Positions 1-64,000 of a stretch of 64,000 nt of DNA are shown in pieces; the first letter of the stretch is position 1; every line of letters begins with the position of its first letter. Made by a program: the position numbers and the translations under genes. Under the pieces are notes generated by a model, which was not told where the DNA came from, made no database searches, and saw nothing but the letters and a program-made list of their open reading frames with translations. This DNA comes from Nibricoccus sp. GTDB taxonomy: Bacteria > Verrucomicrobiota > Verrucomicrobiia > Opitutales > Opitutaceae. The stretch covers positions 1,856,001-1,920,000 of the forward strand of contig JASGHG010000001.1 in NCBI GenBank assembly GCA_047602425.1, given 5' to 3'.

Positions 1-1010
1 CCGACCTCGACAGAGGTATTGGCGGGCAAACCGAGCCGGGCGACAAGGCGGTTGGTCTGCTGATATTTTGGATCTGTCGCCAGTTTCAGGTCGGCCAAGC
101 GGTCGGGACCAAGCTGCGATTCCATGCTGGCCAAAACCGAGTCGCGGATATTCGTGAGCTGGTCGGGCGATGACGGACCTTGGGAGATCGAGCCGTATTG
201 TTCCTCGGCAGCACGCAAGGCCTTGAACAAGGCGCGGAATTCCTGCTCGTTGGGTTTGAAGGTGCTGAGTTGCGAACGAAGCGTGCTCGCCGTGGAGCTG
301 GAGCGCAGCTCGTAGTTTTCCAATTCTTCCGGCGTGAGCACAGCCGCGAGGTCGGCCCGCTGCTCTTTTTCCAAGAGGGCGATTTTTTGCCGATCCTCAG
401 GCAACATGATGCCGTTGGCCTTGCTGTAGATTTCGTTTCGCAGATCGCCGTAGTCGCTCACGATTGCCTGCAATTGTTCGACCTTGTCCCCCGGGAGGTC
501 GCCAAACTGGCGGCGATACCATTGCTTGCGTTCTTCATCGCCCACGGCATCCGGCCCCAGCAATGCCTTCATCTCTGCCGATTGCTGTTTGTTAAGCTCG
601 CGCATCGCCGACATGAGCTTGGGGTCGAAGGAAAAATTATTGCGCTGCCAATAGGGTTCATCGGCCTGGTTCGCCAGCAGGGCCTTTCGCTGGGCCGAAT
701 AGCGTTCGCCGATCTGGGCGGCCACAATGGCACGGATCAACGACGGCGGGAAACCCGCCGCACGCAAGCGTTCGGCGAGAGCTTTGATATCGGAACTTTG
801 TAGATTGCTCCAGGTTTTGGCATCGACGCCCGCAATGGAGGAAGCGGCGCCTGGCGCGCCGGAACCATCCGGCAGATTAGCCGATACCTGCACCGTCGAT
901 AAATTGACGGATGGCCCCGTGGCCGGAGTGTTTTTCGGGCGAACCAGCAAGAAGGCCAGAGCGGCGTTGGCCGCGATCGACAATGCAAGCAACAAGGCGA
1001 GTGGTTTCAT
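1..1010 (-). CDS. Hypothetical exported/membrane-anchored protein, partial (runs off window start)
   Basis: ATG at 1010; translated by eye as MKPLALLLALSIAANAALAFLL (signal/anchor) followed by a helical body with no stop before position 1; absent from the ORF track because it is truncated. Confidence 0.75.
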   Translation of the reverse strand, partial: MKPLALLLALSIAANAALAFLLVRPKNTPATGPSVNLSTVQVSANLPDGSGAPGAASSIAGVDAKTWSNLQSSDIKALAERLRAAGFPPSLIRAIVAAQIGERYSAQRKALLANQADEPYWQRNNFSFDPKLMSAMRELNKQQSAEMKALLGPDAVGDEERKQWYRRQFGDLPGDKVEQLQAIVSDYGDLRNEIYSKANGIMLPEDRQKIALLEKEQRADLAAVLTPEELENYELRSSSTASTLRSQLSTFKPNEQEFRALFKALRAAEEQYGSISQGPSSPDQLTNIRDSVLASMESQLGPDRLADLKLATDPKYQQTNRLVARLGLPANTSVEV

Positions 1011-1081
1011 GGACGGTTAAAATATGACAGCGATTTTCCTAACCAGGTTACAGAAATTTTTGGCGATGGCTTCCGTGGTAC

Positions 1082-2329
1082 CTACTTGTCGTCAAAGCCA
1101 CACCAGTAAAGCCGGACATAACGCTCCAACTCGCTCCGATGCTCAGCACGATAGCCGACATAGTCCTTCGCCAGATCTTTGTCCACGCGGTCGAGCAGGA
1201 CAAAGGCTTCGAGCAAGCCTTCACGTTTCAAAGTCTTCAGCCCTTCTGTGACCTTTTCCCACTTTTTTAGAGCGACCTTGTCTTCGTCCTTCGGGTTTTC
1301 GGTCAATTGCAGCATGGCATTGATGGCTGCAATTTCTTCGCGAAGCGACCGGCGGGGGGTCTGTTCATTGGGATAGTTTTTGGCAAATTCCGCCTCACGC
1401 CAACCCACCGCTACGAGGTTATAACCCATGATCAAAATACCATCGTCTTCATTTACGCTGAGGATGATTTGCTTACCTTCGATTTTTGAACGCATCGCCG
1501 GAAACCGAGGGATGGTCCGCCCACGCGCTTCAGCTCGCGCTTGAAGCTGCGCCGGGAAATGTTGCCGAGTTGTACGCTGGTAAGGATCGCAAATTAAAGC
1601 GGCGAGTTTTTCGTCGAATGCTTCCTGGCTGCGGCCGAGTTTTTCCAAAGCGTCTCCCAGATAGCGGTGGGCAGTCTCAATATCCGGATCGATTGCGATC
1701 GCCTTTCTAAACCACTCGGCAGCGACAACCATGTTCCTCGCCGAAAAATGCGCGTCGCCCGCCAGAAGCGCCGCCCTGTAGTTGGTTGGTTCCAGTTCGT
1801 AGGCTTTTGCGTGGCTTTCGCCAGCCTTGGCAAAATCATGGCGGCCAAAAGCCTCCTCGCCTTCGCGCATGAGCTGGTCAACTTGTTCGCGATTGGAGAA
1901 GTGCCCTTTGGGCAAGGTCGCCTTGATGCCGTCGGGCTTGATCGTCGCCAGAAGGATCGGCGGCATCGGGTCGTCGGTTCCAAGTTTCTCCGCCTGTTCC
2001 GCAAGAGCACGCGCCCGCTTGTTCAATGCTTTGGCCTTTTCCCCATCCGACTCCTGATCAGCCTGCGAAGATAGTGCCGACGCCAACCGCGCAAGAACGA
2101 ATGTGTTTTCGGGGTGAGTCTTCAGCAATGCATCGTAAATCTCGATCGCCTCTCGATACCGGTGCGCATCCGCCAGCATTCTGGCTTCACGGACGCTGGC
2201 ACGATCAAGTGGTTCCTCAACGTCCGCCGACTTCGGCTGAGTGGTTGTAGTCGGGGCGGTGTTGGTTGAGGTACATCCGGAAACAAACACCAATGAAACC
2301 GCCCAAAAAAAGGCAATCGGGGTGCGCAT
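1082..2329 (-). CDS. TPR-repeat lipoprotein
   Basis: Start re-assigned to MRTPIAFF; lipobox-like FVSGC; TPR-like segments (AYELEPTNYRAALLAGDA, AIAIDPDIETAHRYLGDAL). Confidence 0.75.
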   Translation of the reverse strand: MRTPIAFFWAVSLVFVSGCTSTNTAPTTTTQPKSADVEEPLDRASVREARMLADAHRYREAIEIYDALLKTHPENTFVLARLASALSSQADQESDGEKAKALNKRARALAEQAEKLGTDDPMPPILLATIKPDGIKATLPKGHFSNREQVDQLMREGEEAFGRHDFAKAGESHAKAYELEPTNYRAALLAGDAHFSARNMVVAAEWFRKAIAIDPDIETAHRYLGDALEKLGRSQEAFDEKLAALICDPYQRTTRQHFPAQLQARAEARGRTIPRFPAMRSKIEGKQIILSVNEDDGILIMGYNLVAVGWREAEFAKNYPNEQTPRRSLREEIAAINAMLQLTENPKDEDKVALKKWEKVTEGLKTLKREGLLEAFVLLDRVDKDLAKDYVGYRAEHRSELERYVRLYWCGFDDK

Positions 2330-2384
2330 GGGAAAAGAAATAACCGTACCAATTGCCAGTGGCAAGATTCCAAATCCAAGAGGT

Positions 2385-5300
2385 CTAATCGAACACGCAG
2401 AGTTTCTCGATACCGGCGGCGGACCCGTCGCGGAGCCAGCCGTCGAGTTGGGCCTGGTCCTTGAGCTGTTGGCCGCGCGCACGCGGGACCGCGAGGAAAC
2501 GAATCTCGGCATCGTGCAGCGTCGTCATGTCGCCCCAGAGTTTTTCAAATTGCGCGACCGGGAAAATATCCTCCTGGCCGTTTCCCCAACGTTTCTTCAC
2601 ATCCTTGAGCGTCACATAGCTCGGCATCTTCGCACCAAGCGCACGTACAGCGGTCGCGATCCGCTGGGAATCACTCAGCAATCGGCGGTCGAGCCCGAAA
2701 AGTTCCAGCAGCGAGTCGATGTGAATCCACGTCGTGAGGGTGTTGTAATAGGAGAGCTTAAATTCGTCCTCTTCGCGGGCAAGGGCGAGGCCTTCGACGA
2801 GGCGCAACTGGCCATTCACCCGGGCGAGGCCGCCGCCGCGGTCCTCGATGCGACGCTGGATCACCTCGATGCTGAGCGCGGCTCCTTCGAGTATGTGTTT
2901 TCCGAATACAGTGGGATCGAGGTTGGCGCCAAGCGTGTCGATGTTGTGCAGGAGCAAATGCTCCAAATCGGGTTGGGCGGCGAGCAAGTCGCGGAGCACA
3001 CCATTGAGAAGCAGGTTCGCCACTTCGTACCAGTGGCCGACCGGATGCAGACATTGCAACGGAAGATTGTCGGTGTAATCCGAGGCCTCACCGGTGGAAC
3101 TTGCCCATTCGATCAGTGCTTTATGCAGGCTCTGGCGGACTTTTTCCTTTTGTGGATCAAGCTGCTGGTGCGGCATTTCCTCGTAGGCAAAACGCAGGTC
3201 TCGCGCGGTCGGCACCAGACGCAGGCCGATCGAGCGACCGGGCGAAAGAATCACGCGACCGTTGTAGTTATAGTTTTTATCCGCAGCCAGCATCGCTTCG
3301 ATCGGCGCATGCGTGAGGTGGCTCGTCGTGAAAATATGGGGAACCGCCACACCGCAAAGCAGACCAGTGGCGCGACTCTTGGCGAGGTGCGTTTCGATGA
3401 AGCTGCGATGACGGCCGCAGAGTTTTGCGAAGGGATGCAGCGCCTTCACTGTGCCTGCACCCTGGGTCCAGCGGCTTCCCGCGCCCGCGGCGAGCGTAAC
3501 GACGGCGGCGCGACCTTCACGCAAGGCCTCAAGGCCGACTTTTTCGGCATGGGCATCGATACTATAGAGCGGCACGACGTCATCCGCGCGCACGTCTTCG
3601 ACCCCGGCAGTCGCGGGCAGGCGATTCTGCGCGAGCCCGATCCGTCCGGCGCGGAGATCGTCGCGAATCTGTTCGTGCTGCACGGCATCAAAGCCATTTT
3701 CGGCCAGCAGCTCACGGAGTCCGCGGACGGCGCCTGCTTGGTTTGTTCCTTTATTATGGATCGGTTCAGGCAGGATGCGCTGCATCATTGGAGCCAGCAG
3801 CGAGCGTTCGCCGGAAGCGTAGAGTTGGGTTCCGGAAAACCGGTCCATTTCGCGGCGCACTTCGGGGCGCAGCGTGCGCGGATCCTGGCGAAGCCAGCGG
3901 GGAACGGCAAAGAGGTAAAACTCCGGCGAGAGCATTGCCTCTGAGCCGGTATGCAACGCGGCGTGTGAACCGTTTTCGTTGATTTCGAAATCGTACACGA
4001 CTGGATCCATCGCGAAAGGCAGCGAGGCCTCAAGCGAGCGCTTGGTGCGCGTCATGATTTCCAGCAATTTGTCGCGCGCTTCGGCTTTTGCCGCCGGATC
4101 GACAAAGAAACCCATGCCTCCGCCCGACATGCCACCGAGCATGATAAACCCGCGGAATTTTGCGCCTAGCGTCTGTTTCGCTTCCGCGATCAGCCGCTCC
4201 GTGTAAGCCGTGCTGGCCCAGGGAATGATCGTCTGGATCGGGCCGAAGAAATTCCGCGTCGTGAGCTCGGCAACCCTGGCGACATCGCCGGAACGAAGGA
4301 CGACGACGATGTCGTTCAGGATTTTTTGCGCCTCCTGGCGGGCGAGCCACTCGCGTTCGAGTTTCAACAAATATTTCTCGGTGACCATCTCCAGGATGGG
4401 ACCGACGTTTTGCGACATGCCGCCATGGACGAGGATGAGACTGTCCTGAAGCTCACGTCGTGTTTTTTCGGATACAATGTCCGGACCGAAAATGGTGTGC
4501 TGCGGCAAAAGCCTGCCGCGGCTTGTATCGTGCTCAAGATCACCCGCCACCGCAGCCACGCCCTCGATGAGCTTAATGCCAGGCCAGACCCCGCCGGAAT
4601 CCTGCCAGCCGCCGCCGGAACCACCGAGCCATTCTCCGAGAATCGCGCGACTCAAGATGGTGCGACGTTCGCTTTCCGAAAGCTTGCCCGTCAGCGAAGC
4701 CGTCTGGCCGGTCGCGCGCATGCAGAGGGAAATTAGGCAGCCCAGAAGGTTCGTCGAAACAGCAAGGCGCGAGCCTTTCGGGATGTTGCGCACCTGGCTC
4801 ACAATTTCCAAACCGCGACCGGGACCGCACAGCCGGGCGAGAAGGTCGGAAAGATTCTGCCCTGAACCTTCGAGGCCTGATGGCACCAAACCCGACGCGA
4901 TCACGGCGGCTTTGAGCAAGCCGAGATAGTCTTTTGCGAAATCAAAAACGTCCTCCAGCGAACGCACATCGGCCGTCGCCCCAAGATCGACGCTCGTCAG
5001 CCTAAGGACTGGTTCGTCAATTACCCTCAAAAAGGCACAAACGGGCGGACGCGCAGCCGTGTCACGGCCGTGCACGCCGAGATTGACGGAGATATTGAGC
5101 ACCTTTGCACCCTCGGGAAAATCCATGCCGAGGAAGAAAATATCGCTCCATGCCGCGTGGCTAAGATCGAGGCGCACGGCCGTTTCCTCGGAAAGTACGG
5201 GCATCGGCTCCTCGGGCGAGGCGCGCTCGAGGAATTCGCGTCGCAAACGCAATGGATAATCGAGGGTGTGACCCGTGCGAAACATCCACTGATTGCCGCG

Positions 5301-5714
5301 GACCGAGCGCACGGTTTTCTGGACTTGTTGTGCGAGCGTCTTGAACGCCAGGCCGTGATAAGCGACAGCAATGGCGCTGCTCAGTCCGTCGGTCCAGCCG
5401 TGCTTGCGTTGAAATTCAAGAAATACGCCCAGCGCTTCCTCGAAACGGCGCGCGAGGCAATGCTTATGTCCCTCGAATGGAATCGCGCCACCGGCGTCGG
5501 CTGGATAATGCGGTGGCAAAAAATAACGATGCAGCGCCTCGAGAAAAAAGATCGCGCGAACCCGATGGTAGAAATTCGTCGCCCGCTGCCGGTAAATTTC
5601 GAGGTCGGTCGCAATGCGTTCGAGTCCGGCGCGATCGGAGGCGCGGCAGAGTGTTTCAAAATAGTCGGAGCCGCCGTCGGCGCCTTCCACGAGAGCGAGA
5701 AGTCGGTTGTCCAC
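2385..5714 (-). CDS. Fusion of GHMP (fucokinase-like) sugar kinase and UDP-sugar pyrophosphorylase (UDPGP family)
   Basis: N-half: VRLDLSHAAWSD, IPKGSRLAVS, GGWQD, GGMSGGG (variant GHMP motifs); C-half: LAAGAGSR..K, PVGHW, HNIDTL (UDPGP-family motifs). Confidence 0.75.
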   Translation of the reverse strand: MDNRLLALVEGADGGSDYFETLCRASDRAGLERIATDLEIYRQRATNFYHRVRAIFFLEALHRYFLPPHYPADAGGAIPFEGHKHCLARRFEEALGVFLEFQRKHGWTDGLSSAIAVAYHGLAFKTLAQQVQKTVRSVRGNQWMFRTGHTLDYPLRLRREFLERASPEEPMPVLSEETAVRLDLSHAAWSDIFFLGMDFPEGAKVLNISVNLGVHGRDTAARPPVCAFLRVIDEPVLRLTSVDLGATADVRSLEDVFDFAKDYLGLLKAAVIASGLVPSGLEGSGQNLSDLLARLCGPGRGLEIVSQVRNIPKGSRLAVSTNLLGCLISLCMRATGQTASLTGKLSESERRTILSRAILGEWLGGSGGGWQDSGGVWPGIKLIEGVAAVAGDLEHDTSRGRLLPQHTIFGPDIVSEKTRRELQDSLILVHGGMSQNVGPILEMVTEKYLLKLEREWLARQEAQKILNDIVVVLRSGDVARVAELTTRNFFGPIQTIIPWASTAYTERLIAEAKQTLGAKFRGFIMLGGMSGGGMGFFVDPAAKAEARDKLLEIMTRTKRSLEASLPFAMDPVVYDFEINENGSHAALHTGSEAMLSPEFYLFAVPRWLRQDPRTLRPEVRREMDRFSGTQLYASGERSLLAPMMQRILPEPIHNKGTNQAGAVRGLRELLAENGFDAVQHEQIRDDLRAGRIGLAQNRLPATAGVEDVRADDVVPLYSIDAHAEKVGLEALREGRAAVVTLAAGAGSRWTQGAGTVKALHPFAKLCGRHRSFIETHLAKSRATGLLCGVAVPHIFTTSHLTHAPIEAMLAADKNYNYNGRVILSPGRSIGLRLVPTARDLRFAYEEMPHQQLDPQKEKVRQSLHKALIEWASSTGEASDYTDNLPLQCLHPVGHWYEVANLLLNGVLRDLLAAQPDLEHLLLHNIDTLGANLDPTVFGKHILEGAALSIEVIQRRIEDRGGGLARVNGQLRLVEGLALAREEDEFKLSYYNTLTTWIHIDSLLELFGLDRRLLSDSQRIATAVRALGAKMPSYVTLKDVKKRWGNGQEDIFPVAQFEKLWGDMTTLHDAEIRFLAVPRARGQQLKDQAQLDGWLRDGSAAGIEKLCVFD

Positions 5715-5722
5715 GGTGAGTA

Positions 5723-6589
5723 TTAACGGCGGGTGAGCGATTTGGCAGCGTCGGTGGCCAGTTCGTCAGCCAGCAACGCGAGGATTTCCTCGCGAGCCGA
5801 ACCATTGAGACCGAGGGCAATCTGCGCGCGCAAAACGCCAAACTGCGCCTCCAGGTCGGCACGGCGTCCGGCGAGTTCGGCAGCGAGGTATTTTTCGCGG
5901 GTCGGCAGCCGGGCCAGCGCCTGCGATAGGCCGATTTTTGCCGTCGGATTCGCGGCGGCATCCTCCGCCAGCAGGGTGAACACGGTCGGCGTGAACACAT
6001 GCATGCCGAAGAAACAAAGATAATGTCCGCTGCGCAGGCCGGGCACAACGCACTGCTGCTCCGCCACGGTCGGCGTGGGTTTTTCGATCACATTTTCAAT
6101 TTGGTACAAACCATGCCGTCCCGGCAAAAGCGAACCAGCTACGGTGCCATAATAAGGCAGATGACGCTCATGCGTGGCCTGCACCGCCGAGATCGAACAA
6201 CCTTCGGTACCCGCAATGCCGAGCAATTGACGCGTGCAGCTTTTTTCGATGCTGCTCACATAAAGATGATCGCTGACCTGGAGTAGAAAAGGTTCGGAAC
6301 AAACAAAGTCGCGGCCACACAACACCGCGTGCCCATAACCATTTGCCACCTTCTGCTCGATGAACGTTATGCTCCGCGCGTAGGGCGAAAGAAGGTTTTC
6401 GTACGCCGCCCGGTCCACTGAGGAGACGATGAGACCGATTTGTTCGATGCCCGCGGCCAGCATTTCCTCTATGATGATGGCCATGGCTGGCTTGGTGTCG
6501 CCATTGCGGTCGGTGAGAGATTGTAGAGGGAGCCTGCGCTGGCTGGGTCCCGCGGCGGTGATGATCGCTTTCCGGATTTTGGCGGTCAT
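5723..6589 (-). CDS. Sugar-phosphate nucleotidyltransferase (GalU-like)
   Basis: Start MTAKIRKAIITAAG; EQ...GYGHAV and IEKP motifs of NTP transferases; co-directional, ending 8 bp before the kinase fusion start. Confidence 0.8.
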   Translation of the reverse strand: MTAKIRKAIITAAGPSQRRLPLQSLTDRNGDTKPAMAIIIEEMLAAGIEQIGLIVSSVDRAAYENLLSPYARSITFIEQKVANGYGHAVLCGRDFVCSEPFLLQVSDHLYVSSIEKSCTRQLLGIAGTEGCSISAVQATHERHLPYYGTVAGSLLPGRHGLYQIENVIEKPTPTVAEQQCVVPGLRSGHYLCFFGMHVFTPTVFTLLAEDAAANPTAKIGLSQALARLPTREKYLAAELAGRRADLEAQFGVLRAQIALGLNGSAREEILALLADELATDAAKSLTRR

Positions 6590-6679
6590 GAGAAAACATC
6601 GAAGATCGGTTTTTTCTTGATATCGCGCAACTAAGAAAACCCGTTCGACTTTCCGCGCCAGTCGTTTGTGCTTAGCCGT

Positions 6680-7612
6680 ATGCCCGCCCTTTCGCGCGCC
6701 GAACTTTCCGATTCCCTGATCAAACGTCTCTCCTGGGACGAACTCGACCTCGCGTACCTGCGACGACTGGTCGAAATCGCCCGCGATGAAGATCTCGCCG
6801 GCCTTGGCCTCCGTGCCAAACCACGCAAAACCGGCGACCGCTCCACTGGCAGCATCTCCACCACCCCGCGCCACAGCTCCGCCGATCTCGTCGCCCGCGA
6901 ACCCCTCGTTGTCTGCGGCCTCCCGCTCCTACCGCTCGTCCTAAAAAGTTACGGCGGCAACGCCATCGCCCAGCTTCGCACTCGTGATGGCACGCTGCTA
7001 AAACGCGGCGACGTTCTCGCGACGCTCACCGGCGATCCACGCGTGCTGCTCGCGGCCGAGCGCATCGTGCTCAATTTCCTTCAACGCCTTTCTGGCATCG
7101 CCACGCAAACTAAAATCTACGTCGACGCCCTCGGCTCGTCGCGTACCCGGTTGTTGGATACACGCAAAACCACACCCGGCTACCGCATGCTGGAAAAATA
7201 CGCGGTGGCCTGCGGTGGCGGCTGGAACCACCGGCTCGGGCTCTTCGACCGCGTGATGCTCAAGGACAATCACCTCGCGCTCCTCGGTTCCAGCGACGAT
7301 CTTTCCGCGGCCGTCGCCCGCGCCAAAAAGGCTACGCCCGACCTCGCCGTGGAAGTGGAGGTCGACCGCCTCGACCAGATTCCCCCTGTGCTCGCGGCGG
7401 GCGCCGACATCATCCTCCTCGATAACTTCTCGCCCGCGCAATTGCGCAAGGCCATCGCGCTCATCGGCGGACAGGCTTTCACCGAAGCCAGCGGAGGCAT
7501 CACACTGAAAACGTTGCCCAAACTCGCGAACCTCGGACTCGATTTCGCCTCCACCGGCGCCCTTGTCCACCAAAGCGCCTGGGTCGACATCGGCCTCGAC
7601 TGGCGCACCTGA
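6680..7612 (+). CDS. nadC: Nicotinate-nucleotide diphosphorylase (carboxylating)
   Basis: [54 protein letters not shown]. Confidence 0.95.
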
Positions 7613-7614
7613 CC

Positions 7615-8637
7615 ATGCCCCGCAACCAATCCACCAGCAACTCGGAGATCACGATCCTGCGCGAACTTTTAGCGCACGAAGATGGTTATTTCTCCGGCAG
7701 CGCGCTGGCCGACGAGCTCAAGATGAGCCGCGTGTCGGTCTGGCAGCACATGGAAAAACTGCGCGAGCAGGGCTTCGAATTCGAGGCCGTGCGAGCCAAA
7801 GGCTACCGGCTGGTGAAACAACCCGCCGGCCTGAATGCCTTGCTAATCGAGGCACGCCTGGCGCCGCAAAAACCGGCCGCGGGTTTTCTGTGTTTCGAAA
7901 CAATCGACAGCACCAACGACGAGGCCGCCCGCCAACTTGCCGCCGGACGCTCCGCGCCTTTCGTGGTCGTCTCGCGCCAGCAGACCCGTGGTCGTGGACG
8001 CTTCGGCCGAGTCTGGCACAGCGAGGACAACGGCAATCTCTACCTCAGCTTCGCGTTCCGCCCGCAACTCCCCCCCGAGCGCATGCAAACCTTTACGCTC
8101 TGGATGGGCGTCAACATCTGCGATTTTGTCGCGAGCTACGCCAAAATTTCTCCCGGGCTGAAATGGCCCAACGACATTCTTTTCAACGAACGCAAGGCTG
8201 GCGGCATGCTCACCGAGGCCCGCATCGATTCCGATCAAATTCGCGATCTCGTTTTCGGACTCGGCCTCAACATCAACAGCGAGGCCTCCAACTTCCCCCC
8301 CGACGTCGCAAAACGCGCCGTTTCGCTCTCTGCGCACGCCAAGACGCCGCTTGACCTCAACAAGCTTGCCGCCGCGGTCGTTGGACGCGTGCTCGACGCC
8401 TACAACCAGTTCGTTGATGGAAAATACCGCGACACTTTCGCCGATCTCTGGAATCGCTTCGACCACCTCCGTGGCAAACCGGTCTCCCTTCAGCACGGCA
8501 GCCAGCAGATCCACGGCACCGCACTCGGCATCGATGAGGAAGGGTCGCTCATCGTGCGCACCGACAAAGGCAAAACCGAACGCTTCCGCGCCGGCGAAGT
8601 GACGATGTCGAAGAAACCGGCCGACCAAAAAACATAA
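7615..8637 (+). CDS. birA: Bifunctional biotin repressor / biotin-protein ligase
   Basis: N-terminal HTH (SGSALADELKMSRVSVWQH), DSTN, QTRGRGRFGRVW, KWPND, KAGG. Confidence 0.95.
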   Translation: MPRNQSTSNSEITILRELLAHEDGYFSGSALADELKMSRVSVWQHMEKLREQGFEFEAVRAKGYRLVKQPAGLNALLIEARLAPQKPAAGFLCFETIDSTNDEAARQLAAGRSAPFVVVSRQQTRGRGRFGRVWHSEDNGNLYLSFAFRPQLPPERMQTFTLWMGVNICDFVASYAKISPGLKWPNDILFNERKAGGMLTEARIDSDQIRDLVFGLGLNINSEASNFPPDVAKRAVSLSAHAKTPLDLNKLAAAVVGRVLDAYNQFVDGKYRDTFADLWNRFDHLRGKPVSLQHGSQQIHGTALGIDEEGSLIVRTDKGKTERFRAGEVTMSKKPADQKT

Positions 8638-8643
8638 ACAGAT

Positions 8644-8806
8644 TTTGCCACAGAGGACACAGAGCTCAGACACAAAGTTCACAGAGATCCTAAACAATAG
8701 CGCCATGCGCCCCATTTCGAAACATTTCTATACCACCAAAAAAATATAGATTATTTGATGGCCTCCCTCCTACTCTGTGTCGGAGCTCTGTGGCCTCTGT
8801 GGCAAA
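8644..8806. repeat. 34-bp imperfect inverted repeat pair (MITE/REP-like)
   Basis: TTTGCCACAGAGGACACAGAGCTCAGACACAAAG (8644-8677) matches the reverse complement of 8773-8806 at 31/34 positions; 95-bp spacer. Confidence 0.8.
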
Positions 8807-8836
8807 TGCCTTGTTTGTTTTTTCCCAATAATCTCC

Positions 8837-9607
8837 ATGCTCCTCTGTATCGACATTGGCAATACATCCACCCATTACGGCGTCGTTGGCGACGATGGCG
8901 CGCTGTTCATGCGCCATCTGCCCACCAAAAAAATCGACGATCCAACCGAGGGCATGGGCCCTGAATGCGAAAAGATTCTTGCCGCGGATTCGTCGATCAA
9001 AGGCGTGGCTTTTTGCTCCGTCGTTCCCGAGGCCAGCAAGCGCCTACTTAACGTCTTCGCCCGCGGCTTGCGCGTGCCGCATTTTCAGCTCACGCACGAA
9101 AAGAAACTCGGCGTGCCCATCACCTACCCGCGACCGGCCGAGATCGGTCAAGACCGCCTCGCCAATGCCGCCGGGGCCAAAGCGCTCGTTGAGATTCCCG
9201 CCATCGTCATCGATATGGGCACCGCTGTCACCTTCGACATTGTCACGCCTTCGCTCGGTTATGAAGGCGGCATCATCGCCCCCGGTGTCGAGGTCATGCG
9301 GCGTTACCTGCACGAGCAAACCGCGTTGCTGCCCGAACTCGACGAGAACATTGACGTACCACGCACCATCGGCAAATCCACGATGGAAGCCATGCGCATC
9401 GGCACGGTCATCGGCTTCGGCGGCATGATCCAAGCGCTACTCGATGCCGTGCAAAGCGAACTTGTCGCCCGCGGCGAAAAAGCCCCGCATATTCTTACCA
9501 CGGGTGGCAGCGCGGCTTTGCTTGAGAAAATTTTGCGCACCCCACACCGCGTCGTGCCCGACATCACCCTACGCGGACTCGCCGCGGCGTGGGAGCTAAA
9601 TTGTTAG
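8837..9607 (+). CDS. coaX: Type III pantothenate kinase
   Basis: LLCIDIGNT, IGQDR, VIDMGTAVTFD, GGIIAPG, TTGG. Confidence 0.95.
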   Translation: MLLCIDIGNTSTHYGVVGDDGALFMRHLPTKKIDDPTEGMGPECEKILAADSSIKGVAFCSVVPEASKRLLNVFARGLRVPHFQLTHEKKLGVPITYPRPAEIGQDRLANAAGAKALVEIPAIVIDMGTAVTFDIVTPSLGYEGGIIAPGVEVMRRYLHEQTALLPELDENIDVPRTIGKSTMEAMRIGTVIGFGGMIQALLDAVQSELVARGEKAPHILTTGGSAALLEKILRTPHRVVPDITLRGLAAAWELNC

Positions 9608-9620
9608 TTCTGGATATTGT

Positions 9621-11198
9621 TTATACTTTACCGCGGCGCGCTTCGAGCTGTTGGCGAATTTCAGCCATCTTTGCCTGCGTGAGCGGATAACGTGAGAGCG
9701 CGATCAACGCGACGATCATGCCGACAACCGGGATTGCAGCCAGCAGCAGGCGGATCATGAACAAGGTGTGATCGGACTGGTTGCCTTCTAGCTTGGGATC
9801 GTAACCGACCCATTCGAGAATGAAAAAGGAACAACCAGCCCCCATCGCCATGCCCACTTTCGAAATCCAGGAGACACAGGCCGAGAACGAGCCTTCGCGA
9901 CGACGTCCCGTCTGCAACTCGTCGTAATCGACAACATCGGCCAGCAACGAATAGAACAACATCCAAAATCCAGCGCCCGTAAACGCAGTGAAGCCACAGG
10001 TCAAAAGCTGCAGCCAGCCGTAATTGGGATTATAGAGCCACCACGTACCGATAAAACCGAGGATGGCGGCGGAAAACACGACGGCCATCGTCAAGTTTTT
10101 GCCGGCACGGCGCGCGATAAAACCGAACACACGAATACCTGCCAAACCAAACACCAGGCCGGCAAGACCCATGAGAAAATTCCATCCATTGGCCTCGGTC
10201 ACCCGGCCGCGGCATACATAATAGACGGTGGCGGCGTAGCCGAGCGTGCCGACCATGCTTGTGCCAAGGTTGTAGGCGAGGTTCATTGCCACCTGAGTCT
10301 GAAACGGTTTGCACCGGAGCGTTTGCCAAAGCGTTTCCTTGATGGAAATTTTCTCCTGCTTTCCGGCGACCACAAGTTTGCCGTAGTATCGCTCTCGCAC
10401 CAAAGCGACGCAGGTGAGTCCCGCGATGACAATGCCGACGCCGGCGATGGAACAAAAAACGAGCCCGCCAACGAGGATATTGGGTTTACCCTCAGCGAGA
10501 TTGCTCCACTCGCTTGGAAGCGTGAACAACAACTGCTTCAAGCGTGCGAAGACCGCCATCGGGACCTGCGGCAGGCGTTCGAGCGCATTCTGGTGTGTGG
10601 CTCCTTCCCAAAGCGAAAGGGTGAAAAACTGCCCCGCAAAAAATAATCCCACTTCGGGAATTTTCTGAATCGCGTATTTGTAGGAAAAAACGCTCGTGCG
10701 CTCGTGGTAATCCGGTGTGAGTTCATTACCGAGACTGAGCCATGGCATGTTGAAGCAACTCACGATTGGCAGATAGAGCGCCGAAGAGCCGATCATGAAC
10801 CAGAAGTAGTTTGAGATTTCCTTTCCGAAGATATGCGTGGAACCCCAGCCTCCCGGGACCGCCACAAGCATCGGCAAACCGATGCCAGCCAAGATCGCGC
10901 CCGCGAACATGTATGGACGACGACGACCCCACCGCGAACGCGTGTTATCCGAGAGCCAGCCGAATAACGGATCCGACACGGCATCGATCACGCGATTCAA
11001 AATCACTGCCACGCCGATCAGCCACGAAGGAACCCTGAGGTACATCCCAAAAACCATGAACGCGATGTTGGGGTACAGCCAGTGCCCCCACATGTCGATA
11101 AACGTGCCCAAGCCGTAGCCGACTTTTTGGGAAACCGGGACTTTGTCACTTGGGGTTTGTTGCGTGGCGTCGTGGGAGGAATCAGCCGTGGCCTGCAT
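9621..11198 (-). CDS. MFS transporter, glycoside-pentoside-hexuronide (MelB-like) family
   Basis: DAVSDPLFGWLSDNTRSRWGRRRPY, ADVVDYDELQTGRRREG; many hydrophobic helices. Confidence 0.9.
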   Translation of the reverse strand: MQATADSSHDATQQTPSDKVPVSQKVGYGLGTFIDMWGHWLYPNIAFMVFGMYLRVPSWLIGVAVILNRVIDAVSDPLFGWLSDNTRSRWGRRRPYMFAGAILAGIGLPMLVAVPGGWGSTHIFGKEISNYFWFMIGSSALYLPIVSCFNMPWLSLGNELTPDYHERTSVFSYKYAIQKIPEVGLFFAGQFFTLSLWEGATHQNALERLPQVPMAVFARLKQLLFTLPSEWSNLAEGKPNILVGGLVFCSIAGVGIVIAGLTCVALVRERYYGKLVVAGKQEKISIKETLWQTLRCKPFQTQVAMNLAYNLGTSMVGTLGYAATVYYVCRGRVTEANGWNFLMGLAGLVFGLAGIRVFGFIARRAGKNLTMAVVFSAAILGFIGTWWLYNPNYGWLQLLTCGFTAFTGAGFWMLFYSLLADVVDYDELQTGRRREGSFSACVSWISKVGMAMGAGCSFFILEWVGYDPKLEGNQSDHTLFMIRLLLAAIPVVGMIVALIALSRYPLTQAKMAEIRQQLEARRGKV

Positions 11199-11464
11199 GC
11201 GGAAGCGGGATTTCGGGGTTTGCGGGGTGATTTTGCGTTAAATTAGGACCCAAGTCGTCTCATGCAATGCCTAAATCGCCGTGTCCTCATCAATTCTTCG
11301 AGGAGGTTCCGTTGTTTTTAAGAAAAACCTGTTTCGCCAAACTTCCGCCCGCCGACACGGTCGATCTGTTTGGCACAATCGCCGAAGCCCTCATTCTCAT
11401 GCTTGCGGGCCTCGATGTCCGTGCTTTCCATTCTCGTAAATTAGTGTGCAGTAAAGAGCACTCC

Positions 11465-12472
11465 ATGCCCGAAGAAGCCACGCCACCTCCTCCGCCTCCA
11501 GCGATCGAAGTCAAAAACCTCGTCAAGAACTACGCCGGTGTCGCCGCCGTGAGCGACGTGAGCTTCACCGTGCAGCGCGGCGAAATCATTGGCTTTCTCG
11601 GACCGAATGGCGCCGGCAAGAGCACCACGATGCGCATTCTCACCGGGTTCCTTCCCGCCACTTCCGGCGTGGTCAATCTCTGCGGCGTGCCTGTCGCGAG
11701 CGAACCCGACGTCATCAAACGACTGATCGGCTACATGCCGGAAAATAATCCCCTGCCGGAGGAAATGCGTGTTTCCGAGTATCTGCATTATCGCGGCCGC
11801 CTGAAGGAAGTTCCCCGCCGCAAGCTCAGCGCGCGCATCGAAGAGGTGCTGGAGCTGTGCGACTTGAAGCGCGTGCGGCACCGGATCATCGGGAAACTTT
11901 CCAAGGGCAACCGCCAGCGCGTGGGCATCGCCGAGGCCGTGCTTGCCGAACCACCTGTTATCATCATGGACGAGCCTACGATCGGCCTCGATCCGCATCA
12001 AATTTTGAAGGTGCGCGACCTCATCGGCAATTTGCGCGGCCGCATGACCGTGCTCATCTCCAGTCACATCCTGCCCGAAATCGAGATGACCTGCGACCGC
12101 GTCGTCATCATCAATCAGGGCCGCATCGTCGCCACCGGCACGCCCAACGACCTGCGCCGCGAAATCATCGGCCATTCCGTCTACCAGCTGGAAATCAATG
12201 GCGAACTGGCCGAAATCGCCAACGCGATCACAAGAGTCGAACCCACGCTCGTCATTGCGAGGCAAAGCGAACCCGACGCCACCGGCTTTCGCACCCTGCA
12301 TCTCACCACCGGCCGCGATGACCCGCTGGGCGAGGAATTGCTCCGCGCGCTTGCGGGCGACACGCGTTTCCGAGTCCGCAGTCTTGCCCGCGAAACGCCG
12401 TCGCTGGAAGACGTCTTCCTCGCCGCGACACGCCGCACCTGGGAAATGGTCGACGCACCGGCCAAGCCCTGA
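11465..12472 (+). CDS. ABC transporter ATP-binding protein (GldA-like)
   Basis: GPNGAGKST, LSKGNRQRV, IMDEPTIGLD, SSH; start re-assigned to MPEEAT. Confidence 0.9.
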   Translation: MPEEATPPPPPPAIEVKNLVKNYAGVAAVSDVSFTVQRGEIIGFLGPNGAGKSTTMRILTGFLPATSGVVNLCGVPVASEPDVIKRLIGYMPENNPLPEEMRVSEYLHYRGRLKEVPRRKLSARIEEVLELCDLKRVRHRIIGKLSKGNRQRVGIAEAVLAEPPVIIMDEPTIGLDPHQILKVRDLIGNLRGRMTVLISSHILPEIEMTCDRVVIINQGRIVATGTPNDLRREIIGHSVYQLEINGELAEIANAITRVEPTLVIARQSEPDATGFRTLHLTTGRDDPLGEELLRALAGDTRFRVRSLARETPSLEDVFLAATRRTWEMVDAPAKP

Positions 12473-12528
12473 CTACAACCATTTTCGACCACTAAACCAG
12501 ACTTGGGATATTTCGAAACCGTTTTCCT

Positions 12529-13290
12529 GTGAAACATTTTTTCACCATTCTCAGCCACGAGATCCGCATGTTGTTGGTCAGTCCGAGCACCTACATTGCC
12601 GCGACCATTTTTCTGGCCATCATGGGGGCGATTTTCACCTCGATGCTGGATTACTACAGCAAAGCCGCGCAAGAGGTGACGCCCGCTGTGCAGTTTTTCC
12701 AATACTTCTGGGTGCCGGTGCTCATCATGGTCCCCTTGCTGACCATGAAAAGCATCGCCGAGGAACGCCGGCTCGGAACGCTGGAGACCCTTCTGACCAC
12801 GCCCGTGACAACGACCGAGGTCGTCGTTGGGAAATTCTTCGCCGCCTACTTTCTTTATATGGCTTTGTGGGCTTGCACCGGCGGGCTCTTCTTCATCCTC
12901 CACAAGTTCGCCCTCGACACCCGTTTCATCGAGCAAGGCCCACTCGTCGGCGGCTATATCTTCGTTACGATCTCGGGACTGCTCTTCGTTTCCATCGGCA
13001 TTTTTTGCAGTTCCCTCGCGCGCAACCAGGCCGTGGCCGGCATTCTCTGCTGCTTCCTGCTTTTCATTTTGATCGTGGGCCTGAGCTTTCTGACCGGAGT
13101 GGATTTTTTGCGAACCGAAGTGATGAAGCCCGTGGAGACTGCCGTAAATCATGCCCAGGTTTTTCAGCACCTCACCGATTTCAGCCGAGGCATTGTCGAT
13201 ATACGCCAGGTGTTGTTTTACGTGAGCGGCACGGTGCTCGCGCTGATTTTCAGCATCTTTACCGTCGAGGTAAAACTCCTGCACAGCTGA
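12529..13290 (+). CDS. ABC-2 permease (GldF-like)
   Basis: PLLTMKSIAEERRLGTLETLLTTPV...VVGKF; about six TM segments. Confidence 0.9.
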   Translation: MKHFFTILSHEIRMLLVSPSTYIAATIFLAIMGAIFTSMLDYYSKAAQEVTPAVQFFQYFWVPVLIMVPLLTMKSIAEERRLGTLETLLTTPVTTTEVVVGKFFAAYFLYMALWACTGGLFFILHKFALDTRFIEQGPLVGGYIFVTISGLLFVSIGIFCSSLARNQAVAGILCCFLLFILIVGLSFLTGVDFLRTEVMKPVETAVNHAQVFQHLTDFSRGIVDIRQVLFYVSGTVLALIFSIFTVEVKLLHS

Positions 13291-13300
13291 GCCCACCGAC

Positions 13301-14824
13301 ATGAAACTCGTCAAAAGCTTTCGCGCCAACCGCTGGATCCGCACCACCAATCTGGTGCTGCAGGCCATCCTGTTTTTCACGTTCTTCGCCGGCCTGAACT
13401 ATTTGGCCATTCGCCATCCATGGCGCGTCGATCTCACCCATCTTCGCAGCCAGTCGCTTTCCGGCGAAACACTCGCCTATCTCAAAAAACTCACGCAGCC
13501 CGTCAAAATCATCGTCACGCTGCGCAAACCCGATGAGAACGACGATTCGGCGCTTGCCCAAGCTTACCGCGATCTCACCGCGCTCCTCCGCGAATACGTC
13601 TACGCCACCGAGGGCAATCCCGCCGGTCGCGTCACTTTCGAGTGCATCGATGTCTACCAGCGCAGCCGCGAGGCCCGCGAACTCGAGCTCAACGAACCAG
13701 GCCCTACCCTCGTGCAATGCGGTGAGAAAAAGCACCATGTAGGCCCCGACGAACTTTATCTGATCGAACAAAAAGAAAAGAAAGCCTTCCTCGGCGAACA
13801 GGCCATTACTGCAGCCATCCTCGACGTTTCCAGCGCGGATAAAAAGAAAATCTATTTCCTCAATGGTCACGGCGAAATGGATCCCAACAGCACCAACGAC
13901 GACCAGGGTCTCTCCGCGCTCGCCGCCGAACTGCGCTATCGCAATTTCGAAGTCGACCGCCTCGATCTTACCACCCGCGGTCGCATTCCCAACGACGCCA
14001 CCCTCATCATCTCCGCCGGACAGGGCCAGATGAACCGCTACAACGCCGCCGAGGAGGAACTCCTGCGCCAATATCTTGCCAATAGCACCAGCGATCGTCC
14101 CGGCCGCCTGCTCCTTTTCATTCCGCCCGGCCTCCCCATGAATCCGCAGCTGGAAGCCACCGGACTTGAAAATCTCCTCTATGATTGGGGCATTTTGGCC
14201 GACGATGTCTTCGTTCGCGACCTCAATCCCAATAGCATCAGCGACAACGAGGATCTGATCATCGATTTCTTCGACGAGAAACATGACATCTCGAAGATGT
14301 TTGCCGCTAACAATCTTAAAATCCGTTTCGGTGCCGCCCGCAGCATACGCGTCAACCCGAGCCGCGCCACCGACGAAAGCCTCTCCGTCACCCGGCTCGC
14401 CGGAACCCGTTCCGAACTCGCTTGGGGCGAACGCAGTTACCGAACCAGACCTTACCGCTACAATTCCGGCATCGATCTTCCCGGAAAACAGATCGGTTTC
14501 GCCGTCGCCTCCGAGCGCGGTTCGGCCAAGGACAAGAATCTGGGCTACAACGTCCAGGGTGGCCGCGTCGTCGCTTTCGCCAGTTCCGACTTCATCGCCA
14601 ACAATCGTCTGAGCAACGAAGGCAATCTCACCTTCGTTCTCTCCAGCATCAACTGGCTCACCGGCCGCGGCACTGTGCTCAACGTTCAAGCCCGCCCCAT
14701 CCAGAAATTCCAACTCACCCTCAACCAACGCGAACTCGAACGCCTCCGCTACAGCCTTCTTGGGGTGTTGCCCGCCCTCGCCGGCTTGCTCGGCCTCATC
14801 GTCTACTGGACCCGCCGAAGCTAA
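13301..14824 (+). CDS. GldG-family ABC auxiliary protein
   Basis: RVDLT...SLSGET, KKIYFLNGHGE, N- and C-terminal TM helices; follows the GldAF-like pair. Confidence 0.85.
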   Translation: MKLVKSFRANRWIRTTNLVLQAILFFTFFAGLNYLAIRHPWRVDLTHLRSQSLSGETLAYLKKLTQPVKIIVTLRKPDENDDSALAQAYRDLTALLREYVYATEGNPAGRVTFECIDVYQRSREARELELNEPGPTLVQCGEKKHHVGPDELYLIEQKEKKAFLGEQAITAAILDVSSADKKKIYFLNGHGEMDPNSTNDDQGLSALAAELRYRNFEVDRLDLTTRGRIPNDATLIISAGQGQMNRYNAAEEELLRQYLANSTSDRPGRLLLFIPPGLPMNPQLEATGLENLLYDWGILADDVFVRDLNPNSISDNEDLIIDFFDEKHDISKMFAANNLKIRFGAARSIRVNPSRATDESLSVTRLAGTRSELAWGERSYRTRPYRYNSGIDLPGKQIGFAVASERGSAKDKNLGYNVQGGRVVAFASSDFIANNRLSNEGNLTFVLSSINWLTGRGTVLNVQARPIQKFQLTLNQRELERLRYSLLGVLPALAGLLGLIVYWTRRS

Positions 14825-14848
14825 ATCTTCACCACCGCTAAATTTCCC

Positions 14849-16846
14849 ATGCGCACCAAGGTCACGCTTATCCTTCTTTTGCTGAACGTCGCGCTCTTCG
14901 CCTTCATCTACTATACGCGCGTCGACGATGTCGTCAAAGACACTGCCATCCTCGGACCCGAGACCTCCAATATCCAGACGCTGGTGATTGCCACGGCCAG
15001 CGCCGATACACCGGTCAAAAAAATCGAGCGCGGCGGCCCGGACGTCGCGTGGACTCTCACCGAGCCCCTCCAGTGGCCCGCGAAAGAACACGCCGTTCAC
15101 CGCATTATCAGTGAACTGCAGCAGCTTCGCCCCGACGCCAGTTTCGCCGTCTCCACCATAGAAAAAGCCGGTCAAACTCTCGACAATTACGGTCTCGAAA
15201 AACCGCTGATCACGCTCACCTACACCCCCGCCGCCACCACACCAAACACTACACCTAAAAGCGTTGTGCTTAAAATCGGCAGCGCCACTCCCGCCGGCAA
15301 CCGCATTTACATTCTCTCTCCCGACGGCGAACAAATCCACGTCGTCAATCGCAGCCTGGCCGAAAGCCTTTCCCTTCCTCTCGAAGACCTCCGTGCCGAT
15401 ACCCTATTTTCCATCCAGGTTTTCGAAGTTCGCACCTTTAAACTCCAGCCGCCCGGCAATGCCGTCGCCACCAGCATCAACTACGACAACAACCGCTTCG
15501 TCTTCCAATCGCCTTTCAAGGACAACGATGTCCGCGCCAACAAAGCCGAGACCGTGCTCACCATCAACAAGCTCCAGGCCCTCCGCGTGAAGGAGTTCCT
15601 CGACCCACGCACCATCGACAATACCCGCACCGGCCTCGCTGCGCCCTCGCTTCAAATCACCCTCATCGGCAATAACCGCCGGGAAACCCTCCTTCTCGGA
15701 TCGACGGTCGAGCCCACCTCGACAAATCCACCCCCCGTCACCACACCCGGCGCCGATTCGTCTCCAACCATTGAATACTACGCCAAGATGGAGGACAAAG
15801 CACCAATCTTCAAAATCGCGCTCCCGGTCAAACTCGTCGAAACCCTCGACAATGCCCAGGAAGACCTCCGCGACCGGCAGGTGCTCGACTTCGATCCCGC
15901 CAATGTCACCACCGTGACGCTGTCCGCGCCCAACACGCCCCAAGTCACACTTCAGCGCCTTGACTCCGCCGCCCCGGGTTCCGCCACGACCTCCTGGCAG
16001 GTGGTCCGCAACAACGGCGAAAGCGGTCCGCAGACGTACCCGGCCGACCATGAACGTATCGCCAAACTTCTCGAAAAGCTCGCCCGGCTCTCCGCTGAAA
16101 AATTCGTCGACGACGCCCCTTCGGCTTCCGCTCTGGAAGACTTCGGTTTCAATCGGCCTGCCCGCGAAATTTCCCTGACACTCGCCCGCCCCCAGCCCGG
16201 CGCCGCCGGAACCGTCACCACCCTTCAGATTGGAGCCAAATCTGAAGACGATCCAGTGACCTTCGCCAAACTGACTTCGCACCGCTACATCTACCGAGTC
16301 GCTTCAAGCATTCTCGCGGATACCCCAACCACGGTCCTGGCATACCGCAACCGTCTGATCCGCGAACTTCCCGTCGGCGCCCAGATCACCGCCCTCAAAC
16401 TCACTTCTCTCGATCCGGCCAGCAACAACGCCGTCCTTCTCGACGTCACCCTTCCCCTCTCCGACACTGCAACGCCGGACGTCCTGCCTCCCCAGCGCCG
16501 CGCCGCGATCGAAGCTCTTGCCTCCCAGCTTCGCTCATTGCGCGCCAAAAACCTGCTTCGCGAAGAATTCCCCACCAACCTCTCCATTGCGGGCGTACAA
16601 CGCCCCTGGCGCTATCGTTTGGACACCACCCTCACTTTGGTCGGCGGCGCGAGCACCCAAACCACCACCCATACCCTCTATTTCACCGAGCGTCTCGGCG
16701 GCACCACGCAGTACGTCGGCTCACCCGACCTTCTCCTCGTCTTCGAAGCCGAACAGCCCTTGATCGATACGCTTTTCACCCTTGTCTACGGCTCGAAGGA
16801 CCCCGGCCCTACGCCGGAACCACCCGTCACTCCTAAAACTCCCTGA
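14849..16846 (+). CDS. DUF4340-like repeat-domain protein
   Basis: N-terminal anchor; repeated W...P...A / YGLEKP, FGFNRP motifs; typical position after GldG. Confidence 0.7.
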   Translation: MRTKVTLILLLLNVALFAFIYYTRVDDVVKDTAILGPETSNIQTLVIATASADTPVKKIERGGPDVAWTLTEPLQWPAKEHAVHRIISELQQLRPDASFAVSTIEKAGQTLDNYGLEKPLITLTYTPAATTPNTTPKSVVLKIGSATPAGNRIYILSPDGEQIHVVNRSLAESLSLPLEDLRADTLFSIQVFEVRTFKLQPPGNAVATSINYDNNRFVFQSPFKDNDVRANKAETVLTINKLQALRVKEFLDPRTIDNTRTGLAAPSLQITLIGNNRRETLLLGSTVEPTSTNPPPVTTPGADSSPTIEYYAKMEDKAPIFKIALPVKLVETLDNAQEDLRDRQVLDFDPANVTTVTLSAPNTPQVTLQRLDSAAPGSATTSWQVVRNNGESGPQTYPADHERIAKLLEKLARLSAEKFVDDAPSASALEDFGFNRPAREISLTLARPQPGAAGTVTTLQIGAKSEDDPVTFAKLTSHRYIYRVASSILADTPTTVLAYRNRLIRELPVGAQITALKLTSLDPASNNAVLLDVTLPLSDTATPDVLPPQRRAAIEALASQLRSLRAKNLLREEFPTNLSIAGVQRPWRYRLDTTLTLVGGASTQTTTHTLYFTERLGGTTQYVGSPDLLLVFEAEQPLIDTLFTLVYGSKDPGPTPEPPVTPKTP

Positions 16847-16878
16847 GCCGGCCCGCGCCCGATCAGACCGCCATCGCC

Positions 16879-19710
16879 ATGAAACTGCTCCGTGCCTTCT
16901 GGCTGTTTGGCAAATGGTGCGCCGATTGCCTGCGTGACATCGCGCTTGTGTTTCTTTGGTTGTTTCTCGGCGCGATTCTGCTCGTTCAGATCAGCGTTGT
17001 TGCCAACCACCAGCTTCCCATGCCGGGCTGGATGCTTCGTAAGATTGAAACGCGCCTCAATACGGCCGGCCTCAAGATTCAGATCGGGCACGCTTCCATC
17101 GATACCACCGGTCGACTCAGCCTCGAAGATCTAAAGTTCACCCCGCTCACCTTTGACTCGCCCCTCGCGACCGTCGAAAATCTCCGCATCAGGCTCCAGC
17201 CTCTTGCGCTGCTCGCCGGTGAAATAAAACCCCTCTACATCCGCGTCAAAGGCCTGAGCCTCCTTCTGCCAGCCATGTTCTCCACGTCCGGGCAGGCCGA
17301 GGCCGTGATCAGCGATTTCAACCTCGCCTTCGGGCCGTCCGCGGAAAACTTCGCGCCCGATCAAGTTTCCGGCCGGGCCGGTGGCTTGACCTTCGACCTC
17401 CACGGATCCCTCGACCGTCCGCTCGATTTATTTTCGAAACCAGGAACAACACCCAATTTCTTCGGCTTCGACCCCGTCTTTCTCAAACGTTACGTAGACC
17501 ATGCCCGTACGCTCTCCCGCTTTTCCGCCGAGTTCGCCGCCTTCGATCATCCACATCTGTCCGTCGAACTGCTCCCCATCGGCACCGCCCGGTTCACGCT
17601 CACCGGCGGCAAACTCGAAACCGATCTCGCCCGGTTAAGCCCCAAGGCAGGCCGTCTCCGCGCCGAGGGCATTCGCCTGTTCACCAGTGTTTCTTTGCGC
17701 AAAACCCTACCCGATACCGTCGCCCTCCAAATCTCCTGCGCCCATGCCGGCACCACCACGGGCGCCGAGGTTCGCAACGTATTCTGCCGCGCCGTTCTCA
17801 AACTGCCGACCCAAAACGAACCGCTCTCTTTCGCCAATGCCGTTGTATCGACGTCCGTCGCCAGCCTCAGCCCCGTCACCCTCCGCGGTGCCGTAGCCGA
17901 GATAACCAGCACGGGACCCGACCGCGTCGCCGCTGAGTTCTGCACCGAAACACTCGGCGCCAAATGGTACGCAAGGGCAGACGCCGACACCGCCAACGGC
18001 CGCGCAGGTGTCTTCCTTCGCGGCGCGCTCACCAACGAGATCATCCAGCAGGTCGCACCCCGCCTTGGCATTGAAGCCGAAGTCCTCCTTAAACTCAGCG
18101 CACCCGCTCCGTTGGATTTCAAACTGGCATTTGGCGATAACTGGAAATTCCGCAACGCCCGCGGACACCTCAAGAGCGGCTACCTTGTCGGCTACCATGT
18201 TCCTTACAACGAAATCGAGGGAGACATCGATTTCGACGGCACGGAATTGCTGTGTCACAACCTCGCCGCTCGCCAGGGCGAAAACCACGCCACCGGTTCC
18301 TACTGGATGAATGTGCACACTAACCAATTCCGCTTCCTACTGGCCGGCCAGCTCCGCCCGCTCAACATCTCGGGTTACTTCGATTCATGGTGGCCGAATT
18401 TTTGGAAGTTTTTCGATTTCCCCGCCTCCGTGCCAACGGCGGATGTCGACGTCGCTGGCTTCTGGCACACGCCCCGTCACACCTCTGTCTTCGTCAGCGC
18501 GGACGTCACTCGGCCCGCGATGAATGGCATCACCTTCGACCGCCTGCGCACGACCATGTTTATCCGCCCACACTTTTACCACGCGCTCTCGCTCAAACTC
18601 GATCAAGGTGATCGCAATGCCAGCGGTTCGTTCATGCGGGTGGTCGATTTTCATCGTGAAACGGACGACCTCAAGACCATCGATTTCGATTTCACCACCA
18701 ATCTCGACCTCCAGGAAACCGCGCGCATTTTCGGCAAAGAAGGCGCTGAAACCGTGGAGCCCTTTACCTTCGGCCAGCCGCCCAACCTCCATCTCGTCGG
18801 ACACGTCGACGGCCCCGCGTCCGATCGTGGCGCTCACCGCAACATTCAGTTGGACCTCACGTCCACGGGTCCTTTCGCCCTCTATCATTTCCCTCTCAAC
18901 GATCTTTCTTTCCAAGGCACCATTCGCGACGACGAAATCATTCTCTCCGATATCCGCGTCGCTTTTGCCAGCGGTCGCGCCACTGGCACCGCTCGTATTC
19001 ATGGACCCGATACCAATCGCCAGCTCAGCTTCGATTGCACGCTGAAGGATGCTTTGCTCGGCGAGGCCATCACCACGCTCGAAGGTTATTCCGCCCGCTC
19101 ACGCGGCGAACCGCCACCCGCCCAAAGCCGTTTTCAACAGCAAAATGCCCAGGGCCGCCTCAATCTCGATCTAGGCGCCCAAGGTCTCTACAGCGATCCT
19201 TTCAGCTACTTCGGCCACGGCCACATGGAACTCACCAGCGCGCAACTCGCCCAGGTCAATCTGCTCGGCTCGCTCTCCCAACTTCTCAGCAAAACCCCGC
19301 TTTTCCGTTTCACTGCCCTCCAACTAAAGGAGGCGCGCTGCAGCTTCGTCCTCGAACGCGACAAGATCACCTTCCCCGACCTCAAGATCACCGGCACCAA
19401 TGCCGTCATTGACACCACCGGCGCTTTCCAGCTCGACAAGAAAGTCGTCGACTTCACCGCGCGCCTTTATCCCTTCGGCCAGGGTCGCAATGCCCTCGCC
19501 AGCGCGGCCGGGTTCCTTCTTGTTCCCCTTACCAACGCACTAGAGCTAAAACTCTCCGGCCGCATCGATCAACCCCACTGGCGTTTCACCTACGGCCCCA
19601 CCAGTTTCCTGTATAACATCACCGGGGCCAAACCCAACGAAAACCTCCCCGAAAATCCATCGGCCCCAAGCGGTCCCCGCAAACTTCCCCAGCCATACCT
19701 GCGGCGCTGA
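16879..19710 (+). CDS. AsmA-like membrane-anchored beta-rich protein
   Basis: 943 aa, N-terminal TM, beta-strand-rich body, C-terminal LELKLSGRIDQPHW. Confidence 0.65.
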   Translation: MKLLRAFWLFGKWCADCLRDIALVFLWLFLGAILLVQISVVANHQLPMPGWMLRKIETRLNTAGLKIQIGHASIDTTGRLSLEDLKFTPLTFDSPLATVENLRIRLQPLALLAGEIKPLYIRVKGLSLLLPAMFSTSGQAEAVISDFNLAFGPSAENFAPDQVSGRAGGLTFDLHGSLDRPLDLFSKPGTTPNFFGFDPVFLKRYVDHARTLSRFSAEFAAFDHPHLSVELLPIGTARFTLTGGKLETDLARLSPKAGRLRAEGIRLFTSVSLRKTLPDTVALQISCAHAGTTTGAEVRNVFCRAVLKLPTQNEPLSFANAVVSTSVASLSPVTLRGAVAEITSTGPDRVAAEFCTETLGAKWYARADADTANGRAGVFLRGALTNEIIQQVAPRLGIEAEVLLKLSAPAPLDFKLAFGDNWKFRNARGHLKSGYLVGYHVPYNEIEGDIDFDGTELLCHNLAARQGENHATGSYWMNVHTNQFRFLLAGQLRPLNISGYFDSWWPNFWKFFDFPASVPTADVDVAGFWHTPRHTSVFVSADVTRPAMNGITFDRLRTTMFIRPHFYHALSLKLDQGDRNASGSFMRVVDFHRETDDLKTIDFDFTTNLDLQETARIFGKEGAETVEPFTFGQPPNLHLVGHVDGPASDRGAHRNIQLDLTSTGPFALYHFPLNDLSFQGTIRDDEIILSDIRVAFASGRATGTARIHGPDTNRQLSFDCTLKDALLGEAITTLEGYSARSRGEPPPAQSRFQQQNAQGRLNLDLGAQGLYSDPFSYFGHGHMELTSAQLAQVNLLGSLSQLLSKTPLFRFTALQLKEARCSFVLERDKITFPDLKITGTNAVIDTTGAFQLDKKVVDFTARLYPFGQGRNALASAAGFLLVPLTNALELKLSGRIDQPHWRFTYGPTSFLYNITGAKPNENLPENPSAPSGPRKLPQPYLRR

Positions 19711-19790
19711 AATCCGACGCCGCATCGTTTGCGCGAAACAACATTGCCGGAGCACCCGCAGCCGCTTTGACTGGGAACCGACGAACACGG

Positions 19791-22700
19791 ATGGCACCCC
19801 AGCTCCCAGGCCCCCTCCTGCTAAGACGCCTTCATCTCGGACTCACGACCGCGCTGATCGCGCTTGCATCCATGTCGCTGGCGGCAGGGATGCTCGAGTT
19901 TAACGAACCGATACTTTGGGGCATTTTCACGTCTCCCTTGTCCGCCGGCGTCGCCGCGGGCTTTCTCCTCTTCGGCTTTTCGCTTCTCGGTGTGGAACTC
20001 GGCTGGAGCCGCGCAGGCCGGCTGGCCCTCGTCCCAGCCGCGATCGCTTGCTACCTCCAGCTGCAAAAACACCTGCCCCTGCAGCTGGCCTCACTCACCG
20101 CCGCCGCCCCAGCCTCCGCTGTCCCCAACACGGCACCGACTCACCTCGTCCTCGCTTTTTGCTTCGCCCTCGCCGGCCTGAGCCTCTCGCTGCTCTCTCA
20201 TAAAAAAACTTCATCGCGTGCGCCACTCGCTCTGGCATTCAGCGGCTCTCTCAGCACTGCCGTCGGCGGTTCCACCCTCCTCGGTTACACCCTCAATCTA
20301 CCGGCCGTTTATCACTGGGGCACCACCGACCGCCTTGCGCCCGCCGCCGCCATTCTTCTCATCCTGCTCGGTCTTCTCTATCTCAGCCTTGCTTGGCATC
20401 GCCACAGAGCCGATCGACCGGGTGCGCCCGCCTGGTTGCCCATGCCCGTTGTGGTTATGTCAACCACCTTGTCCCTTATCCTTTGGATCGGCCTGCGCGA
20501 ACGTGAAGCCATCTACCTCGGCACTCGCACCCAAATCGCCATCAATACCCTCGCCACGGCCATCAATGCCGAGATCGACCATCTTACCACCGCTGTCGAA
20601 CGACTGGCCCGCCGCTGGAACCAGGCCCCCGATCCCAATCCAGTCCTTTGGGAAACTGACGCCCGAACCCTCCTCGATGAAGCGCAGGGTTGCATTGCCG
20701 TAACCTGGCTCTCCCCCCAACGCCGCACCCTTCACGTTTATCCCACTCGTGGCAACGAGGCGCTCTTTTCCTACGACCACAACACAGATCCCGCACGCCG
20801 CGCCGCTCTTGATGCCGCCAGCCTTCACCTCGCGCCCACGCTATCCGCCACGCACGACCTCCTGCCGGCAGGACGCGGTTTTTCCCTCTGGTGCCCCGTT
20901 CTTCGCAACAACCAGCTTGCCGGTTACGCGGGTTGCGAAATTCTCTACCGCCCCTTCTTCGCCGCCCTTTGCCAGAAGCTCAAACTCGCCGGCACCTACG
21001 ACATCGCACTTTCGATCGGACAAGAACTTATTTATACCGCCAACGTGGGCAGCAGTTCCAGCGCCGCCCACCACTTCGAATCCATTTTCAGCCTGCATGA
21101 CCGGCGCCTTCGGATCGAACTGACCCCATCCAGCCAATATCTCCAATCCAACCGCCGACCCCTCCCGGAAGTCGCCCTCCTCGCCGGCCTCGGCATCACG
21201 GTCCTGCTCGGCCTCAGCGTCCATCTCGCCAGCGCCGCGCGCACCCGGCTTCGCGACTCCCGCCTGGCTAATGTCCGGCTTCTCGCCGAAAACGAGGAGC
21301 GTCGTCGCGTCGAAGAAATGCTCAAAATTTCCGACGAACGCCTTCGCCTCGCCCTCGACAGCACCCAGATCGGCATCTTCGAATGGAATCTTCCCATCAA
21401 TCAGCTCTACTACAGCAGCGGCGTCTGGACCATGCTCGGCTACCTCCCGGGGGTGATACCGCCCACTCCCGAAGCTTGGACTGCCCTGATCCATCCCGAG
21501 GATCTTCCCGGCTATAAAACCATCGTCGAGAACCAACTCAAAGGGTTGGTCTCCTTCATCGAACCCGAGTACCGCGTCCGCACCGCCGAAGGCGAATGGC
21601 GCTGGATCTGCGCGCGTGCGCGAGCCGTCAGTCGCACGCCCAGCGGCGCTCCGCTTCGCATCATCGGCACCCTTCAGGATATCACTCCGCGAAAAAACTC
21701 CGAGCAAGCCTTGCGGGAAAGCCAGGCCGCCGCCCGCAAACTCGCCTTCGTCGCCAGCCGAACCGACAACCTGGTCATCATCGCGCGTCCCGACGGTTCC
21801 ATCGAGTGGGTCAACGAGTCTTTCGAGCGCGTCATGGAGTTGTCTCACTCTGAAATCGAAGGACGCAATCCCATCACTTTCATGGTCGGCCCCGAGACCA
21901 ATCCCCGGACCGTCCGCCGCATCAAGGCCGCCATGAAACGCGGCGAAGGCATCAGTACGGACATCGTCAACTATTCCAAATCGGGAAAAAAATACCACCT
22001 TCACCTCGAAATCCAGCCGGTCCGCAACGAAGCCGGTGTGTTGGAAAATTTTATCGGCGTCATGGCCGACATCACCGCTCGCGTCGAAACCGAACACAAT
22101 CTCCGGCGCGCCAAGACCGAGGCCGACGCCGCCTCGCGTGCCAAGAGCGAATTCCTCGCCTCCATGTCGCACGAAATTCGCACGCCCATGAACGGCGTCA
22201 TCGGCATGACCAGCCTCCTTCTCGACACCAAGCTCAACCACGAGCAACGCGATTACGTTTCCACGATCCGCAGCTCCGGCGACGCCCTGCTCACCATCAT
22301 CAACGACATTCTCGATTTCTCGAAAATCGAATCCGGCAAACTCGAACTCGAACGCCATCCTTTCGATCTCTCCATCTGCCTCGAGGAGGCCCTCGACCTG
22401 TTTTCCGTCGCGGCTGCGGAAAAAGATCTCGAACTGGTTTATCACATCGACGATGCCGTACCCGGTTGGATCGTTGGCGATGTCACCCGCCTCCGCCAGA
22501 TCCTCGTTAATCTCGTCAATAACGCCGTCAAGTTCACGCCGTCCGGCAGCATCGCCATTACCGCCACGCGTATTGGAACACCGGATACCAATCCCGCCAT
22601 CGCCAAACCCGTCACCATCGAACTCGCTGTCACCGACACGGGCATCGGCATCCCGGCCGATCGCATGCACCGGCTCTTCCGACCGTTCAGCCAGGTCGAC

Positions 22701-23702
22701 TCCTCCACTACTCGCAAATACGGCGGCACTGGCCTCGGCCTAGCCATTTGCCACCGCCTGTGCGGACTCATGGGTAGCGGCATCACCGTAACCAGCACCC
22801 AGGGACAAGGCTCCACCTTTAAATTCGAAGTCAACACCGAATCGGTTCCGACTCCCCCTGGCTGGGGCCTCCCCGAAATGCCCGTGCAACTCAACTACGG
22901 TCCGGTCCTTTGTCTCGACGATCACCCCGTCACCCAGAATCGACTCGAAACTTTCTTCCGCGCTTGGGGTGCCCGAGCCACCTGTGCCCCGACTCGTGAA
23001 ACCGCAGCCGATTTCCTCGCCCGCGACCTCAAGCCGTCCGCCGTCGTTCTCGATTACAATCTCGTCAAAACCCGCGAAGCCGCCCCGCTGCTTGCCACGC
23101 TTCTCGAAAAGGAAATCCCCACGCTCTTCCTGCTGCCCAACGCGCAAACCCCTGCCGCCGATTTGCCACCCTGCGAGCACTTTTCCGTCATCTCGAAACC
23201 TCTTCGCAACCTCACCTTGGTGCGCGGTCTCCAAGCTCTCTTTCACGCCCTGCCTGAAAGTACCCCTCCTTTCGCCTACGCGCCCGCCGCCAATCAACAC
23301 CTGCTCGCCCACGAAATCCCGCTCAACATCCTGCTGGTCGAAGACAATCCGGTTAACCAAAAAGTCGCCCTTCGCTTCCTTGATCGCCTGGGCTACCGCG
23401 CCGACGCCGTCGCCAATGGCATCGAGGCCGTCGCCGCTTTGGAGGCGCGCCGTTACGACCTCATTTTAATGGACCTGCAGATGCCCGAAATGGATGGCTT
23501 CGAAGCCTCCCGCCAAATTCGTAAACGCTTCCCCCTTGAACACCAGCCCCGCATCGTCGCCCTGACCGCCAATGCCCTTTCCGGCGATCGTGAACTCTGC
23601 CTCGCCGCCGGCATGAATGACTACATTGCCAAGCCCGTGAAACTCCACGAAATCGCCGATTCCATCCGGCGTCAGTTCAGCGGCAGCCGCCCCCCGTTCT
23701 GA
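19791..23702 (+). CDS. Hybrid sensor histidine kinase (multi-TM, CHASE-like, two PAS, HisKA, HATPase, REC)
   Basis: FLASMSHEIRTPMNG, NLVNNAVKFT, DTGIGI, GGTGLGL, LLVEDN...MDLQMPEMDG...AKP. Confidence 0.92.
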   Translation: MAPQLPGPLLLRRLHLGLTTALIALASMSLAAGMLEFNEPILWGIFTSPLSAGVAAGFLLFGFSLLGVELGWSRAGRLALVPAAIACYLQLQKHLPLQLASLTAAAPASAVPNTAPTHLVLAFCFALAGLSLSLLSHKKTSSRAPLALAFSGSLSTAVGGSTLLGYTLNLPAVYHWGTTDRLAPAAAILLILLGLLYLSLAWHRHRADRPGAPAWLPMPVVVMSTTLSLILWIGLREREAIYLGTRTQIAINTLATAINAEIDHLTTAVERLARRWNQAPDPNPVLWETDARTLLDEAQGCIAVTWLSPQRRTLHVYPTRGNEALFSYDHNTDPARRAALDAASLHLAPTLSATHDLLPAGRGFSLWCPVLRNNQLAGYAGCEILYRPFFAALCQKLKLAGTYDIALSIGQELIYTANVGSSSSAAHHFESIFSLHDRRLRIELTPSSQYLQSNRRPLPEVALLAGLGITVLLGLSVHLASAARTRLRDSRLANVRLLAENEERRRVEEMLKISDERLRLALDSTQIGIFEWNLPINQLYYSSGVWTMLGYLPGVIPPTPEAWTALIHPEDLPGYKTIVENQLKGLVSFIEPEYRVRTAEGEWRWICARARAVSRTPSGAPLRIIGTLQDITPRKNSEQALRESQAAARKLAFVASRTDNLVIIARPDGSIEWVNESFERVMELSHSEIEGRNPITFMVGPETNPRTVRRIKAAMKRGEGISTDIVNYSKSGKKYHLHLEIQPVRNEAGVLENFIGVMADITARVETEHNLRRAKTEADAASRAKSEFLASMSHEIRTPMNGVIGMTSLLLDTKLNHEQRDYVSTIRSSGDALLTIINDILDFSKIESGKLELERHPFDLSICLEEALDLFSVAAAEKDLELVYHIDDAVPGWIVGDVTRLRQILVNLVNNAVKFTPSGSIAITATRIGTPDTNPAIAKPVTIELAVTDTGIGIPADRMHRLFRPFSQVDSSTTRKYGGTGLGLAICHRLCGLMGSGITVTSTQGQGSTFKFEVNTESVPTPPGWGLPEMPVQLNYGPVLCLDDHPVTQNRLETFFRAWGARATCAPTRETAADFLARDLKPSAVVLDYNLVKTREAAPLLATLLEKEIPTLFLLPNAQTPAADLPPCEHFSVISKPLRNLTLVRGLQALFHALPESTPPFAYAPAANQHLLAHEIPLNILLVEDNPVNQKVALRFLDRLGYRADAVANGIEAVAALEARRYDLILMDLQMPEMDGFEASRQIRKRFPLEHQPRIVALTANALSGDRELCLAAGMNDYIAKPVKLHEIADSIRRQFSGSRPPF

Positions 23703-24017
23703 ACTTAAAGGTCACTTGCTCCGCAAAATCCGGCGTCGGAGTTCCATAAACTTCGGCTACGTTTTCGAAAACGTGTCCCAATTGGGTAACCTTGCCGTTT
23801 ACAGAGGGTTCAACTCCTCCGAGACAACCAGCCGCCAGAGGCCATTTGCTTGCATATTTTTGGTTGACGAAAGCAAGCCATCGTAAAAAGGTTCTTCTGA
23901 CACCCACCTGCGATTATCGCAGCTTCAACCCATAACTCACACCACAGCAGAAAGACACCTTCGCCCCTGCGCGACTAGGACTCGAATCCTTTTTTGTCCC
24001 ATACCAACAACCACACC

Positions 24018-27000
24018 ATGAAACCCACACAACCCAACACCATGCAGAACATCCATCGGAGCTTCTTCCGATGGATGACCACCGGCGTTGTTGCCTTGGT
24101 TTTGAGCCTCACCTCCGCGGTGTACGCCCAAACCACCGGCACTATCTCCGGCCAGGTCGTCGATAGCTCCACTGGCAAGTACCTCGAAGGCGCCGAAGTC
24201 AACGTCAATGACCTCCGCACCACCACCGAACGCGATGGCCGGTTCACGGTCCGCAACGTTCCCGCCGGCTCACAGAAAGTCATCGTCAACTACCCCGGCC
24301 TCGAAACCACCGAGAGCGCCGTCGAAGTGGCCGCTGGCCAGACGGTCGACGTCGCCGTCAAAATGGCTTCCTCCGAAGTCATCACCCTCGGCGAATTCAA
24401 AGTTGAAGGCGCCAAGGAAGGCATGTCCCAGGCGGTGGCCCTTCAAAAAGTCGCCATCCAAGCCAAGCTCGTTACCGCTGGCGACCAGTTCGGCGCCATC
24501 TCCGAAGGCAACGTCGGCGAATACCTCAAGTACCTCCCCGGCGTCGGCGTTGACTACAACGTAAACGACGCCCGCGGCGTTTCCCTCCGCGGTCTTCGCA
24601 CCAGCTTCACCATCATCGCCGTCGACGGCACACCCATGGCCTCCGCCTCCTCCGGCGCCGCCAATCGCCGCTTCGAACTCGAACAGGTCAACTCCACCAA
24701 CGTCGAGACCACCGAAGTCTACAAAATGCTCCTTCCCGACGCTCCAGCCGACGCCACCGGCGGCTATATCAACATGGTCACCAAGAGCGCTTTCGACCGT
24801 CAGGACATCCAACGCATCGAATACGATGTCAGCCTCCTCGTCCCCAGCAGCCGCCTTAACGACGCCCTTTCTTCGCAAGCCGGCACGTGGGGTGGCAGCG
24901 AACACCATGTCGTCCGTCCCAACATGGATATGAACTTTGCTCGCCGCGTAAGCGACAAGTTCGGCTTCAATCTCAGCTACAAGCTCTCCGAACGCTACGA
25001 CGATTCACCGCGCACTGAATACACATGGCTCACGACAGCTGCTGCCGCCAGCGGCACAGCAGCCACCAACCCGCTCACCCTGGCTGATCCGACCCTTTCG
25101 GTTTACAACCAGAACAATGAGCAAAAGCTCACGCATCGTGAATCCTTCGGCGCAAAACTGGATTACTTCATCACCGATTCCACCAAGCTCACCTTCTCCG
25201 GCCAATGGAATTGGTATGATCTGACCTTCAGCCAACGTGCCATGACCTACACGTTCGGCACCAATAGTGTCGTCAATCTGCCCGGTATTGAAAACAACCA
25301 AGCCGCTGGCTCCGGACGCTCGATTGCAAACAACGTCAATCAACGCCGCAAGTATGGCACGACCACCCATCTCAACACCACACTGCGTCACGAATTCAAT
25401 GACCACTCGAGCGCTTGGCTCACAGGTTATTGGTCGCAGGCTGACAGCAAATATCGCGACACCACCGGCGATTTCCTCGCGCAAGTCAGCGCAAACTACA
25501 ATGGCAACCCCGGCTTCGTCGTTAGCAACGTTGCTTCGAGCCAGAAGAATCCCGGAGTTGCAGTCAACGGAGCCACTGAAGCCCAGCTGCGCAGCCTCGC
25601 CAATTATACAATCCAGAACGGCGCGAGCACCCGTTCCCGTCCGCTCACCGGCCTCGACACCAAGAGCGGTGTTCGTGGCGACTACAAATATGAGCTGGAT
25701 CTTGCCGTTCCGCTGACACTCCAAAGCGGTTTTGCCTACGATGTCGTCAGTCGCGGGATCAATGAATTTGAGTTCCGCGCTCCGACTTCGGTCACTGGTT
25801 CCGCTTCAGCGATCGCCTCCGACTACATCTTCGACTACGGCTACAACTACGGTGTCGGCCAAGTCGTGGACGTCTACAAAGCGTTTAGTCTTTTCGGCGC
25901 AACCGTCATGGATACCCGGCCCAATACTTGGAACGTCACCCACTTCCAGGAAGACAACAAAGCCGGATACTTCCGCGCAGATGCTGTCTTTTTGAAGAAC
26001 CTGACTCTCGCCGGTGGCGTTCGCTGGGAACAGCACAACCTTGAAGCCAATCGCTTCAGCGTCGTCACGGCCGGTTCCCGTCCGAACACCGTCAAATTGG
26101 ACTATAGCAAACTGTATCCTTCGCTCATGGCCAAATATCAGCCTACGCGCCAATGGATCTTCCGTACCGGTGTTAGCAAGACCGTCGGTCACCCCGACTA
26201 TGCTGAAGTTTTGCCGACCGTCACCTACATCGAAGGCAGCACGACCGGTATCAACATCACCGTGCCTGCCGACGGTCTGAAACCCTACTACGTCACCAAC
26301 TACGACGTGAGCGGCGAATACTACTTCTCAAAGTCCGGCTTGGTCAGCGCCTCCATTTTCCGCAAGGACGTTGAAGGCTTCATTTCCGCCGTCGGTATCA
26401 CTGACCCCGCCCAGCGCCGCGCTTTGATTCGGAAGCATATCAATCCGAATTTCTCGGACACCGATCCTCTCCCAACCGGTACGTTCCAAGAATATCAAAA
26501 CGGTAAGAATTCCACCGTCGAAGGTCTCGAACTGATGTACAATCAGAACCTCTCCTTCCTCCCGGCTCCGTTCAACGGCCTCAATCTCCAGGTCAACTGG
26601 TCAAAGATGGATGTCGATGCGGACGCCGACGTAGATCCGGTCACCGGCCTGCCGAACGGAGGTACGTCCACCCAGTACGCCCAGGAAACCGCCGCCAATC
26701 TGCAAACCTTCAACTTCGCCATTGGTTACCGCCAAAAGAAGTTCAGCACGCAGGTCAGCGCGAATTGGACCGACGACAAGCTGATCGCCACTTCGATCTC
26801 GAACAACACGCTCAATTCGTATCAAGCGCCCGACTGGAAGGTAAACATCACCGCGAAGTACGAGCTGAATCGCCACTACATCGTCTACATCAACGTCAGC
26901 AACTTGTTCTCCCAACGTACCGAATACTACCGAGGCTCAGCCCTCGGCACGCAGGACACCACCCTGCCGTTCCGCAAGTTCGAATTCGGCTACCCTCACA

Positions 27001-27029
27001 TCGCCCTCGGCGTGAAGGGCTCGTTCTAA
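24018..27029 (+). CDS. TonB-dependent receptor with N-terminal carboxypeptidase-regulatory-like domain
   Basis: Signal peptide, GTISGQVVD, plug (LPGV...SLRG...VDG), INVSNLF, terminal Phe (GVKGSF); alternative start at 24042. Confidence 0.9.
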   Translation: MKPTQPNTMQNIHRSFFRWMTTGVVALVLSLTSAVYAQTTGTISGQVVDSSTGKYLEGAEVNVNDLRTTTERDGRFTVRNVPAGSQKVIVNYPGLETTESAVEVAAGQTVDVAVKMASSEVITLGEFKVEGAKEGMSQAVALQKVAIQAKLVTAGDQFGAISEGNVGEYLKYLPGVGVDYNVNDARGVSLRGLRTSFTIIAVDGTPMASASSGAANRRFELEQVNSTNVETTEVYKMLLPDAPADATGGYINMVTKSAFDRQDIQRIEYDVSLLVPSSRLNDALSSQAGTWGGSEHHVVRPNMDMNFARRVSDKFGFNLSYKLSERYDDSPRTEYTWLTTAAAASGTAATNPLTLADPTLSVYNQNNEQKLTHRESFGAKLDYFITDSTKLTFSGQWNWYDLTFSQRAMTYTFGTNSVVNLPGIENNQAAGSGRSIANNVNQRRKYGTTTHLNTTLRHEFNDHSSAWLTGYWSQADSKYRDTTGDFLAQVSANYNGNPGFVVSNVASSQKNPGVAVNGATEAQLRSLANYTIQNGASTRSRPLTGLDTKSGVRGDYKYELDLAVPLTLQSGFAYDVVSRGINEFEFRAPTSVTGSASAIASDYIFDYGYNYGVGQVVDVYKAFSLFGATVMDTRPNTWNVTHFQEDNKAGYFRADAVFLKNLTLAGGVRWEQHNLEANRFSVVTAGSRPNTVKLDYSKLYPSLMAKYQPTRQWIFRTGVSKTVGHPDYAEVLPTVTYIEGSTTGINITVPADGLKPYYVTNYDVSGEYYFSKSGLVSASIFRKDVEGFISAVGITDPAQRRALIRKHINPNFSDTDPLPTGTFQEYQNGKNSTVEGLELMYNQNLSFLPAPFNGLNLQVNWSKMDVDADADVDPVTGLPNGGTSTQYAQETAANLQTFNFAIGYRQKKFSTQVSANWTDDKLIATSISNNTLNSYQAPDWKVNITAKYELNRHYIVYINVSNLFSQRTEYYRGSALGTQDTTLPFRKFEFGYPHIALGVKGSF

Positions 27030-27056
27030 ACGAAGAACGAACCAACGATTAACTCC

Positions 27057-27083
27057 AAGGCCCGCCACACGGCGGGCCTTTTT
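27057..27083 (+). terminator. Rho-independent terminator
   Basis: AAGGCCCGCC-ACAC-GGCGGGCCTT followed by a T run, after the TonB receptor. Confidence 0.85.
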
Positions 27084-27302
27084 CATGCCCATCGGATGCC
27101 GATCGCGTCACCCGCCGCGCATCGTGCGATACGTGGGAGCCCCAAAACCAACTTGTCTCGTATTACGTCACATAACATTTTACTATCACCAATACTTTCC
27201 TTCCCTCCGGCTTCGGGCAATCCCTGCTTCGCCCAATCACACCTTCTTTTGTCTTTTCTGTTTTTTGTGTCCTTTGTGTTTTTTACCGCCAATCTCTCCT
27301 GC

Positions 27303-27470
27303 ATGAAACGACTCCCCGGCGTCCTCCTCTTCCTCATCCTCGTTCTCGTCCTCCTCCAGATCCTCACCATGCGCGTGCTGAGCAGCACCGGGAAACGCGT
27401 CACTATTCTTGAGAAGAAAGTGGAATCCCTACAGCCCGCTGTACAGCAGCCGGCTGCTCCCGCCAAATAG
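27303..27470 (+). CDS. Small single-TM protein (55 aa)
   Basis: MKRLPGVLLFLILVLVLLQIL then a coiled-coil-like tail; host-like codon pattern; terminator downstream. Confidence 0.55.
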   Translation: MKRLPGVLLFLILVLVLLQILTMRVLSSTGKRVTILEKKVESLQPAVQQPAAPAK

Positions 27471-27588
27471 CGCAGCAAATCCCGCTAGCGTTGGCGCCGC
27501 GTCACTATTTCCAAACAATCTAACGCGTCCGCGCCGCTAAAGAATCTCCTCCCACTTCCCTTTCTAACTGTTTCGCGAATAAAATAAT

Positions 27589-27621
27589 AAAGGCGGGCGC
27601 GTTTTACGGCGCCCGCCTTTT
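27589..27621. terminator. Bidirectional terminator-like hairpin
   Basis: AAAGGCGGGCGC-8nt-GCGCCCGCCTTT. Confidence 0.7.
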
Positions 27622-28030
27622 GTTTCACCCTCAGCTAGACCAAAAACCAAACGTGCTTGGCTTCTTGCCAACCCGCCAAATCGGGAGGCCAGAGGCCGGT
27701 CCAACCGGCTTGCCAGCGGTTATGTCAAGAAACGCACCGAAATGCGCCAGCGAGCTACTCGCTATATATGTTTTAAGGAAAATCCTCCCGGCGTTACGGA
27801 CTTTCTGCATTTTTCTAAAAAAAAGTTTGTTTATTCGATCGGCCCATCCCGCAAAACCCTCGGTCGACCCGCGCTCGGAATGCAAATTTACCACATTATG
27901 CATTTATAATTAATGACTTAAGTAAAATTTATCCCGCTCGCCATCTTTTCTTCGGCATACTGCCTAAAAGGGTCAATTACCCCTCGCATTGACAATCCAG
28001 TTCGCGAAAGACCTCATCACCCACCTCTCC

Positions 28031-29434
28031 ATGTCGTCCTACGTCGCCGAGATATCGACTTTGCTGCCCTGGTTTTTGCCCACCGCGGCTTTCATTTTCG
28101 GCGCGATGATCGGCAGTTTCCTCAATGTCGTCATCTACCGGGTTCCGGCTAACAAATCCATCGTGTACCCCGGTTCGCATTGCGCCTGTGGCGCCCCGAT
28201 CGCTTGGTACGACAATATCCCGATCGTCAGCTGGTTCATCCTCCGCGGACGAGCTCGCTGCTGCGGACGAGCCTACTCGTTTCGTTACCCGTTCATTGAA
28301 TTGCTGACCGGTTTATTATTCCTGTGGTGCTGGTTGCGGTTCGCGCCCGAGGCTCCCACCAAAGCCCTGTGCGGGATGGCGTTCATCTCGGTTCTTATCT
28401 GCGCGACCTTCATCGACCTGGACCACATGATCATTCCCGATGTATTTACCGTCTGGTTCGGGTTGGTTGGTCTGGTGCTTTCCGCGGCCGCCCCCGCCTT
28501 GCATGGTCAGATGACAGGCAACTTCACCAACGACCTCGTGCACAGCCTGACCATTTCCGCCAAGGGACTATTTATCGGTTCCGCACTGGTGCTTTGGATT
28601 GCGTTTCTTGCCGAACACATCCTGCGCAAAGAGGCCATGGGGTTTGGCGATGTTAAATTTGTCGGTATGATCGGAGCGTTCTGCGGCTGGCAGGGCGCGG
28701 TTTGTTCGATCTTTGGCGGCGCCGTTGTCGGTACCGTCTGGTTTATATTCGCGCTGATCTGGCAGAAGATCTCAGGCCGTTCCCAGGCGATCCAAACCCG
28801 CCCCCCCGAACCAACAGCCGGCGAAGAAGCGCCGCCCGTCGACGAGTCCCAACCGTTCAATTACCTCAATGCCGCCGCGCTTGCCGCCGGTGTGCTGGGC
28901 GTGTTCGTCGCTTTCGTGCGCCCCGCTTTTCTTCCGAGCACCGACGCTCCTTTTCTTTTCGAATCCCTGCAATCGGTCACGACCGCGCTCACAGGACTTC
29001 TCGTCGGTTCCGGCGCGGTCCTCAGCGTGGGACTTCTCGTCGAAACGCCATTTAAAAAAGACTGGCTGCCTTCGCATGCGGTCACCTTTGTCGGCGCCAT
29101 CGGCGCTTTCAGCCGCTGGCACGAGGGCTGGTTGGCTTTGGTGTGGGGCACGTTGTCCGCCACTATCGTGACTGCACTCATCTTCGGGGTGCTCAAAGCG
29201 TTCGCAAAAATTAAAAACCAGTCCGAAGCGACAAACCAGCAGGCCCACGCACCGGCCGAGCCGCTCTCCGAAAACGATATCGACAAGGCCCCGGCTCCGC
29301 TCGGTTTCGGTATGCACGTGCCGTTTGGCCCGATGCTGGCCATCGGCGCGTTGCTCTACTTCCTCGCGGCCGACCGCTGGATCGACAGTTACTTTGCTCA
29401 GTTCTCCGAAATCATTGCCCAAGGCCCGCTCTGA
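28031..29434 (+). CDS. pilD: Prepilin peptidase (A24) with internal duplication
   Basis: GSFLNVVIYRVP, Cys cluster, IDLDH and MGFGDVK catalytic Asp motifs, VPFGPML. Confidence 0.85.
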   Translation: MSSYVAEISTLLPWFLPTAAFIFGAMIGSFLNVVIYRVPANKSIVYPGSHCACGAPIAWYDNIPIVSWFILRGRARCCGRAYSFRYPFIELLTGLLFLWCWLRFAPEAPTKALCGMAFISVLICATFIDLDHMIIPDVFTVWFGLVGLVLSAAAPALHGQMTGNFTNDLVHSLTISAKGLFIGSALVLWIAFLAEHILRKEAMGFGDVKFVGMIGAFCGWQGAVCSIFGGAVVGTVWFIFALIWQKISGRSQAIQTRPPEPTAGEEAPPVDESQPFNYLNAAALAAGVLGVFVAFVRPAFLPSTDAPFLFESLQSVTTALTGLLVGSGAVLSVGLLVETPFKKDWLPSHAVTFVGAIGAFSRWHEGWLALVWGTLSATIVTALIFGVLKAFAKIKNQSEATNQQAHAPAEPLSENDIDKAPAPLGFGMHVPFGPMLAIGALLYFLAADRWIDSYFAQFSEIIAQGPL

Positions 29435-29516
29435 TTTCTCCGCGGTTTTTTTCGATCTGTTCAGCAAAAAGGCGCGCCGGTGAAGACGCGCCCGATGAAA
29501 TAAATATCGATTCTAT

Positions 29517-30656
29517 TTACACGTACTCCGCGCCTGGCCCCGTCTTGAGATGCAGGGTATTGGGTGCTGCGCCAAATTTTGTTTTGTAGGCAGCAGCCAC
29601 GCGATCGGCATCCGCCTGCGCAAACGAACCATTCGTCATCGCCATGACCGCGCCGCCAAAGCCGCCGCCCGTGAGCCGGGCGCCGAAGACGTTTTTAGCA
29701 GTCGACAGAGTGTCGACGAGAAAATCGAGTTCCGGCGTGCTGTTTTCAAACTGCGTCTGCGAACTGCGGTGCGACGCCGTGAGCAATTTGCCCGTGGTCG
29801 CAAGGTCCGCTTTCGCCAGGGCCGCCCGCACCTGCGCTACTCGGTCGATTTCCTCGATCACGTGTTTCGCGCGTTTGAACGCCGTGGCATCCAGCTTTCC
29901 TTTGGCGGCTTCGAGCTTTGGCAGCGTCGCATCAACGAGCAGCGGAACACCAAGCACTTTCGCCGCCTCCATGCATTCCCGATGCCGCGCCGCGTAGAGC
30001 CCATCGACCAACGCATGCTTTGTGTGCGTGTTGAAAACCCAGAAATGTGCGTCCGCCGGCAACGGCACCGTCTCGAACACCGGCCCGCGACAATCGATAA
30101 AAACAAGATGATCCTTCTGACCGAAGCCCGAGACTCCCTGGTCAAGAATGCCGCAAGGCACGCCCACGAATTCGTTCTCCGCTTTTTTCGCCAACTTCAC
30201 GATTGTCTCTCGCGATGGTTTTTCACTCGTCAACGCAGTAAATGCGAGCGCCGACGCCAGTTCGATCGCCGCACTGCTGCTCATGCCCGCGCCCGAAGGC
30301 AAATCGGACGCATCGAGAAATTGAAAGCCGCCCGGCCGCTTCAGACCGAATGCCGGAAGATGAGTCCAAACGCCGAGCGGATAGTTCACCCAATTGAGTT
30401 CGCCCGTCTGCTTCGCCGCACGCGTCAGATCGATCTTAACCATCTTCTTGGAGTAACCGCTGTAGAATGACGCTTCATTGCCCGGCACCGCGCGCGCCGC
30501 AACCCAGATGCCGCGATCGATTGCCGCGCCCAACACCGTGCCACCATTGTAGTCGGTGTGATTTCCGATGAATTCGATGCGTCCCGGAGCCCGGGCGACA
30601 ACATCCGGCGCGGAGCCGAAGACTTCTTTAAATTGAGCGACGATTTTATCCTTCAT
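29517..30656 (-). CDS. galK: Galactokinase
   Basis: APGRIEFIGNHTDYNGG, PSGAGMSSSAA, CGILDQ, GARLTGGGFGG. Confidence 0.9.
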   Translation of the reverse strand: MKDKIVAQFKEVFGSAPDVVARAPGRIEFIGNHTDYNGGTVLGAAIDRGIWVAARAVPGNEASFYSGYSKKMVKIDLTRAAKQTGELNWVNYPLGVWTHLPAFGLKRPGGFQFLDASDLPSGAGMSSSAAIELASALAFTALTSEKPSRETIVKLAKKAENEFVGVPCGILDQGVSGFGQKDHLVFIDCRGPVFETVPLPADAHFWVFNTHTKHALVDGLYAARHRECMEAAKVLGVPLLVDATLPKLEAAKGKLDATAFKRAKHVIEEIDRVAQVRAALAKADLATTGKLLTASHRSSQTQFENSTPELDFLVDTLSTAKNVFGARLTGGGFGGAVMAMTNGSFAQADADRVAAAYKTKFGAAPNTLHLKTGPGAEYV

Positions 30657-31543
30657 ATGGAAACGACGATGTTGGCTGCCCCTTCGGGCGAAAAGCTCAA
30701 CAAACGCCTTCCAGTCACTCCGGGCAAGGAAATCATCGCCATCCCAACAAATCCCTCGCCGGTTCCCACCACCGAACGCAATTCACCGCACTTCTTGCCA
30801 TCGGCAAAAATCTCCGCGGGTAAATCCACCGGAACGACACCTGTCCCAGCGACACGCACCAGCCTCCGCCGAACCTGCCCCATGCTCTTTAACCGAGCCA
30901 TCACTTCCTGGCCCAAATAACAGCCTTTCGTGTACGAAATTGCATCGCGCTCCAAAGCACCCTCGTTTGGCAAATCCCCCTGGCCGATATCGCGTGGCAC
31001 CGCTGGAATCGCCGCTTCGATCCGCAACCGCTCCAAATCGCCAGCCCCGATTTCCGCGGCTCCGTGGGCCCGCAGAAAATCGACCGCGTTGTCTCCACTA
31101 ATTCGATACAACCATTCGAAGCTCGTCGCCCCCGTCCGCCGCCCGGCTTCAAAAACAAATCCCCCGCAAGCCTTCGCCCATGCCTCGGCCTGCGGTCCAC
31201 TGGCCCCGAGTACACATATGCCCGCCCAGTCGTTCGTGACATTCTCCACGGTCACATCGTCAGCTATGATAAAGCCTTCCAAATGCTTACGTAAATCCTC
31301 CGCCGGAGAAAAGAGACTCACACACCACCATTCTGAACCCCGCAACAACAGAAAGCTGTCCGCTTGAACCTTCCCTTTATGATTAAGCCACAAGCCGTAA
31401 GCAACCTCGCCCTCTTCGACACAAGGTCGCAGATCCTGCGTAAATTGCCCTTGAAGAAAGGAAAACGCATCTTCACCCGTAACCTTTAATACCGCCGCTG
31501 GCCGGTATGAACTAAAGATCACTGAAGTTGTCGGGATTTCCAT
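30653..31543 (-). CDS. ygfZ: Folate-binding protein YgfZ / GcvT family
   Basis: FLQGQFTQD and KGCYLGQEVMAR. Confidence 0.88.
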   Translation of the reverse strand: MEIPTTSVIFSSYRPAAVLKVTGEDAFSFLQGQFTQDLRPCVEEGEVAYGLWLNHKGKVQADSFLLLRGSEWWCVSLFSPAEDLRKHLEGFIIADDVTVENVTNDWAGICVLGASGPQAEAWAKACGGFVFEAGRRTGATSFEWLYRISGDNAVDFLRAHGAAEIGAGDLERLRIEAAIPAVPRDIGQGDLPNEGALERDAISYTKGCYLGQEVMARLKSMGQVRRRLVRVAGTGVVPVDLPAEIFADGKKCGELRSVVGTGEGFVGMAMISLPGVTGRRLLSFSPEGAANIVVSI

Positions 31544-31810
31544 GCGCTTTATCTTATTCCAAACGTCGAATTTGCAAATCTACCCACAAAAACGGCAAAA
31601 GATTTTGTTGACGAATGCCCGCTCATGCGTTCTGTTTTCCTCATTAGATTTTCCTTCTTCTCCCGCCTAGCGGGAGTTTTGGGGTAACTAAGAAAGCAAA
31701 TGGCCGGTCGCTTAGGGGTAGGCGACCGGCCAACTTTTTTTCCCGAATTGGGATTCAAGTCACGCTCAGACTTGCAACACACGACAGGACAAGCACGGTC
31801 AGTCCCCTCC

Positions 31811-32866
31811 ATGCAGAAAACGTCCGACATCCACGTCGCAGAGACCAAAGCACTTCCTTCGCCCACGAAACTTGTGGCCGAACTGCCCAAGACCGAACCT
31901 CAGGCCGCCTTCATCGCCCACGCTCGCGAGGAAATTCACCGCCTCATTTTCACCGACGACAAACGCTTCCTCCTCGTCGTGGGCCCTTGTTCCATTCACG
32001 ACACGGCTGCCGGCCTCGAATATGCCAAAAAGCTTGCCGTTCTCGCGCGTGAAGTTTCTGACCGCGTGATGATTGTCATGCGCGTGTATTTCGAAAAACC
32101 GCGCACCACCGTCGGCTGGAAAGGCCTCATCATGGATCCGCACCTCGACGGTTCCCACGACATCGCCACCGGACTTCGCACCGCCCGTGCTTTCCTCCGC
32201 CAAGTGCTCGATCTCGGCCTGCCCACCGCGACCGAACTTCTCGACCCCATTACGCCTCAATATATCGCCGACCTGATCTGCTGGTCCGCCATCGGCGCTC
32301 GCACCACCGAGTCGCAGACTCATCGCCAGATGGCTTCCGGTTTGTCGATGCCGCTTGGTTTTAAAAACAGCACCGACGGCACCATTGGCGCCGCAATCAA
32401 CGCCATCAAGGCCGCCTCGCAAAAACAGACTTTTCTCGGCATCAACATGGACGGCGTCGCTGCAGCCGTCACGACCAATGGCAATCCCGATTGCCACATC
32501 GTCCTTCGCGGCGGTGCAGCCGGCCCCAATTACAGCCCGAGCCACATTGCCGAAGTCGAGAAGCTCCTCGCAAAGGCCAGCCTGCACAAGACCATCATGG
32601 TCGATTGCAGCCACGACAACTCCGCGAAACAACCGGAACGCCAGCCCGAAGTCGTGAAAGCCCTGATCGAACAGATCACCACCGGCAACACGTCCATCAT
32701 GGGCGCCATGATCGAGAGCAATCTCCTCCCCGGGAACCAGCCCTTCCCCCAGCCAAAAGAGAAACTTCGCTATGGCGTTTCCATCACCGACGGCTGCATC
32801 GATTGGCCGACCACGGAAAAAGTTGTTCGCGAAATCCACGCCGCTCTCGCTCCACGTTTCGCCTGA
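31811..32866 (+). CDS. 3-deoxy-7-phosphoheptulonate (DAHP) synthase, class I-alpha
   Basis: GPCSIHD, RVYFEKPRTTVGWKG, IGARTTESQ, DCSHDNS, YGVSITDGCI. Confidence 0.95.
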   Translation: MQKTSDIHVAETKALPSPTKLVAELPKTEPQAAFIAHAREEIHRLIFTDDKRFLLVVGPCSIHDTAAGLEYAKKLAVLAREVSDRVMIVMRVYFEKPRTTVGWKGLIMDPHLDGSHDIATGLRTARAFLRQVLDLGLPTATELLDPITPQYIADLICWSAIGARTTESQTHRQMASGLSMPLGFKNSTDGTIGAAINAIKAASQKQTFLGINMDGVAAAVTTNGNPDCHIVLRGGAAGPNYSPSHIAEVEKLLAKASLHKTIMVDCSHDNSAKQPERQPEVVKALIEQITTGNTSIMGAMIESNLLPGNQPFPQPKEKLRYGVSITDGCIDWPTTEKVVREIHAALAPRFA

Positions 32867-33071
32867 AAACGGACGGCACTGCGCCGTCACTGCTAGTTCG
32901 GCTCGCGCTTGGAAGCCAGATTCCGGGCGGAGTCCTTTCGCCCTTCTGCATTCTCCCTTCTTCATTGGCGCTCCGGGCATATGACAGTCCGGCAAAAATC
33001 TGCGCTAAGAAAAGCATTTGGTGCGTGTCAACACGCTGGTATTCATGGTTAACTCTAGGTTCTTCGCATCT

Positions 33072-34058
33072 ATGAAAACACCTATTCGTGTCGCTGTCAC
33101 CGGCGCCGCCGGTCAAATCGGTTACGCCCTCCTCTTCCGCATTGCCTCTGGTGCAATGTTCGGCCCAGACCAACCCGTGATTCTTCAGCTTATCGAAGCC
33201 CCGATCGAGAAGGCCCTCAAGGCCCTCGAAGGTGTTGCGATGGAGCTCGACGATTGCGCCTTCCCGCTGCTCAAGGGCATCGTCCAAACCTCCGACCCGT
33301 CCGTCGGTTTCAAGGACGCCAACTGGTGTCTCCTCGTCGGTGCCAAACCACGCGGTCCCGGCATGGAACGCGCCGACCTCCTCAAGGACAACGGCAAGAT
33401 TTTCATCGAACAGGGCAAGATCATCGACGCGGTTGCCGCCGCTGACGCCCGCGTCGCCGTCGTTGGCAATCCCGCCAACACGAACTGCATGATCGCCGCC
33501 AGCCAGGCCAAGCGCCTGCCTGCCGAACGCTTCACCGCGATGGTCCGTCTCGACCAAAACCGCGCCCAGAGCCAATTGGCCAAGAAGGCCGGCGTCGATC
33601 TCACCGAGGTCAAAGACATTTTTATCTACGGCAATCACAGCCCGACGATGTTCCCAGCCTACGCCCATGCTTCGATCTCCGGCAAGCAGGCCACCCGCGT
33701 CATCACCGACCTCGCCTGGCTGCAAGGCCCCTTCTGCGAGACCGTCGGCAAACGCGGCGCCGCCATCATCGCCGCCCGCGGTGCTTCCTCGGCGGCTTCC
33801 GCTGCCAACGCGCTGGTCGACCACGTCCGCAGTCTCGTGACTCCTGGCGCGATCCACTCGATCGCCGTCAAGTCCAACGGCGCCTATGGTTTCGACGCCA
33901 ACGTCTGGGCCGGTCTACCCGTCCGCACGACGACCGCTGGCTCCTACGAAATCATTCAGGGTTATGCCATGGACGACTTCGCCAAGTCGAAGATTGCCGC
34001 CACGAACAAAGAGCTTGTCGAAGAGCGCTCGTTCGTTGCCAGCATGCTGACCGCCTAA
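33072..34058 (+). CDS. mdh: Malate dehydrogenase
   Basis: [39 protein letters not shown]. Confidence 0.95.
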
Positions 34059-34082
34059 ACGATTTGTAAGTTTTTATTCTTC

Positions 34083-34111
34083 AGCGGCGCCTTCACCGGC
34101 GCCGCTTTTTT
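34083..34111 (+). terminator. Rho-independent terminator
   Basis: AGCGGCGCC-TTCACC-GGCGCCGCT plus T run after mdh. Confidence 0.85.
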
Positions 34112-34225
34112 ACTGCAGGGCTATCGAGTGCGACAACATATGGTCCAAAGCGTTTGTCATCCAATAAACTACAAACCTTCTAATTGATCCAATCGATGGA
34201 TAGAAATTTGCAATGCCCGCGCCGA

Positions 34226-34933
34226 CTACGCCAATAAGCCCGCCAGCACCGGCTGTTTCGTAAGCGCGAAGGCTTCGCGAACAGCCACAAAAGCCTTCAG
34301 CAACTCCCGTGGCGCACCACTCCGCGGGAAGACCATCGCCAGCTCCCCTGCCTCAAAACGCACCTCCGCCGAAACTCCCGGTACCGACAAAATACATCGG
34401 CTGCAATCCGAAGGATAATTAACCGCCAACTTGCTCGCGTCGTCCAACCCCTCAACGGCGTCGATCACGGACTCAACCGTCGCGCCTTTAGTTAGTACAA
34501 AAGACAATTCGGAAAATTGGCCCGCAAACAAGGTGTCGCATTCCGTTGTTGCCGCAAAATCCGTGCTGCGGAGCCCGTGCAATGCACGCGTCGTCACGTA
34601 GCTCGCGGGATCAGCTTCATCAAGAGCATAGGTCAGCTCGAACGTAAAATCCTTTGCCGATAGCACAGCGTTTGGACTTGTGACATCGAGTGTGAGCTCC
34701 TTTCGCTTGTAGCCAAAGGTTTCACGCGCCGCTTGGAAAAACTTCTCCGCCTCTTCCGCCAGTTCGTCAGCACAGAGTTTGGCCAAAAAACCTGAAGTCG
34801 CGGCATTCACCGCGTCCGGCACCGTGTGATGACTCTTTTTGAACCCGCCGAGCAATTTCACGAGGCCGCTGCCACGTCCGACGAAACGCACGTGGTGAAC
34901 AAACGCGGAGGATTTTTCGGTTCGCGACGCCAT
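34226..34933 (-). CDS. Hypothetical protein
   Basis: 235-aa ORF from MASRTEKSS with protein-like composition; no recognised motif; start uncertain. Confidence 0.6.
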   Translation of the reverse strand: MASRTEKSSAFVHHVRFVGRGSGLVKLLGGFKKSHHTVPDAVNAATSGFLAKLCADELAEEAEKFFQAARETFGYKRKELTLDVTSPNAVLSAKDFTFELTYALDEADPASYVTTRALHGLRSTDFAATTECDTLFAGQFSELSFVLTKGATVESVIDAVEGLDDASKLAVNYPSDCSRCILSVPGVSAEVRFEAGELAMVFPRSGAPRELLKAFVAVREAFALTKQPVLAGLLA

Positions 34934-35135
34934 GGAAGGCATCAGCGATGCCCGCGAACTCGTTGCGAGAAAAGCCAAAACAGCAAACACTCGCGGCGAA
35001 CCCTTGTGTTTCCCGCCTTAACCTGCATGTTATGTCGTTCATGTTCTTTGACTGGTACGCGCACCAGTTCATTCAGCCTTCAGAATTCCGTCGGGCCATC
35101 TGGCCTCCGGCTTCTGAGCTCTGATTTTCACTTTT

Positions 35136-35489
35136 GGGGGTGTTCTGGATTCGACCCTTGGTTGGAGCGCGTCGCTGCCGTTCGAGGATGAAGGTTGGCC
35201 TCGTAAATCGTCCTTCAAAAAAATAATAGGCAAGACCGAATACATGCCATTGGCCGCCTAAGTGCGGCCTCGTTGGACTAGCGACACCTGCTAGTTAGCT
35301 CTAACGTCGACAGCAGGCATAGCGCGCGGAGCGACCCGCGGTTTGCGCGCAGTACTTCGACCCGGGGGTTGGCTGGTGCTTAAGCGCGTGGAGTCACGTA
35401 ACACCGGCGAGATAAAAACTTCACTACAACGGTAGACGCGGCGGGCAAAGGCCAGGGGCACGCGGGTTCAACTCCCGCCACCTCCACCA
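35136..35489 (+). ncRNA. ssrA: tmRNA; tag (A)GKTEYMPLAA at 35229-35261
   Basis: 5' GGGGGTG...GGATTCGAC; 3' GCGGGTTCAACTCCCGC-CACCTCC-ACCA (T-arm, acceptor stem, CCA); internal reading frame ending LAA-stop. Confidence 0.95.
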
Positions 35490-35521
35490 TTTAGACCAAC
35501 GACTTACAGAAGTTTTTGGTA

Positions 35522-35542
35522 ATTCCTGTCACATTCCTGTCA
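35522..35542 (+). repeat. Tandem 10-bp direct repeat, candidate integrase arm-type sites
   Basis: ATTCCTGTCA-C-ATTCCTGTCA between the ssrA end and the integrase. Confidence 0.55.
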
Positions 35543-35587
35543 TTTTTCGATTGCTTGTTGCAACGGATGGCTGCTTTGTTGCACCCG

Positions 35588-36910
35588 ATGGCACGGAATG
35601 CAGACAGCGATCAAGCGCGCCCGTCCGCGTTGAAATCTTGGGAGTATCCCAAGAAATCGGGCATCCGTATCCGTGAGATATTGAACCTCCATGGCGGAGA
35701 TGCCTTCGGCGGAAGTTTTCAGGTCATCGCCCCGGCCAAGATCACCGGCGGTCTGCGTGAACGAAAGCAGTTCAAGACAAAGACTGAGGCGGAAGAACAC
35801 GCCGAAAAGGTCTTCAGTGGATACAAGAAACAAGGCCACGATTTCTTCGATCTGTCCGACGAAGAACGTCGGCAAGTCGCCGTTTGCTTACCACTCCTGC
35901 GCCAGCAAGGCATCACCCTGCGCGAGGCGGTGGATTTCGCAATCAAGCGATTCTCGGTAGCAGGCAGAGGCAAGACCGCACGTGAAGTCGTTGCGGAACT
36001 GGTTCAAAGCAAAGAGCAACGTTTTCAGCGCGGGGATTTGCGTGAACGGAGTTATCGGGATTTCAGGCATCGGGCCGAAAAATTCGCCAAGGGATTTGAA
36101 AAGCGCGTGGCCGCAGAAATCACCGGCCAGCAAATCAAAGACTGGTTGAATGCTCAAAAATTGGGGCCACGAACCAACAAAAACTACATCGCGATCATCG
36201 GCGAATGCTTCCGGTACGCTGTCCAGAAACGCTACCTCGCTCTTTCCCCTCTTGATGACCTGACTGACGTCGACCGCAAGGAACTCTGTGGCAACGGTGG
36301 CGATGAGATTGAGCCAAGCATCCTCACCATCGAACAAGCTGAGAAGCTGCTGACAGCAGCCAGGAACAACCCCGACCTCGGCTTGCTGGCGGCGGTGACT
36401 CTGGGCCTATTCTGTGGATTGCGTTCGGAAGAATTAAAGCGACTGGATTGGGCCAACGTGCGTCACACCGACGCACAGCCGGTCGTGACCATCGGCGCGA
36501 AGATCGCGAAAAAGCGGCGTATCCGTCATGTGGATATACCGAAGAATGCTGTGCAATGGTTGAGCCTCTGCGTGAAGACCGAGGGGCCAGTTGCCGAAAA
36601 CAACCACACAAACGATTTTCAAAAGCGTTTTCGGAAGCTGCAAAAATTGGCGGGCTTTGGCCACGATGACGAAAAGGGCGAATGGGTTTCCACATGGGAA
36701 AACAACGCCATGCGCCACAGCTTCGGCAGTTATCATTACGCACTCCACGGCAACCCGCTGGAGACCTCACGCCTTCTCGGACACAAAGCCAGCGACCAGG
36801 TGCTGTTCGACCATTACCGAGCCCTAGCGACAAAAGTACAGGCAGAGAAATACTTCGCACTCTGTCCGCCACCGCAAAAGCAGGGTGACGCCACGATCTC
36901 AACAGGGTGA
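35588..36910 (+). CDS. Tyrosine recombinase / integrase
   Basis: GLRSEE (R), AKKRR (K), NAMRHS, LLGH, DHY catalytic residues. Confidence 0.92.
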   Translation: MARNADSDQARPSALKSWEYPKKSGIRIREILNLHGGDAFGGSFQVIAPAKITGGLRERKQFKTKTEAEEHAEKVFSGYKKQGHDFFDLSDEERRQVAVCLPLLRQQGITLREAVDFAIKRFSVAGRGKTAREVVAELVQSKEQRFQRGDLRERSYRDFRHRAEKFAKGFEKRVAAEITGQQIKDWLNAQKLGPRTNKNYIAIIGECFRYAVQKRYLALSPLDDLTDVDRKELCGNGGDEIEPSILTIEQAEKLLTAARNNPDLGLLAAVTLGLFCGLRSEELKRLDWANVRHTDAQPVVTIGAKIAKKRRIRHVDIPKNAVQWLSLCVKTEGPVAENNHTNDFQKRFRKLQKLAGFGHDDEKGEWVSTWENNAMRHSFGSYHYALHGNPLETSRLLGHKASDQVLFDHYRALATKVQAEKYFALCPPPQKQGDATISTG

Positions 36911-36977
36911 AGAATGCAGTCTTTCTTCATCCAACAAATTATCGTGAGGCTGACCGCATTTCTGATTCCAATCAGAT

Positions 36978-37370
36978 TCAGGTGATCAGTTCCACGGCAG
37001 CCTGCACCTCGCGCCGTTTCTGCACCTCGCAAGCGATCAGAGCCAGGTGCCAGTCATTGAAAATATTTTGCCGCTGAAGCACACGGAGGCCGATTTCGGT
37101 CACGCTCATCTTCCACTTCACGGAAGCAACCACACGTTGCTCGTCGCGATCAAAGAGGGAGATCTCTCCCTCTTCAATCTCCGGCGCCTGGCTCATGAAT
37201 GATTCCACGGCTTCTTCCGGAGAGTCAGTAAATGCACCTGAAACGCAAACGCCGGCCGCATGTTCAACAACCACCTGAAAACGTCCGACACGACGGACGA
37301 CGGGCACAGGCGCTGGGACAACTTCTGAGGTGAGTTCGATATTCGAGGGAATGGTTTTCACGTGTGCCAT
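36978..37370 (-). CDS. Hypothetical protein (130 aa)
   Basis: ORF from MAHVKTIPS; paired 16-bp boxes directly upstream. Confidence 0.6.
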   Translation of the reverse strand: MAHVKTIPSNIELTSEVVPAPVPVVRRVGRFQVVVEHAAGVCVSGAFTDSPEEAVESFMSQAPEIEEGEISLFDRDEQRVVASVKWKMSVTEIGLRVLQRQNIFNDWHLALIACEVQKRREVQAAVELIT

Positions 37371-37408
37371 TTCGCAACCACCCCAGACAGCGATCAACGA
37401 GGCGTACC

Positions 37409-37447
37409 CTCCGAAATTGGTGTAACCAAACTACACCAAATCCGGTA
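37409..37447. promoter_or_regulatory. Tandem 16-bp operator-like boxes
   Basis: CTCCGAAATTGGTGTA (37409-37424), 7 bp, TACACCAAATCCGGTA (37432-37447). Confidence 0.6.
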
Positions 37448-37796
37448 GCCACGAACCTAAGCATGTAGCCAATCTGGCGGCTCCGGACACGCGGCAGCCA
37501 GGGTAGTCCGCCGCGCGGCGAGTTCGCTCTGATATTGTGTTTTCAATTCAGCGAGCCGCGATAAATCGCCATGATCGCCCTACGCCAAGCAGGTCGTCAC
37601 GACCAGCGGTGTCGTGACTGTGGTCATCCACACCCAAGCGAAGGTCGTAGCGAATAGCCTGTCGCTTCGTTCACCCACACGGCACAACCACCAGCGCAGA
37701 ACTATCACCGGCGATCCGGCGTGAACCACGTTCCCGATAGCGAGCGGTAGTCGCAATCGCAGGCATGTCCGCCACGGCGGAACGTCCTTTTTCACC

Positions 37797-37946
37797 GGAG
37801 CATTCTTGCTCTCTCTGGCAGTCCCTCCCACCGGAACGCCGCTGCGCGGGCAGGTTCGTTTTGGTCCTCCTTGAAAGGAATCCCCCCAACCGCCCCCTCG
37901 TTCCGGTCGGCACCCCCGCCCTTAGACGAGAGAGCAATCCCGCTCC
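37797..37946. other. Long nested stem-loop (ssDNA promoter / ssi-like candidate)
   Basis: GGAGC/GCTCC, TTGCTCTCTC (37806-15)/GAGAGAGCAA (37928-37), ACCGGAACG (37830-38)/CGTTCCGGT (37899-907). Confidence 0.55.
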
Positions 37947-37967
37947 TCAAAATCAAAAAGGAACATC

Positions 37968-38267
37968 ATGCCCGCCAAGACCGCTCAACCCGCCTCGCAA
38001 CCCAAGAACGCTGCATCCGCATCCAAACTGCCGGTGAAAACCTTCCGCCTCGGTCGCATTAAAGCCGCCGTATGGGAGAACGAAGCCGACCTGAAGAAAT
38101 ACTATAACGTAACCTTCGCCCGGACCTACGTGGATGAAGCGAAAAACTACCACGACACCGACAGCTTCGGTCGCGACGACCTCCCGCTCGTCGCCAAGCT
38201 CGCCGATCAGGCGCACACATTCATCTTTGAGCAGCTCGCGAAACTGAAATCCGAGCAGAGCGAATAA
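37968..38267 (+). CDS. Small protein, possibly PC4-like ssDNA-binding
   Basis: RBS AAAGGAA; RLGRIKAAVWEN...YNVTFARTY...DSFGRDDL; own terminator; fold assignment is inference. Confidence 0.7.
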   Translation: MPAKTAQPASQPKNAASASKLPVKTFRLGRIKAAVWENEADLKKYYNVTFARTYVDEAKNYHDTDSFGRDDLPLVAKLADQAHTFIFEQLAKLKSEQSE

Positions 38268-38282
38268 TCCATCGCCTCAATC

Positions 38283-38310
38283 GGCGGCCGGTTTCCCCGG
38301 CCGCCTTTTT
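38283..38310 (+). terminator. Rho-independent terminator
   Basis: GGCGGCCGG-TTTCC-CCGGCCGCC-TTTTT. Confidence 0.85.
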
Positions 38311-38383
38311 CACGTCCTCCGCCGCCAAGCCAACAACCAACTGAAATCGACCCAATGCTCGCATTGCTCGTTTTCTTCTAGCG

Positions 38384-38562
38384 ACTGCCAGCCGCTGGAT
38401 TTCGCCATTGTACACCCGGTCAAGGTCGTATCGCTGCGCGATCTCCACCACGCGCAAACGTTTCGCTTCCCCCTCGTTGGTCCCCCTACGCGGGACACGG
38501 CCTCGGCGCTTCACCCAGCGCTTTGACTTTCGGGTGTCGGGCAAAAATCGCCAATCGGCAGT
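38384..38562. other. Second long nested stem-loop (ssDNA promoter / ssi-like candidate)
   Basis: ACTGCC/GGCAGT, GATTTCGCC/GGCAAAAATC (imperfect), ACACCCG/CGGGTGT, GTCAA/TTGAC. Confidence 0.5.
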
Positions 38563-38618
38563 AGGCGATAAGGTCACGAACCGTGACACACGCCCGACGC
38601 GCCGAACGGCTCCTAATC

Positions 38619-38987
38619 ATGAGTTCTGAAAACGTGTTCGGCGATATGATCTATTCCTACTCTCGCAAACAGGCCATCGAGGACGGCGTCCTCGTCGACC
38701 TTAGCCAGGTCGAGTCCGTCAAGCAGCATTGGAAATATCCTTTCGCCTGTACCGATACCGTTTGGTTGATCATCGAAAAAGCCTTGGAGCAACCCGGTCA
38801 GGATGTCTCCGGCATCTGTCATGACATCTGCACCATGGCCAAGCTCGCTCTCAAAGGCAGTGATGAAGCCGAGCGAGTACTCTTCGAGGTGACCATCGCA
38901 GGTCGGACGCAGGCGCTGAAACTACACTGCGGCCCCGGCGACACCTCTGCGCCGGTGCTTACGTTGATGCTGCCGAACGAGGACTAA
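38619..38987 (+). CDS. DUF6573-like protein
   Basis: IYSYSRKQAIEDGVLVDL...GQD...CGPGD...VLTLMLPNED, recognised from memory of the family. Confidence 0.7.
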   Translation: MSSENVFGDMIYSYSRKQAIEDGVLVDLSQVESVKQHWKYPFACTDTVWLIIEKALEQPGQDVSGICHDICTMAKLALKGSDEAERVLFEVTIAGRTQALKLHCGPGDTSAPVLTLMLPNED

Positions 38988-38991
38988 ACTC

Positions 38992-39013
38992 GGGGACTTC
39001 GGTCCCCTTTTTT
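38992..39013 (+). terminator. Rho-independent terminator
   Basis: GGGGAC-TTCG-GTCCCC-TTTTTT. Confidence 0.85.
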
Positions 39014-39178
39014 CGTCTATCAGCGCTATAAACGTCCCGCAAAATCTCCCGTGTTCTCGGTAGGTGCGCACTAGTGCCAACACAAAACCGACCGGATTTC
39101 CTAACTGTAGATCGGCCGCCGTCGCGTGCCGATATCAATGAAAAGATACAAATCTGCCGCGTTTCGCGGCCAAAACAT

Positions 39179-39388
39179 ATGCCAACCTCCACCGAACTCC
39201 CCCTCAATGGAACTTCTCCAAACGGTCGCAACAACGCACGTTCCGATACTACGCTTGACGAACTTAGCGAAATCAAACGGCAGCTGCTTCAAGCAGAAGT
39301 CCGTCTCGCAAAAGCGCGCGCTAACGCCGCCGGAGCCGAAGCGGACGTGAAAGTCTTGAGCGCACGTTTGCGTGCGATTAGCAGGTAA
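39179..39388 (+). CDS. Small coiled-coil hypothetical protein
   Basis: 69-aa ORF MPTSTELP...LSEIKRQLLQAEVRLAKARA; followed by a terminator hairpin. Confidence 0.45.
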   Translation: MPTSTELPLNGTSPNGRNNARSDTTLDELSEIKRQLLQAEVRLAKARANAAGAEADVKVLSARLRAISR

Positions 39389-39418
39389 ACCGCACGTCGC
39401 CGCGCGCAGATCACAACG

Positions 39419-39443
39419 AGGCCGGCAGAAATGCCGGCCTTTT
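39419..39443. terminator. Terminator hairpin between convergent genes
   Basis: AGGCCGGCA-GAAA-TGCCGGCCT-TTT. Confidence 0.7.
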
Positions 39444-39477
39444 CCGTTTGTTATCTGAGGAATTCGCTGGCTCGTGT

Positions 39478-40200
39478 CTAGACGGTTACCTCTGGAGATT
39501 TGTCTGTGGCAGCTGTCAGTTTGCGAATTCGCCGTTGAAATCCCGGACGAAAAACGCCCTCAGGCGTAATATGCACGTAACCTTTTTGCACAGCATAACA
39601 CATAAGCTCGCCCTTCTGGTGCAGGCCCAACTTTCCCATAATTGCTTTCCGATGGGTATTAACCGTGTGCGGTGACAACCCCAATCGTTCCGCCGCCCGT
39701 TGATCGTCGGAACCATCCCCAATGACGGACAAGACCATCTCTTCCTTATCGGTGAGCGCATCTAGCGTGATGTTTTTAGGGCGCTTCACGTGAGGCACGA
39801 ACGTTGGGCTGACATAAATCTCTCGCTCAATCACGCGCTGTAACGCCGTGTGGAGATGGGCCAGCCCTTCGGCTTTCACGTCGAAAAGCCCGTTGTACCG
39901 AACCTCTCGCAGTAGGCATAAGGTGCGTGAATCCTTCCGGGCCGTGACGATCAAGACAGGCAAATCACGCTCAATAAAGGGCTCCAGATGTTCGAGCCCG
40001 TCCATATCTTCGATCTGCACCCCCGTGATAAATATGTCCGGCATACTCGCCTGGATTGCTTCCAACGCATCGAATCCTTTTTGAAATACTTCAACCTGGG
40101 CACCACGCCAATATTCTTTGATCTGCCGACAAATCATATCGCCATAGAGACGGTTGGCTTTCAGCACGACGATACGAGGCGCGGCAGATTTGGGCGGCAT
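39478..40200 (-). CDS. LuxR/NarL-family regulator with atypical receiver domain
   Basis: C-terminal LTDKEEMVL...AAERLGLSPHTVNTHRKAIMGKLGL; REC-like N-terminus lacking the phospho-Asp (PDIFITGVQIEDMDG). Confidence 0.85.
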   Translation of the reverse strand: MPPKSAAPRIVVLKANRLYGDMICRQIKEYWRGAQVEVFQKGFDALEAIQASMPDIFITGVQIEDMDGLEHLEPFIERDLPVLIVTARKDSRTLCLLREVRYNGLFDVKAEGLAHLHTALQRVIEREIYVSPTFVPHVKRPKNITLDALTDKEEMVLSVIGDGSDDQRAAERLGLSPHTVNTHRKAIMGKLGLHQKGELMCYAVQKGYVHITPEGVFRPGFQRRIRKLTAATDKSPEVTV

Positions 40201-40202
40201 TG

Positions 40203-41129
40203 TCAGGGAGTAGTTGGAGTGAGTGTCAGTTGTTGCCCATCCGCATGAGGCACCAGCCGCCCGGCCCCGTCACCACCGCCCAGCAATTCCTGCGCGAGGG
40301 CATTGCGGATCAAAAGTTCAGTAGCATCACGCATCGGACGCGCACCAAGCCGTTCGTGGTAACCGCGCTGTATCACGACTTCCGATACAGCTTTCTCTGG
40401 TGTGATTGCGAAGCCGCGTGTCGCAAGCGCAGAGCATTCCTTCGCGATCATCCCGCCGGCAATCGCGCACTGAGCATCAAAATCGAGTTTATTGAAGACA
40501 ACCGTGACGGTGATGCGCGCAAAGATTTCCGGACGGAGTTCGCGTTGCGCGTCCTGGCGCACAAGACGCTCCATCGTTTCATACTTTGATTTGCGCATTC
40601 CCATGATGCGCTGCGCACCGATGTTACTCGTGAGCACGATATACCATTGAGAGAAATCCAACACCCTGTTACGCCCGGTAGTCAGACGAGCCGCGTCGAG
40701 CAGTTGCAGCAGCACGTCGAGGACGCGTGGATGAGCTTTCTCGATTTCGTCGAAGAGCAATGTTCCGCGCCCCTCGCACGCATCGAACCCTTCGGCAATG
40801 CGACCCGCCTCATCGCCTGTACCGAGAAGAAGCGCCAGGCGATCTGCCGTCTGATATTCCGACATGTCGAGTCGAACTACCCGGTCAGCACCAATCAGAT
40901 CTTCGGTGAAGCGAAGCGTGAGCTCGGTTTTACCAACGCCAGTTGGCCCAAGAAACATGAAGCTCGCTTTAGGGCGACCGGCCGTCGTCAGGCCCAGTTC
41001 ACCGTGCTGGAGCCGTTCGGCCACGAGATCGATAGCCATGTCTTGCCCTGTGAGCACGGTCTTGAGGCGCGTCGAAAGCGAGCGTAGTTGCTCGCGCTTC
41101 GCATCAGTCAGGATCATAGAGCTTACCAT
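40203..41129 (-). CDS. Stand-alone ClpB-D2-like AAA+ ATPase
   Basis: GQDMAI, RPKASFMFLGPTGVGKTE, LDMSEY, LLFDEIEKAHP, TSNIG, RPE, LGARPMR. Confidence 0.85.
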   Translation of the reverse strand: MVSSMILTDAKREQLRSLSTRLKTVLTGQDMAIDLVAERLQHGELGLTTAGRPKASFMFLGPTGVGKTELTLRFTEDLIGADRVVRLDMSEYQTADRLALLLGTGDEAGRIAEGFDACEGRGTLLFDEIEKAHPRVLDVLLQLLDAARLTTGRNRVLDFSQWYIVLTSNIGAQRIMGMRKSKYETMERLVRQDAQRELRPEIFARITVTVVFNKLDFDAQCAIAGGMIAKECSALATRGFAITPEKAVSEVVIQRGYHERLGARPMRDATELLIRNALAQELLGGGDGAGRLVPHADGQQLTLTPTTP

Positions 41130-41677
41130 TTCACCTCCGGATTCTGATTCTTTACCGGGCCTGAGGCAGGAGCGACCGGTGCCGATTCTGCCAGCGCAAC
41201 CGTGCGCTGACGATTGCGCTCTGTTTCCAATTGCTCCTTCAACTTGAGCACATCGGCACTCTGCCGAACCAATGTCGCGAACAATGCTTTTACCTTTTGC
41301 TCCGCGTCAGCCATCGTTGCTTGAGCCGTACGCATGTCCGTCGTGACCTGACGTTGCTTGGCAAGCTCTACATCCAACTCCGCGCTAGCTGACAGCGGTG
41401 AAAAGCTCGGCGGTGGAAACGACGTCCGAGGTGTGGATTCAAGAACGTTGCTCACAAATGACGGGACCCGCGTGCGCCGATACACGGCGTGCGGCTCATG
41501 GCGAAGCGCCGGGTTCGCCGGTTCGCGATAGCTACGCATCTCGTATCGCGTTTCCGCGTATTTGACGGAAGAAGCCACTTCCAGCGGTCGCAACGGTGGA
41601 ACACGATCAAGGACAGCTGGCTCGTTGGCACAGCCCGTCAAAAGAACGGTGAGCATAAAAATCGGCAAGAAGCGCAT
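41123..41677 (-). CDS. Lipoprotein in the tra operon
   Basis: Lipobox LLTGC; coiled-coil C-terminal half. Confidence 0.7.
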   Translation of the reverse strand: MRFLPIFMLTVLLTGCANEPAVLDRVPPLRPLEVASSVKYAETRYEMRSYREPANPALRHEPHAVYRRTRVPSFVSNVLESTPRTSFPPPSFSPLSASAELDVELAKQRQVTTDMRTAQATMADAEQKVKALFATLVRQSADVLKLKEQLETERNRQRTVALAESAPVAPASGPVKNQNPEVKW

Positions 41678-41679
41678 AT

Positions 41680-43728
41680 TTATTCCTTTGGTTGGTTCGG
41701 TTGAGAAAGAGGAACGGTCTCGATCTCTGGGCGCGCGGGCGTGTCAGGCTGTCGATTTTTCACGCCAGCAATACTGGCTTTCTGCGGATCAACCGCCTCT
41801 CGCACGTAGACGTAAAATTCTTTTCCGGCTGCCACACGGACGAAATAGCCGTTTTCTTCGATGTCCTTCAGCGTACGTTTCGCGTAAAGGTTAAAGACAT
41901 CGCCCGCACCTTCGCGAACTCCGTTCGAAAGTGAACCGGTGATGGTTGTCCCTAAGGCGTTTTGCTGGCGGTCCTGCGTCCCGCGCGCAAAGCCGCTCAG
42001 TGCAGCCGAAGCGAGCATCTTGAGTTCCTGCAGATCGTCGCTGGCCACGATGCGACCCCTGATTCCACCTGAACCATCCGTTATGCCATAACCATCGATG
42101 TCCTGATCGTATTCGCGATCCAGCGCTACGCCGTTGAAAACGAGCTCGCGCCCGTCCTGCCAAACAAACCGCCAAGCGCCGGTCGCCGTGATCCGATCGC
42201 GCAGGCGTCCCGCGCGTGCCGTGCCATGCACTAGCGTGTTTGCCGGGATGATCTTTTTTCCGTTTTGCCAAACGTCTTCGAGCAATACCGCGATGAGCGG
42301 CGTTTCGAGATTCGCGCTGTCGATCGTGTTAACGAGCTTACACTTCAAGAGTGTGCCGAAGGGGATGAATCGCTCGGGCGGTTGTTCCGTTTTGTCAGAC
42401 TTACCGGCTGGTGCGTCATAGCTGGCAAGCAATGAAGCGTAGCGTATTTTTTTCGGTTTTGGCTCTGCCTTGGCCACCGCTGCTTTCGCGTTGGCTGGCG
42501 TCGAGTCAGACGTACCGTTTTGCGCAGCTACTGCCGACACTGGGCGGAAAGGAATGATGCCGTTTGAAGCGACCTCGTCATTTTTAGCTGTCTTCGTTGG
42601 TTCTGGATTCACCTGCTGCGGAGTTCCGCTTTCCAATCCTTGGGTCAGTGGCACCTTCACCTGGCCAAGTTCGACTTTTTTGTTTTTATGCGCGGCCAGC
42701 TTCTCTGCTTCGCGCTGGCTTGCCTGGTGTTTTCCGTAAATCCAAAGACCGGAAAACAGGACAATGACAAAGATGACGAACAGACCGAATTTGCTTTTGA
42801 AAAAGAGGGCGAGTGAACGGGGATTCATCGGCGCGCAACCTCCCTTTGCACGACCGGAGTCATGGAGAGCTGCGTCGGACCGGCGAGCGCAGTTGACGAG
42901 GATCGTGAATGCGTTGTCGACGCTCAGATCGTTGCGTGTGCCATCCGGCAACCCGACAATGGCGAACTCAGCTTCGGCGATTTCGCCTGGTTGGAGGACG
43001 CGTGGGCCATTGGCAATCGATTGCTCGAAACGTTCCTGCACGATGCGTGCAGCAAACGTATTCGGCGCAATATCGATCACGCTGTCCGTCGTGTTGCGCA
43101 GCTTCAGGAGAAACACCACCGCATCCTCTTTCGAGAAACGGTAAATCTCCTGCACGGTGATTTCGATCTCCGGTAAACCGATAATACGATTCGGTGTCCG
43201 CTGCGAAACGCCCTCGACCGCTTTCGGCAGCGCCTTCACCAGGAAAGGATATGCGCGCGCACGATCAAGGAGACTCAAGCCAATGCGTGGAGAAAACTTC
43301 ACTACCTCCGGCACTGACTCGACGCGTGCAGCCGTCTGCGCATCGGCGCGTTTGAAGATCGCACTGGCGACCGAATCGCCTTCGACCGACTGTAATTGGA
43401 GGACGTATGCGCTTCCCTCGAATATCGCCGTCAATCGTCCGGCTGCGCCGGGTTGGAGGCTTCGGATCAGGATAAAATTACTTCCGGGTGCGTGGGTGAC
43501 GTGAAACCGAACCGCTAAATCCTCCTCAATTTCAACCGCCGCCCCACCCCGGTCAATCAGCATGTCGGCACCCGCCACGGCAGTCAGTGCGCCGGGAAAT
43601 ATCACCGTCGTAATTTCACGTGATACTGGCAGGTCAACCGACCGTGTGGGATCGAGAAGAAAATCGCGGATTGGCTGAGCGTGAAGCAAAGATGCGGAGA
43701 AAAATGCCAGGCTGAAGAATTTCCACAT
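41680..43728 (-). CDS. In-frame fusion of a TraK/VirB9-like secreted protein (43728 to about 42830) and a TrbI/VirB10-family protein (42828-41680)
   Basis: Signal peptide and TTVIFP at the N-terminus; internal GGAGG RBS plus ATG at 42828 followed by a TM; IPFGTLLKCKLVNTIDS...IIPANTLVHG VirB10-like domain. Confidence 0.7.
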   Translation of the reverse strand: MWKFFSLAFFSASLLHAQPIRDFLLDPTRSVDLPVSREITTVIFPGALTAVAGADMLIDRGGAAVEIEEDLAVRFHVTHAPGSNFILIRSLQPGAAGRLTAIFEGSAYVLQLQSVEGDSVASAIFKRADAQTAARVESVPEVVKFSPRIGLSLLDRARAYPFLVKALPKAVEGVSQRTPNRIIGLPEIEITVQEIYRFSKEDAVVFLLKLRNTTDSVIDIAPNTFAARIVQERFEQSIANGPRVLQPGEIAEAEFAIVGLPDGTRNDLSVDNAFTILVNCARRSDAALHDSGRAKGGCAPMNPRSLALFFKSKFGLFVIFVIVLFSGLWIYGKHQASQREAEKLAAHKNKKVELGQVKVPLTQGLESGTPQQVNPEPTKTAKNDEVASNGIIPFRPVSAVAAQNGTSDSTPANAKAAVAKAEPKPKKIRYASLLASYDAPAGKSDKTEQPPERFIPFGTLLKCKLVNTIDSANLETPLIAVLLEDVWQNGKKIIPANTLVHGTARAGRLRDRITATGAWRFVWQDGRELVFNGVALDREYDQDIDGYGITDGSGGIRGRIVASDDLQELKMLASAALSGFARGTQDRQQNALGTTITGSLSNGVREGAGDVFNLYAKRTLKDIEENGYFVRVAAGKEFYVYVREAVDPQKASIAGVKNRQPDTPARPEIETVPLSQPNQPKE

Positions 43729-43734
43729 AGGTTT

Positions 43735-44400
43735 TCATGTTTTAATTGGTTCGACTTGGAACGCCGCGACCGCAGTCGGGAATCGTCCGTTACGGGTCAG
43801 GTCGGGGTTCACCAGAAATTTGAACTTCACCCGGTAGCGCAGGACTTCGGTGATCGGTGCGCCTTGATATGCGCCGACACGGATCAGCTGGATGTCCGCC
43901 GAGGTGTAGAAGGCATTGTCACGCGTGCTGAGAACTTCGGGAGGGCCGATTTCAACTTTCTGGTGAAGAGACTTTGCCTCGAATTCCGCCTTGGTCTTGC
44001 CGAGCGCAGTCTGCGCGACTTGCGCCGCATCGCGCAAAAAGAGCTGTTTGAAAAGCTCCGGATTATCCAAGCCCGCTGGGTTGCGTTCGAAGAGCGCCTT
44101 GCAAGCGAGCTTGGTCTGCATCGCGTGCAGATCTTTCGCCTGTTGAATATCGACGACCGCCGAAACGTAATAGGTACCAAGACTGTCAATCAGCACGACC
44201 TCACGCTTGTGGGTGAGTTTCGCGATGAGTTGTTGACGGTCCCAAGCCGACCAAATCCACGCGGCAATCGCGATAACGAACCAAATCAATGAACTACGGC
44301 GTTGTCGCTCGAATATCGCGAGCAACGAGTTCTTCTGTTTGCCGAATTTAGGCACGGCAGGAGCCTCCACCCGCTGGGTGGCCTCGGAAGTCTCTGTCAT
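43735..44400 (-). CDS. VirB8/TraE-like bitopic T4SS protein
   Basis: Single TM near the N-terminus; C-terminal VNPDLTRNGRFP; lies between the VirB6-like and VirB9-like genes. Confidence 0.55.
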   Translation of the reverse strand: MTETSEATQRVEAPAVPKFGKQKNSLLAIFERQRRSSLIWFVIAIAAWIWSAWDRQQLIAKLTHKREVVLIDSLGTYYVSAVVDIQQAKDLHAMQTKLACKALFERNPAGLDNPELFKQLFLRDAAQVAQTALGKTKAEFEAKSLHQKVEIGPPEVLSTRDNAFYTSADIQLIRVGAYQGAPITEVLRYRVKFKFLVNPDLTRNGRFPTAVAAFQVEPIKT

Positions 44401-44407
44401 AGTTAGG

Positions 44408-44602
44408 TTATTTCTTGTGTGGTTGCTTTGTCCGCTGAGTCTGAACTTTTTTAGGAATAGGAGGTGGGTCGCTCTCCGATTCGTCATCGCGCAAAAACTC
44501 GCCCAAGTTTTTCGCGATGGTTTCTTCCGCATCAGCCAGACGCTTCAAAGCCCGTGCTGACTTCTCAAGTGCTTCGGTGTGTCGTCGGTTGGTGTTGAAC
44601 AT
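44408..44602 (-). CDS. Small hypothetical protein (64 aa)
   Basis: MFNTNRRH... fills the gap between neighbours with 4- and 7-bp spacings. Confidence 0.5.
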   Translation of the reverse strand: MFNTNRRHTEALEKSARALKRLADAEETIAKNLGEFLRDDESESDPPPIPKKVQTQRTKQPHKK

Positions 44603-44606
44603 AAAA

Positions 44607-45788
44607 TCAAATATCGAGCGCTTCTTTGTTTGGATCATCATTGTGTGGTTGATGGTCAAAACCGCTACGGCTTTTCTTTTTCGAACGATTATGCGCGAGA
44701 ATTTCCGCAGCCATCTTCTCAGAAGTAGCAGCTCTGCGAGTATGAGCTTCAGCTGCCATTTCAGCAGCAACCGTATTCCTCCGCATGTAGCTACCTTGAT
44801 AAAAACCCGAAAGTCCATTGATTGCTGTACTCGTGGTCCGGGCTGATCCACCTCCACGTGCAGCCGATTCACTTCCGGTCGCCAATGTTCCAACAGCAGC
44901 CGCTGCGATCACCGCAGGTGCGGCTCCACCACCGGTCGCAACGGTGACCGCCGCACCAGTACCGCCAGCGAACGCCGATTGCATGACCCCACCGATCCCT
45001 TGTCCCATCGCTGCGGCCGGGTTCGCTCCCATCAACAGAATTTTCGTCGTGACCCATGGAGCCAGAATCGAACTGATCAGCATCCACGCCCCAACAAGCA
45101 GCACCGTCAACGCTGGCGCAGCGAGTGGAGCACCAGCTATGAACACTGGAAGCAAATTCGCCGTCGCAGCAGCATCGAGCATTGCGTTAGTCACAACTGC
45201 GGCCATCACCCAGCCGAACGGCCAGCAGACGAGAGCGATCAAGCCGAGCAAGAAGCGTTGAGCAACTCCGGCCATCGGTCGAACCATGAAGAACGCGAGG
45301 AAGATCGGACTGATCGACCAGCCGGCCGTCAGCAAAACACCGCCGATGAGTTTCACCACGTATTGAACTCCCCACGACAACCAACCGAACAGCCACAAGA
45401 ATGCGTATGATATGGCCGTGCCAATCGATTTGGTTCCCCAGATGATATCCCACACGCTAGAGTTGGGATTAGCCGAGGTTTTGCCGGCAATGAACTGAAC
45501 AAACCGGTCGTCTACCGCAGTAGGGTCGACACCCATCATCGCCGAGAACGCATAAACAATATCGTTCAGCCTCATTAGCCACTCACGCAGAAAAACTGTG
45601 CTGATCCCGATGATGAGCACTTTGGTCAAAAGCCAGACGAAGGAGCTCGCGTCTGGACGGCTTCGCACTGTTTGAAAAACCAAGCCCGCAGCCACAATCG
45701 CGCTTCCAACATACGCACAGCCGCCCCACAACGTGGAAAGGCCATCGAAGTAGGAAGACGGAAGTATGGTGCCGAAAACAGGGAGCAT
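44607..45788 (-). CDS. VirB6/TrbL-like polytopic T4SS protein
   Basis: Multiple TMs (SPIFLAFF...WPFGW) and Gly/Ala-rich tail. Confidence 0.75.
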   Translation of the reverse strand: MLPVFGTILPSSYFDGLSTLWGGCAYVGSAIVAAGLVFQTVRSRPDASSFVWLLTKVLIIGISTVFLREWLMRLNDIVYAFSAMMGVDPTAVDDRFVQFIAGKTSANPNSSVWDIIWGTKSIGTAISYAFLWLFGWLSWGVQYVVKLIGGVLLTAGWSISPIFLAFFMVRPMAGVAQRFLLGLIALVCWPFGWVMAAVVTNAMLDAAATANLLPVFIAGAPLAAPALTVLLVGAWMLISSILAPWVTTKILLMGANPAAAMGQGIGGVMQSAFAGGTGAAVTVATGGGAAPAVIAAAAVGTLATGSESAARGGGSARTTSTAINGLSGFYQGSYMRRNTVAAEMAAEAHTRRAATSEKMAAEILAHNRSKKKSRSGFDHQPHNDDPNKEALDI

Positions 45789-45801
45789 CGATAATTTTAG
45801 T

Positions 45802-46041
45802 TCAGGGATTCGGTTTGGTGGTTTGTGGAGGTTGCTCAGTTTTCTTCGCAGGCTTGTTGAGTTTGAAGAACGGCTCGGATTTGAATGCATTGGGCAATGC
45901 ATCCATTTCTTTGCGGGCGGCTTCGGCCCGCGCCTTGGCCTCAGCCTCTTCCCTGGCGCGACGAGCCTCGGCTTCGCGGTCCGTACAAGCAGTTGCAAAA
46001 AGTGCGAGAAGCACGCCTCCGGCGATGAGCATTGTTTTCAT
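45802..46041 (-). CDS. Small lipoprotein, probable entry-exclusion (TrbK/Eex position)
   Basis: Lipobox FATAC, 79 aa, between the VirB5-like and VirB6-like genes. Confidence 0.55.
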   Translation of the reverse strand: MKTMLIAGGVLLALFATACTDREAEARRAREEAEAKARAEAARKEMDALPNAFKSEPFFKLNKPAKKTEQPPQTTKPNP

Positions 46042-46078
46042 GCGCAAAGATTGACCGAGTAACCGTAGGAAAGTTGCG

Positions 46079-46888
46079 TTACTGGCCTAAACGCCGTTCA
46101 GTTACAAATTGGAGCATGCACTCGTAGTTGGGCGTGAATGTTGTGGAAATCTTGTCCACCTCCTGTTGCGAAAGCTTTCGCCGCGTCTCGGCCTCTGCCT
46201 CAGCTTGTGCATTCTGCATCGCGGTGGCCTCTGCCTCTTTCACTTTCACCTCGGCAGCGCTAAGCGAAACTTCCGAATCCACCGTCGAGAGCTGGGCATA
46301 TTGTGCGTCTAGCACTGCCTGAAGTTTTTGTTGCTCGGCCTCGGTTGTCGCAGCCTGCATCGCTTCGCTTGTGAGCGCGATGCCGCGCTTCAGATCCTGG
46401 CGTCGGGTGTAAACGTCACTTTGCACCGACTTGAAATCATCAACTGTCACTATCACATCGTGTGACTGCTTAAATAGCCTGGGATCGCGCGTGACCGGTC
46501 TCCCGTCGAAGTCGAAATACTGAGGTGTGATTTCCGGGAAGAGGCCACCTCGCGTGTCACCAAAGAGTCCGCTCCCGTTGATGGTCGTCGTGCGGTCGTT
46601 CCATCGTCTGACCTGTGACGGCAGACTGAGGTCACGACGGAATTCGGAAAATCCGATCAGGTTGCGATAGGTCGCCATGTCACCCATGCGTTGCAACTGG
46701 CTTTCGAGTTGTCGGATTTGCTCAACCTGATTTTTTATCTGTATCACCTGTTTAGCAATTTGCTCACCCATTGCAGCATAGTTCAAAACGCTTTGCATGA
46801 GATTTGGGACGTCGAACACGGCCCATTGAGCCGAGGCGGGAATCGCCGTGGCGACGGCGAACAATACGAGTGCGATTAGTTTTCTCAT
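46079..46888 (-). CDS. VirB5/TrbJ-like protein
   Basis: Signal peptide then AQWAVFDVPN...QIKNQVEQIRQLESQL Gln-rich helix. Confidence 0.7.
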   Translation of the reverse strand: MRKLIALVLFAVATAIPASAQWAVFDVPNLMQSVLNYAAMGEQIAKQVIQIKNQVEQIRQLESQLQRMGDMATYRNLIGFSEFRRDLSLPSQVRRWNDRTTTINGSGLFGDTRGGLFPEITPQYFDFDGRPVTRDPRLFKQSHDVIVTVDDFKSVQSDVYTRRQDLKRGIALTSEAMQAATTEAEQQKLQAVLDAQYAQLSTVDSEVSLSAAEVKVKEAEATAMQNAQAEAEAETRRKLSQQEVDKISTTFTPNYECMLQFVTERRLGQ

Positions 46889-47370
46889 GATCCAGTCTCC
46901 TCTTTTGGCATCACCACACGGATGACACGTTTGGTTGCTTCACGGCGAACTCCGTCCCGTTCACTGGGCGGCACCGTGATTTCATACAAAGTTTCCTCGT
47001 AACCGTCGTCGGTTCGCGGGCGCTGATTGTCGCGTGCGATCCAGTACTGCTGTTTCACCGCGTTCGATTGGCCCTTTTCATAACCGGCGAGAAAAGCCTC
47101 TTTCTGAGCCTTATTGTTGAAGTAATTGATCGTCTCCCCAACGACAAAACCCGCAGCCGCACCAATCGCAGCGCCCTTGGCTTTGTAGTTACTGTTATTC
47201 GCCCCAATATATCCTCCCGCAGCCGTGGTAGCAGCGGTCGTAGTGAAATCACGCGTGCGTCCGGCTGAGTCGCCTCCTGCTGTCGAACAGCCAGAAACGG
47301 CGAAAGCCGATATAGCCAGCGCCATACATAAGGAGGATTTCAAGTATTGATTCATATTTTTGAGAGTCAT
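46885..47370 (-). CDS. Glycine-zipper lipoprotein in the tra operon
   Basis: Lipobox VSGC; AAGGYIG...GAAIGAAAGFVVG; ATGA overlap with the next gene. Confidence 0.7.
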   Translation of the reverse strand: MTLKNMNQYLKSSLCMALAISAFAVSGCSTAGGDSAGRTRDFTTTAATTAAGGYIGANNSNYKAKGAAIGAAAGFVVGETINYFNNKAQKEAFLAGYEKGQSNAVKQQYWIARDNQRPRTDDGYEETLYEITVPPSERDGVRREATKRVIRVVMPKEETGS

Positions 47371-47390
47371 GCTTATTGGTTAGTGGTTAC

Positions 47391-48008
47391 TTATGGTTCG
47401 CCTATCGTGAGCTTAAGCTCATGTCTCTCCACTATAGCCTCGCGGAATTCTTCGCGCGCGCATTGGCGCTCAATGGCACGACCAATGAGCACGCTCGGCT
47501 TGATCTGGCCTTCGAGGAACCCAACGATTTCCGCTCGCGTGCGCATGCGATCAGCCGCCGAAAGATGTTCGACTTCGAGGATCGTTTCCACTTCCGCTAC
47601 CGTCTCGTTATCGGCCGGATCGTCAGATTCATCGGACCGTTCCGCGTAAGGCTCCAATGCTGATGACAGGCGCTCCTCTTCAGCCAGGACATACCCGGCA
47701 CTCAACACGTCATGCGGTTCTGAACTCGCGAGAATGAGCGTATCCTCATTTGCATTTTGGCGAGGTTGCCCGGCAAGATCCTGCACACCCGGCTCCATGA
47801 GACGAAAAACCAGCGCGCCGTCATCAATCGCGACATCCACACGACGATTAGAACCAAGATTGGCCTGGTCCGAGGGGAAATGCATCAGTGTTCGAGCCGT
47901 GGCGGCGAGTGCGACATTGTCCGTTGCCACACGTTGCTCGTTTTGGAACTGACGACCGAGATTCGCCAGTTGCTGCGCTTCGATTTTGATTCCTTGGTTC
48001 GTTTTCAT
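47391..48008 (-). CDS. Hypothetical protein in the tra operon
   Basis: 205-aa ORF starting 3 bp after the VirB4 stop; acidic, no TM. Confidence 0.65.
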   Translation of the reverse strand: MKTNQGIKIEAQQLANLGRQFQNEQRVATDNVALAATARTLMHFPSDQANLGSNRRVDVAIDDGALVFRLMEPGVQDLAGQPRQNANEDTLILASSEPHDVLSAGYVLAEEERLSSALEPYAERSDESDDPADNETVAEVETILEVEHLSAADRMRTRAEIVGFLEGQIKPSVLIGRAIERQCAREEFREAIVERHELKLTIGEP

Positions 48009-48011
48009 GAT

Positions 48012-50714
48012 TTAGGCGTTGGCAATAATGGCCTCGACGATGTTGGCGTGGCCTCTGAGTGCTTTCTGGCGTTGATCGAAATGCGCACCAGAACTCGACG
48101 CGCAGTAGAGCATCTCCCGCGAGGCGACGTTGCGCATCGTCACGATCAGCGGCCTGCGCTCATCGGTGTGGTAGTAGGTGAACTGCGAATACTTCTTCCC
48201 GATGAGTTTTTCCGGTTCCGGGTGACTCATCACAGCATCCTTCGCGGCATCGGGAATCGGGAAATCTTGCGCGAGATCTTCGATGTCGGAACGATCGCTC
48301 TGGCGGAGCAGGAAAAGAATACGGCTGTTGCCGAGCACAGCACCGCGAATATCAGACGACTTGAACTGCTCGTAATTCTGAACCGTCGCGACGTTCCAGA
48401 CATTGTACTTGCGGAGCTGTTGATAGGATTCGCGCAGAACTTTCCGACCGGACGGAACGAGAGAGAAGCGCGCGACCTCTTCGAAGATGTTTCGTTTTCG
48501 TAGCCCGCGAGGCAGACGCATCATGTGCGAGCGCGTGTAGTTCGCGATGAGGAACGCGGCGGCAGCCTTCAGCTCCTCGGCCGATTCTGGAATGTAGCCC
48601 AGCTCAAAATGCGCGATCTTGCCGGTTAGGTTTACGTTTGAGACGCCGTCGAAGAGTTCGCCGTAGCTGCCGCCGGCCGACCACGGTTCGAGCAACGTGG
48701 CAAGATAGCGCATTTCGTCCGCATGCGGGCCGGAGGCTTCCGCCGACAACAATTCCTGCAAGTGGCCGTGTTGCGGTTGTTCGGCCGGTGTGAACCGGGA
48801 AAAAATCAAATCGCGAATTTGCTGCGCGCCGGCTGCCTCCTTCGCGAAACGTGTGACCTCGCCATCGTCGGCCCGAGCGACGAGGGTCGCTGCTTCATCC
48901 GCCTTCGATGTTTCGAATTCGGCGAATTCGAGAAAGGCGTCGAGTTCGGTGGCCTGTGGCCCCATGCGCTCGCGCCGGTACGCATCCAGCGCGTAGGCGC
49001 GGCGGGCCAGCGCCATCCGCTCATCCGGATGTTTGTTCAGATACCAGCGCGAGAAGTCTTCGTACAAACGCCCAATGGCGTTTGAGAGGAGCGCCTGCCG
49101 CAGTTTGGTGCGGTCTTCGTCTTTCGACTGCCCGACCATGAGCATTGGCAGCGCCGCCGCCGCACTTAGGTGCAACCCGGACAGCGGCAGACCGCGCGTA
49201 TCCAGGTAGTTCATGGTTAGCTTTCCATTCGCTTGAACGATGATCGGCTCCGTCGTCGGATCGACGGTTTTGGCGTAGGTCGTGTAGGATTCGCCTTCCT
49301 CCACGATCATCGTGTAGTAGTAAAATGGTTCGGTCTGCGTGAGAATATCGATGACATTAACGCTCTTTCCCGAGCCGGTCGTACCGATCACGACTGCGTT
49401 CTGCGGAGTCTGACTGCTGCCCTCGCCAACGAACGTACGGCCACCGACAAGATTCCCGTTCGATCCTTCGTAGATGAACTCGGCGTGATCGAGATGCCCT
49501 ATTGGCGTCGAAGAAAAGGGAAGAATGTTTGCGACTAGCGCGTCATCGTAGTCGTGCCAAAGTGAATTGTAGCGGCTGAAGGACCACCCCGGCCAGGTGC
49601 AGTAGAAGAAATTCCGCGCCGAAGGTTCAAGCGCCGGTTCGTAGGCCTGCGCCCGCTCCATGCTCGCGACCGCCGCTTTCAGCGCGGTCAGCTTTGCACG
49701 CAATTCTTCACGGCTGCGATCCCACGCACGGATGATGTATTGAATACGGTACGGTGAACTGTCGCCGTTGGAGTACCGCGCGATCTTCGCGGCCTTTGTC
49801 TTCATGGCCGCCAGGAGCTTTACTTTCTTTAGGCTCTCATAGTCGCCCTCGACGCGGTTCAGCTCCTTCTGCTCCTTCTCGATCAACTCCTCCACATCGA
49901 CCGACTCGACGTTGACCGTGATGGCATATTCACGGAAGCCGAGCTTCGTGAGGATATACGCGATGCTGGGGCGTGTACGTTTCGGAAGCGATTTCAGCAC
50001 CAGCATCCCGTGGTAGTATCCATCGAGGTAAAATCCGGCGTCCGGTTTTTCGAGCGGCCGGCCTTCGCCGTGCCAGCAGTTCTCTTGGATCGATTTTGTC
50101 GGATCAAAAAATTCGAGCGGATCAGTCACCCGTTGTTCCGGCAGCGACGGATTCAGAAATTCGACATAGTGAAGAAAATGATCGGCGTTTGTCATGGCGC
50201 GCACTTGGCCGCCGCTACCACCGAAGAGTGCCTGCAAAAATTGGCCGGTCTGTTTGAATTGCTCGCTGTAAGCATTGAGCAATGCCTCGCTGGTCAGCCG
50301 GCCCGCGTTCTGCCCGAGTGCATCGGCATCGACCGGCATCGTAAAGTAGAGCCGCAGCCGTTCGCGGCGGAGCACACCTTCCTCAGCAAGCCGCGAGTAG
50401 CGCACAAAGCGTTCGTTGCGCTGCCGTGTGCTCCACGCATTCGTCGAGTGCTTAACCGTATCATCCCGGTAATGCTGAAGCGCCGTGCGGTAGTTCGAAT
50501 CGGTTGCCCACTGCACCTGCATCCGCCAGTCAGGTTTCAACACGGACAGTAATGCGACGAGATCGGACTCGAAGGCATTGTGATGAATCGGATCGGCCTG
50601 CTCCAGATCGGGCGCAATGATTTCAAAGCCCCGCGAAACGAAGCCGCCGCGATGTAGGCCTTCGAAGACAATCATGTCTTCACCAAAGTATCCGTCTGGT
50701 GCTTCAACACGCAT
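48012..50714 (-). CDS. virB4: VirB4-family conjugative ATPase
   Basis: Walker A GTTGSGKS, Walker B IFEEVAR, QLRKYN...ATVQ, LLRQ; 900 aa. Confidence 0.88.
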   Translation of the reverse strand: MRVEAPDGYFGEDMIVFEGLHRGGFVSRGFEIIAPDLEQADPIHHNAFESDLVALLSVLKPDWRMQVQWATDSNYRTALQHYRDDTVKHSTNAWSTRQRNERFVRYSRLAEEGVLRRERLRLYFTMPVDADALGQNAGRLTSEALLNAYSEQFKQTGQFLQALFGGSGGQVRAMTNADHFLHYVEFLNPSLPEQRVTDPLEFFDPTKSIQENCWHGEGRPLEKPDAGFYLDGYYHGMLVLKSLPKRTRPSIAYILTKLGFREYAITVNVESVDVEELIEKEQKELNRVEGDYESLKKVKLLAAMKTKAAKIARYSNGDSSPYRIQYIIRAWDRSREELRAKLTALKAAVASMERAQAYEPALEPSARNFFYCTWPGWSFSRYNSLWHDYDDALVANILPFSSTPIGHLDHAEFIYEGSNGNLVGGRTFVGEGSSQTPQNAVVIGTTGSGKSVNVIDILTQTEPFYYYTMIVEEGESYTTYAKTVDPTTEPIIVQANGKLTMNYLDTRGLPLSGLHLSAAAALPMLMVGQSKDEDRTKLRQALLSNAIGRLYEDFSRWYLNKHPDERMALARRAYALDAYRRERMGPQATELDAFLEFAEFETSKADEAATLVARADDGEVTRFAKEAAGAQQIRDLIFSRFTPAEQPQHGHLQELLSAEASGPHADEMRYLATLLEPWSAGGSYGELFDGVSNVNLTGKIAHFELGYIPESAEELKAAAAFLIANYTRSHMMRLPRGLRKRNIFEEVARFSLVPSGRKVLRESYQQLRKYNVWNVATVQNYEQFKSSDIRGAVLGNSRILFLLRQSDRSDIEDLAQDFPIPDAAKDAVMSHPEPEKLIGKKYSQFTYYHTDERRPLIVTMRNVASREMLYCASSSGAHFDQRQKALRGHANIVEAIIANA

Positions 50715-50716
50715 GG

Positions 50717-51316
50717 TTATTCCGTCTCCGCGAGCGCCTCTTCGAGCAGCTCTTCCGTAGTTTCAAGTTTCTCCTGCAATTGGTCGTATTCCGAGCGCGC
50801 TACCACTGGTTGTGGTTTCGCGCGTTCGGATTTTTTCTTCTCTGAGTCGTGCCCTGAATCGTCTGGTTTCGCTGGCGCACGTGAGACCGTGCGACGGCTC
50901 CGCTTGTCGGAAGATGATGTGCGAGCACTCGACTGCACGGCCGATTGCGCAGTCTGCAACTGATCCGCGTCAGCGATGAATGGATTCGGCAGGCGCTGAG
51001 CACGGGGACCAAAGCAGAAGGAAACCACGCCCGCTTCCACGAGCGCAGATTCAAAGAAATCCGTGTCGTAGTGCTCGGGTTTGTTGTTTTTCAGGGCGAA
51101 TACATACGCTAACGAACCACTGCATAGTACCAGTCCGACAAACAAGCACAGCAGCAGCGAAACGCCCAGAACGCCCCAGAGAAGGATAACCATCATGATG
51201 GTCGCACCCCCGGAGCCCAGCAGGTACCAACCGGAATTGCCGGTCATCCCAAGGAATTCTCCAGAAGACTGCGCACCCTGATTGGCGTCGTGTTCGTTCA
51301 GCTGCATGCTGTTCAT
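50717..51316 (-). CDS. VirB3-like membrane protein
   Basis: Two TMs then NNKPEHY; between the pilin-like gene and VirB4. Confidence 0.55.
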   Translation of the reverse strand: MNSMQLNEHDANQGAQSSGEFLGMTGNSGWYLLGSGGATIMMVILLWGVLGVSLLLCLFVGLVLCSGSLAYVFALKNNKPEHYDTDFFESALVEAGVVSFCFGPRAQRLPNPFIADADQLQTAQSAVQSSARTSSSDKRSRRTVSRAPAKPDDSGHDSEKKKSERAKPQPVVARSEYDQLQEKLETTEELLEEALAETE

Positions 51317-51331
51317 GTTTGTGTCGCGTGA

Positions 51332-51745
51332 TTATTGTCCGAAGGAACTGACGCCGGCGGCTTCGAGCCCCATGTTGCCCCACATCGTCTTGACGATCGC
51401 AAAGGCCAGGCCACTCACCATCGCGCCGGCAAAAGCCCATTTCGCGATGGATTGCCGCCCCATCATCATCGCTACACCGGCAGCGACGATGCCGACGGCG
51501 GCAAAGATGCCGCTCAGGTACATGATGATGGCGTTACCTGATTCCGTCGCAGTGCGCAGATCGACGGCCTGAGCATGCGACAAGGTCGGGATCGCAATCA
51601 CAGCAAAAGCCATGAGCATCTGTTTTCGCCGATCTCCGCTTACCACCTGCAAACGATTCGCCGAATACAGATGCAGTGCTTTTGCCAACAATACCGAACC
51701 AACTACCAACGCCACATAGGGCATTACTTCGATCAAGATTATCAT
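51332..51745 (-). CDS. VirB2/TrbC-like pilin
   Basis: Signal ending SHA-QA, two hydrophobic helices; first gene of the operon; start uncertain. Confidence 0.65.
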   Translation of the reverse strand: MIILIEVMPYVALVVGSVLLAKALHLYSANRLQVVSGDRRKQMLMAFAVIAIPTLSHAQAVDLRTATESGNAIIMYLSGIFAAVGIVAAGVAMMMGRQSIAKWAFAGAMVSGLAFAIVKTMWGNMGLEAAGVSSFGQ

Positions 51746-51878
51746 AGGTACATCTCCGCTAAGTTGAGTCGGCACTTGTGGGGGCCGGAACCCACGCGAT
51801 TAGCTACGTCCTTCAGTAAGGAAAATCGCGCTGGTAAACTTCTTCCGAGCGACGATTAACAAGACAATGTTAGGCCCC

Positions 51879-51894
51879 TACCGAAATTTCGGTA
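51879..51894. promoter_or_regulatory. Perfect 16-bp palindrome upstream of the tra operon
   Basis: TACCGAAATTTCGGTA. Confidence 0.7.
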
Positions 51895-52099
51895 TGCGTA
51901 GTTGGGAACAAATCCCTAAAAGACTCCAACGCCTCAAAAGCGCTAAATCACCCTATGAAGCGATGCATATTAGCCGGGAAAAATCAAATCTGTTGCAATA
52001 CCGGCTTCTCGATCAATTACGTCCAACGGCTTGATGTAATTTCATTTTATTCTCAAGGAGAATAATTCCGGATGAGAATATCTCTACTCTCGGTTCGTC

Positions 52100-52348
52100 G
52101 TGAAACGAGCCGAGAACAAAGCATCTGCCAGACGTAATATCACCGGTGCCGCCATCCGCCGAGTCCGCTTGGCCGCGGTGCCAAAGATTACACAGGAAGA
52201 CATGGTCGGCCGTCTGGCTCGTCACGGCATATTGGTAAACCAATCTCAAGTAGCCAAAATTGAAAATGGGGAACGTCCGATTCTCGACTTTGAATTGGCT
52301 GCCGTCGCCAAGGCCCTGCGGGTTCCTGTGCAAGCGTTCTTCGAGTAA
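52100..52348 (+). CDS. XRE-family HTH regulator
   Basis: IRRVR...ITQEDMVGRL...NQSQVAKIENGER; divergent from the tra operon. Confidence 0.85.
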   Translation: MKRAENKASARRNITGAAIRRVRLAAVPKITQEDMVGRLARHGILVNQSQVAKIENGERPILDFELAAVAKALRVPVQAFFE

Positions 52349-52367
52349 TATTCCGTAACCCGCCGAT

Positions 52368-52754
52368 TCATGGCAGGAGAAGGTCCGGTTGAAGAGCACC
52401 GGCTTTGCCGGTCTGCTTACCCTTCTGTTTTCCAAACCGCATCTCCGTTACAAACGTGTCGGCTTCGCGTTCCCGATCCTGTCCTAAGTCTGGTTGCGCC
52501 CGCACACGCACAAGTGTCCGATCTTCGATCGCCAAGAATAGAGGCCCAAGGTTATAACCATGCATGACGACAACCCATTCTCCGATTTCTATACCGATAC
52601 AATCAGGTTCGGCATAATGCCAGCGCGCTTCGACGTAGTGCAGCCATGGAATGTTTCGCTTCAACTCCTTGCCATCGTCAAACGTGACATGGCTTGGATT
52701 CGCCGACGTGTCGAAGTGCAGCTTCGGTTTACGGAGTACAGTTGCGGGCGTCAT
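52368..52754 (-). CDS. Hypothetical protein coupled to the relaxase
   Basis: ATGA overlap with the relaxase stop; 128 aa. Confidence 0.65.
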   Translation of the reverse strand: MTPATVLRKPKLHFDTSANPSHVTFDDGKELKRNIPWLHYVEARWHYAEPDCIGIEIGEWVVVMHGYNLGPLFLAIEDRTLVRVRAQPDLGQDREREADTFVTEMRFGKQKGKQTGKAGALQPDLLLP

Positions 52755-55471
52755 AGGTTTTGGCGTTCGCCGTGGGTTTCACCGCGTCTCAGCCTGTCGG
52801 CCACTGCGAGCCAGGCATTTCGCAGATGCGAGCGCAGCCGGCGCACCGGACGCGGCACAAGTGTTTCGTTTTCGGAAAGGCGGTGCCGTTCCATAAACTC
52901 CGTTGCGAGCTCACGCCCATCGTCCGTCTGTGCGAGGCGACGCAAAATTTCCTCCTTTTGCGAAACGTAGATCGCGTGCGCGCCACGAAAACGCGTGTTA
53001 CCAACGTAGAATTGCCGCCGTGCCAGCGCGCGTGTCGCAACTTCGCCAAGCACGAGCAACGAATCTTCTGACGTGCTCCCTTGTGAGCGATAGGAAGTGA
53101 GCGCATGACCGTAGGTCCAGGCTGCGAAATCCGGCGGCAGTTCGCTGCCGTCATTGAAAACAATTTTGTTCGCAGCGGGATCGACTGTCGCCACTTCCTT
53201 GAAATCACCGTTCGCGAAGCCCGCATCATCGTTGCGCCCGCGAATCAACAACCGGTCGCCAGCAGCAACCACCAGTGTTTGCGCACGACCCACGTCAAAC
53301 GCCGCGCGTTGCTTGCGCGTGATTTTCGCTTCGCGCCCCTTCGGCCCGCGCACACGCACACCGTCTGGCCTGATTTCGATCACCTCAGTCGCGACACCAC
53401 GTTTGAAAAACCGGGTGTCGCGCGTGAAGAGCAATCTATCGCCAACTTTGTATTGGTCCCAATGAGCCTTTTGTTCCGCCGTCCAAGTGAGGGGCTTCAC
53501 TGCTTCGCGCGTGACTTCAGTCGCACCGAGCAGGCCGGCCTGCCGGAGCGCCGGACGAACATGGCTGTTGAAACGTTCGATTTCCTCCCAGAAGGGAATC
53601 ACGACCAGTGTCTCGATTCCCTTCACGCGATTGCCGACGTAATGCTCTGCCGCGCGGGAAAACAAAACGTCGTCGTTTTCCGTTTCACGAATAAGTCCGC
53701 GCCGATCAGCGAAGGCAAAGGCCTCGGCAACGTCACCTGACGCAAGCAAGCGACTGAATCGTCGATCAGCTTCGTTACGTTGGCGCAGCACTTCCGCGAG
53801 GCGAACAACCGGCGTGCCCGAATGTGCGATGACATTGCGCAGAGCATCGCCGCGTTCGACACTGTAATGTTGTTTCGTGTCACCGACGAGGAGGATACGG
53901 GCACGAACTTCCATCGCGAGCTTCGTGAGCTGATCGAGTTGTTGTGTGGACAAGAGTCCGGCTTCATCGACCAACACCACGCGACCCGCTGCCTCTGCCT
54001 GCATTGCTTCGCTCACGAGAAAACGCTGCACGGTATCCGCGCTGGCAAATCCACTTTCGGTCATGGCATCTCGTGCTCGCGTGGTTGGTGCAAGCGACAT
54101 GAAACGTTTCCCGCCGACCGCAACATGCGCGCCTTCAAGCGCAGTCAGTACGGTCGTCTTGCCCGTGCCGGCGTCACCAATCAGCACGCTCACGAAATCC
54201 CGACTGCCAAGGATCGCCTTCGCTGCGTTGCGCTGACCAACCGTAAGCGAGGCGGGCAGATGCGCGGCGTCACCGAGTGCGAAGCGTTGATTGCGGCCCG
54301 TAATCATACGCTGCACCGTCGCAGTTTCCTCGCGTCGGATCATGCGCAGCGTCATCTCGCCTTCCTTGCGAATCGCGTCGGGGTGCGACTCCAATGCCTG
54401 GCGGAGTTCGTGCCAGCGATAGAAATCGGGATGCAACTCCAGCGCGGCGCTTAACACGACTCCTTCGCGCGCTACGCTATTTCGCTCGTAGACGTGCCGC
54501 AGTGCTGCTTCCAACACGGTCTGCGCGCTGCCGTGCGACCATTGCTGACGCAAAGGTTCGGCACGCGCGGCGCGCACGAGATTTTCCAAACGAATCGTTT
54601 CGTCGTCGTTTAACTCCGCACGCTGCTTTGATCTGACTTCCGACGTGCTGACTTCGGTAAGCTTGTCCGCACGCGATTCGCGAACGAGGACTTCGATTTC
54701 GCGCTTCGTGGCCTTGCGGCCTTTCTCCGCTGCGAATGCTTCCGTGAGTTTCTGAACGTGATTCGTGCGTTTCGAAAAACGCTCCCGCAAATGCTCGACG
54801 CCACGAATCGAAAACCCTTTCGAATTCATTTCATACGGCTCGTAACCAAGCGCGCGAAGCCGGCCAGCCAACTCGCGATAAAGCACCTGCCGCAGATATG
54901 GCGAGGCGCGGAGCATTTCAGCCGGTTGCAATGCGAGCCATGCTTTTCGCCCCGAATCCCAAGTCACATTCGCGAGGACCGCATGTGCGTGTAACTGCGG
55001 ATCGAGGTCGCGGCTGGCGTCATGAATGAACAACCCGCCTGCAAAATTTTGCGTCAACCGATAAGCCTCAGTCATGTTTGATTCGCCCCGTCTCTCGCGC
55101 ACGGCCGCAAAACGTTCCATCTCCGCAAGGGTCACTTTCACAGTTTCGATGAACGCAACACGCACCCGATCATCGCCGCCAACCATCGCGAGTACACTCA
55201 CGTCCTTCGGCGCGGAAAGTTGAATATCAACGAAAGCCACTTGGCGATTCCCATCACCCTTGGTCAAAAGTTCGCCTGAACCCGGATGACGATTGCAGCG
55301 AAGCGCCTCAAACGGTTCGTCGGTAATCTTACCCGACAAACCGAGCGCCTTGGCACCTTCACCGATCCATTCGCCAGCGACAGCCTTTTCGCCTTCCGCC
55401 CAATAATCGTTCTTCTGCAAGTGCTGCGAAAGGTAGGTGGCTCCGTTGCGAATGATTCCGACCGTGATCAT
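52751..55471 (-). CDS. MOBF (TrwC/TraI-like) relaxase-helicase
   Basis: NDYW, GEWIGEGA..LGL, DIQLSAPKDVS, HDASRDLDPQLHAH, FSKR; helicase GDAGTGKT, VDEAG, GDTKQ, TSYRSQG. Confidence 0.92.
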   Translation of the reverse strand: MITVGIIRNGATYLSQHLQKNDYWAEGEKAVAGEWIGEGAKALGLSGKITDEPFEALRCNRHPGSGELLTKGDGNRQVAFVDIQLSAPKDVSVLAMVGGDDRVRVAFIETVKVTLAEMERFAAVRERRGESNMTEAYRLTQNFAGGLFIHDASRDLDPQLHAHAVLANVTWDSGRKAWLALQPAEMLRASPYLRQVLYRELAGRLRALGYEPYEMNSKGFSIRGVEHLRERFSKRTNHVQKLTEAFAAEKGRKATKREIEVLVRESRADKLTEVSTSEVRSKQRAELNDDETIRLENLVRAARAEPLRQQWSHGSAQTVLEAALRHVYERNSVAREGVVLSAALELHPDFYRWHELRQALESHPDAIRKEGEMTLRMIRREETATVQRMITGRNQRFALGDAAHLPASLTVGQRNAAKAILGSRDFVSVLIGDAGTGKTTVLTALEGAHVAVGGKRFMSLAPTTRARDAMTESGFASADTVQRFLVSEAMQAEAAGRVVLVDEAGLLSTQQLDQLTKLAMEVRARILLVGDTKQHYSVERGDALRNVIAHSGTPVVRLAEVLRQRNEADRRFSRLLASGDVAEAFAFADRRGLIRETENDDVLFSRAAEHYVGNRVKGIETLVVIPFWEEIERFNSHVRPALRQAGLLGATEVTREAVKPLTWTAEQKAHWDQYKVGDRLLFTRDTRFFKRGVATEVIEIRPDGVRVRGPKGREAKITRKQRAAFDVGRAQTLVVAAGDRLLIRGRNDDAGFANGDFKEVATVDPAANKIVFNDGSELPPDFAAWTYGHALTSYRSQGSTSEDSLLVLGEVATRALARRQFYVGNTRFRGAHAIYVSQKEEILRRLAQTDDGRELATEFMERHRLSENETLVPRPVRRLRSHLRNAWLAVADRLRRGETHGERQNL

Positions 55472-55517
55472 GCAACCATCACGGTCGAACTCATCACTTA
55501 CCTCAACAGAGCGCGCC

Positions 55518-55556
55518 CTCCGTGTTTGGTGTAGAGAGCCTACCGTAATCGGTGTA
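55518..55556. promoter_or_regulatory. Tandem 16-bp operator-like boxes upstream of the relaxase
   Basis: CTCCGTGTTTGGTGTA (55518-33), 7 bp, TACCGTAATCGGTGTA (55541-56). Confidence 0.6.
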
Positions 55557-55721
55557 TCAGCCCGAATATTTTTTGCGCGTTTTCGGAGATCATTGGCTAC
55601 GACAAGCGGTGTTGGTTTTCGGAAGGCCCCCGTGCTTTTTTGGAAACAGACGCAATACCCGCTTGAGTTCGCGGTTATCTGAAATCAGCAAAAAAGCGCC
55701 CCACACCAGGCAGCCAGCATC

Positions 55722-55737
55722 TACCGTTTTTTCGGTA
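55722..55737. promoter_or_regulatory. 16-bp operator-like box upstream of the coupling protein
   Basis: TACCGTTTTTTCGGTA, flanked by C and G. Confidence 0.6.
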
Positions 55738-55794
55738 GGTGGCCATTCTCGCGACTCCAGTGCTGTAATGGTGCATTAGGTGCACCGACACGCG

Positions 55795-57422
55795 ATGAAA
55801 CGACTCCCGGCACCCGAAATTTTGATCCGCCAATGGCTACATAATCCGCATGCCGTCACGGTTGCGACGTTCGTTTTGGCGGGCATTTTCCTTGGGATTG
55901 CGGGCTGGTTGATCCACCGAAATCTCCGCCACAATGAACCGGGTCTGCGTGCGCCGTTGGCATTGCCGTTCGCTTTGATCATCTCCGCTGCCGGAGTTTT
56001 CGGCGCATGGCGGCTCCCGTCGCCATGGAATATTGGAACAGGCGCAGTTGTGTGTGCGCTCGCCGCGTTACTATTCTACTACGCTGATCATCGGCGGTGG
56101 GTTCGTGACCCAGTTGGCAAGATCGTCGCGGATCGCTGGCAAATTGTCCTCACGTTTGCTGGCTTCCGGTGGACACGCGACAAAGCCAACCGGCATTTCT
56201 TTTTCTCCGGTGACACCGGCTCTGGCAAAACCTCCGGCATGAACGGACCTTGCTCGCTGCGTTGATTCGCCGCAACCCGACGCTTGGCGGAGTAGTCATG
56301 GCGAACAAAGGCGACGAGTGGTTTTATCTCGAATGGCTCGCCAAAAAATACGGTCGTACTCAGGACATCATCCGCCTTCGGCCGCGTTTGGTGGGTGAAA
56401 CAGGCAAACCGCTCCACCGGCTTAATGTCACGGGCGACGCACGACTGCCGTTTACCACGCGCGCCCGAATTCTCGTGGATACCGCCGCCGCCCTAAATCC
56501 GAAGGACGAAAAGAGCTTTTTCAAAGTGAAAGGCGCAGCCCATATCGGCCGGGCATTCGAACTTTTGGCCGACATCGGCCGGCCAGTCACCGCAACCAAC
56601 GCCTATGATTTACTCACATCAGAAAAGGAACTACGTGCCGCACTCGACAAACTCACCGAAATCGATCCGACCGAACGTCGTATCCGTTTAGCTGAGACAT
56701 TTGAACAGACCTATCTCAAGCATGAGGCAAAAGAGCAGCGCGCCGGTGAAATCGGCACTTCACAAAACTATCTCGAATACCTCGGCACTCCGGAAATCGC
56801 AGAAATCTTCAGTTCAAATGAACCTGATACGTGCTCCATCGCCGATGTAGATAAGGGCAAAATCTTCTGCATCGACGTTCCCCAGGACTATACAACCGAA
56901 CGCCAGTATATATTCACTGTCGCAAAATTGCTGCTCTATCGACACGCCCTCCGCCGCTACGCGCTGCCGCCGTATCAGAAATACACACTCAACCAGCTCA
57001 TTTTTGTCGGCGATGAATTTCAAAATGCCATCACCGCCAGCCACGACGGCACGAGTGATTTTAACGTGATCGATCGCTTGCGTGATTGTATGTTGATGCT
57101 GGTTGTATCGGCGCAGGCTTTCGAATCGCTCATCCCGCCACAGACCAAGGAGCAGGCCGAAGTGTTTGCACTCAATTTAAAGAATCTCTTCATGTACCGC
57201 GCGGCGTCAGAACTCGACGCACTTCGCTGCGCAAACGCCCTCGGCAAGCACTGGGTCGAACGCGCGTCACGGACAGTGCATCAAGATCATACCGCGCACA
57301 CTTATCAGCGAATGGAGGAATTTTTGATCAAGCCACATGAGTTTCGAAACCTCCCCGACCACGTCGCCGTCGTACGGCATTGCACGAACGGTTTTAAAAA
57401 AGTTAACCTCCGCCCCTCCTAG
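55795..57422 (+). pseudogene. Type IV coupling protein (VirD4/TraD-like), frameshifted near 56248
   Basis: ORF1 has TMs and Walker A GDTGSGKT then stops at 56265; ORF2 (56250-57422) continues LLAALIRR with Walker B FVGDEFQ. Confidence 0.8.
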
Positions 57423-57442
57423 TACCCCACCACCCGAACCCG

Positions 57443-57724
57443 ATGAATTCCGCAGACAAATCAGAAATCAGCGTGCAGACATTGCTCGCACTCCGCCAGG
57501 AAAGTGACGCCCTTCGTATCATTACCGAAAAACTCCGCGTGAAGGAGATGGGGCCAGCCGACCACATCCGGACCAAACACGAGGTAAAAGCGTTTATGGA
57601 ATCGGGTGATATCAATGCTGCAAAAGCCCTCATTAGTCGCTCACGGGCGCGCATGCCGCTCGATGAACTAACAAGAGAGCAGGTCGCTCAACGCCAGAAA
57701 TCGCAACAAAACCAGGGGGTTTGA
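57443..57724 (+). CDS. Hypothetical protein (93 aa)
   Basis: ORF 20 bp after the coupling protein; helical. Confidence 0.55.
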   Translation: MNSADKSEISVQTLLALRQESDALRIITEKLRVKEMGPADHIRTKHEVKAFMESGDINAAKALISRSRARMPLDELTREQVAQRQKSQQNQGV

Positions 57725-57913
57725 AGTTCTTACGCGGTCAACAATTAGCGCCTTGAAAGCGCAAGCGGTCGGCTAAACAAAAGTTGTATTTGGTGACTCG
57801 ACTATCACGTTTTCCGAGGTAATGCATGTCCATTGGTTTTAGCCATCGCCCCCAGGCTCAAAACCAATAGGTAATTTTCCGAAAGGTATTGGTTTGGTCA
57901 GCGAATCCTGCGA

Positions 57914-58288
57914 TCAGTTCGCGATTTTCAATAAATCACCGATCCCGTTCAGATTGCGCCTAGCGGTCAAAAATCCAATGCCTCGGATAATATGATTGCG
58001 CAACAATTCCGAAATTACTTCCCGAGTCGCCGGTGTCCTTTCTATATGTGCGCGTTGAATCAATAGCGCCGAATAGATCTCGGCGTACTCGCCAGCGAAA
58101 GTCTTCCAGGACATTTCAACTGCAGCTTCGCCGCTAACTTTCAGTCGCGGTGGGCTATTTTTATCGGCGATGGAAAGGCAAAACGCCCAACGGCAAAGTA
58201 CATTCCAGTTCTCAATGCCTGTAATGCGTTTCAGTCGTATGAGCTGATCGCGGGATTGTTGGCCAAGACGAATATTGTCGATGAGCAT
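57914..58288 (-). CDS. dndE: DNA sulfur modification protein DndE
   Basis: LIRLKRITGIENWNVLCRWAFCLS...EMSWKTFAGEY...HIIRGIGFL. Confidence 0.92.
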   Translation of the reverse strand: MLIDNIRLGQQSRDQLIRLKRITGIENWNVLCRWAFCLSIADKNSPPRLKVSGEAAVEMSWKTFAGEYAEIYSALLIQRAHIERTPATREVISELLRNHIIRGIGFLTARRNLNGIGDLLKIAN

Positions 58289-58289
58289 T

Positions 58290-60261
58290 TCAGTTAAAGA
58301 AGTATCCCGGGACTACCGCGGTGGATTGAGTCTCCGGAGAATAAGAGAGCTCAAAGGTGCGCGTTATGCGCGAATGCAAAGTAGCCAAATGCTTCGACCC
58401 GATTTCCTCGTCTGTGGAAAGGATAATCACTTGGTGACTTGCGTATGGGAAATAGTTTTCAACTAGATTTGAACGGTGGTGCGAATCCAGTCGGCCCAAT
58501 GGCGTATCAATGATTGTTGGAAGTGGTCGTCCGGAGGCGCGTGCGAGTCCCCAAAGCGTTGAGATAGCTAACAATTGACGTTCTCCAGCGGAGAGACGGT
58601 CCGCATGCAATTCGTGTCCGGTCTCTCGGTATAGAGTCATACGATAAGTTTTTGGATCGATCTTTATTGCGCTTACAAAATCCTTTTTGCGAACCAACTG
58701 CTGGAAGGATTCCAAAATCAGGTTCTCGATCTGCTTGATCTTTCTCTCCAAAACTCGGATTCGAAATTGCTTCATCGTTTCGCGGACCTTCGCTGCAAAT
58801 TTGATCTTACGAGATGCGTCGTCCTTAGCGGCTGACTCGATGACATTCTGCTCTAGAATATTGGCAATCGCACGTTCCTGTTCCTCGACCAGACGTCGCA
58901 TTTTTTCTATCTGCTCGGTGAGCATGCTACTTTCCACCTGCTTCTTCACTAGATTTTTTTGAGCAATTGCGAGCTCCTCCGATGCTTGAGCGATAGCGGC
59001 TTCATCCGGAACACGCGCTAATGTTTCATCAATACGCATTACTTGTTCATTCAGCTGAGCGTATTCTCTTGTGAGCTTCGAACACCGCTTCCGTATTTCC
59101 TCGAATACCGAAGGTGTTATTCTCTCCAAGCTTTGTATAGCTGACTTATCCAAATTGAGAAAGCACTCGATCTTAGTGGTATGCTCGCGACGTTTACGGT
59201 CGGCACTGAAAAGCGCATCGAGCTTATTTTGGGCCGCCGCAGGAAAAGATGCTGCACGCAATATCGCGCGGTCGCGTTTTTCGAGTTCAGCAAGCATTAG
59301 ACGTTGTTGCTCAGCGGACTCCTCACGCTGCGCTTGATTACACACATCTGCAACCTGTGCGTTTACGATCAAAAGCGGCGCAACGCCTGCTGCTATTTCT
59401 CGCATCTCGTGTTCTATCCGGTCAAGCTGCGCTCGGGCCGACTCACGCTGGGCGCCAAGTTCCTTACGGCGGGCGAAAAGATCACCGCCCTGCCGACGAA
59501 AATTGGCTTCCTCCTTCTCAACTCTCTTTTGTAGCTGATCTGTCTCGTTTTGCAGCTTCCCCTTTTCGAAAAGAAGGTTTCGAAGCTCTTCTTGAAAAGA
59601 AACGTGCTTTGCTTCCCGTTGCGTCAGCTCGGAAGACCCTTGGCCGCCATGCTGATCCTTGGAAATATCACGTTCATATACGACAAGGTCCTTCTCCAAT
59701 CGATCAACCAGATCAATACCAAGCAGCGTATTAATTGCCGTCGTGAGCATCGACGCGGCATTGTCGGACCTCGGCCAGGCGAGCGATTTGTTCACCATCA
59801 AAAAAGAACAGCTCCGCTAGTCCCACAGGCACGAATTGATCCACATGCTCTAGCCAGTTTTCAGCCAGATCCAGATCACTGACGTTGTCACGTAGCACCG
59901 TCAGGGTTTCGGATATGCTTTTCCCAGTCGGCACCCATCGTCGAGTGATAATAAACTCGTGAGTTTGGGCATCGAAGGTTTGCCGAATTTCCAATGACAC
60001 ACTGCCGCCTTCACCGGGCAACGCGCCGTGCGAAATGGACCTTCGAAGAAACTCATCGTAGGCAAGGTTTCCGCGCGTGGAACAACGGCTCAACTTTCCA
60101 AAAAGCGCAAGTTGGATCGCATCCAGTAGGGTAGTCTTACCACCGCCGTTTAGTCCGCCGAAAAGTACGATGGGCTTCTCACGAGATGTTGGCGAAAGAT
60201 CGATTTCGTGAACGCCCGCGTAAACGCCAAAATTTTCCAGACGAAGTTTCCGAATAATCAT
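58290..60261 (-). pseudogene. dndD: DNA sulfur modification protein DndD (SMC-like ATPase), frameshifted near 59770
   Basis: ORF1 LENFGVYAG, GLNGGGKTT, LFFFDGEQI; ORF2 LLGIDLV, coiled coil, LSAGERQ, IIDTPLGRLD, LSTDEE. Confidence 0.88.
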
Positions 60262-62162
60262 GTCGTGATGGCCTCCGCCGAAATGTCCTTGTTTTCAAAA
60301 CGGCTGCGAATTCGTTCACGCGCACTCTGACGACGGATCGCCATCTGAGTGGCATCCTCTTCATTTTCATAGAAGCCGCGCTTGATCGCATCGTCTATCG
60401 CTCCAAATAGGCCAGCACGTCGGGACATTGTGCGAAAGCGGCGTTCTACGTCGAGAAGTTCACGCGCAAGCTCATAATGCACCCGATCTCCAGCACATAC
60501 TTCGTGTAGGATTGCCATTTCATCCCGCCCAAACATCAAGTTCTCATCGAGTGTTTTCCCTGGATATTGCTTCCCGGAGGCTTGTTCAAATATGGTCGGG
60601 AGCGAGTCCTCGATCTCGTGTTTCTCTACAACCCAAATCCGCCGGATTTCCTCCAGCTCATGAAGAGTGATCAATTCCATAGTTTCGGCGTGCTGGATTC
60701 CGCTCTCCCGGCCCAGCTTTCGTACAGCTTCTTGTGTTTTTAAAAGTTGAAAGAGTATTTCCTCGCGAGCTTGCTGAGTATAAGGGCCGTGTACTGACCG
60801 CCCATTGTAAATCGTGATGCTGCCATTCATACGGCGAAAATCACGGCGCTCACGATCAGTTTGTTCGTCACGTCGCCCGTCAGCTGGTCGAAAATCTAGG
60901 TATTTATTTCGGAATACTAGCAGAGGATACATCCATTCCTTTTCCTCGTCGTTTTGTACCATTGCGGACATCGACTTGTCTTTATCCACTAACGTGCAAA
61001 CCCAACAACCAAAGCGGCTGTCACCACAGCTTGGCGTTGAGGTATCAACTACTAGGGGGCACTCGCCGTCCGCCGAAGCCCCTTGATACATTGTTAACAG
61101 ATCCTTGTTGTTGTAACCCCAAGGATTCGAAAACTGCATGAGGAACATCCACACCTCATCATTAGTCCAGTCCTCAATTACTGAGTAAACGAGAGTTCCC
61201 GGTAGCGATGAGTTCGGGCTAAGTCGATCTCGAACCCGATATTTTTCGTGTTCGATCATCGTACGCTGACGCCGTTGGCTTTCCTTTTTTCGAGTTCCAA
61301 GCAAAAGGATAGCTTCACCATTGCCACGAACGATTGAACCAATAAACGCATTGGAAGGGCTAATCTTCATTCGTTCTGTGCACCATCTGAATTTATGACG
61401 AGGTGCAGGATAGCCTTTCCCTATCAGATTAACCCAATAGGTATTTTCGACACTTGGAGTCAGTCGCTGCGCGCGGAATGGCATCCTCCGATCAATTGCA
61501 GCGCGATCCATTTGGGAAAGTGATGCACCGACCCACTGAGCAACCACAGGATTTTCAACGAGCGTGTCAGTGCTGATCACATGAATAGGCTTCGTTCGCT
61601 GCTCCACTGGCAGCTCTTCGATTGCTTGCCATGTAAGTTGGACCACGGCTGTGGAGTCTTTTCCTCCACTATAGCCAATAATCCACGGAACAGGGTCGGC
61701 GAGATAGAGATCACGAATTTCTTGCCGCAGAACCTTTAGGTCATCCCTAAAATTGCGGCGATTTTCTCCGTTCCCAGAATGTGTAACACGGTTTTTCTTA
61801 TCTGCAGCCTCAAGGAAAGGGATAACGGTTTTGCTTCTGACACTCGCGCTTAACCGATCGAAGTCGCTCTCCCGAAATCCCCAAAAAATATCTGAATCAG
61901 GCACCGTAGCATTAACGCTAAGCACCGACAATGCATCCGCCAAAGTTTCGCGACTCCGTTTTTCGTCGTCTGGAAAAAACACTAATAAGTGTTTTTTTAT
62001 AATCCCTGCGGCGCCCACTGTATCCTCTCCGATCCTCTCCTCCGTAACGCCAAGTTGTTTGGCTAATACTGGCAACGGGTCATTGTCGTCATTAAGTACT
62101 ACAAGATGCACAACAAGCCCAATGGATTGGGCGAGGATCGTTGACCAAGTCGCGTACATCAT
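60258..62162 (-). CDS. dndC: DNA phosphorothioation sulfurtransferase DndC with N-terminal extension
   Basis: PWIIGYSGGKDS, DTLVENP, IGKGYPAP..FRWCT, ECPLVVD..TPSCGDSRFGCWVCT; true start may be 62196. Confidence 0.92.
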   Translation of the reverse strand: MMYATWSTILAQSIGLVVHLVVLNDDNDPLPVLAKQLGVTEERIGEDTVGAAGIIKKHLLVFFPDDEKRSRETLADALSVLSVNATVPDSDIFWGFRESDFDRLSASVRSKTVIPFLEAADKKNRVTHSGNGENRRNFRDDLKVLRQEIRDLYLADPVPWIIGYSGGKDSTAVVQLTWQAIEELPVEQRTKPIHVISTDTLVENPVVAQWVGASLSQMDRAAIDRRMPFRAQRLTPSVENTYWVNLIGKGYPAPRHKFRWCTERMKISPSNAFIGSIVRGNGEAILLLGTRKKESQRRQRTMIEHEKYRVRDRLSPNSSLPGTLVYSVIEDWTNDEVWMFLMQFSNPWGYNNKDLLTMYQGASADGECPLVVDTSTPSCGDSRFGCWVCTLVDKDKSMSAMVQNDEEKEWMYPLLVFRNKYLDFRPADGRRDEQTDRERRDFRRMNGSITIYNGRSVHGPYTQQAREEILFQLLKTQEAVRKLGRESGIQHAETMELITLHELEEIRRIWVVEKHEIEDSLPTIFEQASGKQYPGKTLDENLMFGRDEMAILHEVCAGDRVHYELARELLDVERRFRTMSRRAGLFGAIDDAIKRGFYENEEDATQMAIRRQSARERIRSRFENKDISAEAITT

Positions 62163-62195
62163 CGTCGGAGAGCAGAAAACGCTGATTTTTGTCCA

Positions 62196-63344
62196 TTAGG
62201 AAATCCGATTTAGCGTAGAAGGTGTGTTATGTTGCTGGTGAAAGGCATCCTCGATTCGCTGCTCTTCATCGCTCAGCCGGAGCTTAAGTTCTTTCTTAAT
62301 CAAATTCCTGGTGAGGATCGGATGATTGCCGCCAGTGGTTAACCGACCTGCATTCATCGCACGTCCCTCCCAATCAGAATTTGACCGTTGCCAATCGAGC
62401 CTACCGACAGCAACGAGATCACGCTCCCATGTCTTGGGACGCTCCTTAATCAACTGATTGACGCTCGCTGCCAAGCCCTGCAACGCGATCGAATAGGGGT
62501 AAAAATATGTCTCCTTTACCTCCTGCGCCATGACTTTGCCAGCAACCATATCCTTTACTTTTGGTAAACAACCTTCGAGCACGCTCCAAAAGCGCGTACA
62601 TAGTTCGGCATCTTTAGGTACCTCTTGTGTCAGCAGATCTTTCAGCAAAAGCCCGTGAGCCTTATCCAGAGCGCTGATAGTGAAAATGCGAGGGGAGCCA
62701 ACTGCGCAGCTCGAAGCGAACAATTCAACCCGATCACGAAGAATATCACATCTATCTATAGTATACTTCGTAACTGCTGATAAGTAGGGACGGCTATCGA
62801 ACGTTGTCGTGATATTTCTATTAGTACGAATTGGATGACCATTCAGGTCAGAGAACATTTGCCGCGCCCGCTTCACACCACGATCAATGTAAAATACAAC
62901 ACCCAAAGTTTCCATCTTTAGCTCAGGGCGTCGTTCAACCGCGTGCTTAATTGCGGCACACCTGTGCTGACCATCGTTGATAATTAAATCAGCACTTTGG
63001 GGTACATGAAGAATTCCAACCTGCAAATTCTCGCGTTCCTCACTCAACGGCTCAAAACGCACGTCGCCATCAATGGAGGCGATTATCGGAGGGAGAATGT
63101 AATCGTCAAAGTACTTAACCAAGTAGTCAGCAATCTTGGGTATACGTGATTTGTTGATTTGCCGCTGAATCACTTTTTCTGGCGGCAGGCTCTCAGGCGG
63201 GAACGGTAAGTGCTTCACAATGAAGCTCAAAGGACACATTGCCATAAAGTATTGGCGCCCTGCCTGAATACCTCTCAATACCGGTAGCGATAAAACAGGA
63301 GCGACGCTCGGTAACGAGGGAGTAGCTTCAATTTTTCGCGTCAT
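62196..63344 (-). CDS. dndB: DNA sulfur modification regulator DndB (DGQHR domain)
   Basis: RGIQAGRQYF, QRQINKSRIPKIADY, INDGQHR, QMFSDLN, DWQRSNSDWEGR. Confidence 0.9.
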   Translation of the reverse strand: MTRKIEATPSLPSVAPVLSLPVLRGIQAGRQYFMAMCPLSFIVKHLPFPPESLPPEKVIQRQINKSRIPKIADYLVKYFDDYILPPIIASIDGDVRFEPLSEERENLQVGILHVPQSADLIINDGQHRCAAIKHAVERRPELKMETLGVVFYIDRGVKRARQMFSDLNGHPIRTNRNITTTFDSRPYLSAVTKYTIDRCDILRDRVELFASSCAVGSPRIFTISALDKAHGLLLKDLLTQEVPKDAELCTRFWSVLEGCLPKVKDMVAGKVMAQEVKETYFYPYSIALQGLAASVNQLIKERPKTWERDLVAVGRLDWQRSNSDWEGRAMNAGRLTTGGNHPILTRNLIKKELKLRLSDEEQRIEDAFHQQHNTPSTLNRIS

Positions 63345-63411
63345 TATACTATAATCTTGAAAAATTATGCCTTCCTTGGCAAGACTTTTAGTATAATTTC
63401 AACTCAAAACA

Positions 63412-64000
63412 ATGGACCCAGTTTACCTCGATTGCGCAGCAACCACCCCCATTGAACCTGCTGTGGCTGAGGCTATTCTGCAGTACACGACGGAAGAATT
63501 TGGCAATGCAGGCAGCAGGACTCACGAATACGGAAACCGCGCTAAAGTAGCGGTCCAAAAAGCACGCAGTCAGGTCGGGCAGCTGGTTGGTGCTCCGCGG
63601 GAAGATGTTATTTTTACGAGCGGTGCCACCGAAAGTAACAATCTGGCAATCCTTGGGCTAGCTGCATTCGCGCGAACAAATCAAAAGATGCATATCATCA
63701 CTTCCAGCATCGAGCACAAAGCCGTTCTGGAACCCTTTCACAGACTAAGCGAGCAGGGTTTTAAGGTTACATGCATCGCTCCCGGACCCAAAGGTTTTAT
63801 TGAACCCGACGCACTTTCCAGTGCTCTGACTGCTGACACTAGTTTGGTCTCATTGATGCAGGTAAACAATGAGACAGGCGTAATCCAACCGCTTTCGGAC
63901 TACTGCAAAGTACTCCGGAAGCACCACGCATTCTTTCATGTAGACGGGGCACAGGGCATCGGCAAATTGCCGCCCGAACAAATCGATCCACGTATCGATT
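63412..64000 (+). CDS. dndA: Cysteine desulfurase DndA (partial), divergent from dndB
   Basis: Translated by eye: MDPVYLDCAATTP, FGNAGSRTHEYG, FTSGATESNN, IEHKAVL, VNNETG, HVDGAQG; open to the window end. Confidence 0.88.
   Translation, partial: MDPVYLDCAATTPIEPAVAEAILQYTTEEFGNAGSRTHEYGNRAKVAVQKARSQVGQLVGAPREDVIFTSGATESNNLAILGLAAFARTNQKMHIITSSIEHKAVLEPFHRLSEQGFKVTCIAPGPKGFIEPDALSSALTADTSLVSLMQVNNETGVIQPLSDYCKVLRKHHAFFHVDGAQGIGKLPPEQIDPRID

Follow-up and report, generated by a model that had tools for sequence, protein, structure and literature searches.

Conjugation systems of the MPF-T class, such as R388 Trw and IncP Trb, have a core virB gene order (given in the available part of PMC3548315). 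VirB11 is seldom present in systems other than MPFT (19%), and the classes F, B, G, C, FA and FATA generally operate without a third ATPase, according to the available portion of PMC4027160. Since these classes mostly do without one, no replacement for VirB11 is required in principle. Where VirB11 is present, the available text of PMC12624023 places it beneath the VirB4 hexamer. The role of the third ATPase in type IV secretion and the identity of the relaxase unfoldase are presented as open questions in the accessible parts of PMC12624023 and PMC5826034.

In this study, we analysed a 64,000-nucleotide stretch of DNA (the window), which carries the left part of a real ICE of ~93.5 kb inserted in the 3' end of the tmRNA of an Opitutaceae-type genome. 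The features at its left end are as follows.

35136..35489, plus strand: tmRNA (ssrA), the integration target (ARAGORN; Rfam RF00023, 147.8 bits)
35467..35492, plus strand: attL core (blastn, pattern search)
35522..35542, plus strand: two ATTCCTGTCA repeats, probably arm sites of the integrase
35555..36910, plus strand: tyrosine integrase, 451 aa (PF00589, E 4e-10)
37703..38267, plus strand: conserved leader of ~260 nt, then a 99-aa ORF, also conserved, at 37968-38267 (sequence conservation)

As an earlier note on this DNA had stated, the integrase directly follows the tmRNA, which was the sole Rfam match in 35-58 kb. It shares 99% identity with the integrase that adjoins the tmRNA in a same-genus genome (G168), where a sibling element of 55.7 kb occupies the identical tmRNA site. 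The attR that the note had expected downstream was found by blastn beyond the window, as a copy with 25/26 matches at window-relative positions 128,964-128,989. The right end of the element (127,112-129,009) showed 92% identity to that of the sibling. Three more ATTCCTGTCA repeats lie just inside attR, at 128,822, 128,833 and 128,865, and 5 of the 18 genome-wide matches to this repeat (both strands) fell within 150 bp of attL or attR. A further att copy at 149,482-149,514 borders a second, tandem island of 20 kb; it was rejected as the end of this ICE because the arm-like repeats and the sibling right end map to 128.99 kb. The element has an integrase and attL/attR as direct repeats, and a relaxase, a coupling protein (frameshifted here) and a VirB4-based T4SS lie between the att sites. 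It shares with tmRNA-integrated islands (Islander, as described in the available part of PMC4383910) a tyrosine integrase beside the target, a displaced 3' fragment at the opposite end and a tandem island behind, and by this comparison its integration mode is nothing unusual. The integrase was present in 2 of 201 genomes, and related conjugation modules had other integrases and other sites. Targeting of the tmRNA, stressed in the earlier note, is particular to this element. The leader has a second copy at 126,751-127,011, and its fold gave z = -2.26, with 10 of 200 shuffles equally good. No family or PHROG match was obtained for the 99-aa ORF, which we presume from a likeness may encode an ssDNA-binding protein.

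The co-directional operon of ~12 kb was confirmed in the gene order proposed before. It occupies 12.3 kb of the minus strand (39478-51775) and follows the virB order. In the locus counts given here, the close clade is over-represented.

51332..51775, minus strand: VirB2-like pilin (PF04956, E 1.6e-4, under the cut-off; position)
50717..51316, minus strand: VirB3-like protein (weak DUF4133, E 0.002, and TIGR03750, E 0.017; position)
48012..50714, minus strand: VirB4 ATPase of a Verrucomicrobiota clade (PF19044; trees)
47391..48008, minus strand: acidic protein, close clade only (48/84 loci; no family match in Pfam, other profiles or PHROG)
46885..47370, minus strand: glycine-zipper lipoprotein, family-conserved (PF13441; 78/84 loci)
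46079..46888, minus strand: VirB5/TrbJ-like protein (TIGR02780, E 4e-8; family HMM against R751 TrbJ, E 2e-10)
45802..46041, minus strand: 79-aa lipoprotein between virB5 and virB6, the entry-exclusion position (lipobox)
44607..45788, minus strand: VirB6-like polytopic membrane protein, 393 aa (position, hydrophobic sequence; 84/84 loci)
44408..44602, minus strand: 64-aa ORF at the virB7 position, without lipobox (sequence)
43735..44400, minus strand: VirB8-like protein, 221 aa (Atlas VirB8/DotI/TraE clusters, scores 0.94-0.99)
41680..43728, minus strand: virB9-like gene (from 43728) fused to virB10-like gene (own ATG 42828) (PF03743, E 1e-21)
41123..41677, minus strand: conserved family-specific lipoprotein, candidate outer-membrane anchor (Cys16 invariant; 78/84 loci)
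40203..41129, minus strand: stand-alone ClpB-NBD2-like AAA+ ATPase, candidate third ATPase (profile, fold, census, complex prediction)
39478..40200, minus strand: LuxR-type regulator with a pseudo-receiver domain (PF00072 + PF00196)

R388 has the same order, pilin-B3-B4-B5-small lipoprotein-B6-B8-B9-B10. The VirB6-like family HMM gave a weak match to a pCF10 transfer ORF (E 3e-5) and no Pfam match, and the top Atlas cluster of the VirB8-like protein had the VirB8 family annotated on 27% of its members. When the separate B9-like protein of the G168 sibling was modelled, its top six fold matches were T4SS outer-membrane-core chains. The 79-aa lipoprotein occupies the same virB5-virB6 position as EexN (R388) and TrbK (R751), and a lipobox ORF was present in 43 of 92 such intervals. 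For the lipoprotein at 41123..41677, no coherent Pfam family was found among 59 members, and the Atlas matches were unnamed clusters only. The LuxR-type regulator was present in 48 of 84 loci, nearly all of the close clade, and 46 of 46 parsed sequences among its 50 homologues had Gly at what we take to be the usual phospho-Asp position of the receiver. Judged from sequence, the element was shown to comprise counterparts of VirB2-3-4-5-6-8-9-10 together with the integrase, attL/attR, a MOBF relaxase and a coupling protein.

Neither VirB11 nor VirB1 had been recognised before, and no PF00437, TIGR02788 or PF01464 match was found inside the element; the 8 VirB11-type matches and 1 VirB1-type match of the genome all lie elsewhere. 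VirB11 was also not found in 121 loci, where 4 of the 10 strong PF00437-type ORFs were checked and proved PilB/GspE/PilT-like. The earlier note had treated this absence as an oddity. The absence is real, but by comparison with the other classes (available portion of PMC4027160) it is ordinary outside MPF-T. Compared with MPF-T (R388 Trw, IncP Trb), the operon has no VirB11, VirB1 or clear VirB7, its VirB4 falls outside the T references, it carries extra glycine-zipper and terminal lipoproteins, and a ClpB-type ATPase stands at the virB11 positions.

The transfer genes upstream of the operon are arranged as follows.

52368..52754, minus strand: 128-aa ORF that accompanies the relaxase (a separate integrase-relaxase element in the same genome has it too)
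52751..55471, minus strand: MOBF relaxase-helicase, 906 aa (PF08751, E 7e-67; NF041492)
55472..55779, no strand: probable oriT region between relaxase and coupling protein (conserved motifs)
55780..57422, plus strand: type IV coupling protein, split (weak PF02534 and PF12696; family HMM against R388 coupling protein, E 2e-9)
57443..57724, plus strand: 93-aa ORF behind the coupling protein, conserved in the close clade (45/84 loci)

The divergent pair of MOBF relaxase and coupling protein reported earlier held up, with 154 bits for NF041492 against a cut-off of 100. The relaxase-helicase is close to TrwC of R388 (family HMM, E 1e-131). A hairpin-plus-motif at 55646-55660 on the minus strand, with a putative nick position, resembles the R388 oriT motif, and an inverted repeat at 55721-55738 is conserved. 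Among 56 relaxase-T4CP loci, the motif was found in 31 and the inverted repeat in 39.

In this copy, virB9 and virB10 are joined as a 682-aa ORF by a +1 insertion near 42879. Both parts of the "B9-like/B10" gene of the earlier note are present, but the single ORF exists only through this frameshift; the two genes are separate in 93 of the 94 loci having both and fused in this copy only. A natural B9-B10 fusion (1/94 loci) was rejected. A +2 insertion near 56249, just after Walker A, breaks the coupling protein into pieces of 161 and 390 aa; the protein is unsplit in the G168 sibling (546 aa) and split in 2 of 68 loci. These findings suggest that this copy is probably decaying and probably no longer self-transmissible, although the frameshifts may be assembly error instead. 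Sequencing runs were sought for these positions; three contained 6-7% of the stretch's words and none contained half. A frameshift baseline against G168, blind to the B9-B10 fusion, flagged 13 of 174 orthologues in the host and 3 of 22 in the element; the majority of the host flags looked like spurious ORFs.

The AAA+ ATPase is a single ClpB NBD2 domain of ~305 aa (TM 0.88-0.90, ~32% identity). It covers only positions 548-834 of the 853 of the ClpB profile, and its homologues were 278-410 aa long among the 120 matches listed, from a search restricted to 169-539 aa. Like the NBD2 of ClpB and ClpC, it has the AAA+ fold and keeps all ATPase motifs (Walker A/B, sensor 1, arginine finger, sensor 2), and its catalytic residues were invariant in 45 sequences. 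Unlike ClpB, ClpC and ClpV, it has no N-domain, NBD1 or M-domain, its GYVG pore loop is deleted and a segment of its own is predicted to bind VirB4. The loop was missing in 34 of 34 aligned members, whereas both host Clp controls have it. The remnant is variable, with GY retained in one clade, and 4 of 92 members carry an unrelated GYLG further along. A conserved, family-specific segment, S-x-x-x-T-x-E-R, has been gained, and it is this one that is predicted to contact VirB4. A Clp ATPase devoted to one secretion system has a precedent in ClpV of type VI secretion. A viral fold search for the AAA+ protein added phage Clp proteins only.

The AAA+ gene was detected in 35 of 36 VirB4-positive genomes compared to 3 of the other 365 (same 401), in a census with profiles made from VirB4-linked copies, thresholds set to exclude ClpB and 5 candidates scored per genome. 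It kept its linkage despite rearrangement and was present in 77 of 84 full loci: behind virB10 in 51, divergent before the pilin gene in 23 and co-directional before it in 3. In MPF-T, virB11 is found on these same two sides of the operon (available part of PMC3548315). The gene is also on the TAV5 plasmid, and in two separate clades it comes immediately after the coupling protein gene, as much as 48 kb away from VirB4. Three genomes had the AAA+ gene and no VirB4 found, with the coupling protein next door in 2 of their 4 loci. The AAA+ gene, listed as an accessory in the earlier note, is indeed there, but on its sequence and distribution it is a distinctive, near-obligatory and new part of the machine.

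Complex prediction of the AAA+ protein with residues 422-900 of VirB4 (C-terminal domain) gave a score of 0.62, against 0.00 for the best control; this score is model confidence for a monomer pair with self-made alignments, VirB4 being the one partner tried, and 116 of 157 solved pairs reached its mark, compared to 2 of 215 mismatched ones. The runs agreed in at least 97% of contacts, with a partner pLDDT of at least 84. Predicted interface residues were conserved (AAA+ S181, 82%; VirB4 D553, 76%, and E654, 82%), and on the AAA+ side the interface (174-189) is where the protein departs from the Clp proteins of the host itself. The AAA+ protein is thus predicted to bind the VirB4 C-terminal domain.

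We consider it fairly probable that this ICE belongs to a Verrucomicrobiota T4SS lineage whose third ATPase is a Clp-derived AAA+ protein standing in for VirB11. At the 3' end of the tmRNA, the integrase would excise a circle; the relaxase would nick oriT between its own gene and that of the coupling protein, and the latter would pass relaxase-DNA on to the channel. The AAA+ protein would hydrolyse ATP as a ring, as expected because the ATPase motifs are kept, and would most likely dock under VirB4 and drive or switch its conformation. An unrelated gene would then have taken over the job of VirB11 in MPF-T.

A less likely explanation is that the AAA+ protein acts on the DNA-transfer side, as a partner of the coupling protein that unfolds or remodels the relaxase for export. 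ClpB ancestry fits such a role, the gene adjoins the coupling protein co-directionally in L209, L211, L215, L217, L218, L224-L226, L228, L266 and L267, and relaxases need unfolding by an unfoldase not known in the available text of PMC5826034. However, the GYVG loop that grips substrates is gone here, and the predicted interface sits on VirB4. The AAA+ alignment did not reject the VirB4 tree (p-AU 0.051) and rejected that of the coupling protein (p-AU 0.0009), a weak test because the VirB10 tree was rejected too (0.007). Pairwise distances over all 55 loci gave no separation (0.964 with VirB4, 0.969 with the coupling protein); among distant loci AAA+ distances followed VirB4 (r 0.86) better than the relaxase (r 0.50).

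We regard it as improbable that the AAA+ protein is not a working motor of the machine but a regulator, or a chaperone for assembly or recycling; it would then dismantle the VirB4 ring in the manner of ClpV, or act together with the LuxR pseudo-regulator or with host Clp rings. VirB4 binding would suit disassembly equally well and the protein is of Clp-family ancestry, but it lacks both an N-terminal substrate domain and a pore loop for threading. It adjoins the LuxR gene in the close clade, yet the AAA+ gene is found in far more of the loci than the regulator. A third motor in place of VirB11 remains our preferred reading.

The VirB4 protein was under every class cut-off in the profile search: 69.4 bits with TraC-F, its best match (cut-off 567), 44.7 with VirB4_CagE of MPF-T (643.1) and 25.5 with Bacteroidetes TraG (261). 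A first, quickly computed tree gave long-branch warnings and lacked pCF10; it was redone with 25 rows, including 15 references (three T and four F among them). VirB4 fell in a Verrucomicrobiota clade (support 98.6/98) with a long stem, outside the sampled T (99.9/100) and F references, and it did not group with MPF-B, G, C, I, FA or FATA, with B, G, C, I and FA each represented by a single reference. AU tests rejected no sister pairing of this clade, including that with T (p 0.42). The lineage is widespread, being present in 36 of 401 genomes of the phylum; the VirB4 of Opitutus terrae shows 77% identity. Only 2 of 72,556 plasmid records matched it well, both Opitutaceae, the others reaching E 1e-6 at best; in a cluster look-up of 20 distant VirB4s, the two with taxon names were both Verrucomicrobiota. 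For the TAV5 plasmid, which carries a lineage member, MOB-suite lists no MPF and only the label "mobilizable". No published description of the lineage was found in the literature searched. The suggestion of a distinct, possibly uncharacterised lineage is supported, since attR was found, VirB11 is missing from the rest of the element too, and in none of the described classes, as sampled here, is this VirB4 nested.

The machine also resembles MPF-F and MPF-B in lacking VirB11, and the B9-like fold is nearest to F-type outer-membrane-core chains; weak DUF4133 and DUF4141 matches recall the Bacteroides systems (MPF-B). In contrast to MPF-F, it has a minimal virB-like operon, and no TraN, U, W or H family, which we take to be F-specific mating-pair stabilisation genes, was found among 25 window and 46 of 68 downstream ORFs scanned. 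We tentatively raise the possibility of a ninth MPF class, one that is native to Verrucomicrobiota and goes unnoticed in standard typing, with a ClpB-derived, pore-loop-less AAA+ ring docked on VirB4 as a third motor replacing VirB11. That the machine is a very divergent MPF-T (or F/B) that lost VirB11, with a hitch-hiking AAA+ accessory, agrees with the virB2-3-4-8-9-10 order, a B5 nearest TrbJ and the AU result on 15 sampled references, but is very unlikely given the long stem of the VirB4 clade, the scarcity of plasmid matches and a gene that as an accessory would hardly be kept in nearly all VirB4-positive genomes across four gene positions.

An unrelated, well-studied Clp fold at the third-ATPase position allows a direct test, with interface residues named. 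If true, it would be a convergent solution revealing the job required of the third ATPase in a type IV system. Verrucomicrobiota are abundant in soil and water and have few genetic tools, and the lineage would be a conjugation route for them that escapes standard typing. Elements of the lineage bear Dnd defence and polysaccharide-use genes; the Dnd genes of this one lie in the remainder of the window.

57914..64000, no strand: cargo, comprising dndE, dndD (split into two ORFs), dndC, dndB and the start of a dndA-like gene (profiles)

The earlier note had read 35490..64000 as a conjugation ICE, which holds for the operon, relaxase and coupling-protein part, but 57.9-64 kb is Dnd phosphorothioation cargo. 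Past the window, the cargo goes on to include restriction-like genes, a RepB/ParB-serine recombinase unit, genes for polysaccharide use and a toxin-antitoxin pair. The GC content of the cargo was 0.51, compared to 0.56 for the backbone.

The main finding of this study was a conserved ATPase, derived from Clp and predicted to contact VirB4, that is encoded in the transfer operon of an ICE at the tmRNA 3' end. The features concerned were as follows.

35136-35489, tmRNA (sequence searches of the window)
next after the tmRNA, tyrosine integrase (profile match)
39478-40200, minus strand, LuxR regulator
40203-41129, minus strand, AAA+ ATPase
48012-50714, minus strand, VirB4
operon order, minus strand: pilin, B3, B4, unknown, glycine-zipper lipoprotein, B5, small lipoprotein, B6, small ORF, B8, B9, B10, lipoprotein, AAA+, LuxR

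As the earlier note had described, the integrase directly follows the tmRNA, the virB-like operon with AAA+ and LuxR runs from pilin to LuxR, and the relaxase and coupling protein are divergent. The 308-bp gap between the latter two, with conserved motifs in 31/56 and 39/56 loci, is probably the oriT. Sequence comparison argued firmly for the B4 and B10 assignments. B8 was also firm, as was B9 from its modelled structure; the six best matches in a fold search with the B9 protein of the sibling element in G168, a same-genus genome, were all T4SS outer-membrane cores. The B5 assignment was moderate, and those of pilin, B3 and B6, based largely on position, were weak. B9 and B10 are both present as noted earlier, but their single ORF stems from one of two frameshifts relative to the G168 sibling: B9-B10 are fused (1/94 loci) and the coupling protein is split (2/68 loci). 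The dndD gene is likewise split. Decay is more probable than special design, and assembly error is another candidate. In the LuxR regulator, Gly replaces the phospho-accepting Asp in 46/46 parsed homologues.

The AAA+ protein was modelled as a lone ClpB NBD2 (pLDDT 96.8; TM 0.88-0.90 against ClpB C-terminal structures). The motifs that we take to be Walker A, Walker B, sensor 1, the arginine finger and sensor 2 were invariant across 45 sequences. None of 34 aligned members has the GYVG loop, which both host Clp controls retain. A family AAA+ upstream of the B8-B9-B10 genes on the TAV5 plasmid (L232:1049-2101) looks circularly permuted, with a C-terminal small-domain segment ahead of Walker A.

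A complex prediction was performed for one pair only, VirB4 422-900 with AAA+, and it passed (0.62 versus 0.00 for the best control). This mark was reached by 116/157 solved and 2/215 mismatched pairs, rates that are rough here, with our own alignments used. The runs shared at least 97% of contacts, with partner pLDDT of at least 84. We know of no solved Clp-VirB4 complex, so a pass through a memorised structure seems unlikely. The predicted interface places AAA+ 174-189, the segment diverging from host Clp proteins, against VirB4 549-560 and 648-659, with S181, D553 and E654 conserved at 82%, 76% and 82%. In MPF-T, according to the accessible parts of two reports, VirB11 binds the underside of the VirB4 hexamer (PMC12624023) and its gene lies after virB10 or before virB2 (PMC3548315). 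Because of this binding place, these gene positions and the predicted interface, we lean towards the AAA+ being a Clp-derived stand-in for VirB11.

In a tree test with the AAA+ alignment of 19 loci, the VirB4 tree was narrowly accepted (p-AU 0.051), and the coupling-protein (0.0009) and VirB10 (0.007) trees were rejected. This history weakly favours VirB4 as partner. It is conceivable, though doubtful, that the coupling protein is the partner instead; of the seven full loci without the gene in place, all but two carry it behind the coupling protein, 19-48 kb off on the same contig. A recycling or regulatory chaperone is a somewhat poorer candidate. That the gene is a hitch-hiker is the least credible. 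The gene can follow virB10, precede the pilin or virB8, or lie behind the coupling protein, four positions in all. It is present in 77/84 full loci, a set in which the window is counted, two loci are entered twice and one pair is identical, with ~48 from the close clade. With two profiles combined, AAA+ was found in 38/401 genomes, 35 of them VirB4-positive; the other three, all fragmented, had no detectable VirB4, and G127 was the single VirB4-positive genome without AAA+.

Neither VirB11 nor VirB1, which the first reading had not recognised either, was found in the element by profile search; the genome's 8 PF00437 matches and single PF01464 match all lie outside it. The PF00437-type ATPases near some relatives were type IV pilus motors rather than VirB11 (4/10 checked). 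Five distant relatives (L153, L158, L166, L191, L208) have type IV pilus clusters (PilB/PilT-like) adjoining the conjugation operon. IncI plasmids likewise pair type IV pilus genes with a conjugation operon.

VirB4 occurred in 36/401 genomes of the phylum and 14/34 of the family, often in two copies, and matched 457 stretches of the genome collection; among the 80 listed, the closest named records were Opitutaceae. With the family VirB4 profile, 575 clusters at 50% identity reached E up to 1e-30. Among 72,556 plasmid records, good matches were found in two only, both Opitutaceae, and MOB-suite gave neither an MPF. No class profile came near its cut-off with the window VirB4. In a C-terminal-domain tree with 15 references for eight classes, the ten family members grouped as one clade (98.6/98) on a stem of 0.97, separate from T and F; topology tests rejected no sister grouping. 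By these tests the system therefore does not belong to MPF-T or MPF-F, despite its virB gene order, and outside MPF-T a missing VirB11 is unremarkable, as far as the accessible text of PMC4027160 goes. These comparisons support the distinct Verrucomicrobiota lineage that the earlier note had proposed, a variant of known conjugation machinery and possibly a new class. Among the loci of G166, G342, G369, G055 and G097, some distant members have a tandem pair of VirB8-like genes, and in some a gene of 900-1240 aa is inserted behind VirB4.

Searches of the open literature, subscription papers aside, yielded no description of a Verrucomicrobiota conjugation system and no Clp-type ATPase in a T4SS (VirB4, ClpB-like and conjugation combined, 0 matches). 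The term 'Verrucomicrob' was absent from the accessible main texts, supplements aside, of PMC12857230, PMC4027160, PMC3158045 and PMC3548315. Opitutus VirB4s may be assigned to one of the classes in supplementary tables of the classification papers.

The expected downstream duplication of the ssrA 3' end was found at window-relative 128,964-128,989 (25/26 bases identical), and another copy at 149,482-149,514 (31/33). The former is the attR because identical ten-base repeats lie immediately inside both element ends and the G168 sibling agrees: its integrase is 99% identical and likewise at its tmRNA, its second att copy is 55.7 kb off, and its right end matches window-relative 127,112-129,009 at 92% identity. 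From this attR and the G168 comparison, the element is therefore ~93.5 kb long. Its cargo is exchangeable and comprises genes of the Dnd system and for polysaccharide use, restriction-like genes, a RepB/ParB unit and a toxin-antitoxin pair (46/68 downstream ORFs scanned). Integration at tmRNA is an ordinary feature.

Directly behind the element lies a tandem, tmRNA-bounded 20-kb island (window-relative 128,990-149,514; L237, L238) without a recognised integrase. Its genes code for an RHS protein and some ten paralogues of 260-410 aa in which GIGT-type motifs are repeated (no Pfam match in three scanned). Elsewhere in the genome (1.14-1.15 Mb; L230:8405-15121), an integrase, a MOBF relaxase (55% identical) and a 128-aa partner accompany an oriT region 73% identical in part, with no coupling protein or MPF there; this is probably a mobilisable element that could use the ICE. 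The element has two plus-strand copies of a non-coding conserved leader (37703-37966 and window-relative 126,751-127,011), and another relative also has two; with a weak fold signal, it may be a single-strand promoter. Apart from the split dndD, the Dnd phosphorothioation cluster is complete (57914-64000 and L234:1-11700, the DNA downstream). After it come genes for a Mrr-like nuclease, another DndB-like protein, an SMC-like ATPase and a PLD-helicase. The G168 sibling has its own divergent Dnd cluster, with 65-67% DNA identity.
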